64,000 nt of DNA, taken from positions 9,734,001-9,798,000 of the forward strand of contig NC_043014.1 of the NCBI RefSeq assembly GCF_006345805.1. Direction: 5' to 3'. A program made the translations under genes and the position numbers. Under the pieces are notes generated by a model. It was not told the DNA's origin. It worked only from the letters and a program-made list of their open reading frames with translations, and made no database searches. Below are positions 1 to 64,000 of this stretch, in pieces (within the stretch, counting starts at the first letter, position 1; each line of letters starts with the position of its first letter). This DNA comes from Octopus sinensis. Its lineage: Eukaryota.

Positions 1-220
1 ATATAAAGCGGCGCATAGCAGATATTTGCGCATTCGAGCACAAGCACGCACACGTGCGTAGGCATATGCCGACACACGCACACAAATACACAACGAGTCA
101 TTCAGAGACAAACACTTGCGTATTCTTGTTTAAGGAGAGATTTGTTTCAAACAGAGCAATCAGGTCAGACAAGAAGTACACCCAACATGCATTCTTAAAC
201 TGCTATATTTATAAATATAA

Positions 221-985
221 CAAGGGGCTAAACACAGAGTGGACAAACAAGGAGAGACAAACGGAGCAAGTCGATTATATCGAAACCAGTGCGCAACTGG
301 TAATTATTTAATCGACCCCGAAAGGATGAAAGGCAATGTCGACCTCGGCGGAATTTGAACTCAGAACGTATCGGCAGACGAAATACCTCTTTCTTTACTA
401 CCCACAAGGGGCGAAACACAGAGGGGACAAACAATGACAGACACACGGATTAAGTCGATTATATCGACCTCAATGCGTAACTGGTACTTAATTTATCGAC
501 CCCGAAAGGATGAAAGGCAAAGTCGACCTCGGCGGATTTGAACTCAGAACGTAGCGGCAGACGAAATAACTATTTCTTTACTACCCACAAGGGGATAAAC
601 ACAGAGAGGACAAACAAGGACAGACAAACGGATTAAGTCGATTATATCGACCCCAGCGCGCCAGTGGTACTTATTTAATCGACCCCGAAAGGTAAAAGGC
701 AAAGTCGACCTCGGCGGAATTTGAACTCAGAACGTAACGGCAGACGAAATACCTATTTCTTTACTACCCATAGAGGGCGAAACACAGAGAGGACAAACAA
801 GGACAGACAAACGGATCAAGTCGATTATATCGATCTCAGTGCGTAAGTGGTACTTAATTTATCGACCCCGAAAGGATGAAAGGCAAAGTCGACCCCGGCG
901 GAATTTGAACTCAGAACGTAACGGCAGACGAAATACGGCTACGCATTTTGCCCGGCGTGCTAGCGTTTCTGCCAGCCCACCGCAT
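221..985 (-). mobile_element. tRNA-derived SINE family 1, head-to-tail tetramer (~183-bp units)
   Basis: Four tandem copies; cccac(a) recurs at 401/584/767. One tRNA-like head at the right end (B-box-like GAGTTCAAATTCC). The central GCCTTTCATCCTTTCGGGGTCGATAAA resembles the MetaSINE domain (from recall). Confidence 0.9.
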
Positions 986-1590
986 TTATATATTTTTAAA
1001 TATACCTCCTAAGAAAACAAAATTTCTGTAAATGCAAAGTGTTATGAGTTTTAAGATTACTTCTGGTTCTCTCAACATGACACTGAAAGAAATTAAATCA
1101 GCATAGAACTATCTTTCGATAATTAAGTTTACGAAATGTTGTATCTGTTTGTATGCAGGTGGGTGCTTCTTGAAAAAAAAACGATTTGTATTCAATAATT
1201 CACTTGCACTAATAATAAGTGCAACAGATAAAAGAAAATACGTCGAATTTCACATAACAAAACACAGCAATTAGTGCTCTACGCTAATTCATATTCACCG
1301 TACTTATCTAATTGAGAAATAGATTCACAGCAAATAACGTAAGCCGTTTTGTCAAACGACATTATAAAGAAATCATTGTCGACCTTTAATCACGTGCTGT
1401 ATTACTTATTTGCAGATGCAGGATAACTCTTTCTCCAATGTATAGGTAGTGATATACATCATGCATACATTGACATACTCGAAAATACACACACGCATGC
1501 ATATAAATGTATACATATTTATAGGTATCTCTATTTTCCTCCCTCTCTCTCTCTCTCTATATATATATATATTTTTTTTTTTTTTTTAAT

Positions 1591-1645
1591 TCTTTTTATT
1601 TCATCTAGTTTCAGCTCACGAGCTGTGGCCATGCTGGGGCACCGC

Positions 1646-1646
<1 letters not shown>
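1591..1646 (-). mobile_element. Isolated 3' tail of CR1-like LINE
   Basis: Reverse complement ggcggtgccccagcatggccacagctcgtgagctgaaac is nearly identical to the LINE tail at 15620-15661; flanked by a T-run and (TA)n. Confidence 0.8.
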
Positions 1647-1721
<75 letters not shown>

Positions 1722-1785
1722 CCTCTCTGTATCTATCAATATATGTACATATGTATATATATGTATATATATATATATTTATATG

Positions 1786-1851
<66 letters not shown>

Positions 1852-1970
1852 TATCTATATATATAGATGTAAGTGGATATATAAATATATACGCTTGCAT
1901 TTATATTTGTAACTGTGTGCGTTTCTTTCTGCACATCAAACCTCATACACAGATACACACACACACACAC

Positions 1971-2046
<76 letters not shown>

Positions 2047-2504
2047 TATATAACATACGTGTGCACTCGCGTACATGTGTGTGTCGATTAGGTAGCTGTA
2101 TATGTAGAACAGAAACTAGGTTGTTCTTGATTTTACGAGATCATTCGCCCTTATTTACCGAACGTTAATTGATAATTTCTAAAGCATGAATTACTTTTCC
2201 ATACAAAAGATAAACAATTGAGAATAGCTTTTAAAATGCTTCGTTAACAGCCAGATAACTATGAGGTTACCGATCAAAAGGAAGCCAGATTTTTGCCGAC
2301 TTTCACCAACGGAGTTCGGTCTTTTGTTTAATTGGGAGTTGTATTCATCCGTTCAGAAGATATATACAGGTTAATTTTTGTACCTTCATCTTTCTTATAA
2401 ATGGAGCATCACACACACTCTTGCACATGCGTGTACCTACGCATAAGCATATGCTAATATACGCACACACACACACACACACATATATGTATGTATATAT
2501 ATGG

Positions 2505-2566
<62 letters not shown>

Positions 2567-2699
2567 AAATATATATATACATATATATATATACATATAT
2601 ATACATATATATAATACATATATATATATATACATAATATATATATACATATATATTATACATATATATATACATATATATATACATACATATATATAC

Positions 2700-2751
<52 letters not shown>

Positions 2752-2850
2752 GTGAAATAGAAAGATGAATAATCTTGTAGATTAATCAAAAGTTAACCGA
2801 TACCTTAGTAGCAAAAATCACAGCAGTAAACAATATATATATACATATAT

Positions 2851-2914
<64 letters not shown>

Positions 2915-2930
2915 CATACACATATATGCA
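1647..2930. repeat. (TA)n/(CA)n microsatellite blocks (representative; similar blocks occur throughout, e.g. 16490-17270, 17910-18390, 19635-19897, 46210-46590, 62640-63350)
   Basis: Direct inspection; a ~390-bp non-microsatellite stretch lies at about 2060-2450. Confidence 0.95.
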
Positions 2931-3992
2931 TATGCGTTAGGTAGATACACATAAATATATCTGTAATATTTGTCTACGTGTGTCCGCGTGTGTGTGTCTG
3001 TATGAGTGTGTGTTTGTGTTTTACTTTGTATTTAGCTCTCTTGCTAGCTATCTACATACACAGATATATACATGCGTATGGGTGTGTATAATAAAAGAAG
3101 GAAGATGAACAGAGTTTACATAGTTATATTCTAAACGAAACTGTATTTTGGTTGCCGACCGGTTTCGGTTTCGCTAATCATGACTTTGAAATTATTTCAT
3201 ATTTCCATTCACAAACTTTCATACAGGAACATGAAATAAATGTGTGTTGAGGAAATATACACGCACTCATGCATCCATAGATACACTTACACACATACAG
3301 ACGCATACACACAAATAAGATAGATACATATGTATACATACACACGCCCTCTCTCTAACTCATATGCACAAATACTCCACATGATTACTCATGCGCTATA
3401 CTTAAAACGAGCATAAATGTAGACAACGGAAACGAGGTAGGATGAGATCGCACAAAAAGACATATTAATCTCAGTGCATCAAATTGTTCTGCAATGTTTT
3501 GGAGTTTGATATTATTTCGCAGCAGTGGAGCGGTTGTCCTGCAGCAACAATCTGAAGAACTATTTTCCATAGCGGCACAGTAAAGTGCCAGTCCAGATGC
3601 GTGGCTTGGTGCAATTGAACAACTAGGCTAATTATCGTGGTGGAGTTTGTTGCTGTCAATGCTGATTTCAATCAAGCAGTAATGTCTGACTCCAGTGTAT
3701 GTTACTTTCCATAGAAATACAGCAAAAGGTCTTCTTTCGCACTTCCTCAGAAAGAAGTCCATTAACGGTTTAGTAATATAAGAGTTCACGAAGAAGTATT
3801 TTGTTGTTTTTTTTTTTAATTTCTTCTTAGGTTTTAAGAAATAGAAAAAAGAATTAGAATTCGGAAAGTATAGTAACGGAAATATGTTTGCAAGGCAGAA
3901 ATTTATATAAATAAATGAAACCTGATTCAAACACTTATATCACATTCTATTCATTTTCTATTACAATGAAAAATAAAAACATACGCACACAC

Positions 3993-4250
3993 AGGCGTAG
4001 GGGTGGCTGTGTGGTAAGTAGCTTGCTTACCAGCTACATGGTTCCGAGTTCAGTCCGACTGCGTGGCACCTTGGGCAAGTGACTTCTACTATAGCCTCGG
4101 GACGACCAAAGCCTTCTCAGTGGATTTGGTAGACGGAAACTGAAAGAAGCCCGTTGTACATATAAGTATATATATATGGGGGCGGCTGTGTGTCTGTGTG
4201 CGTTTGTGTGTATGTGTTTGCCCCCCCCCAACATCGCTTGAGAACCGATG
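3993..4250 (+). mobile_element. SINE family 2, 5' part
   Basis: Head aggcgtaggggtggctgtgtggtaag, CORE-like accttgggcaagtg, internal microsatellite. Confidence 0.85.
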
Positions 4251-4254
4251 TATT

Positions 4255-5062
4255 GACAACCAAGTATTTTTTTATGCTGAGGAATAGATCGTAGTCAGAT
4301 GGCGTCACATCAGTAGACTATGGAGGCTAATCAACCAGTTCAAAGCTGCTCACATACAGTATCCATCGAAATGAAGTTTTTGATCGGTGGATCATTGTCC
4401 TGATAAAGCGAATCAACTTTTGTCAGTTTTCCACAACCTTTCGTCTTCATAGCGTTTCGTGACTGTCTCAACAATTTGGCATAGTACTCTCTACAGATAG
4501 CATGGCCCTTTTTCAAGACAGTCAATAAACTTTTCAGGTCATCAACTTCCCAGAAGAGTAAACGACGTTGGCCTTCCTTGGGGTCGGTGAATAGGGGTGT
4601 TTCCAAGGAACAGGGATGTTTTCAGTGCACAGTTTGTTTCTTTGTCTCTGGCTCAAAATGGTGAAGCTAACACTCATCCTGGGTTAGGAAACATACAAAA
4701 AAATCAGTTAGATCTACCTCATACAATATCGGATTTTCCCATGATGTAATAAGCCTGGTGAACTTTTGATCCCATGTCGGAAGACGTGACAGACGCCGAG
4801 CACAAACCTTCCATCATATCAAGTTCACTGAGCAAAATATTCTGAAATTTCTATGCTAATATACTCTCTGTTTCGCTTTTACTTGTTTCAGTCATTTGAC
4901 TGTGGCCATGCTGGAGCACCGTCTTTTAGTCGAGCAAATCGACCCCAGGACTTATTCTATCGGTATCTTTTGCCGAACTGCTAAGTTACGGGGTTGTAAA
5001 CACACCAACATTGGTTGTCAAGCGATGTTGGGGGGACAAACACAGACACACACACATATACA

Positions 5063-5124
<62 letters not shown>

Positions 5125-5775
5125 CACATATATACGATGGACTTCTTTCAGTTTCTGTTTACCAAATCCACTCACAAGGCTTTGGTCGAGACGAGGCTAT
5201 AAGTAGAAGACACTTTCCCAAGGTGCCACGCAGTCAGACTGAACCCGGAACCATATGTTTCGTAAGCAAGCTACTTACCACATAGCCACTCCTACGCCTG
5301 ACTATTAGATTATGGTCTGTTATCATTGACTTTTAGATTATAGTCAATAGTCTGTCTTTCATCACCATGTGTTGAACGTGATAAATGTTTTCCTCGGTGC
5401 TAGCAGTTGCAGTACGCCCAGATATTTGATCATCTCCGAGATCCTCCTTTCGCGCTCTAAATTCAGTTGCTTAATTTATTCTGTTGCTAACGCTGGAGCG
5501 CCATCCTCCATTGTAGCTTTCATGTCAGTATGAATGTTTTTGTGGTCTAAACGATTATTCTGGAGGTACTTGATAACACCACGAATGCGAAATTTTACCC
5601 ATTTTACAGAGATGTCACAACTATTTACTTTTGAAGTCTTCTTCGAACGGGCAAATGTGGGTTTATCTGGAAAGAACTAATGTGGTTATTAAGGAGAGAT
5701 TGAAATGAATGCATGCACGATTTCACTGTCATAGGACTGCTTCATTGTCAACCTATGAACTTCTCAGTCCTTCTT
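4255..5775 (-). pseudogene. Decayed mariner transposase, split by a SINE
   Basis: Fragments YYAKLLRQ, LYQDNDP and TPSDYDLFLSIKKYL match the mariner HQDNAP and YSPDLAPSDYHLF motifs; frameshifts present. Confidence 0.8.
4876..5299 (-). mobile_element. SINE family 2, full length, nested in mariner
   Basis: Head and tail (cagcatggcc...gactgaaacaagtaaaag) both present. Confidence 0.9.
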
Positions 5776-6031
5776 CTTGCTTCTATGTATATGTGACTGT
5801 GTGTTTGCGTGTGTGTGTGTGCGCATATATCTATCAACAAGCCCATCCACGTAAGTGTGTGTGTGTATATATCTCTATTTCTATCTATTTGTCTATCTAT
5901 TTCACTATCTATCGCTCTTTATCTTTATCTAACTATATGTCTATCTATCTCTCTATCTATTTATCTCCCTGCCTCTCTCTCTTTCTCTATGTATATACGT
6001 ATATACATATATATAGGTATATATATATATA

Positions 6032-6260
6032 CTTTATTTAAAGCAGCAGAAAATTCAACAAAACCTGTTACTCTGAGTTTCATGTTGCCGTTCATCGGAC
6101 AGTTTTTGCTAGCAAAAACTGCCCGATGAACGGCAACGTGAAACTCAGAGTAACAGGTTTTGTTGAATTTTCTGCTGCTTTAAATAAAGCATATTACTCT
6201 ACCACTGGTATTTGAGTACTCTTTTTTCCACCTTGTTTCACATTTATGTGTTTACTCCGG
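6032..6260. mobile_element. Fold-back mini-element family B (Penelope-like terminal repeat derivative) with hammerhead-like fold
   Basis: Palindrome 6032-6189 centred on gctagc plus a 70-bp tail; CCGATGA 6123-6129, GAAAC 6140-6144; second copy at 36940-37173. Confidence 0.8.
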
Positions 6261-6602
6261 TATATATATATATGAGAGACAAAAGTGAATTTTCAATTTA
6301 GACACCGCCGAAGAGAGAGAAGTCATACCAAAAATTTCAAGTAAAACAAGATGATTTAGCTAATGTGATGGAAACGATAATCAAGTCATTTAATTTAATA
6401 TACAACGGAGAAATGATGCATACGGTGTAGATGTTACATCTAAGATAAACATTTACTAGGAATTGTATCAAATCAAAATATATTTGAAACAGATTTAAAT
6501 GAGTTTACTGTTAAGGTGTACAGGAATATATATATATACACACACACACATATATATATATATATACATATATACATATATATGTATACATATATACATA
6601 TA

Positions 6603-6724
6603 TTGGCCTGCTCGCTTAGCCAGCGGGGTGGAGTCATTTGAAGGCTAAAACAATGCGAAGCGCATTGTGACCAGCAATGTGTAACAACATCTGATAGCCT
6701 GGTCGGTCACGGTGGTCACGGTGA
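6603..6724 (+). mobile_element. ~120-bp RTE-tailed short element (family H)
   Basis: Same ends as copies at 23228-23340 and 42209-42327; 3' half resembles the RTE tail at 21735-21798. Confidence 0.8.
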
Positions 6725-6741
6725 TATACATACATATATAT

Positions 6742-6798
<57 letters not shown>

Positions 6799-6800
6799 AT

Positions 6801-6844
6801 CCTTAAATCCTTAAAAGATTTTTAGCCCGAAGGCCGCGGCCATG
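6801..6844 (-). mobile_element. Isolated LINE-type 3' tail
   Basis: Reverse complement catggccgcggccttcgggctaaaaatcttttaaggatttaagg: CATGGCC, stem-loop, then a short terminal repeat. Confidence 0.55.
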
Positions 6845-6889
6845 TATGTATATGTATATGTATATATATTGTTATACGGGCATAAACTG

Positions 6890-6924
<35 letters not shown>

Positions 6925-7174
6925 GCTGACTAGTTTCTGTAGACAAATATGTGTAATTCTTTGTTTATGAACTTATTTGGAAGTCCGTTGTTTAAGTGCA
7001 TTTATTTCTCTATTGAATTAGAAATATGCATTAGTAATTTGAAATTCGGTTTAGAACGATTAAATTAATAAATGCTTCAATGAATTGAAGATGCCTCAAA
7101 CGTGTATTTATTGATAGTGACACACACACACTCACACCTAAACATTCACACGCGGACAGATATGTGAAAATGCG

Positions 7175-7222
<48 letters not shown>

Positions 7223-7269
7223 CCTATATATAATATATAAAATAAAATATTTCACAAAAGTTTGTATAC

Positions 7270-7300
<31 letters not shown>

Positions 7301-7320
7301 ATATATATACGTACGTACGT

Positions 7321-7587
7321 GTATATTGGTACAGGTCCAAAATTAAGCCGAGGTGTCGAAGCCATAAGGACTTCCGTATATAACGGAGACAGAAAATGGA
7401 GAAAAATTGATGATCAAAATGTATATATTTATATATAGATAGATATATATTTACATATATATATATATATATATAATATGCTTACATACATGTATATTGG
7501 TACCGGTCCAAAATTAAGCCTGAGGTGTCGAAACCATAGTGATTTCCGTATATAGGAGATAGAAAATGGAGAAATATTGATGATCAA

Positions 7588-7634
<47 letters not shown>

Positions 7635-7654
7635 ATATATATACATACATGCAT

Positions 7655-7730
<76 letters not shown>

Positions 7731-8021
7731 TATATATATTATGCTTACATACATACATGTATATTGGTATCGGTCCAAAATTACGCCAGAGGTGACGAAA
7801 CCAGAGAGATTTCCGTATATAAAGGAGACAGAAAATGGAGAAATATTGATGACCAACAATTGACATACATGAATTATAATGCATTAATTCAATACAAATA
7901 GACTGCATTCCGTCTAACAACTGTTTCCGTTCCCAATGTTGTATAGTATTGCCATTGATATGCTAAAAATATTTGTCATGTTTGGTAATAAAACCAATCT
8001 GAAACATGGAGCTTCACCAGA
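7321..8021 (-). repeat. Three ~100-bp direct repeats separated by (TA)n, followed by a degenerate hammerhead-like motif (Penelope-like terminal repeats)
   Basis: Units at about 7321-7417, 7491-7587 and 7759-7856; minus strand reads ctggtga...gaaacagttgtt at 7915-8019. Confidence 0.6.
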
Positions 8022-9363
8022 GTGAAGGATAAACGAAAACGAAGTGCCTAGAGAACGAAAAGGAAAAGTTGAAAATGGTTGTAGTCATACCATTTTGCTT
8101 GTGTGTCGCTTTGGAACGTTAAGTACACGACTAAACTTAAAATACTATTTGGTGGATTAGTCCTTAGAACGGAGGGATAAGATGGATAAATAATGAGAAA
8201 AATAAATTTAAAAGTGGGATACGCCAATATATTTTAGTCGGAGAAGTGCAGAAGACAAAATAAGGTTTTAAATTAATCATGATTATTTAAAAAATAATCA
8301 TGATTCTTTTTAATGTTTATAGTACTAATTAATAGTATTTATCATAATAAAGTGTTAATCTATTAAATATTAATTTTTTATGTACTTGTAGGTGGTTAAA
8401 CTCTTCCACTTATTCCGATGTGTGACAGGCCAAGGTCCAACGTTCAATATATTTTGTCAGTTGAAATTTAAAAACCAAAAAGCAGCTATTGAGACCATTA
8501 TACGGGGTAAGATAAACAAATAAATGAATGGGGAAATGGTGTATGTTGTGAAGGGTCCTAAAACGCTTAGGATAGTATATACTAGATTTTTTAAAAATTA
8601 ATATTATGAAATAAATATTAAGAGTGAAACCTATTTGACATTTAGGAAAGAAGACGGTTGGGGGTGATCCTCCATGGGGAATGATAGGGGAATGGATACT
8701 TGTACACACAATAGTTTAAATTTATGTTAATAGTAAAGATAACTGGTATTATATGATTATAAAGGAGTGTAAAGTTTATATTGAGGAGTAGTAAAATTAA
8801 GGAAAATACTATAATTTAACTATTATGTGTGGAAGATGGAATCTTAGAACTTGGATGAGTTTAGTGTAAGAATACAATAACACTGTTTACACACTCTATG
8901 CTTGGATTGAACAATTTTAAATACAATTGGAACTTACACACAAGGTACAGGAAACTTATATGTTTACCATTCTACTTAAATAATGGAACTGCAGATGCAA
9001 TATCCCTGCATATCTCACATCTGTTTTCATTCCTCCACTTCACTCTCTATCTCATATCTTCCCTAGAATTACTATTGCTTAACCTTTTTTTTTTGGTATT
9101 TTTCTCCGATGCAGGAATATATAAAATATCCAGATGTAAGACATTCTCTTTATAAATATTCTGAAATCTTTCACAGCCTTGGATTTTTATTTTATTTCAT
9201 TCTGTTATTATTTTTATATATATGCATGCTAATATATGACCTACGTTGAACCTAATATTAATTTGCATAATCACCGAACCTGGAGCTTAACTATAGTCTG
9301 TCCATAGCACTTACTCAGCATTACCTTACATCTTTGGGTCTTATTGACACCATTACATCTCAT

Positions 9364-9410
<47 letters not shown>

Positions 9411-9482
9411 CACTTATGTATAGAGAGAGAGAGAGAGAGAGAGAGAAGGAATGGTGGATGGAGGGATAAATAGATTGAAAGA

Positions 9483-9535
<53 letters not shown>

Positions 9536-9999
9536 CACTTATGTATATATAGAGAGAGGGAGAGGGAAGGTGGAAGGAGAGATAGCGAGATGGATAGATA
9601 AAGAGATAGATAGATAAATAGATGGAAAGAATATATAGATTAATTAGATACATGAATGGATAGAACCAAGATAAATGGAAGGGGCAAGTCCGTTCAATAC
9701 ATCAATTTAACTTTGTTTTCTTTCTGAATTCATAATATCGTATAGAAATAATTTCCTGATAGAATTTGAATGAACTAAGATTATAAATATAGCGAGTCGG
9801 GTGCGGTTACAAGAGCTCGTCTACATTTTACAAACGGAATAAAACAATGGTGAGTATTAAGTGGTTAAGGAAGAAAAGAACAAGTAAAAAAAATGAGCAT
9901 GCAGACGAACCGGTATGTGTGCGAATGTGCAAGTATGTGTGAGTATGTGTATGTGTGAGTATGTGTATGTGTGAGTATGTATCAATGTCTTTTAGTATC

Positions 10000-10950
10000 T
10001 TAATGAAAGTATTTTTAAAGACGCTTGCAACTATTTGATAACTGCATACTTCTTCAAAATGGCGTCCACGCTTTATAAATGAACCAAAGTATTTTGTTGA
10101 TTTCTTCGCTTGTCAACTACGTCACCCATCATCCTCGAAGGCGTCTTGTCGTATTGTACTGTAAACAGTTATTTATTAACTTTATTTTTATTATATAGCC
10201 TCTTAAAAACTTCCCCAATGTTTCTTTTCTGTCTGGCAAACAGATCTATATTATATTCATACAATCGCTTTGGAATATTTTTTGTATATACAATTTTGTA
10301 GTTTTGTAGGCTGTATTGATTTGCTTTTCTGGACAATTTTTTCTATTTTTGTAATCTATATATTATCGTTTTTATAAAGAAATTTTTTATGTTGTCTTTC
10401 TTATTCATATCTTTACCCGTCACACATAAGTATTTATTGTCCGGCAGTTTTGCTTTATTTTCGTTTTCTATTTCTGACAATAAAATGCGAATTCCTTTTT
10501 TGTCATTCACATTTCTTTTTCTTTTACTACTGTGTATATTCATTTTGTGGTCTCTTGTGCAATTTTCTCCAGCCAATAAACAGTCGTTCTGATGAAAACT
10601 TGGATAGTTACATAGCAAATCTCTTCAAGTTTAATAATAGGAATAGTATCTTCAATTGTTATAATCTCACGTACATCTATGCTGCATTTTCATACATCTG
10701 TTATTAATCCTATTCTACAGAAGTGATTAAATTACTGCACTGCTTAATAAACATCTTCAGATTTTCTTTTGGTCTATTTCTAACTTTTCGATTCTCTTCG
10801 TAGGTTTCTCATTCATCGTTTACTCTCCATATATCTCCTTCCTTTTCATGATCCCGCGCCATTCTTTCCCTAGTCAACAAACTACTTGACCTTTTTCTCC
10901 CCACATATCTTTACACAACAATTTTGCTTGGAATGCAAATTGCTTGTTTA
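10000..10950 (-). pseudogene. Highly decayed RTE-like reverse transcriptase remnant
   Basis: MARDHEKEGDIWRVNDE and KRKRNVNDKKGIRILLSE occur in the order expected for RTE ORF2 (the KGDVxxCxNYRGIxLLS region). Confidence 0.35.
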
Positions 10951-11619
10951 CCTCATAAGATTTTTATACTTCCATACATTTAAGAGAATTTTTTTTGCTT
11001 TCAGCGATTTTATTTCATTTTATTTTATTTTATTTCATTTCATTTTATTTCATTTTATTTCATTTTATTTCATTTCATATCCATTCGTATTTTTTCCCTC
11101 CATTACACGTCGTTTCACTTTTAATTTCAGTTATGTTTCAGCTTATTTACTTTAATAGTTCGACTTTATATTATATTCCATATTAAAAGAATATTAGCAT
11201 AGTTTAAGTAGATTTCTTGAGCGAACTATTAAGAAGACCATCAGCATACACATATGTCTACAAAACCTACGTAAAATTTAATCTTTATATTTTCAATACA
11301 ATTGCAGATTTTTCAAACTGTTATTATGTTGAATTTATTTATATTATTATATATTTTGAAATGGTTTGTACACCAATTTCTTTGACAGTTATATCGTGCA
11401 ACCTCAAGAGCTGATACAAAATATATTAAAACGTTTTATTATGTTTTGTGGGATGTTTGTTACGCTTCAATAACGGTTTGAATTTATCTCACTGAGCACT
11501 CTGTTTGTTGAACAATATTATATATCTTGTATCTATTTTATGAGATGCGCTACTAATATATAAATCTCACCATTTCTTATATGTTATGTCTTGTATTTGT
11601 TTCATTCATACACAAAGGC

Positions 11620-11943
11620 CAGGCACCAGCATGACATTGAAGAGTTTAGTCGAACAAATCAATAAAAATACTTGTGTTTAAGCCCGGTAATTATGTAGTA
11701 GGTTGCCTTTGATGAACCGCTAAGTTGTCAGGTTGCAGACTATAAATAGAAAGACACATATTCACGCACATATGCAAATACATCACGTACACGTGTAGTG
11801 TCTCGTAGTTTTCGTCTACGAAATCCACTCATAAGTCTTAGGTTGGCCTAGAGTTTATACTTGGAGGCAATTGCTCAAAATGTCGTGAATTGAAACTGAA
11901 CCGATGTCAACAAGCTTGAGAAACAAGCTTCTTATCACACAGT
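11620..11943 (-). mobile_element. Old diverged SINE family 2 copy
   Basis: Residual gaaccgctaagtt, cgtctacgaaatccactc and cttatcacacag. Confidence 0.6.
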
Positions 11944-11971
11944 CCAAATGAAAACTCTGTCAACAGTAACG

Positions 11972-12092
11972 ACATCGTTTCGGGTTCAGTCCCACTGCAT
12001 GGCACCTTGGGCAAGTGTCTTCTCTTATAGCCTCGGGACGACCAAAGCCTTGTGAGTGGATTTGGTAGACAGAAACTTAAAGAAGCCAGTCG

Positions 12093-12174
<82 letters not shown>

Positions 12175-12385
12175 GTGTGTGTATGTTTGTGTTTCTGTGT
12201 TGGTCGCCCAATATCGCTAGTCAATCGATGCTTGTGCGTTTACGTCCTCGTCACTTAGCGATTCGGCAAAAGAGTCCGATAGAATAAATACTAGGCCTTC
12301 AAAGAATACATTTTGCGGCCGATTTGCTCGACTAAAGGCGGTGCTTCAGCATGGCCGGAGTCAAATGACTGAAACCAATAGAAGA
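11972..12385 (+). mobile_element. SINE family 2 (5' truncated)
   Basis: Body, (TA)(TG) tract and tail. Confidence 0.9.
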
Positions 12386-12702
12386 CAAATAATGAATTTG
12401 ATCGAAGATATTTATATCGATGACTGTTTTAAGTAAAATATCGCACTCATTTTAATGCTAAAGATCAACATTTTGCCAAGGATTTTATGGATAGACATAT
12501 TTTGCATTGACCAGATAATTTTACATTATTGTTATCCATAACAAGAAAGACTATGTTAGCCCCACAACAGCGATGCTCAAACAAGTCTCAGCGAATATGC
12601 TCCAAGATTGGCAAGCCCGTCGCCTTTCAAATACAGTGTATGTGGAATCACATTCTACAATAATATGTTGTAAATTTTCCAAAGATGTTAAAATATGAGA
12701 GT

Positions 12703-13112
12703 ATTTACTCTCTTTTACTCTTTTACTTGTTTCAGTCATTTGACTGCGGCCATGCTGGAGCACCGCCTTTAATTGAGCAATTCGACCCCGGGACTTATTC
12801 TTTTGTAAGCCCAGTACTTATCCTATCGGTCTCTTTTGCCGAACCGCTAAGTAACGGGGACATAAACACACCAGCATCGGTTGTCAAGCAATGCTAGGGG
12901 GACAAACACAGACACACAAACACACACACGTATATATATACATATATACGACGGGCTTCTTTCAGTTTCCGTCTACCAAATCCACTCACAAGGCTTTGGT
13001 CGGCCCGAGGTTATAGTAGAAGACACTTGCCCAAGGTGCCACGCAGTGGGACTGAACCCGTAACCATGTGGTTGGTAAACAAGCTACTTACCACACAGCC
13101 ACTCCTGCGCCT
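12703..13112 (-). mobile_element. SINE family 2, full length
   Basis: Close match to other copies. Confidence 0.92.
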
Positions 13113-13125
13113 ATTTCTAGTACAA

Positions 13126-13325
13126 AGGCGGCAAGCAGTAGGATCATTATCACGACGGTCAAAATGCTTAGCGGTATTTCACCTGTTTTTACGTTCCGAG
13201 TTCAAATTCTGCCGAGATCGATGTTTATCCTTTCGAGGTCGATAAAATGAGAAAGATTTGAGTACTGCAATAGACTTAGACCCTCCCCCAAAATTGCTGG
13301 TCTTGTGCCAAAATTTGAAACCAAT
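13126..13325 (+). mobile_element. Older SINE family 1 subfamily
   Basis: aggcggcaagc head, gagttcaaatt, cctttcgaggtcgataaaa, alternative tail gtgccaaaatttgaaacc. Confidence 0.75.
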
Positions 13326-14329
13326 TTTATTTATTTCTACTATGTCCACCTACATTGTTATAGATGCAAGTAAGGAAAAACGTTCTTGTAAATAGCAATG
13401 TTATTCAGTTAAAGGTTTCAGGGTATAAGTTTAATATATAGTAATTCTATGACCATATAATTCTTATCGCTTTAGTGTTATAATGTTGATATGTTTGGGG
13501 TTGTCTTTGTTACATTTAATTCAATGTTTTCTCTGATAGGTGTTTTGCCAGTTTCGGATAAAACCAAAAGCGAAACAGACGTTAAGACGAAGAGAGTAAA
13601 AAAGGTAGTCAGTACTTTCTTCAACTTATCTACGTCTTCCTGCCATCGTACGCTGATAAGCATACATACTTAAAGTTGCATACACACACAAACACATAAC
13701 AGTAGATATGAGAAGCGTTTCCGCAAAAGAAACAAATAGAATAATTACAGGACGTCTCTTAATTATCAAGTGGAAATTAAGACCGATCTCTTATCAGTGG
13801 GAGGTAATCTCAAGCATCGTGAACTTTTCAAGCTTCGGCAGGTGTTTTGTCTGGAGTTATTTCCAGCTGTCACCCTATGACAATTGTATAACTAAGAAAT
13901 TTGCTCTTCTACAGAGAGGGAAGACATTGGTCGTCTCCCAATTTTAAATGACTGTGACATAATAAAAGTAATTTACTAGTAAGTCGTAGAACATTATATA
14001 ACATAAACGAATATGTAGGTAACTGTTATAGGCAATTTGCCTAATTTTTAGGTTTATAGGCGCATGCCTGCGTATGTTTGTCTATCTGTCTGCATGTAGG
14101 TATGTATGTTATGTGCGTGTATCCGTGTCCATGCGCGTGCGTATGTGTGTATGTGTACATATTTATTTATATGTGTGTGTGTGTCTCTGTGTGCGTGTGT
14201 GTGTTTCTGTGTGTGTGTGTGTGTTTCTGTGTGTGTATGTGTGTGTGTGTGTGTGTGCGTGTGTCTGAGTGTGGTTCTGTATGCTATTTTGACAACTTCA
14301 CCAACAAATGTACACAAGAAATTCTCTCG

Positions 14330-14576
14330 GTTCTATATTTAAGAGATGAGGAATTATGTACGTTATTTACATTATTTACATTTGACGGATATTTGTCCTC
14401 ATCTTGTTTGTTGTGATCACAACGTTTCGGCTGATATACCCTCTAGCCATCATCAGGTTCGAAATTTCCCCAAGACACCTGATGAACGCTGGAGGGTATA
14501 TCAGCCGAAATGTTGTGTTAACAATGAACAAGATGAGGACAAATATCCGTCAAACGTAAATAATGTAAATAATGTA
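14330..14576. mobile_element. Fold-back mini-element family C with minimal hammerhead motif
   Basis: Arms 14359-14458 and 14477-14576; CTGATGA 14479-14485, GAAA 14507-14510; related copy at 53668-53790. Confidence 0.8.
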
Positions 14577-14687
14577 AAAGATACTTTATAAAAAATAAGT
14601 TGCTCTATGTATCATGTTGCGCATATTGGTCTTCGCATCTATTTGCGTTTTTGAAAAATCATAATTTAGTTAACTTTATACTGTGAG

Positions 14688-14992
14688 CGTGGAGGCGCGT
14701 GGCTTAATGGTTAGAGTATTAACATCATGATCGCAATATTGTGGTTTCGATTCCTGGACCGGGCGACGCTTTGTGTTCTTGAACAAAACACTTCATTTCA
14801 CGTTGCTCCAGTCCACTCAGCTTGCAAAAATGAGTGACGCTGCAATGGACTGGCGTCCCGCCCAGCTGGGGAACACATACGCCATTGAAACCGAGAAAAC
14901 GGGCCCATGAGCCTGACAAGGCTTTAAAGGAGCGCACTTGTGGAGGCACGCCATAGAAACACATACGCATGGCTAGGCTTCAAAAAGGGCGA
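14688..14992 (+). mobile_element. tRNA-derived CORE-type SINE with V-domain-like 3' part
   Basis: A-box tggcttaatgg, B-box gtttcgattcc, CORE-like segment shared with 63536-63600, then atggactggcgtccc. Confidence 0.75.
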
Positions 14993-15314
14993 ATTTATTT
15001 CATTATTATACCGTGAGCATTTATTTATGTCTAAACAAATTTCAAACAATATACGCCTTAAGTATATATTAAGTATTTCAAGATGGGTTAATTCATGAGT
15101 ACTTGAAAATTAACTAAAAGTGACAGAACTGCCATCCGAAATCGCTATGGATCTTCTTTACAAAGAATCTTTTAACAATATAACTTCCCTCACAAAGTAC
15201 ACAGACCCATTTTACATGTTCCTCAGAATATTTAATTTCACTTTTAATTAAATCCATGTACATAATTGAATTTTTATATTTAACCATGTACTAAATTTAT
15301 ACTATACACACACT

Positions 15315-15345
<31 letters not shown>

Positions 15346-15369
15346 GGCACACACACATGTACATATATG

Positions 15370-15562
15370 TGTACCGTTGGCAATTTTTTCCCCTCTGTCT
15401 TCCCTTCTCTGGATCTTTCCTTCTCCTATGTTTCCGACGAAGAGCTCCGCTCGAAACGTTGAACCCTCCTTCTTTCCTTGTCTTCTGAGCGTCCAATAAT
15501 ACTATATTTGTTCCACGTCCTCGCGTTGTTGTGTTTTTTTGTGCTTTCTTGTTTGGATTAAC
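15370..15562 (+). mobile_element. Mini-element family D with hammerhead-like fold
   Basis: gttt CCGACGA a gagc-tcc-gctc GAAAC GTT gaac (15430-15464); ends in (TA)n. Confidence 0.6.
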
Positions 15563-15596
15563 TATATATATATATATATATATACTTACTTATGTA

Positions 15597-16103
15597 TTTG
15601 ATTTTTGATTTTGATTTATCCAGTTTCAGCTCATGAGCTGTGGGCATGCTGGGGCACCGCCATTTGGTTTGCTACATGATTTTACCTCACGAATGCTTTT
15701 TAGCAAGTGCCATTTGGTGCATAAGAGAGTGCGATGCAGCTGCCCTCATCTGTACCTCCTGCTGTGAAGTTGGTTCATCCGGGACACCTGACAGGAAGAG
15801 ATCCAGTCCTACTTTAAAGACATCCGCATCTACACCATGCAGGTCCCTCAGGTTCTTCGGGAGCATATTGAGGAGCTGTGGGCCTCTGAAACCCAGGCTA
15901 TCACAGTATCTTGTCCTACATCTTGATGGCAAATTTGGAGTCCTTGGTACCACGCAGTGGCGCCCGGTTCTGGCATTTGTGTGACTCTCGATGCCAAAGT
16001 TTGGGACAAGTCCTTCCAGGATCTTCCAGATGTATATTATGGCATATCTTTCTCGCTTACGCTCCAAGGAATAGAGTTTTAATCTCTTGAGTCTTTCCCA
16101 GTA
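15597..16103 (-). pseudogene. 5'-truncated CR1-group LINE (ORF2 C-terminus plus 3' UTR)
   Basis: YWERLKRLKLYSLERKRERYAIIYIWKILEGLVPN...FKVGLDLFLSGVPDEP; tail stem-loop and (aatcaa)n-type terminal repeat. Confidence 0.85.
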
Positions 16104-16742
16104 TGTATGTAGAAATTTTAATTTAAATGTACGTGTCCAAGAGTTTATACATATTCATCACATGATCCATATGTATATTATTGTTCAACAAACACATAAC
16201 CTACATCCATTAATTTTTTTTTATTTTCTCCAATTATTTTTTATTTCGAATTTTCAGTTCTCGTTCTCTCTCCCAACCTGTTTCCAATTGCGAGAGTCAA
16301 AAATTTATCAAATGAGATGAAAGCATTTGTTCAACATCTAATCAAAACTTACTTTGATATTCAAATCATTTCTACGCGATATTTTATACGGAAGTTTCAT
16401 TGTTGTATTGATTGCAATCGGTCGATGATCGAAAATGAGTATCGGGAACTAACGATATGAAATGTGTTCTGTTCTCAATAAATTATACATACATATATTT
16501 TCATATATATATATATATTATATATATATATATATATATACATATACACGCGCACGCACACATAGACACACATATATATAAATATGTATATATATATACA
16601 TATACATATATACGCGCACGCACACATAGACACACATATATATAAATATGTATATTTATATATATATATATGTGTATATATATATATGTGTATATATATA
16701 TGTATATATATATATATATATATACGTATATATAATATAATG

Positions 16743-16775
<33 letters not shown>

Positions 16776-16786
16776 GTGTATATATG

Positions 16787-16871
<85 letters not shown>

Positions 16872-16875
16872 TATG

Positions 16876-16912
<37 letters not shown>

Positions 16913-16991
16913 GTGTGTGTGTATATATATATATGTATATATATATGTATATATATATATAATATGTATATATATATATATATATATATGG

Positions 16992-17063
<72 letters not shown>

Positions 17064-17970
17064 GTGTGTGTGTGTTAAACATATATGACATATTATATAT
17101 GATTAGTTTATGTATCATATTTATGCATATACGTATGTATAACTATTTATCTATATTATATATATATGTGTGTGCGTGTGTGTATATATATATATATATA
17201 TATAGGGAGAGTATATATATGTGTGTATATATACATTTATATATTTACATTTATGTATATTTATATATGTACGAGTGTGCATGTGTTTGTGTGTGCTAGT
17301 GTAATCGTAAATTTACAATGCAGCATACGTAAATATCTTAATTTATTAGCCAGGAATAAGTAACAGACTGAAATAGAGAAGTTAGGTGCAGAGTGCAAAA
17401 TGAGGCTAAAGTAAAAAACAAAACAAAAAAAAAACAAAAACATAATGTTGAAAGACAAAAATAATAAAAAAAAAAACAAGTGGCAAACTTGATTAGAGAA
17501 CCATAAATTATGGAATCGCGAATCTAATACGATATGGAAAAAGGAAAAAAAAAATACATTGCTAATTAATTTCGTTTTAACAATAATGCTTTTTCGCGCC
17601 GTGGAACGCGTATATATTGATTGATCTTTTAATGAAATCCAGCGCGGTTATATCAATAAATTATAGGAGGCAAGTTATACATTTATAACAATATCGTATG
17701 CTTTAGGCTTTTTTTTTCCTGTTTGTCATTCATGGAATAATTTATTTATATGATTTCCATTTTAGTTATCCGACATTTTATTGACGCTCAGCAAAAGTCA
17801 GCTGTGCGATTCTTTACGTATGTAAATTTCTCCGCAGCCATGCAAAATTATCCTCAGACCCAAATTAACCTGGTTTACTCTAACCATGTTTTCCTGCTTG
17901 TGTAATGTATGTATGTATATATATTATATATATATTTATACATATATATCTATAATATACATATATATAT

Positions 17971-18021
<51 letters not shown>

Positions 18022-18184
18022 ACATATATATACGTATGTGTATGAGTGTGTATATATGCGCACACACTCTTATACATGCAACATTTATAAATGTAAATAG
18101 ATGTGTAGATAGCGAGTGACAGAGATAGAAAGACTGATGCTTTGTGAGCAAATTTGGGAGCTGAATATCGCGTTATACCCTGAG

Positions 18185-18240
<56 letters not shown>

Positions 18241-18350
18241 GTATATATATATATATATATATATACGTATAATATATATATATATATATATACATATATA
18301 TACATACGTATATATATATATATATACAATAAATATATATATATATATAC

Positions 18351-18383
<33 letters not shown>

Positions 18384-18392
18384 ATTATATAA

Positions 18393-19632
18393 ACTTGATA
18401 CTTTGATACTTTGATAGGTTTCGGCCATTTTGGCCAGGCCATGTCTAACTTAATAGCACCACCTGGTGAAGTCTTTCAAGTCAGAATTTGGGCACTATGG
18501 CCCACTCAAGTAGAGAGTTATTGTTTACAGAGACATATCCGGGTGTAGGTGTAGGGGGGTTTATCCGGGATTTCTTGAAGGAATCTGTCCAAAGACTTCT
18601 TGAACCCTATAGGGTCAGTTTCTGTTTTAATGTGTTTTGGGTAATGTTAAAGAGAGCGGGGCCAATTGAGGTGAAATAATTGTGCCGTATTGTTGTTATG
18701 AGATGAGAGTGCGATTTTTGTTTTGGGCGGATGGCACGGGCCCAAGCCTTGGATGTACCTTAAAGGTGATGCCAACATAATTTGGGCAATGCTGATGGAT
18801 ATTTTCCACATCATGCAGATGATGTAGCGCTCACGACGACGTTGGAGAGAATAGAGTTTTAGCTTTTCTAGTCGACCCCAATAGTCGAGGCCTGTCATGC
18901 CATCTATCTTTTTTGTGATTGCCCTTTGAGGTGCTTCAACTTTTATGATACCTTGTATTGTGTGGGGAGACCACAGTGGACAACAGTATTCAAGGTGGGG
19001 TCGGGCAAAAGTGGAGAAGAGAAGGATAATGGTGTGGATATCTCTCGACTGGAAAGTTCTGAGAATCCAGGAACACATTCTGCGGGCCATGTCAACTTTG
19101 GTGTTTATATGAGTGGCCCAGCTTACGTTGTTGTCCACAATTACTCCCAAGTCTCTGATGTTGTTGGACGCCGCGAGAGTTTCACCTGAAGGAAGGGAGT
19201 ATGGGAGTTTCAGGGCATCCTCTTTCCAAAGTGGATTAGCTCAAATTATCCTCGTTCAGCAGCATATTGTTTTTTTCTGCCCATTGGATAACAGCCAGTA
19301 GATCTGACTGAAGGCATGTCCGGTCACTCGCCTCATTTATGACCTTCTGTAGCTTGGAGTCATCTGCAAAGATTTTTATGTTGCTGTGCTTGATGATGTC
19401 ATTAATGTCATTAATGTAAATGATGAAAAGAAGTGGCCCAGCACAGTGCCTTGCGGAACGCCACTACTGACTTTGGCTGGGCTTGATTTTACCCCTTCAA
19501 CTACAACATGTTGAGATCTGTCTGTCAGGAAACACTTAATCCATTCAGTAACTTTCCAGAGACACCAATGTTGGATAGTTTTTTCAATAGGATCTTGTGA
19601 TCGACTCTGTCGAAGGCCTTACTGAAATAAAG
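18393..19632 (-). pseudogene. 5'-truncated CR1-group LINE with RT domain
   Basis: [21 protein letters not shown] (~19360-19371), RPHLEYCCPLWSP and YSLQRRRERY; (tatcaaag)n terminal repeat; frameshifts. Confidence 0.92.
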
Positions 19633-19652
19633 GTATATATATATATATACTT

Positions 19653-19689
<37 letters not shown>

Positions 19690-19710
19690 TATATATATAT
19701 ATATATACTT

Positions 19711-19741
<31 letters not shown>

Positions 19742-19851
19742 GTATATATATACTTTATAGATATACATATAATATATATACTTTATATATATATATACAT
19801 ATATATATACATTATATATATATATACATATATATACATATAATACATATA

Positions 19852-19901
<50 letters not shown>

Positions 19902-19928
19902 TTTGTTTGTCTTCTTGTCGAGAGAGCT

Positions 19929-20024
19929 TCTTTTCTTTCCTGATGAGAGTAGATTGCATAATGCACCCTTATTCCTTCGGAATGAGAATATGCTGTCTTC
20001 GAAACATGTGTCGAGAGTAAAGGA
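19929..20024 (+). ncRNA. Type I hammerhead ribozyme (intact core) in mini-element family A (19898-20068)
   Basis: CTGATGA 19940-19946, GAAAC 20001-20005, GTC 20010-20012; stem I 11 of 12 pairs (two or more G-U); bulged stem II; palindromic ACATGT stem III. Confidence 0.8.
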
Positions 20025-20274
20025 ATTTTGTTAACATCTTCGTTCAACTCCATTCTTTCATTTATTCATATATATATATATGTATGTATGTATATACACA
20101 TGTACATGTATGTGTGTGTGTATATATCTGTATGTATGTTTAAAATAGTTAGATCCATAGGTGTATATATATATACATCAATATATATATATATATATAT
20201 ATATAACACCACAGGGTGGTATTCCTATACATTGTATCATATACATCATATATATTATATATATATATTATATA

Positions 20275-20654
20275 TATATATATAAACGGTAGTTTGTCTG
20301 TGTGTGTTTCTGTGTGTCTGTTTGTTGTACCCTCACTCTGACCACGGCTTTCAACCGATTCTGATGAAACTTGTGACACACACATAGCCCAATGTCATAA
20401 TTCAAAACTAACACAGCGAAAATTTTGAAAAGTTCCCCCAGTTCTGAAAAAGATCGATAAATTCGACATGGGGTCGACAATCAGAAACACAAACCACAGA
20501 TGGTCTAGGGACGCAACTCGACCTTTTTAACTATCAAAAAAAATTTACCATCATTTTTTTTCCCATTTTTTGCTATATATTTTGGCTATAACTCTCTAAA
20601 AATGCTTATAGTTATTTCCTTACAAACCCGAGCAACGCCAGGCGATACTGGTAG
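20275..20654 (+). mobile_element. Non-autonomous Helitron
   Basis: 3' hairpin cccgagcaacgccagg and (C>G)TAG|T end; body shared with 56199-56568. Confidence 0.8.
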
Positions 20655-20686
<32 letters not shown>

Positions 20687-21369
20687 GTATGTGTGTGTGT
20701 ATCTCTGTATGTATGTTTACAATAGTTAGATCCATAGGTATATATATATATATATATATATATTGAAATATATGAATACAATGTATAGGAATACCACCCT
20801 GTTCTCGTAACTTCGGTAGGAAGACCCTTAAGATAAATAGCAAACACAAATATTATGAAATATCGGTGTTAAATTGTTTGAGAAACATCTTCAAGCTGCT
20901 GCTCAAGCATGGCCGCAGTCCTCTGATAGAAAGAAGTAAGTAAAGAAACTGTTAATTCGTGTCTCATGTTACCGAACATCAGACAAAATGCGAACTCGCT
21001 TTTTGTAGCAATACAACGGTTTTAAATTATTTTAAATGGTGCAATGAATATTATCCGCAATTAATGTAATCAATATTTCAAGATGACTGAGCAGGTGTTA
21101 CGATATTAATAAAATTAATAAAGTATTTGGACCATTGACAAAAAAAAAAAAAAAAAAGAATTATCAAAAACTGGGAAAATAAAGTTTAAGAAAATCGAAT
21201 CGTTATGCGACGCCACACTTATAATTTTTGCAGCCTAAATATATCGGGAAAAATTAATTATAGATGTTATGAAACACAACTGGAGAATTCAAAATTAAAA
21301 TGCTGTTAAAAAACATTAATTCCAAAGAGAGTAAAGGTAAAAACAGAAAGGGGCAAAGTAAATATATAT

Positions 21370-22682
21370 CAGATTACCCCATAAGTTCTGTTCGATTTTT
21401 CCGGTTTTTAAAATTGAATGAAATTTAATAGTATTTTAGAATGTCTAATGGAATTAAAAGCTACTTTTATGAATTTGTGTACATTTAAACTAATTAAATA
21501 TATTTTCTGATGATCTTTCTACTTATGTCATCGCAGAGTATACACGCAGCAAGTATAGATGGGCTGGACACGTCGCCCGGCTCACCGATAATCGGTGGAC
21601 GCACGCAGATGTCGAGTGGTACCCGCGTGAGCGGAAAAGACCACTCGAAAGACCTCCACGACGGTGGAGTTACGATTTCAGGAAGATCACGTGGATGAGA
21701 AAGGCGCGATCCAGAGAGGAGTGCACAGCGTGCTGTGACCAGCGGTGTCAAATGGACGCCTGACGGACTGGTCGGTCAAGGGGATCAAGGTGAAGGTGAA
21801 ATATATTTTACAGAACAGAATTAAAATTTATTTTATTAAAACCTTTTCTAACATGGAAGTATCCATAAGCATTTAAGGCACTTAATGCTTTATGAATAAA
21901 AAAAAAAGGAAACTCTACAGCCGAAGCGACTCAAAACATATACTCATTTTATGGGAAAGAATGCTTGAATGAAAAAAATTGCAGAAGATGGTTTCAGCCT
22001 TGAAGATGAAGATCGAACAGGACGTCCAGTTGAGTTTGATGATAAGCTCCTTGAGGCATTACTGAAGAAAATCCTGCATTATCAGTTTAAGAATTGGCAA
22101 TAAAGCTTAGTTCAAACCATACAACTGTTCGTCGTCATCTTCAACAACTTGGAAATGTTCCTAAACTTGGAAAATGGGGGTCTCATGCATGGTCCGAAAG
22201 CAACCAAAAATCCCGAGTTGACATTTGCTCTTCTCTCCATCCTCACGAACTCATTTCACCCTTTCTGGATAGACTTGTGATTGGTGACGATAAATGGATC
22301 ATCTATCGAAACGTTAAACGTTGTAAACAGTGGCTTGATAAAAGGGAAAACGCTCAACCACAACCAAGAAGGGAACTTGGTTGTGATTGAAAAAGGTTGT
22401 GGAAGGGAAAAAAGGTTCTTCTCTCTATGTGGGGAGATTGCAAGGAGTAATTCACTTTGAATCGTAACCACCAAACGCTACAATCAATGCTCAAGTCTAC
22501 TGTCAGCAATTAGAGCTTTTCAACCAAGCTTTGAAGAAAAAAAGACCCGCTTTAGAAAATCGAAAAGGAGTGATATTTCATCAGGACAATGCGCGACCCC
22601 AAAGATCACATCACAGAAGATCGAAGAGCTAGGTTGGCAAAAAATTCCTCATCCACCTTACTCTCCTGACCTTGCTCCTTCA
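21370..22682 (+). pseudogene. Decayed mariner element; transposase remnant ~21852-22682
   Basis: GKWGSHAWS (WVPHEL), IGDDKWI, FHQDNARP and HPPYSPDLAPS; stops and frameshifts. Confidence 0.92.
21507..21798 (+). mobile_element. RTE-clade LINE 3' end inserted in the mariner leader
   Basis: KYRWAGHVARLTDNRWT...WYPRERKRPLERPPRRW; 11-bp TSD aaatatatttt at 21496-21506 and 21799-21809. Confidence 0.9.
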
Positions 22683-23199
22683 GTTTTTTCTTCCCCCTAC
22701 CCATTGTGCAGCGGTATTCTACAAGCGTGCAAAACTATGAATTTAACTTGAACTGCGCAAAATAATCACAAATTGTTACCAGTTGATGCATTTCATGTCC
22801 CTGAACATCAAGACCAGTCTTTCGAACTAATCTAGAGATCAAACTACTTTTCAATTGAACAGTATATAACAAATATTTTCTCATTTGCGATGAGTTAGTC
22901 TGTACTGAGGCTTAATGTGTGTTAGACGATGCCAATGACCGCTTGGTTACTTTGAAACATAACAAAATCAATTTACAGATTTACCAGTCTTTTAGGCTCA
23001 CGCACCGTTGGGAAATCGAACAGAGAGCGAATTCCACGAAACATAAAGAGTTAAGCATAATTAAACTTGTATCAGAGTATAGACATTCTTCAAACAAGTT
23101 TGCATTCAGCTCATTTGCCTTCTTTTAACAACTAGAAAATCATCACACACACACACACACACACACACCACACACACACACAAACATACACACACTCAC

Positions 23200-23227
<28 letters not shown>

Positions 23228-23230
<3 letters not shown>

Positions 23231-23340
23231 GCCTGCTCGCTTAGCCAGCGGGTTGGCGTCACTTGAAAGTTAAAACAATACGAAGCGCATTGTGACCAGC
23301 GATGTGTAGCAACATCTGATAGCCCGCTCGGTCACGGTGA
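23228..23340 (+). mobile_element. Family H short element
   Basis: Matches 6603-6724; lies in (TA)n. Confidence 0.8.
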
Positions 23341-23431
23341 TATATATATATATATACACGCGCACACAGAAGAGCACATATACACACATGCATACACACG
23401 CATGCACACATTATATATATATATATATACA

Positions 23432-23810
23432 CACTACCGTCAGAAATTAATTAGCACCCTTGATTTGCTCTTCACTCAAGGTATGTGCTGTCACCTAGTG
23501 GCCATATCTCGAACTATTGCTTTGTTGCGAGTTCACTGTTGCGCAGAACGATGACGTAACTTTGTTTGCAGAGCAGTTTGAGAGTCTACAGCCTTATGAT
23601 GTTGACATAGCAGTGCAACAACAACTTGGAGTGCGGTGCAGACAAATCTTCCTTTGTTTAATAGATATAGGTAGCGCCTCGCAAGGACCGAAATCACACC
23701 ATACTAAGTTTTCTCATCGCGTAAGACGTTTTGAACAGCTCATAGGTTAATTGATTTAACCTATTTAATGTAGAAACTTGAGAAGTGCTAATTAATTTCT
23801 GACGCAAGTG
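23432..23810. mobile_element. Tc1-like MITE
   Basis: TIRs cactaccgtcagaaattaattagcac / gtgctaattaatttctgacgcaagtg; TA on the right flank. Confidence 0.75.
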
Positions 23811-25493
23811 TATAGAGATAAGTGTGAGCATCTAGGTCTCAACGAATGTATATACGTTGTAATGTAGGCGTGTTTATGCGTAACTTTTCTTGATTGCCGA
23901 AGAATCGGTGAATTATTGAACTCAATATATAAATGCAGATTATTCTTGAAGGCATTATACTGGAAAGGCAAGCAATTTCCAAATACCATGATTTTCTTCT
24001 TTCTAAAGCTGTACCTCTTCTCTTATGAATTTTGTTTCGTTTGAATATATTTCTATACGTTATATGAAAGTTTCCAAGCAAAAATTATCTTCATTGTTTT
24101 GATGGAGACGCATTAAATCGTGCGAATATTTTGTAATTATGACAATCACCATTTCATTTCTGATTCACGTGTGAATATCCTGTACCTCTTTTAACTTTTC
24201 ATGTTATGCTGATTTTAAACCTCATGCACGTATAGTCACTTTAAAACTGTTTTATAATCAACATTTGACAAACAGTTGTTTCAAAAGCCGTTCAAAATCA
24301 ACCTTTATTTTTTCCTCTGAAACAAGTAAAAAATTAAAACTGCTAGTTACTTACATCTACGCTAACAATGTGCTAATAATTCCGTTTTACTTTCTTAAAT
24401 TGTTGATTCTCTGGAGCAAAATTCATAATATTTTACTCAAATAAGTTTCAATGAAATGTTTGAATCAGAGCTGGTGTTCCTGTATTGTTGCACATTATCT
24501 ACAACTTACCAGGAAATTTTGAATTCATAAGGATTTGCCTCAGCCAAAAGCCACATACATTTGATTAATTGCTAAACTTAGATTATGAATGACTACATAT
24601 AAAAACAATTCGTAATGTCAATTCATATGCGCCAATATGCGCCAATTCATATGCGGCATATGTCAATTCATATGCGCCAAAGATTATGGAAATTTAGTTC
24701 CTACCTTAGTGCTATATACAATAGACTTTACCATATAAAAGGCAATTGTTACGAATTCTGAAGTTGCATGATTGGTGTTCATCGACTACGTTCTAAACCG
24801 ATTTCCTTTAATCTTGCGAAAATTATAGTTTCTAATATTATACGTGAAAGTATAACAATTTAAATAACAGGCATAGGGTTCTTACTTACGCAGTGGCAGA
24901 AATTTGTAATATACTAATTTGAAAATTTCACTATGTTAGTTCTTACCAATAGACTAAATACCTTGTTGTATATTAAAAATGTACGGTTTAAATTCTTTCT
25001 CTTACTATTCCACTTACGTAACTAAATTTATCAGAGAATTTACTATTTCTAGTGCTTCTCTATAATATACAGCCACCTCCGTATAACTATTTTCCCTGGA
25101 AGATTTCCAGCAAAAACTTTATCTAATGCTGTTTACTATCTCCCTCAAGATATTGTGAGGTTGATTTGATTGCATGTGTATGTATGCTAATTAGACGCAC
25201 AGTTTCGGATATAGCTTGAAAACTACTATTTAGTATTCACAAAGCTGTATCGAGAAAGTAAATAGAAGTTATGAGTGAGAAACAGAAAGGATGGAGACCA
25301 AAGTACGTGACAAATACAATAGCAAGTGAAAGAAAAAGAGGGAAAGAATGATGAAAAATCTGTCAGATTGCATTTTGTAACTGAAATGATTGTGGGATAG
25401 GGTTAAGTATTTTATATTTTAACGTTTTTTTTTTTCGTGAAGAGAAGAAAATAAAATATCATTACGTTTATTTAAGCTAGTCATTGGAGTCAA

Positions 25494-25626
25494 AAATCAC
25501 TCACAAGGCTTTGATCGGTGTGAGGCTCTAGTAGAAGACACTTGCCCAAGATGCCACGCAGTGGGACTGAACTCGGAACTATGTGATTGAGAAGCAAGAT
25601 TCTTACCACACAGCCACGCCTGCGCC
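25494..25626 (-). mobile_element. SINE family 2, head fragment
   Basis: Matches the 5' third of the family. Confidence 0.8.
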
Positions 25627-25924
25627 CACACACGTCGCACAAAAGCTTCAGTCGCTGCCTCCACATGTTGCATTCCTCTGCTTTTGCAGTTATACTTAAA
25701 TGGTTCGTAGGATTTCCCAATCCTCAATCCTTTAAACAGCATACAAAATTTGACAGCAAAATGCAGTTGTATTTCTTCCGGAGATTGACCGAACACATTT
25801 GCGACAGACACGGGTCACTGAATAGGTATTTCTGATCAGATAACCATATATAAATTGGACCAGTCTGCGTCTGAAGCATCTGATTATTTGATCACCCTCT
25901 CGAAACCGTTATATATATATTAGT

Positions 25925-26339
25925 CTTTACTCTTTACTCTTTTACTTGTTCAGTCATTTGACTGCGGCCATGCTGGAGCACCACCTTTAATCGAGCAACT
26001 CGACCCGGGACTTATTCTTTGTAAGCCCATTACTTATTCTATCGGTCTCTTGTGTCGAACCGCTAAGTGACGGGGATATAAACACACCAGCATCGGTTGT
26101 CAAGCAATACTAGGGGGGACAAACACAGACACACAAACACACACGCATATATATATATATACATATATACATATGTACGACGGGCTTCTTTCAGTTTCCG
26201 TCTACCAAATCCACTCGCAAGGTTTTGGTCGGCCCGAGGCTATAGCAGAAGACACTTGCCCAATGTGCCACGCAGTGGGACTGAACCCGGAACCATGTGG
26301 TTGGTAAGCAAGCTACTTACCACACAGCCACTCCTGCGC
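25925..26339 (-). mobile_element. SINE family 2, full length
   Basis: Head to tail intact. Confidence 0.92.
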
Positions 26340-26770
26340 TTATTGCAGTGTTTGTACTTTTGGCATCTTATTGTAGTAAAAATAGTGATTAACTTGTAAG
26401 AATATTAATTGAATTTATTATAGTATGCTGGTAACTAATAGGTGCAGACGTTTAATAACATTAAGAAATATCTAACTATAGCTGTAGCTACTTTATACTC
26501 TGTGACAGATTGCAGCATATTTATCTAACAAGTTTGTGAAATATAACGGGATTAGGCTTATATAATTTACTTTGTCTGTCTGTGGAACAGTGTCCATTCA
26601 ATAAACTGCTATAGAATGTTTCAACCTGTCCAATACATGTCTTTATCTCTCATATGAGACATGTCTAATTCAATCATTGTAGGTTGGTGAGAGTTTGGAA
26701 TTAATATTTACATGTGTTTTCTGAATTCTTCCATCACAATCTATGTCATATTCCCCTGTATATAATATTC

Positions 26771-26901
26771 TGTGTGGTAAGTAGCTTGCTTACGAACCAC
26801 ATGGTTCTGGGTTCTGGGCAGGTGTCTTCTACTATAGCCTCGGGCCGACCAAAGCCTTGTGAGTGGATTTGGTAGACGGAAACTGAAAGAAGCCCGTCGT
26901 A

Positions 26902-26932
<31 letters not shown>

Positions 26933-27163
26933 GGTTGTGTTTGTGTATGTCTGTGTTTGTCCCCCCAACATCCCTCCCTTGACAACCGATGCTGGTTTCT
27001 TTATGTCCCCGTAACGTAGCGGTTCGGCAAAAGTGACCGATAGAATAAGTACTAGGCTTACAAAGTAATAAGTCCCGGGGTCTATTTGCCCGACTAAAAG
27101 CGTTGCTCCAGCATGGTCGCAGTCAAATGAATGAAACAAGTAAAAGAATAAAAGAATAAAAGA
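26771..27163 (+). mobile_element. SINE family 2
   Basis: Body plus (taaaagaa)n tail. Confidence 0.9.
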
Positions 27164-27732
27164 AAACTTAGATAGTTCACAAATAATAATAAAAAATAAT
27201 TATTGATGTTTTAAGATTTAACTGACCGGATACTCCACCTTTTGTTCAAAATTTATTCATATCAAATGCACCCCAGTTACGTATTCTTCCGCATCTGTCA
27301 TCTATTTAATCCGCTTTCACTCTTATTTTAATTTCTTAGTATATAGCATATGTAAAATGTGATGAATTCCGACATATTTTGCCCTGCTAAAACTTCCGAT
27401 AGATATCTAGAAGAGTATATTTATGTGTCTTACTCTCCATTAAGGATCATCCTATTGTATAGGCACTTGCTGGGTTTCTATAAACAACAGAAAAACTGAT
27501 ACGGTTCACGTTTATTTTGTAAGTTACGTTTTCCAAGTTCTCATTTATAAACAATTATTATTACCTGTTTAATTTTGGTTGTAGAAATGCCTTGATATGG
27601 GTATGTAGCAAGAAACTTTACAATCACGTGGATCCGGGTTCTGTACCAGTATGAGGGAACCTTGCACTAGTGTATTCTGCTATAGCTCCAGGATGATCAA
27701 TGTGTATATGTATATTATAAATGCTAAATTCT

Positions 27733-28421
27733 TATTTCTTTATTGTCCACAAGGAGCTAAACATCGAGGGGAGAAACAAGGACAGACCAAGGGATTAAGT
27801 CGATTACATCATCGACCCCAGTGCGCAGCTGGTATTTAATTTATCGACCCCGAAAGGATGAAAGGCACAGTCGACCTCGGCGGAATTTGAACTCAGAACG
27901 TAGCGATAGACGAAATACCTATTTCTTTACTACCCACAAAAGGCTAAACACAGAGAGGACAAACAAGGACAGGCAGGCAGACAGAGCGATAGACGAAATA
28001 CGTATTTATTTACTACCCACAAAAGGCTAAACACAGAGAGAACAAACAAGGACAGACAGACGGATTAAGTCGATTATATCGACCCCAGTGCGTAACTGGT
28101 ACTTATTTCATCGACCCCGAAAGGATGAAAGGCAAAGTCGACCTCGGCGGAATTTGAACTCGGAACGTAACGGCAGATTTAATACCTATTTCTTTACTAC
28201 CCACAATGGGCTAAACACAGAGAGGACAAACAAGGAGAAACAGACGGATTAAATCGATTACATCATCGACTTCAGTGCGTAGCTGGTACTTAATTTATCG
28301 ACCCCGAAATGATGAAAGGCACAGTCGACCTCGGCGGAATTTGAACTCAGAACGTAGTGATAGACGAAATAGCGCTAAGCGTTTCGCCCGGCGTGCTAAC
28401 GTTTCTGCCAGCTCACCGCCT
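27733..28421 (-). mobile_element. SINE family 1 multimer (~3.5 units)
   Basis: Tandem units bracketed by one TSD, tgctaaattct (27722-27732 / 28422-28432). Confidence 0.9.
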
Positions 28422-28580
28422 TGCTAAATTCTGTGACAGAAGTGCGAAAAACTCCTATGATACAATTTGAATGACTGACTGCAAGGTGCTAATATTTTTC
28501 ACGACTTTGAATGACCCGATTTTCAAATTCAATGACACACAAACAAAAATTACTGTAAAAACCTATAATAAAATTTACAT

Positions 28581-28980
28581 GGCGCAGGAGTGGCTGTGTG
28601 CTAAGTAGCTTGCTAACCACCCACATGGTTCCGGGTTCAGTCCCACTGCGTGGCATCTTGGGCAAGTGTCTTCTACTATAGCCTCGGGCCGACCAAAGCC
28701 TTGTGAGTGGATTTGGTAGACAGAAACTGAAAGAAGCCCGTCGTACATATGTATATACATATATGTGTATGTGCGTGTTTGTGTGTCTGTGTTTGTCCCC
28801 CCAACATCGCTTGACAACCGATGCTGGTGTGGTTACGTCCCCGTAACTTAGCGGTTTGGCAAAAAGAGACCGATAAAATAAGTACTAGGCTTACAAAGAA
28901 TAAGTCCTGGGGTCGATTTGCTCGACCAAAGGCGGTGTTCCAACATGGCCACAGTCACATGACTGAAACAAGTATAAAAA
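28581..28980 (+). mobile_element. SINE family 2, full length
   Basis: Head to tail intact. Confidence 0.92.
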
Positions 28981-29114
28981 ATGGCTGTTTGATGCACACT
29001 GTTAATTTTGCTAAAAGTACTAAAATTTGCAGCTATGTAATTTGTAGATATCATTCCAAAATGAAACACTTGAATATCCTTAAGAGTAAGTGTGTTTGTT
29101 TCTGACATACCGGT

Positions 29115-29300
29115 AACTCAACGACAGCAACTTATAATGACCTGACAGGAGTCTTCTAATTAGGTTTGCGTTGTGTAAATAGAATGGCCGTTTCGCCACG
29201 ACATTCTTTAAGAATCTAGTGCTTGCCCTGGGGGCGACAAGTGAGAGGAAGGAACAAAAGAATCTATCTGATGATGTTGGAGGACATGACAACATCTGAC
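29115..29300 (+). pseudogene. Decayed RTE ORF2 C-terminal remnant
   Basis: Frameshifted QLIMT..LIRF..KNLVLA..RGRNKRIYL resembles the RTE motif RQLxFxGH...LENLVLTGKIEGKRxRGR. Confidence 0.4.
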
Positions 29301-29437
29301 GTTTTATTATTGCCTGCGTTTACACTTAATTTGCCTGGCCATGGATCTATGTTCTAATAAATACAGACATCCCTAGATGCATGCATACATATCGACACAC
29401 ACATTATATACATGTATTGATGTATTTATATATTCAT

Positions 29438-29485
<48 letters not shown>

Positions 29486-29622
29486 GAATAAGTATAGTCA
29501 TCCATACGTTACATGTATAAATAGACACATACATATGTACATACAAACATACAAACATATATACATAAATACATACATTCATACATAAGTATGTAAGTAC
29601 ATACATACATCTACTCCATCCC

Positions 29623-29818
29623 TCTTTTACTCTTCTATTTGTTTTAGTAATTTGACTGCGGCCATGCTGGAGCACCGGCTTTAGTCGATCAAATCGACCC
29701 CATGACTTATTCTTTGTAAGCCTAGTACTAATTCTATCGGTCTCTTTTGCCGAACCGCTAAGTTATGGGGACGTAAACACACCAGCATCAGTTGTCGCAC
29801 ACACACACAAACATACAC

Positions 29819-29852
<34 letters not shown>

Positions 29853-29865
29853 CTATATATATTAT

Positions 29866-29896
<31 letters not shown>

Positions 29897-30323
29897 CGAA
29901 AGAAGGTTTGAAAATGCAATTTAAAATAAAAGATGTTTATTTACTTAACCGGTTTCACTCTTTGGAAAAGATTGTCAAAAGTAACATAGAATATTATGAA
30001 TTCAAAAAAGTTTTTTACATAATTGCCACATAACATGTATATATACAGTCTTTGGTAACAGGGACATGTTAAGGACATAAAGAAGTACAACAGTGTGATG
30101 AGAATATTTGAAAAAATGGGCAGAAAAGAATAAAACAAATATATTATTGGAAGTTTGGTTGCGTTATATATATATATTTCAGTTTCCGTCTACCAGATCC
30201 ACTCACAAGGCTTTGGTCAGCCCGAGGCTATAGTAGAAGACACTTGCCCAAAGTGCCAGGCACTGGGACTAAAACCGGAATTATGTGGTTGGTAAGCAAG
30301 CTACTTACCACACAGCCACTCCT
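29623..30323 (-). mobile_element. SINE family 2 interrupted at its microsatellite by a ~270-bp insert (29897-30166)
   Basis: Tail half 29623-29800 and head half 30177-30323. Confidence 0.85.
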
Positions 30324-30651
30324 TTATGATATGTTTCGATACACGAATTCCCATCAAAAATATTGCTAGCCAGATCCAAATACGAAGATTTTTACGTTTT
30401 GGTATAACTATTTTCATAGTAAATATCATGTTTCTAACGAAATATACGATACCATTAAAAAGAAAAATTATCCCAAAATGAAAATAATTCAACCGTAACG
30501 TGAATGATGATTCAGTACCAATCATTGCTCAAGTAAAACGGTGGTAGGCCTGAATTTGATGTTTACTTCCGAAATTAAAATCACGATAAACCTGGAGAAT
30601 GGCGACTGCTACTTCGAAATATCTAAATTCGCATTTGTAGCCAAAATAATC

Positions 30652-31069
30652 AGGCGGCGAGCTGGCAGAGTCGGTAGCACGCCGGGCAAAATGCTTAGTG
30701 GTATTTCGTCTGCCGTTACGCTCTGACTTCAAATTCCGCCGAGATCGACTTTGCCTTTCATCCTTTCGGGGTCGATTAAATAGGTACCAGCTACGCACTG
30801 GGTTCGATATAATCGACTTAATCCTTGTGTCTGTCGTTGTTTGTCCCCTCTGTGTTTAGCTCCTTGTGGGTAATAAAGAAATAGGTATTTCGTCTGCCGT
30901 TACGCTCTGAGTTCAAATTCCGCCGAGATCGACTTTGCCTTTCATCCTTTCGGGGTCGATTAAATAGGTACCAGCTACGCACTGGTTTCGATATAATCGA
31001 CTTAATCCGTGTGTCTGTCGTTGTTTGTCCCTTCTGTGTTTAGCCCCTTGCGGGTAGTAAAGAAATAGG
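30652..31069 (+). mobile_element. SINE family 1 dimer
   Basis: Head plus two bodies, junction gaaataggtatttc; ataatc on both flanks. Confidence 0.9.
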
Positions 31070-31307
31070 ATAATCGTGTGATCATAATGATGTCGTAAAT
31101 GCAAAGCTGAAACAAGTGGTCGAAGATAATGTAAAGCTAACAAATTGTACAGTTATAATATGCGAAGTTCTCAAAATGTCCACCAGGTAAGCTTGTGCAG
31201 CTGGCATTATTGACACACTAGAAATATACCATTGATAGTTTGAAAATAGCTTTATGATAATAAGCAATGATAAATCTCTGAACGAGATATAAACAGTAAC
31301 TGCACGA

Positions 31308-31725
31308 CAATGTGAGGTATACTTGCCATCTCAATATGGCTAACCACTAAGGGTGGGTGTTACTGTAGCTTGTAGCCCCAGGAGAACATCGTCTCCAGCT
31401 GGCTTTATTATTGCTTGCATACAGTTTTTCGAGATTAGTGACGAAAAGTTACTGGAAGAACGATATAAGGATTTGCATTGGAACACCTTTTCATCGAAAA
31501 CCGGTGATTGTCGTACGCTGAGGACAGGTAAAAACCTAGAATCTAAAGTCCGTGCGTATCACTTAGGTTGACGAGGGAAGGGTGACCTCCCTTTGCAAAT
31601 ACCATAAGGGCACAGAAAGTGTTCCAATAGCCAGCTGGAGGAGATGTTCTCCTGGGGCTAGAAGCTACAGTAACACTCACCCTTAGTGGTTAGCCATATT
31701 GAGATGGCAAGTATACCTCACATTG
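31308..31725. mobile_element. Element with 97-bp terminal inverted repeats and an internal hammerhead fold
   Basis: Arms 31308-31404 and 31629-31725; cgtacg CTGAGGA c-aggt-aaaa-acct-a GAAt ctaaa GTC cgtgcg at 31512-31556. Confidence 0.8.
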
Positions 31726-31973
31726 ATAAAGATAAGGTTTATGTGTGTATATTCAGATATACGCACACACACACACTCACACAGAATGAAATAGATGTAT
31801 ATATATTCTGTTTTTGATATGAAGTTAGAGTTACTAATGTGCAGCGTAGCTATTGCTTTTAATTAATAACGAACGAATGTTTCAACTAAAAGACAAACGT
31901 GATTTCCATTTGAAATGCATAAGTACATATATATGTGTGTAGGTCTGTCTGAAAGAATAACTGTGCATACGTT

Positions 31974-32010
<37 letters not shown>

Positions 32011-32345
32011 TATTTATGTGTATAAAATATTTATCCATTCTGAATGAAGAATGTCTTCTGTCTGCATAATAAAATATACAACTATGTACGTAAATATCGG
32101 CATTTTAAGAAAAACAGTATATATTAGCAATGTAAATTTTTAATAACTTAGACGTTGCTCACGAGTCCGATATTCAATGACACTTTGCCTATATTCGATG
32201 ATAGGTCCCACTCAATTTACGCGACTTTAAACAGCGTACAGTTGTAATTACAGGATTGTACACAAACGCACACATGTAAAGGTATGTGTAAGTATGTGTG
32301 TGAATGTGAGGCTGAGTATATATACACATATACATACGAATACAG

Positions 32346-32576
32346 AAGGCGGCGAGCTGGCAGAAACGTTTGCACGCCGGGCGAAATGCGTAGCCGTATT
32401 TCGTCCGCCGTTACGTTGTGAGTTCAAATTCCGCCGAGGTCGACTTTGCCTTTCATCCTTTCGGGGTCGATAAATTAAGTTCCAGTTACGCACTGGGGTC
32501 GATGTAATCGACTTGATCCGTTTGTCTGTCCTTTTTTCCCCCTCGGTGTTTAGCCCCTTATGGGTAGTAAAGAAAT
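32346..32576 (+). mobile_element. SINE family 1 monomer
   Basis: Full length; flanking direct repeat atatacatacgaataca. Confidence 0.9.
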
Positions 32577-32671
32577 ATATACATACGAATACACACAAAC
32601 AGATGTAAATATATATATAATATATACTAATACGTATTCATTATAACTGTCTGACGAACGAGAACGTGATT

Positions 32672-32703
<32 letters not shown>

Positions 32704-33159
32704 GAGAGAGAGATGGATAGATATAGATATATATACGTCGGCAGTTTGGAATACTTGTTGACGTATATCAAAACATATGTATAAAGAGATTAGAATACGT
32801 ATTTAGTTATTGATTAGAAAATTTCGTTTCAAACAACAGTGTGATTCGAACGTGCAGTAGCTTCTAACAAATTCAAATATGATAATAAAACATATTCACG
32901 AAGAATATTTATGTATATCCATACTGTATATTCGACTGATATATATTCTTTAACTTATTTTACGTTCTATTTGTCAAGATCGAATGTAAGTTCTTTAAAA
33001 ACTGCTCAATAAAGCCCGTGTTTATCCGTATTCATCATGCACACACGGATACACACGGAGACGGCCACAACATTATATAAATATACACAATTTCTCTATG
33101 CTTTCTTAATATGTATGTGTTCGTTTTCAAGTGTGCATGCCTCTGTGTAACCGGGGGTG

Positions 33160-33191
<32 letters not shown>

Positions 33192-33194
<3 letters not shown>

Positions 33195-33586
33195 TTATAT
33201 ATAAAAGAGAAGTTGTGTGTCTCTCCTACGATTTAGATTCCTAACTACTCCAACATTTTGCGGTGCAGTTTAACCAAAAGCGGGTATCTTATAGTCGTGA
33301 TTCATATCGAGCCCTTCTGGGTATTAGCGCGCGTCTACGATGAGTCTACGATTTAAAAAAAGTTACCATCATTTTTTCCCATTTTAATGCCATTTTTTCG
33401 CTATTATATAAGGGGAAGTAACTCTCTAAAATGTCTACGATGAGTCAACGATTTAAAAAAAATTTACCATCATTGTTTTTCCATTTTAATGCATTTTTTT
33501 TTGCTATGTTTTGGCTATAACTCTCTAAAAATGCTTATATAGTTATATCCCTTACAAACCCGAGCAACGCCGGGTGATACTGCTAG
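33192..33586 (+). mobile_element. Non-autonomous Helitron
   Basis: A|TC start, subterminal cccgagcaacgccggg, CTAG|T end; internal ~90-bp duplication. Confidence 0.88.
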
Positions 33587-34349
33587 TATATATATATATA
33601 TGTATATATATGCGTGCATTGCATTATATGACACACAGGTTCACACAAGCAGGCTCATGGATAAACGCCCTCGCAGACATCCATGCCAATATATACACAC
33701 ACAGGTACACGCGAAAGATCTCTCACTTTCTTCTCTTTCTGCCTCTGAGACTGTCACTATGTACATGTGAATACGCAAGCGTGCGTGCTTCACCGAAACC
33801 TTGGCTGACTGCATATCTGTATAAGTATTACATAATACGATTTTTATAGAGGAGCAATATCTTATTCGTGTTCATTTGAAGTTCCCTTTCATTGTGCAAT
33901 AAACATTGCCATGGAGTATTTATATAATATATCAAACAAAGACTTATGTGAATATACCACAGATGAATCCGACGAATATTTTCCTTGATATGAACAGCGA
34001 ATTATGTCATATAATGTTTTCTCAACAGAAAATTACTTGATATAAAGCCCTCTAAAATGCAGAGCATGTAAGCGATATGTGACTATTGATAGTAAAAGCT
34101 GTAAGAAAAATGCGCAGCTAAATGTGTATATTATGTAACTATTGGGGGATATAAAGTTGCAGATAAAATTTTATAATATACCGCAAGAGACAGGGGCGTA
34201 GAGAAAATATTTCCAAATCAAATAAGTTCCGGTTTCGTCGTTTTGGATTCATAGCTCTACCCAACCTCTCTCCCTGTATAATCTTTGTTAACTTACACTC
34301 ACACACACAGGCAAAGACACACATACAGGCACACACACACATGCATATA

Positions 34350-34400
<51 letters not shown>

Positions 34401-34451
34401 CTGTGTGTGTGTGTTTGTGTGTCTGTGTGTCTGTGTTTCTGTGTTTGTGTC

Positions 34452-34491
<40 letters not shown>

Positions 34492-35029
34492 CCCAAAAAC
34501 GTACATACAACACATACATAAGCGAGCATACGCACACAATGTCGCTCACTCATATAAATTCATATACGAATATGTACCTATCCGTTTTACACATGTATAC
34601 GTACGTACATACACATATACATACATACATACATACATACATACATACATAAATGAATACATATCCATACGTAGAACATAAAACCATCTGCTGATTCTAC
34701 ATAAAACGTGTCTGCTGGCATGGAGAGATCGGGGTCAGACTGCTTCTTTGCTAATCCACAGATCAAGCAAAATGGAACTCAAAGCAATAACCACTCCCCT
34801 CTCAGACAACACATGACAATAAAAACCAAACTATAAAAACACGAAGCCCACAATAAACCTGCAGTTAAAAAAGATCACCAAGAAGCTGTATATGGATACA
34901 GTGCAAGCAGCAGTGGTAGAATATCAAAACTCTTTTAGATGCCACTCACAAGATAGTGCAGGAGTTCTCATGATTAAATTAAAATTAAGTCTGTAGACCA
35001 ACATAGATAACCTCTACAAGTAACACAAT

Positions 35030-35191
35030 ACGCAGGAGTGGCTGTGTGGTAAGTAGCTGGCTTACCAACCACATGGTTCCGGGTTCAGTCCCACTGCGTG
35101 GCATCTTGGGCAGGTGTCTTCTGCTATAGCCTCGGCCCGACCAAAGACTTGCGAGTGGATTTGGTAGACGGAAACTGAAAGAAGCCCGTCG

Positions 35192-35240
<49 letters not shown>

Positions 35241-35456
35241 TTGTGTTCTGTGTTTGTCCCTCTAGCATTCCTTGACAACCGATGCTGGTGTGTTTACGTC
35301 CCCGTCACTTAGCGGTTCGGCAAAACATACCGATAGAATAAGTACTGGGCTTACAAAGAATAAGTCCCGGGGTCGATTTGCTCGATTAAAGGCGGTGCTC
35401 CAGCATGGCCGCAGTCAAATGACTGAAACAAGTAAGAGAGTAAAAGAGAAAAGAGT
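35030..35456 (+). mobile_element. SINE family 2, full length
   Basis: Head to tail. Confidence 0.92.
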
Positions 35457-35634
35457 ATACGGTTGATCAAAATTTCCGGCAAGCCCTACATCTATGGTCT
35501 CATAAATATCAGAGGCATCTTACAAAGCCACACCCACAGGAAGATTATGTACCTGACCCGACTCGTTAGTACGCCGGTTAAAATATTTTGTCAGTCTCTT
35601 TCTCTCTCTCTCTCCCTCTCTCTCTTACTCTCTA

Positions 35635-35735
35635 ACTCTTTACTCTTTTACTTTTTCAGTCATCTGACTGCGGCCATGCTGGAGCACCACCTTTAGTCGA
35701 GCAAATTGACCCCAGGACTTATCTTTGTAAGCCCA
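35635..35735 (-). mobile_element. SINE family 2 tail, cut by the gap
   Basis: Tail sequence runs into the Ns. Confidence 0.85.
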
Positions 35736-35835
35736 NNNNNNNNNNNNNNNNNNNNNNNNNNNNNNNNNNNNNNNNNNNNNNNNNNNNNNNNNNNNNNNNN
35801 NNNNNNNNNNNNNNNNNNNNNNNNNNNNNNNNNNN
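35736..35835. other. Assembly gap (100 N)
   Basis: Run of N. Confidence 1.
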
Positions 35836-35872
35836 AGTATATACATATATATATATATATATGAGTATATAC

Positions 35873-35905
<33 letters not shown>

Positions 35906-35920
35906 ATGAGTATACATATA

Positions 35921-35977
<57 letters not shown>

Positions 35978-36870
35978 ATCCAGAAACAGACAGAGACCCA
36001 TTCACACGCCCACACATAGACATACATTTATATGTATGTAATGCAGCAATGAATAATAAACGTACGTACTATCCACATACAATACAAATATACGTTTTGT
36101 TTATCATTGTACTTCAGCTTTCTATGAGAGAAATGATATCAGTATGAACTGCCTAATTGATTTGTAGTCTACAGGCAATCATGACCAGATTGCATCTGAT
36201 TTGTTTTATAGGTGAAGAGGAAAAATTAATTATTTGTAAGGAATCATTCTAGGAAATTACTGTAAGATTACTGTAGACAGAATATAGTTTGGATGCTATT
36301 TATTGTATTCTGCAATTTTCATTTCGGGACCAGATATAATTTGCGAGATCGGTGTCATTGTTTCTAATGGCTTTGGCAGATGAATCTTTGTGACTATAAA
36401 ACTCGTTATAACTGTAAGATATTTGCATATCAGCTTTCACAAGTTAGCGTGGGAGGCGATCAAGAAGAAGGCATCCCTCTGGACAAGTACTTTAACTAAT
36501 CGGTGTACAAATAGGTGACCTATATGTATGTAAGTCGTTTTTCTAGAGAGAAAATAATTGATATACCTGCAAGTATTTGTTTGAGGTTGGTATGTGTAGA
36601 TTAAGGTAATTTAGTTGTTTATATATTAAAAAAGATTATGGCAGTCCTCAGTGAGCGTGAAATACGGATGTGGGCCTGATTTTGTAGTATCTTCGGTCTG
36701 TGCTTCACTTTTCCTTTCAATTCAAAGCTAGCATGTCTAACTTTGTGACGATCATCATTTAATCAATGTTCACTCCAAGAAAATATATAAATATAATTAT
36801 CGATCTATCTTTCAAACTACCTATACCTTTTTATCAAACCATATACACACACACCACACACACACTTCTG

Positions 36871-36939
<69 letters not shown>

Positions 36940-36940
<1 letters not shown>

Positions 36941-37173
36941 CGGAGTAACACATAAATGTGAAACAAGGTGGAAAAAAAGAGTACTCAAATACCAGTGGTA
37001 GAGTAATATGCTTTATTTAAAGCAGCAGAAAATTCTACAAAACCTGTTACTCTGAGTTTCACGTTGCCGTTCATCGGACAGTTTTTGCTAGAATCTAGCA
37101 AAACTGTCCGATGAACGGCAACGTGAAACTCAGAGTAACAGGTTTGTAGAATTTTCTGGTGCTTTAAATAAAG
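36940..37173. mobile_element. Fold-back mini-element family B, second copy
   Basis: Palindrome 37011-37173; CCGATGA 37108-37114, GAAAC 37125-37129, GTA 37135-37137. Confidence 0.85.
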
Positions 37174-37351
37174 TAAATATATATATATATATATTATATA
37201 TATATATATATAATGAGGGAGTGATACTGGGAGTGTGTGAGAGAGAGAGGAAGAAAGAGATACAGGAACATACTGAAAGGTAGATGTTATTGCATGTGAT
37301 CATATGTGCGTAACTGTGAATGGAATCATAGAAATTCGTGAAATTTGTGCG

Positions 37352-37428
<77 letters not shown>

Positions 37429-37441
37429 ATATATATATGTA

Positions 37442-37478
<37 letters not shown>

Positions 37479-37938
37479 ATATTCATATGCTGTGCGGTAT
37501 TTATTACTATATAGCGTACGAATGCAACAGTTTCTCGGGAGATTTTAAAATGTAACCCCAATTTTGTGGTCACCTACTCTCTGAAATCAAATTTTATCCT
37601 GTCCCAATAGGTTATCTTTTCTGATGCATCGTCAGAAGAACTCTGATCCTCAGTGGATTTTACATTCCTTAACAATTCAAACTCAGTCCATAGATACCGT
37701 CTAACATATATGTGAAGGAGTGACACGGTGGCTGGAAAGTACATTCATCTGAAGAATAATTTTGTAATATATTCTAAGCATTTTCAAAAGCCACACCCCA
37801 CTCACACAACCCCATCGAATGTCAATACATTCATAGCAGCGTATATCTTTCTATCTTCCAATCTGTTTATCTTTCTATCTATTTATGTATGTATATATAT
37901 ATATATATAAATATATATATGCTAACCTTTTGCGTATA

Positions 37939-37976
<38 letters not shown>

Positions 37977-37994
37977 TATATGCTAATCTTTTGC

Positions 37995-38057
<63 letters not shown>

Positions 38058-38058
38058 T

Positions 38059-38271
38059 ATGAAAGAATGGAGTTGAACGACGAATTAACAAAATAAAGGA
38101 ATTTTGTTAATTCGTCGTTCAACTCCATTCTTTCATATATTATATTAAAAAAAAAACATACAAATTTCCATACGAAAGCACGTAACTTCAAACGTGTCTT
38201 CTCTGATGTGAATTTGCTACCAGGTATCGGTTAACCGAATTATCCATAACAAGATAATTCATTCAACTACT

Positions 38272-38275
<4 letters not shown>
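38059..38275. mobile_element. Fold-back mini-element family A (short palindrome plus tail)
   Basis: Hairpin 38059-38136; tail is the reverse complement of 60580-60720. Confidence 0.8.
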
Positions 38276-38310
<35 letters not shown>

Positions 38311-38368
38311 GCGCACACAAGAAGGTGTTTGTATATACCTACACATATGTAAATATATAGTTATGCGT

Positions 38369-38435
<67 letters not shown>

Positions 38436-38807
38436 CGTATGGTTGTATGTGTGTGTGTGTGTATGAATATGTATGAGTTTCTCACAAACATTCAAATCTC
38501 CACCGTTGGGATGTATATGAAAAAAAGAAATTTCACAAGTTGAACATGGTCAATATCTTTCCTGTTGTTACTGATAAGTTTTCTGATTGTATGTGTAAAA
38601 TGCGTGCTAGATGGTTGATTTCTTTTACTGAGAAACATTAGCCTGTCCCTTTAGTTGTCTCTTACACATTAGTAACAAAGCTGGCTCGCCTTATTTGCTT
38701 TAGTATAGATGTGGATGCATAACGTGGTAAACTTTTGATTTCACAGCCAAGTATAACCCTATATATTTCATATCGTTTTCGTTCCAGTTGAACATTGGAG
38801 AATATAT

Positions 38808-39249
38808 ATTTCTTTATTGCCCACAGGGAGCTAAACATAGAGGGGACAAACAAGGACATACAAAGGGTTTCAGTCGATTACATCTACCCCGGTGTGTAAC
38901 TGGTCCTTATTTAATCGACCCCGAAAGGATGAAAAGCAAAGAAAGACTTGATTTGAACCTACTATGTTTTATAGTATTTTAGTCTTTTACTAGTTTCAAT
39001 CATTTAACTGCGGCCATGCTGGTGCACCGCCTTTCGTTGTGAAAATTCACCCCAGGACTTATTCTTTGTTAGCTTAGTACTTATTCTATCCGTCTCTTTT
39101 GCCGAACTGCTAAGTTATGGAGACATAAACAAACCAGTATTGGTTGTCAAGCTATGTTAGGGGGACACACAAACACACATATATATATACACATGTACAT
39201 ATATACGACGGGCTAAGCATTTCACCCGGCTTGCTAACGATTCTGCCCG
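38808..39249 (-). mobile_element. SINE family 1 interrupted by a SINE family 2 fragment (38983-39213)
   Basis: Family 1 tail half 38808-38940, head remnant 39212-39249. Confidence 0.75.
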
Positions 39250-39881
39250 GAGAATATATGCGCTGGAAGTAATTAATGAGCGTCGACATTGTGTTGCGAA
39301 ACGGTCAATGTGTAACTAGTAGTTCCTGGAATTCAGCAGTGTACTCATTACTAGTACCAAAGAGAAACGAATTAGTCGGTGCTAAATTTTGGTTGTTGAT
39401 GACGGTTTCCCTGTGAAGTTGTTGAAGTGTCCACCGTAGGATATTTTCGAAAATTGGGGCATACTTCTGAAGACAGAGGGAGAAACTAGATATATTAGTG
39501 CGAAAGGCGTTATCTAAAATTTCTGGTAGTTGATGTAAGAACCATTGCTTTGATAGGTGACTTTGTAAACTTGAAGGGAGCGGAGGGGGGAGGTACTGCA
39601 GCTTTAATCGTGTATGTGCAAGGGTTTACGAACCATATGAAATAGAAAAGCTTTATCTTGGCTGTGAGTTATCCGGTGTGCACAGTGTGGATGTGGATGT
39701 AAAACAGGGAACGAATATATAGGATTTTAAGCATGAGTATATTTCGTTGAACACTCACTGAAAAATTGTGGAAAGTATTTGCTTGTAGTAACGAGAGGAA
39801 CACTTGTGTAAACATCAAACCACTGGTGACCCTAGATCGGAAAGATGACATACGCTCTATATGTACCATGCGTAATTGCAG

Positions 39882-39992
39882 GCTTACTCATTCTATCGTT
39901 CTCTTTGGCCGAATAGCTAAGTTACGGGGACGTAAACACACCAGCATCAGTTATCAATCGATGTTGGCGGGAAAACACAGACACACAAACGT

Positions 39993-40061
<69 letters not shown>

Positions 40062-40235
40062 CATACATATATACGACGGGCTTCTTTCAGTTTCCGTCTA
40101 CCAAATCCACTCACAAGGCTTTGGTCGTCCCGCAGCTATAGTAGAAGACACTTGCCCAAGGTGCCACGCAGTAGGACTGAACCCGGAACCATATGGTTCG
40201 TAAGCAAGCTACTTACCACACAGCCACTCCTACGC
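39882..40235 (-). mobile_element. SINE family 2 (tail lost)
   Basis: Head and body match. Confidence 0.88.
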
Positions 40236-40779
40236 TTATCAATCATCAGTTACTTGGATACCATTAACTTGGTCTTACTTCAATAGACTGCATTTTACAC
40301 CACGCATCTGCGCATAGAAACCAGATTGCAATCTAAATTGAAACTAACAATCATTTACGTCCTGATGAAAAAATCCGTCTTTCCACTTCTATCTTTCATC
40401 TGAGGTCATCAACATCATTGCTTTCCAGCATTCTACACGTCAGCAACAACGTGATGTGAACCCACTTGTCTCTCTTCTCGCCTTGTGAGAAAATTTATAG
40501 AAATTATCTGATTCCACTGTCTCAGCACATGTTTGCATCTAAAATGGAAGGCAATAGGGCCAAATTATTTTCAACTAGAAACTCACTTTAAATCCTCCAT
40601 TTTCAGACATTGTACGCATGAAGATAAGCATAACTGGAACAATGCGGGCGGGTCTCTATCAAATTATGTGTGTGTGTGTGTGTTTGTATAAAAATATCTT
40701 TCCCTCAGGAAACAAACTGAAGTAGTTAGAATCTTCCAAGATATAATTTTTGTGGTTTTGTGGTCAAGAGTGGAGAGTA

Positions 40780-41065
40780 TTTTTATAAGATGACGTGTGT
40801 TGTTTTACTGATAGAAGAGGAGTTATGAATAGAGGTAGGATAATAGGTGACAACGCCTGGCCCAGTAACAGCCCAGATCTCAACTTGTCGATTGTCTTTA
40901 TGGGGCATACTTCTATCAAGGACCCATGCTTCGCCATACTCAAACGTCAACAGAAGTCCTGCATCGTGCTTGCGACACGCCAAGCCAAAACACAGAAGTT
41001 ACGGCAGCTGCAAAAAAATTCCCTTTTCGTGTGGAGGCAGTAAGTGCCCAAAACGGCAGCCATAT
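40780..41065 (+). pseudogene. Tc1/Tc3-like transposase C-terminal remnant
   Basis: WPSNSPDLN followed, after a frameshift, by LWGILLSR, matching WPxxSPDLNPxDxxxWG. Confidence 0.7.
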
Positions 41066-41422
41066 TGAGTGATTAAGGTTTGTGTAATAAATATTACGTT
41101 AAAATTATATCTGTCTACCACTATTATTTTAATATTTACACCCAGTTTTATGCATCGTAAAAATTGTCTCTATTTATTTGTAAGACCAAGTACACACAAT
41201 ACACAGAGGAATATAATTATATACTTACATAAACTCTATCGACCAACACCGAGATGAGAGAGTCAATATGCATTCTGAAATAGCCTAAATGATAAATTTT
41301 ATTTTAATATTTAAATCGTTTTTACGTTATGTAATTAACTGTTCATGAATATAAAAAATAAGCCTGAAACAGCTGTAGGCAACCTCAGGCCATCTGTGTT
41401 ATCATTAGATAACATATAGCTT

Positions 41423-41423
<1 letters not shown>

Positions 41424-41456
<33 letters not shown>

Positions 41457-41475
41457 GATAGATAGATAGATAGAC

Positions 41476-41526
<51 letters not shown>

Positions 41527-41543
41527 GGTAGATAGATAGATAG
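41424..41543. repeat. (GATA)n microsatellite
   Basis: Direct inspection. Confidence 0.95.
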
Positions 41544-41599
41544 TTACCTATGCATACATATGTATATATATGCATAGGTGTATGTATGCATGTCTGTTC

Positions 41600-42169
41600 T
41601 GTAGTTGATCATTTATAGTCTTTCTCTGAAGGAGCTTGCTTCTAACAAAGATATAAAGCTTCATCATTGGAACATAGATAATGAAATCAATGTCAAATTT
41701 TAAACCTGAGGAAAGTTTTGCATATTTTTACTGTTCCACTTACAAATAGTGTGTGTAATGTGCGAATCAGTTGGTTTGGTGGGTTTTTTTTCTTTTTTTT
41801 CTTTTTAAATGCGAGCTCATCCAAATTGAGAGTTAGTCATATACTTAACAAAACTATGTGCTACAATTATTATCGTTATCAATGTGAGATTGTAATGCGG
41901 AAATGGAAGCTGAAGGTTTTGGTAGCAGCTGCCCATAGTTATCTTTCTCTTTGATTATCAAAGAGACATTCACATTGACAGGACAGCTGACTTCTATGAT
42001 GCCATATACATTTTCTTGTCCGCCCCAAACAACAATATCCGCTGTGTTATGTTTACAATTGACATATGTCTTGATGGGAATAGTCCACCAGTATCCCTTT
42101 GGCTGGTATTTGTGAATATAATCAATGACAGAGTGGTTCTCTATATTTATTCCAGAACAGTCTTTTTCC

Positions 42170-42171
<2 letters not shown>
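41600..42171 (-). pseudogene. Dong/R4-type non-LTR retrotransposon 3' fragment (restriction-like endonuclease domain)
   Basis: KHNTADIVVW...IIEVSCPVNVN...KEKDNYGQL resembles the HNRPD...E.S.P...K...Y RLE motif; ends in GTVKICKTFLRF. Confidence 0.8.
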
Positions 42172-42208
<37 letters not shown>

Positions 42209-42212
<4 letters not shown>

Positions 42213-42327
42213 CGTCACCGTGACCGACCAGGCTATCGGATGTTGCTACATATCGCTGGTCACAATGCGCTTCGTATTGATTTAGCCTTCAAATGACGCC
42301 ACCCCGCTGGCTAAGCGAGCAGGCCAA
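42209..42327 (-). mobile_element. Family H short element
   Basis: Reverse complement of 6603-6724; lies in (TA)n. Confidence 0.8.
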
Positions 42328-42345
42328 TATATATATTATATATAT

Positions 42346-42395
<50 letters not shown>

Positions 42396-43269
42396 TCTAT
42401 GTATATATATATGTATGTATATATGTAAGCATGTATGCACGTATGTGTACATTTATGTATCTATGTATGTATACATGTATGTATTATGTATGTATGCATG
42501 TGTATGTGTGCGTGCGTGTATGCATATATGTATGTATGGTGTATGTATGTATGCATGTATAGTTGCGTATGGTACTTTAACCGTTATTTGATCAACACTT
42601 ATTCGTAACTTATATATTCTTATTGTGTCCTTCTAATTTTCTCACCTTGAATAAAAATACATCAGTAATGACTTGTGGTGACCTTTTCCCCTAAGTCATT
42701 ACCAAAAAAAAAAAAAAATTCATCATTTTTATTCATCACTTTTATTTGCTTCAAGAAACAAGGAAACCCGTGTAAATAACAACTCTGTATTTCTTATAAA
42801 TTTTGTCAAACTGAACTAAATAATCTTTCCTTTACCTCTATTAATATTTGATTGGCAATATTCGAGCTTCATATGTTTATATTCATTAAATTTGTTTACT
42901 TTCAGAGAACAGAGAAACTATTTGCTTTTCCAGTTGCTGACACTCCCGAGAATATCTTACAAATGAGTTCATCCCGTGTATATTTGTATATATATTTTAA
43001 ATGGTAATTGCTGTGTTATCCCATGGTGTCATAAAATGATTAGTAAGGGACTTGTGGGATATCCTTTCAGAATTATGAAATCATAACGTCCATAACTACT
43101 CACGTATAAGATTAGGTTATTAGCAATGTATCCTCTACAGATGGCTGATTTCAAAACTATACTGTAATACCATTTCGAGTAGAGTTTTACTCAAGTCAAA
43201 ATTTATGGTAATGTGCGAAAATTCTGGTACGGTTTCCAAGGTAACACAATGTATTAAAAATTGTCAAAC

Positions 43270-44258
43270 ATTATACACCCTCTTGCTTTTTCAATGTGTT
43301 TAGAGAAAAGCCGATGATAAACAACTAAGTCATTTTTCTATATGGTCTCCTTCCTTTTCGATGCACTTGCTCCAGCGGTCCACAAGCTAGAGGATTCCTT
43401 CCAAGAAGAAGGTTTTCGTTTGCTTGTACAACCATTTGTGTAACGCTTCCGTCAAATCTTCATCCGTAGGAAATCGATGCCCTGCTAAGTGATCCAATGA
43501 TATGATAGTCGGAAGGGGCAAGATTTGGGCCCTAGATAGGGTGTTCCAGCAACTCAAAATACAGTTCCTTAATGCTTTGAGCGGTTTGAGCGGCCGTCTG
43601 TGCGTGTGCATTGTGATGCAACAACAGAACTTTCTTCTCAAATAGGCTCCGGTTTTTGGTGCAAACTGTTGGTTTCAGTTTGTTGGTAGAAAAGCACTGT
43701 ATCTTCTCTAGGTAGCCTTCCACGTAGCTTTGCAGTAGAGGCTCTTTTGAGTTAAAAAATATGTTCAGAATCACCTTTCCCGCGGAAGACTGATTCTTGA
43801 ATTTCTTCCACGATGGCGAACCAGGATAATTCCAGTCCATACTCAGTTTTTTTGGATTATGCTTCATAATGATGGACGCACGTTTCGCTCCTGTTATTAT
43901 TTTGCACAAAACTTCGCCGCCCTCATTGTTCTAGCAATCGAGTAAATGTTGGCAGACCACAAGAGGTTTGCTCTTGTGTTTTGCAGTAAGCTCTCTTGGC
44001 AGCCATCTTGGCAGCCATCGTGGATGATTTAATAGGCAGGACAATGACAAATCTGCAGATAACGAGGTACCTCACCGATGATAACTCGCTGGCTCACCAA
44101 TACCATTTCACGAGCTTGCTGAATGTTCTTGTCATTTGTGGGGGTTGACAAGCGCCCTGCCCCCTCTTCGTGCGTCACGATTTTCCGGCCACTTTAAAAG
44201 ATCTCGATCCATCCATACACACTTCTACGCAGTAGTGCACTGTCCCCGTATTGTGCTA
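43270..44258 (-). pseudogene. Decayed mariner transposase
   Basis: KIITG, SAGKVILNIFF, LLLHHNAHAQTA, ELLEHP and RFPTDEDL. Confidence 0.9.
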
Positions 44259-44329
44259 TACACATGCATACATGCATGAATACATACTGCATAAATACAT
44301 ATAAATATATATATATATATATATGCTCA

Positions 44330-44532
44330 CTTACTTGTTTCAGTCATTTGACCGCGGCCATGTTGGAGCATCGCCTTATATTCGAACAAATCAATCCCAG
44401 GTCTTATTCTTTGTAAGCCTAGTACTTATTCTATCGGTCGCTTTTGCCGAACCGCTAAGTTACGGGGACATAAACATACCAGCAGCGGTTGTCAAGCGAT
44501 GTTGGTGGAACAAGCACAGACACACATATACG

Positions 44533-44566
<34 letters not shown>

Positions 44567-44828
44567 TCGTTTTTGGATTTGGTTTGCAAGATTCTTTATA
44601 TGAGTTTGTGTGTTGAAGCATATTCTGTTGTGTCTGGGGAGAGTCATTTCCTTTTTGTGCCTTATAATTTACACACTCACCGGCAAAACTTCCACTTAAT
44701 TCTTATTTTTATTTTCCTAAAATTTTCGTTGCGTCTTGCAACCTAGACGACGGGCTTCTTCCGTCTACCACATCCACTCACAAGGCTTTGGTCGGCCCGA
44801 AGCTGTAGCAGAAGACACTTGCCCAAGG

Positions 44829-44874
<46 letters not shown>

Positions 44875-45140
44875 CGTTTTTGGATTTGGTTTGCAAGATT
44901 CTTTATATGAGTTTGTGTGTTGAAGCATATTCTGTTGTGTCTGGGGAGAGTCATTTCCTTTTTGTGCCTTATAATTTAACACACTCACCGGCAAAACTTC
45001 CACTTAATTCTTATTTTTATTTTCCTAAAATTTTCGTTGCGTCTTGCAACCTAGACGACGGGCTTCTTCCGTCTACCACATCCACTCACAAGGCTTTGGT
45101 CGGCCCGAAGCTGTAGCAGAAGACACTTGCCCAAGGTGCC

Positions 45141-45141
<1 letters not shown>
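44330..45141 (-). mobile_element. SINE family 2 with inserted family G element; ~300-bp tandem duplication
   Basis: 44566-44832 is repeated at 44872-45141. Confidence 0.85.
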
Positions 45142-45187
<46 letters not shown>

Positions 45188-46515
45188 TTTCCTAAGCGCA
45201 CGTCCTGCTTCTCATTATTTGACAACTGCTGTTGATCCCTTTAGCTCGCGGTAAGGCTGTGGTGCGGTAGAAAAGGAGGGTGGATTAAGAACCCGTCTAT
45301 GATGCTTATAACTGTGGCGATTTCTTGGACTACACCTTCAAGGTGGTGCCTCAGCATAGCCACATCCAATGACTGGATAAAGTAAAATGTAATAGCTATT
45401 TGGAAAACTGGAATAATAGGTTATATGTGTCGTGTAAGTTACAGATGATAAAATCTAACGATGTCTGACTCTGAAAGAGAAACTAAACCAATTATTACTA
45501 ATTGGTTTAGCAAATATACTTGTTGGTTTCTGTAGGATAATTGTAGTTAAATAAAATATAGATATATACTCAGAACATTCAGAACAATATGAAGGTCCAT
45601 AGAGCTTTGACACAAGAGGCACGTCGAGGTGTCGAGGCCATTAGGATCACAGGACTTATCAATAATGGTACATAGAATATACTAATAGATACAGTGCTTA
45701 TATAGAAATGTTAGATCTAATAGAATTATTCATATCAAATTTTATCCATTTTTTCCCAGCGACTGGAGATGAAAGGTAATCATTTGTCATAAAAGCTTTA
45801 TTTCTCCTGAACCAAATCTAATAATAAATGCATAATGAGAACTGGATTAATTTTATATCACACGATTGAGTCAGTAGTAAATTCCACGTGAATACATTAG
45901 TGTTCAGAAACAGAATTTCCATTCGAATAGTGCTAGGCATTTAAATCGCTTAAACAGAGATATTTATTTTATCTGCATTTTATCTTTCCACAGAGAGACA
46001 GAGAACAAATTAAAGAATTTTAAAAGAAAAGAAACGTATATCTAATATATGTAAGAATTCAAAGCACAATCAGTCAACATAATTGATGAATATAAAATGA
46101 TACTGTCTTAATTGAATTTGAAATTCTTATGGCAGATGAAATTATTCCTTGCTTCGCAAAGAAATACACTCCACACATGAATCATTTCAGCAGCTATGAC
46201 AAACAAGATTAGAAAATTAATATGCGCGAGTATATATATGTATATATATATATAATATATATATATATAATATATATATATATACAAATATACATATATA
46301 CATATATACATATATACAAATATACATATATATATATATACACAATATACAAATATACATATATAATATATATACATATATATATACATATATATATATT
46401 ATATATATATATATATATACATACACACACATATATACACATACATACGTGTCTGTGTGTGTCTGTGTGTGTCTGTGTTTGCGTATGATTGTGTGTTTGC
46501 GTGTCACTCTCTAAT

Positions 46516-46595
<80 letters not shown>

Positions 46596-47548
46596 TGCTA
46601 ATCATACGATGTATAAAATATAAAATAAGCAATGGAGAACGATACTACTTTCAGCACATGCGATTTAATGAATATAGAAACCAGTGTCTGTTGATGTATA
46701 TTAATCCAAATAATTTTCTCATAAAAATCTCAACGCTTTTTGATGAATTGACCGCTAATTGATAGGTTCTCTAATTCCTATTACACCGTTGACTGTATTG
46801 CCGACCGTTTAGATGCCTTGTTAAAATAAATTTATCATAAATTATGGAAATAAATGAAAAAATGTTCAGTGGAATAGATACATCAACCGGAACATACCGA
46901 CGAAGCAGCATACGAATACGGACACAGTTACATACAAAACTATCTGATGTTCGTTAGTTATTGATTTTTATATGATAGCATGAAGTGTTACTTACAATTT
47001 TCACTTTAAAGATGTCTATTCATTGATTTATCCATGTTGCAATGACGGCTACACACGAAGAGTGCCCCGCTGTTGTCTGTGAAAATAAAAGAAGAGAGAA
47101 AGGGGAACTTAAAAAATTTCGAATCGTTATGCATTTCGGGATTTCAAAATTATCCATGTATATACAGGCAGCTGAAGAAACGAAAGCACACCGCAATTAC
47201 TACATCTGTTAGCGGTTAAATATGTGAAATCGTAAGCCATGGCTTAAAACTCTTGTTGTGTGATAAATCAAGGCGGGAGAGTCGATTGTTTGCGCTAAGT
47301 ATGAAAGATTAAGTATGCTGCATGATTCATATCTTGAATCACTGAGTGTAGGCCCTCCCTATTACTTCGGTATACCTTGAAGCGACACGGCGATTAGCCT
47401 CCCAGAAGAAATAGTTGATTGTCTCTATAGAAACCATTTCTTGGTGCAGTCAGGCAAGATTATTTCAGCAATTGTAACTGACCCAAGCTGTTAACTCTTG
47501 AAATGGATGGCTCAGAATAAATTGTGGCACTCTTGGCAAGATCCTTTC

Positions 47549-47828
47549 GAGCCGAGGCCAGGGGTCGGTGGCGAGAAAGGTGAAAGAAAAAATAGAAAAA
47601 CTCGCGAGCGTGCGCGGATGGCACGTGCGAGGAGATCGTCCTGGCTGCGTGAGCAAAGGCGTGTAGGCGCACGGTTGCGACGACGGCTAGGCGCAGGCGA
47701 GGAAGAAACCGAACTTTCGATGGCGAGAGGACGAACGAACGGAACGGCAGCGGGCGAGCGAGCGAAGCTGCCGAGGCGTGAGGCATAGAACGACATCGAC
47801 AGCAAGGGCGATGGCGCTCACATGTCGT
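47549..47828. other. GC/CpG-rich island of unknown origin
   Basis: 41 of 60 bases are G/C in 47641-47700, with many CpG, against an AT-rich background. Confidence 0.8.
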
Positions 47829-48685
47829 GTATTTCTCCATGAGGTATCGAACGTATTGTTAATATATTTTAACTATAACTGCAAATTTCATACTAATGTC
47901 CTCGTTTGAATCCATGTCTAGGTAAATTCTAGCGAATACTGATAATATTATTTTATACACCGCCGATAGTTGTTGTTGACAAATAACGGCAGTAATTTTA
48001 TTCAGCTGAATACACGTCATTGATTGGTTGGAATTACCGAAATACGAGAACTCTACCACGAAATAACTTCCAAAATTCAGAATGTTTTCAACTACGCCAA
48101 GAGTAAAAGATATTTCATGTGACACATTTTATCAGTACACGAAGTTTGAAAGTGTTTAGTTATAAAAAATTATATTTTAAATCTGTCGGTCAAAAGGTAA
48201 AGATCCCATACTTTTACTGAACTTCTATTGTGCTTATAAATAGAAGTAGTGGAATCATTGATATACTGTAGGGCAGACATTCTCTCTCCAGGACCAAAGC
48301 CATTCACCAATACGATATTTGGAGGTTTCTCAACTCCGAACGGGAATTGATAACTAAGCAAGAAGTTAATTTATCTTCAAATAATAATAAACTTTCTTGG
48401 AGTCGGAGCAGTTGCGTCGCCAGTAAGCAACACTGCATTATATTTCCACGTCAGTAAAATCAAGGCTATATATAAGTAAACACAAACACATACATACATA
48501 CAATAAAGCTTTTCAGAATTATAGGTATAAAGGTCGTCTGATTGCTGGAAAGTCGTTGCTAAATGGCGAAGTAGCTATGAAACCTAAAAAGAAGTAACCC
48601 GATCTTCGTTAGAGGGCGTGTAAGTTTTGACTTTGTTGTCAGTTCATGTTACTTAATGGTTACGGTACTTATGTATTCTACTTAA

Positions 48686-48912
48686 AAGGCGGCGAGCTGG
48701 CAGAATCGTTAGCACGCCGGGCGAAATGCTCAGCAGTATTTCGTCTGCCGCTACGTTCGAAGTTCAAATTCCGCCGAGGTCGACTTTGCCTTTCATACTT
48801 TCGAGGTCGATAAATTAAATACCAGTTACGCACCGATGTAATTGACTTAATACCTTTGTCTGTCCTTGTTTGTTCTCTCTGTGTTTAGCACCTTGAAGGC
48901 AATAAACAAATA
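48686..48912 (+). mobile_element. SINE family 1 monomer
   Basis: Full length. Confidence 0.9.
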
Positions 48913-49811
48913 AGTACTTATATGACTGTTGCGCCTCGGTAAACGACTTTCAGTGGCAAAAGAAACACAGCACATCATTTTAGTGTTCTTTTATTCCTTT
49001 CAACAGAACTTCCAGTAAAATTACTCGAATCTGTAAAATTCTATGAAATTCTTAAAACTTAAATTCTGATTGACAATTTTGCATTCGATAAAACATAATT
49101 CTTTTTTCTTTTATTTTTCTCCTGAAACGTCAACTTGTAGTCAGTATCGAGTCTTTGACCATTATGATAATTCGCTTGTAATGCTGCTATTAAAAATCAA
49201 TTTCCCTGCTAAGCACATTGACTCCAGTGGTATAAAGTGATAAACTTTGTGGTACAGCTTATTCTTAGCGGTCGTGACCGATAATATTTACAGGTATTAG
49301 AATATGTAGATGAAGCAACGAGTGAAAAGATGAAGTGTATTACATCATATAAGTGTGTGCTTATTTCTTGCAACAGCAGTTCTGTACAATATCTCGAATC
49401 GATAAAATGTCAGACAGCATACTTTGATGTATTTCTTCAAAAAACTTTTTATCAACTGCGTCAAAATATTTCATATCGGTCGCTTTTTTGTTTTCGCTTC
49501 AAACGTACAGAAGAGATAAAATAGCTACTGGGATATTTTTTAGGGATTTTAAAGAAGACAAATATCTCATGCAAGTTACATTTGTTTTTCTAGCAACGCA
49601 CAATCACCAGTGAAAAGCTAATACATGTTCGTGCGTAAGTTTATGTATATACGTTTTTATTCCGAACCAAAGTGGTGCGTCATCTAGTCGCAAACTACAC
49701 CGGACACTTTAGACGAATTTATGCTTGCAATTAAAACCACCTTCTTATATAAAAAATGCATAATACCATAATGTATATTTGTAAATACAGACAACGTATT
49801 TGTGAATGCTG

Positions 49812-50041
49812 AGGGCGGGCAGGCATAAACATTAGCACGATGGGCGAGATGCGTTGCCGTATTTCGTCTGCCGCTACGTTCTGAGTTCATATTCCGCCGA
49901 GGTCGACTTTGCCTTTCATCCTTTCGGGGTCGATAAATTAATTACCAGTTGCGCACTGGGGTCGATATAATCGGCTTAATCCGTTTGACTGTCCTTGGTT
50001 GTACCCTCTGTGTTTAGCCCCTTGTGCGTAGTAAAGAAATA
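49812..50041 (+). mobile_element. SINE family 1 monomer
   Basis: Full length. Confidence 0.9.
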
Positions 50042-51101
50042 TATATATTCTACTTAATCTTTCATACAAATATATATTCTACGATACTTGCAATATTCTA
50101 TTTCTGTCTACTATTACATTTTGTGTAGTGTTCTCAGTATTAGATGACTCAATGTAAGAACAGGTAGAAAGATTAGGCTGACACTAAACCGGTTTTGCAG
50201 TTTTTTTTCTCTTTGACAACATTCAATAGTTTAAGATTCTTTTTCATAATTAGAATTCGTAAAAACTACTTCAAAGTTTGATTGACACTTGTTATTTGAT
50301 AAAAACATTTTCTTGATATTTTCCCTCTTAAAACATCAACTTTCAGTTACTATCAGCACTTTGATCATGACGATAATTCTCTTGGAAAGTTGTTATTAAA
50401 AAATCGATTTTGCATCTAACCAGATTGAACCCAATCGTCTGAAGTCATTTACATTCTGCAACAGCTCAATTTCAGTGGTCATGACCGATTATATTTGAAG
50501 ATATTGAACTGTGTTAAAGCTATTCAGTAAGGTAACGAAAGAGTAAGATCAACTACAATCCTTAAAATTACACAATACAATCTACGAAACGAAAGGATAT
50601 ATTTTTTAAAACATCGTGCTATAAGGTGCAATACCCGGAAGAAATATGGAATGATTTCGGTAGGAATTCCTTTGATCAGTAAGCCTGTTTAATGGGATGT
50701 GACCTGCTGCTAAATTATGAAAACCAAGAACAATGGATTTAATCACGATACAGGCGGAAATGCAGTGATCTATTGTAAGGATAAGCTTCACCAGATAATT
50801 GGTAGTTATTTGTTATTCACAAGGCTTAGATCCCAAAAGAGATATCAGTGCAATGATTCGGTTTATGAATGAAACAATCGATATATAATTATCGTATTGG
50901 CACTGATGTCTTTATGCTTGAATCTAAGGGATTTCTATATCAAGGAAAGTGGTAATGTGATATTATTTTATTTATGCCGTTACCAAAGACAGCAACAGGA
51001 TGCTTGGATTGTAGAAAGAGAAGGACGAGTCACTACAGTGAAATACTTAAAAGTACTTGCTTTAATTTCAAGATTCAATGAAATATCTCTATGTATATAT
51101 A

Positions 51102-51608
51102 TCTATATATATAAAACTGTAGTTGTGTGAGTGTCTGTCCCCTTCGATTTAGATTCCTAACTACTCCCACATTTTGCGGTGTAGTTTAACCAAATTCAGG
51201 TATCTTATAGTCGTGATTCATATCGAGCCCGTCTGGGTATTAGCGCGCGTCTACGATCAGTCTACGATTTAAAAAATAATTTAACATCATTTTTTATTCC
51301 ATTTTAATGCATAATTTTTCGTGTGTCGATGGCGGCGGAGTTGGCGTCCATGGTCACGCCTGCACCTGTTTGCTTCTCCCCCTTCTTCCCTCCCTCGTGA
51401 AGCTGTGGGGAAGGGAGTGTAAGGAAATCAACGTCGTAAAGCGTGGTCAAGGAGACCAGCGTTCTTTTAGAATAACGACTTCATGGCTTGAAGACACCAA
51501 AACAGAAATGGCTAAGAAAGCCCGAATTGGCATCTATAAGTAACTCTCTAAAATGCTTATATAGTTATTTCCCTTACAAACCCGAGCAACGCCGGGCGAT
51601 ACTGCTAG
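51102..51608 (+). mobile_element. Non-autonomous Helitron with a ~220-bp extra internal segment
   Basis: A|TC...hairpin...CTAG|T; 5' part shared with the 33192 copy. Confidence 0.88.
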
Positions 51609-51626
51609 TATATATATATATATATA

Positions 51627-51812
51627 GGAGAGTTTACGAAAAAAAAAAGACGACGACAGATGGTGTACAAAACAAACAGATGTATTAGTATAACGCTCAG
51701 GAATAGAAAAAGTCTTTTACATTTCGAGCCTACGTTCTTCTAGAGAAAGGGGGACAAAGAAAAAACAAGGAGAGAAAAAAATGTGTGTAGTGGCTAAAGA
51801 TCTATCATGGCG
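51627..51812 (-). mobile_element. Mini-element family E (degenerate hammerhead-like)
   Basis: Reverse complement homologous to 55210-55385. Confidence 0.65.
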
Positions 51813-51834
51813 TCTATGTGTATATATATACATA

Positions 51835-52165
51835 TAGTAATGGTAAGACAACAAAAGAATGAAAGAGATCTCGATATTATGTAAATAGAGAAATTTATCT
51901 GTAAAATAATATGTGACAATTATTCGGTTGCTATAAGATTCCGAGTTTTGGACGTCGAGGCGGAAACCTGCATCGGTATCTCTTCAGTTATCGAAGCAAT
52001 CAAAGAGGGAGAAAGATAGGTTGGTAGCAATGACAAGGGTTAAGCAGTGATACGTAGTTCTCGTTGAAGAGGAATTGAAATGGCGGTGGGGAAAGGAATT
52101 CGAAGTATGGAGCGGGCGTAGCAGGAGGTAAAGAATGAGGGTCTAGTTGGGAAGAAAGACAGTCG
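51835..52165 (-). mobile_element. Mini-element family F (degenerate hammerhead)
   Basis: Reverse complement gataa CTGAAGA...aAAACTCGGAaTC ttat; homologous to 55450-55570. Confidence 0.6.
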
Positions 52166-52214
52166 ATATATATATAATGCAAAGAGTATCGATACACACA
52201 CACATACACATACA

Positions 52215-52359
52215 CGCATAGGAGTGGCTGTGTGGTAAGTAGCTTGTTTACTAACCACATGGTTCCGGGTTCAGTCCAAGTGTCTTCTACTATAGCCTCG
52301 GGCCGTCCAAAGCCTTGTGAGTGGATTTGGTAGACGGAAATTGAAAGAAGCCCGTCGTA

Positions 52360-52405
<46 letters not shown>

Positions 52406-52623
52406 TGTGTGTGTTTGTGTGAGTGTATTTGTCCCCCTAGCATTGCTTGACAACCGATGCTGGTGTGTTTACGTCCCCGTTACTTAGCGGTTCGGCAAAA
52501 GAGACCGATAGAATAAGTACTGGGCTTACAAAAGAATAAGTCCCGGGGTCGAGTTACTCTATTAAAGGCGGTGCTCCAGCATGGCCGCAGTCAAATGACT
52601 GAAACAAGAAAAAGAGTAAAAGA

Positions 52624-52625
<2 letters not shown>
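52215..52625 (+). mobile_element. SINE family 2
   Basis: Head to tail with a small deletion. Confidence 0.9.
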
Positions 52626-52665
<40 letters not shown>

Positions 52666-52686
52666 ATATATATATATATATATATA

Positions 52687-52757
52687 CCAGAGTAAGCACA
52701 TAAATGTGAAACAAGTTGGGTAAAATGGTACTCGAATACTGAAGGTAGAGTAATATC
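52687..52757. mobile_element. Family B tail-only fragment
   Basis: Similar to 36940-37010. Confidence 0.65.
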
Positions 52758-52785
52758 TTTGTGATGCCTTACAGCTTAATAATAT

Positions 52786-52816
<31 letters not shown>

Positions 52817-53208
52817 AGGGAGAGAGAGGGAGGGGGAGAGATGGCGGGAGGGGAGCGAGACAGGGAGAAGGAGGGAGAGAAGAGTGGGTATAAGTAGAAG
52901 GGAAAGTTACTAGGACGGTTAGAGGTGAACTTTACCGCTCGTCTTTTCCGTTTATATGGAAACATTTCCATTCAATTGAATCATGTCAAAATATTGATGG
53001 ATTAATTGAATCACTGACAATTAAAATTAAATTATTTCGATTTGAAACTTTGGTCTGTGAACATATCGTAATTTTCTGACAGTTATTTAAACAATGTCCA
53101 GTGCTTTGCATGGACACTAGTTTAGTACCAGTGAGGTAACGCAATTGAAAATGATATCTTCATACACTTATCTATCATTCTTTTAGTTACCATGAAGACG
53201 GGAACCTC

Positions 53209-53441
53209 TTTCTTTACTACCCACAAGGGGCTAAACACAGAGGGGAAAAACAAGGATAGACAAACAGATTTAGTCGATTACAACGACTCCAGTGCGTAAC
53301 TGGTACTTAATTTATCGACCCCGAAAGTATGAAAGGCAAAGTCGACCTCGGCGGAATTTGAACTCAGAACGTAACGGCAGACGAAATATGGCCACGCATT
53401 TCGCCCGGCGTGCTAACGTTTCTGCCAGCCCGCCGCCTTAC
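53209..53441 (-). mobile_element. SINE family 1 monomer with 16-bp TSD
   Basis: tgaagacgggaacctc at 53193-53208 and 53442-53457. Confidence 0.93.
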
Positions 53442-53667
53442 TGAAGACGGGAACCTCCTATTCCCAGTGGGCCAATTGTGCGCCTGGACACAAACCCAGC
53501 TGTCTTTACAATCCCATACACACATATACATGTATACATTTTGTTGGTTGTTGGCCCTTGATTGCTCTTCCGCTCTTGAGGGCTACCGCTGCATGGTTGG
53601 GTCGTCAGTGATTAAAATGGCAAACCCATATTACATGTTTCTATTTTAGCTTCAATTATTTCTATTA

Positions 53668-53790
53668 TACATTATTTACATTTGACAGGTATTTGTCCTC
53701 ACCTTGTATTAACAACAAAGAAAATGAGGACAAATATCCGTCAAATGTAGATAATGTAACTAGTTCTTCATCTCTTTAATACAGAACTGT
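53668..53790. mobile_element. Family C short palindrome
   Basis: Outer arms of 14359-14576 without the centre. Confidence 0.7.
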
Positions 53791-54079
53791 ATTTCTATCA
53801 TGTTCTGTTTCTTTTTTTTTTTTGGTTTTTTTTTCTTTTATCAGCTCTGATAAATTCATTCGTTGTAGATCGATACTGCGAATATCAGCAATTTATCAGG
53901 ATTGGTTCAACCAATTATATTCATTTCATATAAACTTTTTAGCATTGTAATAATGAGCGAAATCAATATTAATCATATTGGCTGGAACATACGAAAGGCA
54001 TTCAGAGCTACTGAGACTTTTTATCTAGGCTAGGCATTTATAATTATTGTAATTCAAGTATAAAGTATCGTTACTCTAC

Positions 54080-54940
54080 ATCTAACAAGTAGCCTGCCAA
54101 TATTTGCTATTCCAGATCGAAGGATACGGTCGCAAGAGACTTTTGACAGGGCTTAGGAGACAGAGCTTAGGAGTACTTGTCGCAGTTCTATCCTGGTAAT
54201 AAACAGCTTGATACAGGAGGGCATCAAAAGTGATCCTCAACCATGCGTAAAATCCACACCTTGCTCCTTTTGACGTTTGGTCGTTCCCCAAGCTGAATGA
54301 GAAGCTCGCAGGTAATCATTTTGAAGGTATTGAGAAGACGAAGGAAGGTGTGACAATCAAGCCTTCCCTTTCGAAGACGTACATCGAACCTTCGAGAAAT
54401 GACTGAAGTTCTACGGGTGGATGGAGTCAGGGGATCTTACTTTCTTAGAGATTAGAGTTTTGTACTTACTCTTTTACTCTTTTACTTGTTTCAGTAATTT
54501 GACTGTGGCCATGCTGGAGCACCGCATTTAGTCGAGCACGTCGATCCCAGGAATTATTCTTTGTAAACCTAGTACTTATTCAATCGCTGTCTTTTGCCGA
54601 ACTGCTAAGTTACGAGGACGTAAACACACCAGCATCGGTTGTTAAATAATGTTGGGAGGGGGACAAACATAGACACACAAATACATACACATGTATATAT
54701 ATATATACATATATACGACGGGCTTCTTTCAGTTTCCTTCTACCAGATCCACTCACGAGGCTTTGGTGGGCCCGAAGCTATAGTAGAAGACACTTGCCCA
54801 AGGTGCCACGCAATGGGATTGAACCCGAAACCATGTGGTTCGTAAGCAAGCTACTTACCACACACCCACTCCTACTTGTTTGAAGTAAATAAATATCTCT
54901 CCTGAAAACCTGTCAAAATTTCTGGAATATATTTCGTATA
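54080..54940 (+). pseudogene. Mariner C-terminal remnant, split by SINE family 2 (54466-54874, minus strand)
   Basis: PHLAPFDVWSFPKLNEKLAGNHFEGIE matches PDLAPCDFWLFPKLK. Confidence 0.75.
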
Positions 54941-55209
54941 ATATAATCAATGCAAAATATTCTTCTTTGTATATATACACGTAGTCATTGGTTCTGTCCA
55001 TAATTATTTATGTACATATATCTAAATTCCTTTGCTATGTGCCAAAGGGTTCATAGATATTTCACCGTCTTTAAAGATGAACGATGAGTATTGAAAATAA
55101 TTGTTCCACATAGTCAAATGCTTAACATTCGATTATTCATGAAGTGAATATTGAAGAAACGCATACATATCAACTTGCATACAATATTACGCACATATAT
55201 ATGATAAAT

Positions 55210-55382
55210 CGCTAGCCACGACCCATTCTTTATTTTCTCTCCTTGTTTCTTTCTGTGTTCCTTTCTGTTTAAGAGCGTAGGCTCGAAACGTTAAAGACTT
55301 TTTCACTTCTCGAGGGTTATACTAATACGTTTGTTTGTTGCCTACACCACCTGCCATCGTCATTTTTTTGTTTGTGAATTCT

Positions 55383-55385
<3 letters not shown>
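55210..55385 (+). mobile_element. Mini-element family E
   Basis: cttt CTGTTTA a gagc-gtag-gctc GAAAC GTT aaag. Confidence 0.65.
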
Positions 55386-55422
<37 letters not shown>

Positions 55423-55449
55423 AGAATATATATATATATATATATATGT

Positions 55450-55570
55450 TTCATAGTATTTTTCCGATGGCCGGATAACTGAAGAGAAGGCGGCGTGGAT
55501 TTCCACCTCGACATTCGAATCTCAGAGTTTTATCATGGCTACAGAATAATTGCCTCATAGTATATTTACA
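55450..55570 (+). mobile_element. Mini-element family F
   Basis: gataa CTGAAGA (55479-55485)...GAAtCTCAGAGTT ttatc; lies in (TA)n. Confidence 0.65.
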
Positions 55571-55572
55571 GC

Positions 55573-55639
<67 letters not shown>

Positions 55640-55955
55640 CATATATAATTATATAAATGTATGTATAGACAAGCATGCATACATACATATATACATACAT
55701 ATATGTGTCTGTGTGTGCCTATGCATCTGTGTGTGGGTGTGTAGGTATGTCTATATATATGGATGGACAGATAGATGAATTGCTGGACGGACGGGTAGAT
55801 GTACAGAGGTTTCTTTTTATGAATACTACTGCATATGAATAACGTGAGTGAAAATTAGTTTAATGCCAAATGATAATAGCATATATGTATATACATGTGT
55901 GTGAGTGAACGCAAATGTGTGTGTGTGTGTGTGCTTGTGAGTGTGCGTATATATG

Positions 55956-56733
55956 TTTACTCTTTTACTCTTTCTCTCTTTTCTTGTTTCAGTCATTTGA
56001 CTGCGGCCATGCTGGAGCACCGCCTTTAATCGAGCAACTCGATCCGGGACTTATTCTTTTGTAAGCCCAGTACTTATTCTATCAGTGTCTTTTTCCGAAC
56101 CGCTAAGTAACGGGGACATAAACACACCAGCATCGGTTGTCAAGCAATGCTACGGGGACAAACACAGACACACAAACACACACACGCATATATATATACT
56201 AGCAGTATCGCCCGGCGTTGTTCAGGTTTGTAAGGGAAATAACTATAAAGCATTTTTAGAGAGTTATAGCCAAAAAATAGCAAAAGAATGGGGGGGAAAT
56301 TATGGTAAATTTTTTTTGAGAGTTAAAAATGTCGAGACAGTCTGTGGTTTGTGTTTCTGATTCTCGACCCCATTTCGAATTTATCGATTTTTTCAGAACT
56401 GGGGGAACTTTTCAAAATTTTCGCTGCGTTAGTTTTGAATTATGACATTGGGCTATGTGTGTGTCAAGTTTCATCAGAATCGGTTGAAAGCCGTAGTCAG
56501 GGTGAGGGTACAACCTAACAGACACACAGACACGCAGACAGACAAACTGCCGTTTATATATAGAGGGATACATATATACGACAGGCTTCTTTCAGTTTCC
56601 GTCTACCAAATCCACTCACTAGGCTTTGGTCGGCCCGAGGCTACAGTAGAAGACACTTACCCAAGGTGCCACGCAGTGGGATTGAACCCGGAACCATGTG
56701 ATTGCTAAACAAGCTACTTACCACACAGCCACT
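55956..56733 (-). mobile_element. SINE family 2 interrupted by a Helitron
   Basis: Halves at 55956-56198 and 56569-56733. Confidence 0.9.
56199..56568 (-). mobile_element. Non-autonomous Helitron
   Basis: CTAG at 56199-56202, hairpin, TC start at 56568. Confidence 0.88.
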
Positions 56734-57186
56734 CTACATTGACATATATTTACAGTGTCAACACTGCCTCTCAAAAAAAATAACGAAATTTTTTTTGATA
56801 CTACTAATGAATTAACACAAAGTTTTGTCTTACGCTTAAAACAAATGTGATTAACACATTCATAGAGTAACTTACATACAATTGTGTATGTTCGTGCTTG
56901 AAGGTTTGTATCTGTTGCAACGTTGTTTAAATCATTGAAGAACTTTGGCATTGAGGGTTGGGCGAATCAATACAATCCCTTTAGCGTTCAGTTACTTCGT
57001 TTTCTACAAATCCTGGCAATGTGTGTGTGTGTATATATATATATAGATATATATGCATATATATATGTGTGCATATATATATGTATATATATATACATAT
57101 ATATGTACATACATGCTTATATATGTACATATATGCATATATCTATATATCTATACATATATATATGTATATATGCATACGAATAC

Positions 57187-57219
<33 letters not shown>

Positions 57220-57914
57220 AGTACATACGCACAAACACGTATATATATATACACGTATATATCCAAATATATACATACATATATACATATATCATATTGT
57301 ATTATATTACATGATATTACATGATATTATATATATTTTATATATATATATTATATATATATATATATGTATATTATCTGCTGGCCTACATTGTCCTTTC
57401 TGGAGACGATAAAATGTGCATTGCTGTCGATATCCATGAATGCTCTCCGTTCTGAAATTGTAGCATTTTGTGGCCATTAACATTATTACTGTCGCCGATC
57501 TAATTTATTAGTTCCGCTTCAGAATTTCTGTTGCTACTTTTAGGATTGTTATATTATTGCGATTATTACAGTTGATTTCGATTCTTATATTACTCTTTTC
57601 TTTTATTTTTGTTATTGTTTTGTTGTCATTTTTATTGACATGAAGAATCAACATGTCAAAAGAATACCATTCATTCAATAATCCGCAGATATACTAATTT
57701 CATTATTGGAATTGTACTGGCAATTTTTGCATATAAAGAATATCACTTTGTGATATGGTTGAGAGCGATATAAAACTTATATAATGGCATTGCTTTCGAA
57801 AAGGCAAACTATTGTGCATGAAGTCTTTTTTTTTTTTTGTAAGCCAGACCAGTTTAATTCACTCAGAAATCTATGCCCATTGATTACTTTCAATATTTGC
57901 TTTTGTTTGTATGA

Positions 57915-59135
57915 CCAGCTGACCAAACCATTAGACTGCCGGACAAAATACTCTGTAACATGTCGCCTACCTTTCCGGTCTCAGTTCAAATTCCGCCCTG
58001 TTCGATTTGACATTTTACCCTTTCGGGATCGATACAATAAATACCTATTTCTTTAATACCCACAAGGGGCTAAACACAGAGGGGACAAAGAAGGACAGAC
58101 AAACGAATTAAGTCGATTACATCGACCCCAGTGCGTATCTGGTACTTAATTTATCGACCCCGAAAGGATGAAAGGCAAAGTCGACTTCAGCGGAATTTGA
58201 ACTCAGAACGTAACGACGGGCGAAATACCGCCAAGCATTTCGCCCGGCGTGCTAACGATTCTGCCAGCTCGCCGCCTTGGATCGATACAATACATACCAT
58301 TTGCGAACTGGCTGTCGATGTAGTCGGCTTATTCCTTTCCCAAAACGTGTTGGCCACGTGCCAGTTTTTTTCCTAAACCAATATTAACACTTGATAAGGC
58401 GGTGAGATAGCAAATTCGTTAGCATGCCGAGCAAATTGCTTAGCGATATTTCGTCCGTTTATACATTCTGAGTTCAAATTCAGCCGAGACCAATCTTATC
58501 TTTCAACACTTCGAGTCGATAAAATAAGCACCAGTTAAGTACTGAGGGCGATGTAATTGACTAACCCCATCTCCCAAACTGGCTGGCCATGCCCCAAAAT
58601 TTGAAACCAGTATTAGCATAAGTTGAAGCCTCTGCTATTTCCTCTCAATATTTTTTGTATATTCACCTGTAACGGTATCAGTGAACCGGAAATATTATTT
58701 TCCAAATTTGGCAGGGCCCAGCTGATTTCGGAGAGGGACTGAGTTGATTAAATCAACCTCACTGTTCAACTGGTATTTATTTTATCGCCTCTAAAATGAT
58801 GAACGGCAAAGTGAACACAGGCAGAATTTTGAATCAGAAAGCAAAAACGAACGAAATGCCGCTAAGCATTTCGCCCGGGGTACTAACGATTCTGCGAGCT
58901 TGCAACGTTAATGAAATCAGAAATCTTCGTTTCAAATTGTGTCACAAGGCCAGCAAGATCAGGTAAGACGGTAGGTCGATTATATCAACCACAGAGCTTC
59001 AACTAGTACTTATTTCACTCCGAATTGATGGAAGTCCAAGTCGACCTCGTCGAAAATTTAAACTAAGAACGTGAAGACGGAAAAAATGCCGCTTATTATT
59101 TCGCTCAGCACAATAACGGTTCTACCAGCTGCCAT
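57915..59135. mobile_element. Cluster of SINE family 1 copies: young minus copy 58040-58278 (TSD ggatcgatacaata) inside an old plus copy; further old copies at 58397-58612 (+), 58700-58910 (-) and 58930-59135 (-)
   Basis: Homology to family 1; TSD at 58026-58039 and 58279-58292. Confidence 0.8.
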
Positions 59136-60137
59136 CGTGAAGACAGAAATATTAACCGTAAGCTATTGGTAATTACACAAAATTTATAATATAAAATAAA
59201 CAGTACAGATATCAATTGTCAGTCTAAAATATGAAGCTAAATTATTCAATAGTGAGTGATGGCTGTGGGTGTTTTTGTATTTATAACGTGTTCAACGACT
59301 AGATTTCTTTATATCCTCAACCATTCATTTTGTTTTTCTCCCTTTTTTTTCTCTCTAATCACAGTGGATGCATTCATTGTTGTTCATGTATTTGTCAATG
59401 CTGCAACTTTAGTTGCTTTTCAGTTAAATTTTATCTCCGTTTCGCTTTTTGTAGGATTCTGCTGTTCTCGCTTTCTCTTGCTTTGTATGTTAATTTTGCG
59501 AAAGTACTTTTGTTGGTGTTCGCCAAGTCGTAAAATGTATCTTAGAATCACGCTCAGAACTAGAATACGACGTCAATTCAATTAACGTGCTTTAAACCAT
59601 ACGGATTCAATTGGAATATGTTCCTTTAGATTTTCTGTTAATCATTGTTGCTTTTAGTATTATTACTCTAGAATAGCTAAACAAAGAAATTATATTTGGT
59701 TAAAAGTTAACCTAATGAAATGGGTAGTTACAGAATCATCTAGTTTAAGCTGTAAGCATCCTGCTTTTATTTTCACTCTGGATCTTAAATGACAAATCAA
59801 TAGCGAGAGAGTTTGACATTGAGATAGTAACAGAAACTATACAAAAGCAACACCTTTCAATATTTCGTTGTTATATCACACTTCTGGTAAATTCAACAAT
59901 TATTGTTCAACCAAATATTATCTAAGACTGATGTAAAGAATTCCGATTGAAGAAAACATGGTTTATTAGATTGTGGACACTCCTTTCACGAGTGCAGAAC
60001 CCTGCCATGTTCTCAGTTATATCTCACTTTTCTTTTATCGCTGAACAGAACCTTTTTACTTTCTCTTCACAAACTTGTACTTATACAGAATTGCGATACA
60101 GTTTACAAGTATTTAAGAAAAAGTAGAGCATCGTATA

Positions 60138-60337
60138 TACTCTTTTACTTGTTTCAGTCATTTGACTTCGCCCATGCTGGAGCACCGCCTTTAGTCGAGC
60201 AAATCGACCCAGGACTTATTCTTTGTAAGCCTAGTACTATCGGTCTCTTTTCCCGAACCGTTAAGTTACGGGTACGTAAACTCACCAGCATCGGTTGTCA
60301 AGCGATGTTGGGGGGACAAACACAGACAAATACACAA

Positions 60338-60368
<31 letters not shown>

Positions 60369-60540
60369 CGTATACATGTATACGACGGGCTTCCTTCAGT
60401 TTCCGTCTACCAAATCCACTCACAAGGCCATACTCACGAGGCTATAGTAGAACACACTTGCCCAAGGTACCACGCATTGGGACTGAACCCGGAACCATGT
60501 GGTTGGTAAGCAAGCTACTTACCACAAAGCCACTCCTGCG

Positions 60541-60543
<3 letters not shown>
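60138..60543 (-). mobile_element. SINE family 2, full length
   Basis: Head to tail. Confidence 0.9.
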
Positions 60544-60579
<36 letters not shown>

Positions 60580-60580
<1 letters not shown>

Positions 60581-60947
60581 TAAGTAGTTGAATGAATTAT
60601 CCTAGTATGGATAATTCGGTTAACCGATACCCGGGTAGCAAATTTACGTCAGAAAGCACTGTTGAAGCTACATGCCAAGGGCAGAAATCACGTGCTTTCT
60701 TGTGGAAATTTGTGTTTTTTTACTAAAGATAAATGAAAGGATGGAGTCGAACGACGATTTAACAAAATTCCTTTATTCTCGACACATGTTTCGAAGACTT
60801 CATATTCTTAATTCCGAAGGAATAAAGGGTGCACGGCATAATGCACCCTTTATTCCTTCGGAATTAAGAATATGCAGTCTTCGAAACATGTGTCGAGAAT
60901 AAAGGAATTTTGTTAAATCGTCGTTCGATCCATTCTTTCATTTATCT
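60580..60947. mobile_element. Fold-back mini-element family A (long palindrome)
   Basis: Arms 60727-60833 and 60842-60947, homologous to 19956-20065. Confidence 0.88.
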
Positions 60948-61226
60948 ATCTATCTATATATATATATTTTTTTTTTTTGAGAGAGAAATATGTACAAAAT
61001 AAGGTTTGATAGTCAATATCGTCACGGATACCTTTACTGTTGCTACATTGACCTAGCCAAATTAAACCTTGGAACACAAATATTTTAATTTATGGCCAAA
61101 TTATTCAACGTGTGTCTTTTTCTAACGTGGAGATTTGAGCGGATATTTTTTGAGGTTCCTTTCTTAGCAGCAGTTTCTAATAACATTGTGCTGTAAATGG
61201 CAGCACGCTCAGCAAGTGTGTGGAAG

Positions 61227-61596
61227 CACTCCGTCCGTTACGACGATGAGGGTTCCGGTTGATCCGATCAACGGAACAGCCTGCTCGTGAAATTAACGTG
61301 TAAGTGGCTGAGCACTCCACAGACACGTGCACCCTTAACGGGGATATCCAGCGTGACACAGAGAGTGACAAGGCCGGCCCTTTGAAATACAGGTACAACA
61401 GAAACAGGAAGTAAGAGTGAGAGAAAGTCGTGGTGAAAGAGTACAGCAGGGACCACCACCATCCCCTGCCGGAGCCTCGTGGGGCTTTAGGTGTTTTCGC
61501 TCAATAAACGCTCACAATGCCCGGTCTGGGAATCGAAACCGCGATCCTACGACCGCGAGTCCGCTGCCCTAACCACTGGGCCATTGCGTCTCCACG
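61227..61596 (-). mobile_element. tRNA-derived SINE (octopus OR1-like)
   Basis: Head tggcccagtggttaggg...gtttcgattccc; 3' half shared with 63355-63535. Family name is from recall. Confidence 0.75.
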
Positions 61597-61898
61597 CTCC
61601 GCAAGATATTATATTTATCAATATTCGCAGTCATAGCGGTGTAGGTAAAAAGCTGGATTTCCAACAAAATCGTTTCAGGTTCATTCTCACAGCGCTGCAA
61701 CTTCAACAAGTGTCTTCTACTATATTTCCAGGTCTAACAACGCTCTTTTACTGAATTTGATAGGGATAAACTGCAGGGAAGCATTCTCTGTGTGTATATG
61801 TGTGTGTGCATGTTTTTGCGTAGCTGTATGTCTGTCCCTGTGTCTGTATTCGTTCCATCCCAACTAGTACCAAAATTATAAAGGAAAACCAAACATGT

Positions 61899-62290
61899 AG
61901 GCGCAGGAGTGGCTGTGTGGTAAGTAGCTTGCTAACCAACCACATGGTTCCGGGTTCAGTCCCACTGCGTGGCATCTTGGGCAAGTGTCTTCTGCTATAG
62001 CCCCGGGCCGACCAATGTCTTGTGAGTGGATTTGGTAGACGGAAACTGAAAGAAGCCTGTCGTATATATGTATATATATATGTGTGTGTGTGTGTTTCTG
62101 TGCCTGTGTTTGTACCCCTAGCATTGCTTGACAACCGATGCTGGTGTGTTTACGTCCCCGTCACTTAGCGGCTCGGCAAAAAGAGACCGATAGAATAAGT
62201 ACTGGGCTTACAAAAGAATAAGTCCCGGGGTCGATTTGCTCGACTAAAGGCGGTGACTGAAACAAGTATAAGAGTAAAGAGTAAAAGAGT
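61899..62290 (+). mobile_element. SINE family 2
   Basis: Head to tail, with a deletion in the tail. Confidence 0.9.
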
Positions 62291-62663
62291 ATGTAGAGAT
62301 AATATTCTTGACAGACTCCCTTCTAGGCGGTGCGACAGTATGGTCGTATTCCAATGACTGAACGAAGTAAAACAAGATGAAATTAAATGCATTTCTACCG
62401 CAAAATGGCTTCAGTATAAATAACTTAATTTCTCCGATCACACTAACTTTACACCATTGAAGTTACCCTTCCGGTTTTCGCGTCTTGCTTTAATAGAATA
62501 TCTAGCGTGCATGTATATGGCATGAATTGGTATTCAGTTCAGAAAACATTATAGATTACAGACATCAGCTATAAACCGCTGGTCTGCCATGACCGAAATT
62601 TGTAATTACTATTGATAGATGACTTGACTTCATAGGAAGAACGTGTGTGTGTGTGTATATATA

Positions 62664-62695
<32 letters not shown>

Positions 62696-62939
62696 GTATG
62701 CATATATATATATATACACATGCATACATACATACATACATACATATACACATACATATATATACATACATATATATACACATATATATACACACATATA
62801 TACACACACACACATATATATATATATATACACATATGTATATATACATATATATACACATTTTTACATATATATATATATATATACATACATGCATATA
62901 TGCATGTTTATATATACATGTATGTGTATATACACTCAT

Positions 62940-62971
<32 letters not shown>

Positions 62972-63048
62972 CATAATACCTACATTATATAATATATATA
63001 TATATATATATATGAATGTATATATATATATATACATAATACCTACAT

Positions 63049-63083
<35 letters not shown>

Positions 63084-63114
63084 TGTATATATATATATAT
63101 ATATACATAATACC

Positions 63115-63159
<45 letters not shown>

Positions 63160-63280
63160 ATATATATATATATTCATAATACCTACATATATATATATGA
63201 ATGTATATATATATATATATATTCATAATACCTACATATATATATATATATATATGAATGTATAATATATACATAATACC

Positions 63281-63323
<43 letters not shown>

Positions 63324-63354
63324 TATATAATATATGAATGTATATATATTCTTA

Positions 63355-63674
63355 GACTCCGCCGTTACGACGACGAGGGTCCCAGCTGATACGATCAACG
63401 GAACAGCTTGCTCGTGAAATTAACGTGCAAATGGCTGAGCATTCCACAGACACGTGTACCCATAACGTAGTTCTCGGGGATAATCAGCGTGACAACAGAG
63501 AGTGACAAGGCTGACCCTTTGAAATACAAGTACAACTCATTTTTGCCAGCTGAGTGGACTGGAGCAACGTGAAATAAAGTGTCTTGCTCAAGGACACAAC
63601 GCGTCGCCGAGAATCGAACTCACAACCCTACGATCATGAGCCGAATGCCCTAACCACTAAGCCACGCGCCCTCA
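63355..63674 (-). mobile_element. tRNA-derived CORE-SINE (octopus OR2-like)
   Basis: tRNA head and CORE-like gtgtccttgagcaagacacttt...aaaatgag. Family name is from recall. Confidence 0.78.
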
Positions 63675-63831
63675 CTGATTTATATATATATATATATATA
63701 GATATATACACATAATACCTACATACATATATATATATATATGAATGTATGTATATATATATATATTCATAATACCTACATATATATATATGAATGTATA
63801 TATATATATATATATATATATTCATAATACC

Positions 63832-63870
<39 letters not shown>

Positions 63871-64000
63871 TATGAATGTAATATATATACATTACTAATA
63901 TACAATATATATATATATATATATAATATATATATATATATATAAATATTCGCAATGTACATAAGTATACACAGCTACACAGCGGAAGTGCATATCGATA

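Follow-up and report, generated by a model that had tools for sequence, protein, structure and literature searches.

A 64-kb stretch of the Octopus sinensis genome, referred to here as the window, contains about 15 fragments of small elements belonging to seven families. Many of them carry hammerhead-like motifs or fold back on themselves, and the question that they raise is what kind of genetic element has left them there.

Hammerhead motifs in the window

We ran a strict hammerhead descriptor on the window and on 40 shuffled versions of it; three sites were found in the window and none in any of the 40 shuffles. A tolerant score for minimal hammerheads, which admits the published U3-A8 covariant and was written once the sites had already been seen, with its layout taken from the published consensus, returned 11 sites at a cut-off of at least 29, as compared with a mean of 0.03 and a maximum of 1 per window in 100 shuffles. 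All 11 lie at loci named in an earlier note on this DNA, spread over 8 of its 14 named insertions. This comparison with shuffled sequence, a check that the note itself had proposed, confirms that type-I minimal hammerheads, with CUGANGA and GAAA boxes, an NUH site and helices I and II, are present far above chance. The further claim that all the insertions share one layout fails for A38059, A60580 and C53668 (3 of 14), where a complete hammerhead is absent, and position 3085, given as the start of the array, has a best score of 12.8 and no hammerhead. Neither copy of E is significant alone (E55210, 23.8 with 1.4 sites expected; E51627, 17.3 with 27 expected), nor is F51835 (22.1 with 4 expected); these are decayed hammerhead copies. 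The 29897 element scores 32.7 with the U3-A8 covariant and 24.2, which is not significant, without it.

Covarying stems, also named by the note as a check, were found for helix I of the D/E type. Among 13 sequences, in which helix I lay outside the search pattern, four of the five pairs had changed on both sides, and the covariation score was 0.342 as against 0.121 in shuffled and at most 0.132 in slid alignments. Across 16 clusters of this type, some of them related, the count was 38 of 48 pairs, as against 27.1 after permutation. Helix III is palindromic, a form suited to dimer folding, and reads ACGU in C, D and E, ACUC-R-GAGU in B and F, ACAUGUGU in A and ACCGGU in the 29897 element, which also has a 6-bp helix I and an irregular helix II junction. 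The intact A copy combines a long helix II with an 8-nt self-complementary helix III and a GUC site, and D combines U4C with an additional A after A9, helix II GAGC/GCUC and a GUU site. U4C is also present in the B hammerheads at 6032..6260, which have a Hydra-clade layout. Monomer folds were unremarkable (z −1.95 to 0.01), and folding as a monomer is not expected of minimal hammerheads as these are described in PMC4209133. No hammerhead family appears among the best 150 of the 336 Rfam matches listed for the window. The matches listed are mostly to miRNA models driven by microsatellites.

Families, inversions and insertion sites

Table 1. Elements in the window, with the C3 position and strand of each hammerhead site scoring at least 29
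Element	Coordinates	Strand	Sites	Features
A	19897..20067	+	19940+	complete hammerhead; score 32.8, 0.01 expected; non-inverted; flanked by (TA)n tracts
A38059	38059..38274	.		fold-back; inversion point downstream of hammerhead, so without ribozyme; one-sided tail of ~140 nt
A60580	60577..60947	.		fold-back inverted within helix II; CUGANGA box missing; one-sided tail
B	6032..6260	.	6098−, 6123+	head-to-head fold-back; ~70-nt tail at right
B	36939..37173	.	37077−, 37108+	fold-back; tail at left
B, tail alone	52687..52760	−		83% match; absent from the earlier note
C	14330..14576	.	14456−, 14479+	fold-back; 4-nt palindromic helix III; outside (TA)n
C53668	53663..53787	.		fold-back; inversion downstream of hammerhead; without ribozyme
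D	15373..15562	+	15434+	intact minimal hammerhead; 3′ end at (TA)n
E55210	55205..55385	+		D-related; U at core position 6, plus G8U
E51627	51627..51812	−		U at core position 6, plus G5C
F	55448..55575	+	55479+	Hydra-type hammerhead; A15.1U; score 29.5; flanked by (TA)n tracts
F51835	51847..52005	−		C3 51987; G12A; longer 3′ tail
31308 element	31308..31725	+	31518+	97-bp inverted arms around decayed Hydra-type hammerhead; A15.1U; outside (TA)n
29897 element	29897..29990	−	29978−	single element; U3-A8 covariant core; 3′ end at (TA)n

The earlier note had counted at least eight unrelated families with no shared primary sequence. This stands except for D and E, which are related over a whole-length alignment (z 11.1 and 5.3), so that the families number seven. 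Its description of fold-back, palindromic elements is borne out by 7 of the 14 insertions: A38059, A60580, both B copies, both C copies and the 31308 element. The inversions are head to head, and in A and B they leave one-sided tails, window tails being about 60–140 nt long. Breakpoints differ from copy to copy in A and C. The two B fold-backs, which are 93.5% identical, have nearly equal inversion points, with 24 and 30 nt separating the two C3 positions, and their junctions differ. Both E copies start within about 10 nt of one another. F51835 carries G12A in its window copy, G being the letter in 90% of contig depth. E and F are adjacent twice, in permuted order.

Pairing in the fold-back takes in the entire ribozyme (−136.7 kcal/mol, z −21.9). 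The perfect hairpin is predicted to mask the ribozyme, which makes it unlikely that self-cleaving RNA and long dsRNA come from one molecule, as had been suggested. Elsewhere the ribozymes would need a dimer or the help of a protein, and Lunse et al. reportedly found that PLE hammerhead variants cleave as dimers.

For the genomic setting we took 15 elements, the 14 named insertions plus the B tail at 52690. An end lies within 12 nt of (TA)≥5 in 11 of the 15, as against a background of 2%, a count that is partly circular because some element ends were drawn at the tracts. The association with (TA)n that the note had reported holds to this extent, and does not extend to the two C copies, the 31308 element or F51835.

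Relation to Penelope-like elements

No Penelope-like element (PLE) ORF was found in the window, either by tblastn or with a 47-sequence PLE profile (best iE 0.26) that is Neptune-like and that Hydra ORFs could escape, and Pfam gave nothing useful for 12 window ORFs. The window thus offers no PLE ORF by which one of its families could be linked to a parent element. The D-type pattern was found at 120 outside loci in other animals, which have only the ~28-nt hammerhead in common with D; U4C occurs in 48 of them. Locus L037 has a reverse transcriptase (RVT_1, E 5e-8) and, on the same strand, a GIY-YIG-type ORF that ends 676 nt upstream of the motif. This endonuclease ORF is itself not recognized by Pfam, and several of its 62 homologues have PF01541. 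By its CxxCxxC linker, judged by eye and with no tree, L037 may be Neptune-like. At L007, a PLE ORF remnant occupies −789 to −286 relative to the motif (E 3e-29). A clear same-strand ORF remnant is present at 2 of the 67 outside loci that have at least 600 nt upstream, and a few others are weak. Fold-backs occur at 40 of 117 outside D-type loci and at none in the reversed control, and in an outside family that makes fold-back fragments the longest copy extends into a PLE ORF. In the largest outside family, 57 of 80 unique loci have less than 20 nt upstream of C3 and 9 have at least 200 nt; only loci with a complete hammerhead entered the outside set, so this count does not include copies whose break lies within the motif.

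The window elements share a set of features with the 3′ ends of Hydra-clade PLEs (Craig 2021): an 8–10-nt palindromic helix III, a short helix I, cleavage after A, U or C, a (TA)n target, and inverted 5′-truncated copies with a second hammerhead. In the parts of that study compared here, nearly all Hydra families target (TA)n, and in one of them an inverted, 5′-truncated copy has hammerheads on both strands. B and Hydra-2_aMil agree in the strands of helix I, in the palindrome of helix III and in the cleavage base; B differs from the Hydra clade in U4C, in a 3-bp helix II and in having no Hydra ORF attached in the window. The earlier note had left open whether such elements were described in cephalopods; the supplement of the same study already holds an octopus family, Hydra-1_Obim, with a tabulated hammerhead and a (TA)n target. 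Its helix III motif is absent from the window. When six window motifs were compared with this supplement, the sole match was 14 nt of F in two octopus Naiad 5′ regions, and in one search of it four of the six gave no match. The rest of F does not follow the Naiad match, which we regard as chance or unexplained; canonical hammerheads are described as absent from Naiads.

Minimal metazoan PLE hammerheads (Cervera and de la Pena 2014, PMC4209133) match those of the window in layout: the two are alike in their U-rich leader, CUGANGA-H, G10.1-C11.1, ACGU palindrome and U3-A8 covariant, in their solo and opposite-strand copies, and in the presence of many families per genome, molluscs included. Solo motifs are interpreted there as truncated PLEs, and opposite-strand pairs lie 100–700 bp apart. 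U4C in B and D and the apparent A6U of E fall outside the descriptions in the parts of that paper used for comparison. Penelope elements of Adineta vaga (PMC3846280) likewise have head-to-head inverted pLTRs, junction palindromes, one-sided tails and solo pLTRs; they differ in being mostly ORF-attached, with tails of ~31 bp, whereas the window elements are ORF-less with tails of ~60–140 nt. Such tails are reported to arise from two RT start sites (PMC11167929), and cleavage by the PLE hammerhead has been described as dispensable for insertion in vitro.

With a probability of roughly three in four, the elements derive from about seven endonuclease-bearing PLE families and represent their 3′ pseudo-LTR ends, 5′-truncated and often inverted head to head. 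We count in favor of this the observed motifs, the inversions, the one-sided tails, the variable breakpoints of A and C, and the linkage of outside D-type motifs to PLE ORFs. The L037 and L007 ORFs, together with the match of B to Hydra-clade hammerheads, make the connection to PLEs stronger than the earlier note could show. B would be a Hydra-clade-like end, and A, F and the 31308 element may be assigned likewise on hammerhead layout alone; D and E would be Neptune-like or other ACGU-type ends, with C placed beside them by its layout. Each family would have an autonomous parent in the same genome, and most copies are probably dead ends.

Family E and competing explanations

Both window copies of E lack the canonical A at core position 6. 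In E51627 the majority letters of other copies bring back G5 and helix II, and none is listed that alters position 6; at position 51742 no letter other than U is listed in four sequencing runs. Runs X22 and X23, in which 5 and 57 reads aligned and the unique flank was left uncovered, are uninformative for the source genome. Run X1 has 10,754 contigs on the E–F stretch, and its summed depth, which is not equivalent to copy number, is about 0.5–4.5 million over E and 23 on the unique flank, the 5′ part of E being roughly as deep as its hammerhead. Family E thus appears to be highly repeated, A6U seems to belong to its consensus core, and to judge from these letters the core looks impaired; the family may have multiplied while its ribozyme core was damaged.

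These data bear on a reading in which E above all, and perhaps B, are self-propagating, non-autonomous solo pseudo-LTRs, whose transcripts PLE proteins would copy in trans as fixed units, of ~185 nt in E and of the palindrome in B. We consider it rather unlikely, and it is compatible with truncated PLE ends. The near-equal E starts and B inversion points fit fixed-length families and count against simple truncation; the X1 depth over E and its 5′ part points the same way, pLTRs alone are able to drive insertion in trans (PMC3846280), and non-autonomous PLEs are already known in Chlamys. On the other side, there are just two copies per family, the B junctions are unlike each other, and the E–F stretch covered by the contigs is blind to further 5′ extension of other E copies. 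Near-equal ends can also arise independently, because even the family that extends into a PLE ORF has its breakpoints clustered immediately 5′ of the hammerhead.

Non-LTR retrozymes, which would form circular RNAs through hammerhead cleavage, for instance with E and F as a two-ribozyme unit, are very unlikely. Animal retrozymes (bioRxiv 10.64898/2026.07.22.740005) resemble the window elements in being non-coding, in carrying type-I hammerheads and in their origin from PLE pLTRs; retrozymes are described as leaving monomers, and the permuted E–F neighborhoods would suit them. As described there they are defined by tandem same-strand units with a hammerhead in each, a layout absent from the 64-kb window, and the E core looks impaired. 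The composite unit is rejected: the E–F junction is crossed at single-copy depth, 18.5 as against more than 390,000 on the F side, with repeat letters skipped at the junction. The term non-autonomous, retrozyme-like used in the note is not established, given the missing tandem units, the variable breakpoints of A and C and the fold-backs in an ORF-extending outside family. Almost no weight is left for the view that the motifs arose by chance in AT-rich repeats, or that they belong to DNA transposons of MITE type and merely look like hammerheads, although the plain monomer folds and the Rfam result would agree with them; the excess of sites over the shuffled expectation, the stem covariation, the inversion centers that differ within families and the one-sided tails, so unlike terminal inverted repeats, refute this explanation for A, B, C and D.

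Truncated PLE 3′ ends, as preferred here, are a phenomenon already described in animals, including octopus; the window contributes PLE end families that had not been annotated and illustrates how closely such ends can be packed. Its near-perfect fold-backs would, if transcribed, be strong sources of dsRNA, a point of note in cephalopods, whose RNA editing is heavy. Tentatively, and with considerable doubt, E may be a very high-copy, fixed-length (~185 nt) non-autonomous PLE derivative with an A6U consensus and a plain-hairpin fold, which spread while keeping that fold. Its amplification with A6U, and the way in which 5′ ends and inversions accumulate immediately 5′ of the core, would suggest the hammerhead region as a non-catalytic signal. 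If so, that region might act as a transcript start, an RT stop or a site of fold-back priming. A massively amplified, core-mutated family with breakpoints piled up at the core would bear on the function of PLE hammerheads, and E would then be a natural test of what they do.

Hammerheads beyond the chance expectation

A strict hammerhead descriptor found three hammerheads in the window and none in any of 40 block-wise dinucleotide shuffles of the repeat-masked sequence. A tolerant score, devised once sites had been seen, gave nine sites of at least 29, with none expected from 40 shuffles. When widened to admit the U3-A8 covariant, a published variant, and a base before G12, it gave 11 such sites against a mean of 0.03 and a maximum of 1 in 100 shuffles, counting sites in the unmasked window but shuffling it after 12,387 bases had been masked. 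All 11 fall where an earlier note had named them, in 8 of 14 insertions. The hammerheads of E55210, E51627 and F51835 (families E and F) are decayed and individually not significant. A60580 retains only the 3′ half, and neither the score scan nor a reading of the insertions revealed a hammerhead in A38059 or C53668, so that the motif is not common to all named insertions; none was found at 3085, the supposed start of the array. Families D and E align over their entire length (z 11.1 and 5.3), which reduces the eight unrelated families proposed to seven. Apart from these three sites and the family count, the earlier observation was largely right. Predicted folds of single hammerheads were no better than shuffles (7/7, z −1.95 to 0.01). 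The next-best score, 27.1 at 22824 (−), has two core mismatches (0.14 expected) and is probably chance.

Half of the insertions (7/14) are fold-backs, joined head to head with 3′ ends facing outward, as the palindromes already remarked on; A and B carry a one-sided tail. The reported association with (TA)n also stands, element ends lying within 12 nt of (TA)≥5 in 11 of 15 elements versus a 2% background, but ends were partly drawn at tracts. The window is 35% GC, with 173 (TA)≥6 tracts and one repeat in 15–20 copies.

Hammerheads scoring at least 29 in the widened score, and other features of the window
Feature	Position	Remark
Family B hammerheads		both arms, both copies
Family C hammerheads	C14330	both arms
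Hammerhead	A19940	one
Hammerhead	D15434	one
Hammerhead	F55479	one
Hammerhead	31518	one
Hammerhead	29978	one
Lone family B tail	52687-52760	beside (TA)n; absent from earlier note
Family A tail	38203-38262	weak match at 2765-2826 (75%, E 2.5e-4), the latter a possible fourth A fragment
14-nt stretch over F's first box	55474-55487; 51979-51992 (-)
E-F stretch	51627-52200
E position 6	51742
60-nt 3′ tail of F51835	51847-51906
SINE-like repeat(s)	220-994 and many places	15-20 matches each; much of window
100-N run (assembly gap)	about 35733-35832
Open frame	15687-16154 (-)	no Pfam match; resembles LINE RT C-terminal fragment by its motifs
Open frame	18647-19240 (-)	as preceding
Open frame	41854-42288 (-)	no Pfam match; resembles restriction-like endonuclease of non-LTR element by its motifs
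Open frame	43532-43930 (-)	no Pfam match; resembles mariner transposase fragment by its motifs

Two hammerhead types and their published counterparts

Families C, D and E combine an ACGU helix III of 4 nt with an extra base after A9, like the minimal-hammerhead consensus in the accessible part of Cervera and de la Pena 2014 (PMC4209133). There, thousands of minimal hammerheads per genome, in many families, are described as mostly solo and ‘probably related to truncated PLEs’ (Penelope-like elements), with pairs on opposite strands 100–700 bp apart, molluscan examples included, and with low cleavage, none as monomer; a review excerpt (PMC6765202) agrees on cleavage as dimer at low rates. Families A, B and F and element 31308 have a palindromic helix III of 8–9 nt resembling the Hydra-clade table of Craig et al. 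2021 (PMC8557442, in part), in which Hydra-2_aMil equals B in helix I strands, helix III arms and cleavage base. Because that table includes Hydra-1_oBim of Octopus bimaculoides, whose target is (TA)n, PLEs that carry hammerheads and sit in (TA)n are already in print for cephalopods; it also gives Penelope-13_HM, which has an inverted 5′-truncated copy and one hammerhead per strand. Excerpts of other papers report Penelope-like expansions in octopus (PMC13282606, PMC8967140) and 235 hammerhead-1 loci in giant squid (PMC6962438). Our literature search found no paper on these particular families. The stretch over F's first box recurs close to the 5′ terminus of two Naiad consensus sequences from octopus in the available Craig supplement, with different flanks.

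Outside loci, Penelope-like ORFs and insertion

The D-type core with helices II and III, searched in 42 of 64 parts of metagenome contigs, gave 120 outside loci, apparently animal host DNA. U4C occurs in 48 of them and so is not special to the window. In one locus, L037, an RT ORF (RVT_1, E 5e-8) and a frameshifted one, which has a CxxCxxC linker and a motif of GIY-YIG type, share the strand of the hammerhead and stop 676 nt upstream of it; the homologues that have names are proteins of fish and amphibians. Among 67 loci with at least 600 nt upstream, L007, of the largest family (96/120), has a PLE ORF remnant at −789..−286 (E 3e-29), and L017, L055 and L087 have weak remnants (iE 0.009–0.05). 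Helix I, outside the search pattern, covaries, with both sides changed in 4 of 5 pairs (0.342 versus 0.121 shuffled, 0/500, and at most 0.132 slid; 13 sequences, 10 hand-picked as cluster representatives). Since the outside loci resemble D over the hammerhead only, its link to PLE ORFs would be an analogy of type, short of proof of parentage.

Fold-backs make up 40 of 117 outside loci with at least 60 nt upstream, duplicates included, versus 0 in a reversed control. In the deduplicated largest family, drawn from loci chosen for their intact core, the native sequence that remains 5′ of C3 is under 20 nt in 57 of 80 loci and at least 200 nt in 9; 5′ ends and inversion points cluster within those 20 nt, and B and C in the window show the same clustering.

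The earlier interpretation, of retrozyme-like PLE derivatives, was half right: the ORFs of L037 and L007 near a D-type motif favour PLE derivatives, but a retrozyme identity was rejected for the elements of this 64-kb window by the tandem criterion in the available part of bioRxiv 10.64898/2026.07.22.740005. According to excerpts of PMC11167929, PLEs nick AT-rich sites, RT start at internal sites explains the optional tail, hammerhead cleavage is protein-assisted and dispensable for in vitro insertion, and RNA-seq lacks RNA ends at the hammerhead site; PMC3846280, in part, attributes head-to-head inverted pseudo-LTRs with junction palindromes to self-priming. The window insertions fit such behaviour because A and C break at varied points, upstream of, within and downstream of the hammerhead in three copies of A, and upstream and downstream in two of C. 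Judged from sequence, they would both work like and class structurally as PLE pseudo-LTR fragments, and are probably dead-end fragments of several PLEs. Of the self-cleaving RNA and dsRNA proposed, the B6032 fold-back may supply the latter: its transcript is predicted to form a near-perfect hairpin (−136.7 kcal/mol, z −21.9) spanning the whole ribozyme, making it a candidate dsRNA, not a ribozyme.

Families E and F in sequencing runs

Run X1 has 10,754 contigs on the E-F stretch. Its summed depth, taken not as copy number but only as ‘highly repeated’, is about 0.5–4.5 million over E, 3,000–22,000 over the F hammerhead, 0.2–1.1 million over the F 3′ tail and 23 over unique flank. The tail of F51835, tens to hundreds of times deeper than its hammerhead, may mark either a steep gradient of truncation or an abundant repeat of its own. 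E and F as one unit were rejected, since depth across their junction is no more than single-copy (with repeat letters skipped at that point).

Majority letters restore G12 in F (90%) and G5 (99%), helix II (92%) and ACGU (63%) in E. The E consensus core seems to be CUGUWGA, because no alternative letter at position 6 is among those listed for four runs, E55210 likewise has U, and the position is unchanged in 26 reads of run X23, apparently a single variant belonging to another genome. We consider A6U a likely consensus for E, with these caveats: of two changes beyond the letters listed, tallies imply that one is an A>T of at least 15% in runs X1 and X14, possibly at this position, the depth of X1 falls by half from 51737 to 51741, and copies with canonical A6 would have up to three adjacent mismatches, making trimming possible. 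In the fold predicted for E55210 with U6, the two strands of the core pair to give a rod. Hammerheads altered at position 6 are slow in Mg2+ (A6C; PMC3088659, PMC7151607, in part); a search of the accessible literature for hammerheads with A6U returned one unrelated entry.

Two leads appear worth following: family E with its apparent A6U, and the concentration of breakpoints along the 5′ edge of the hammerhead, of which we found no description in the accessible PLE literature.
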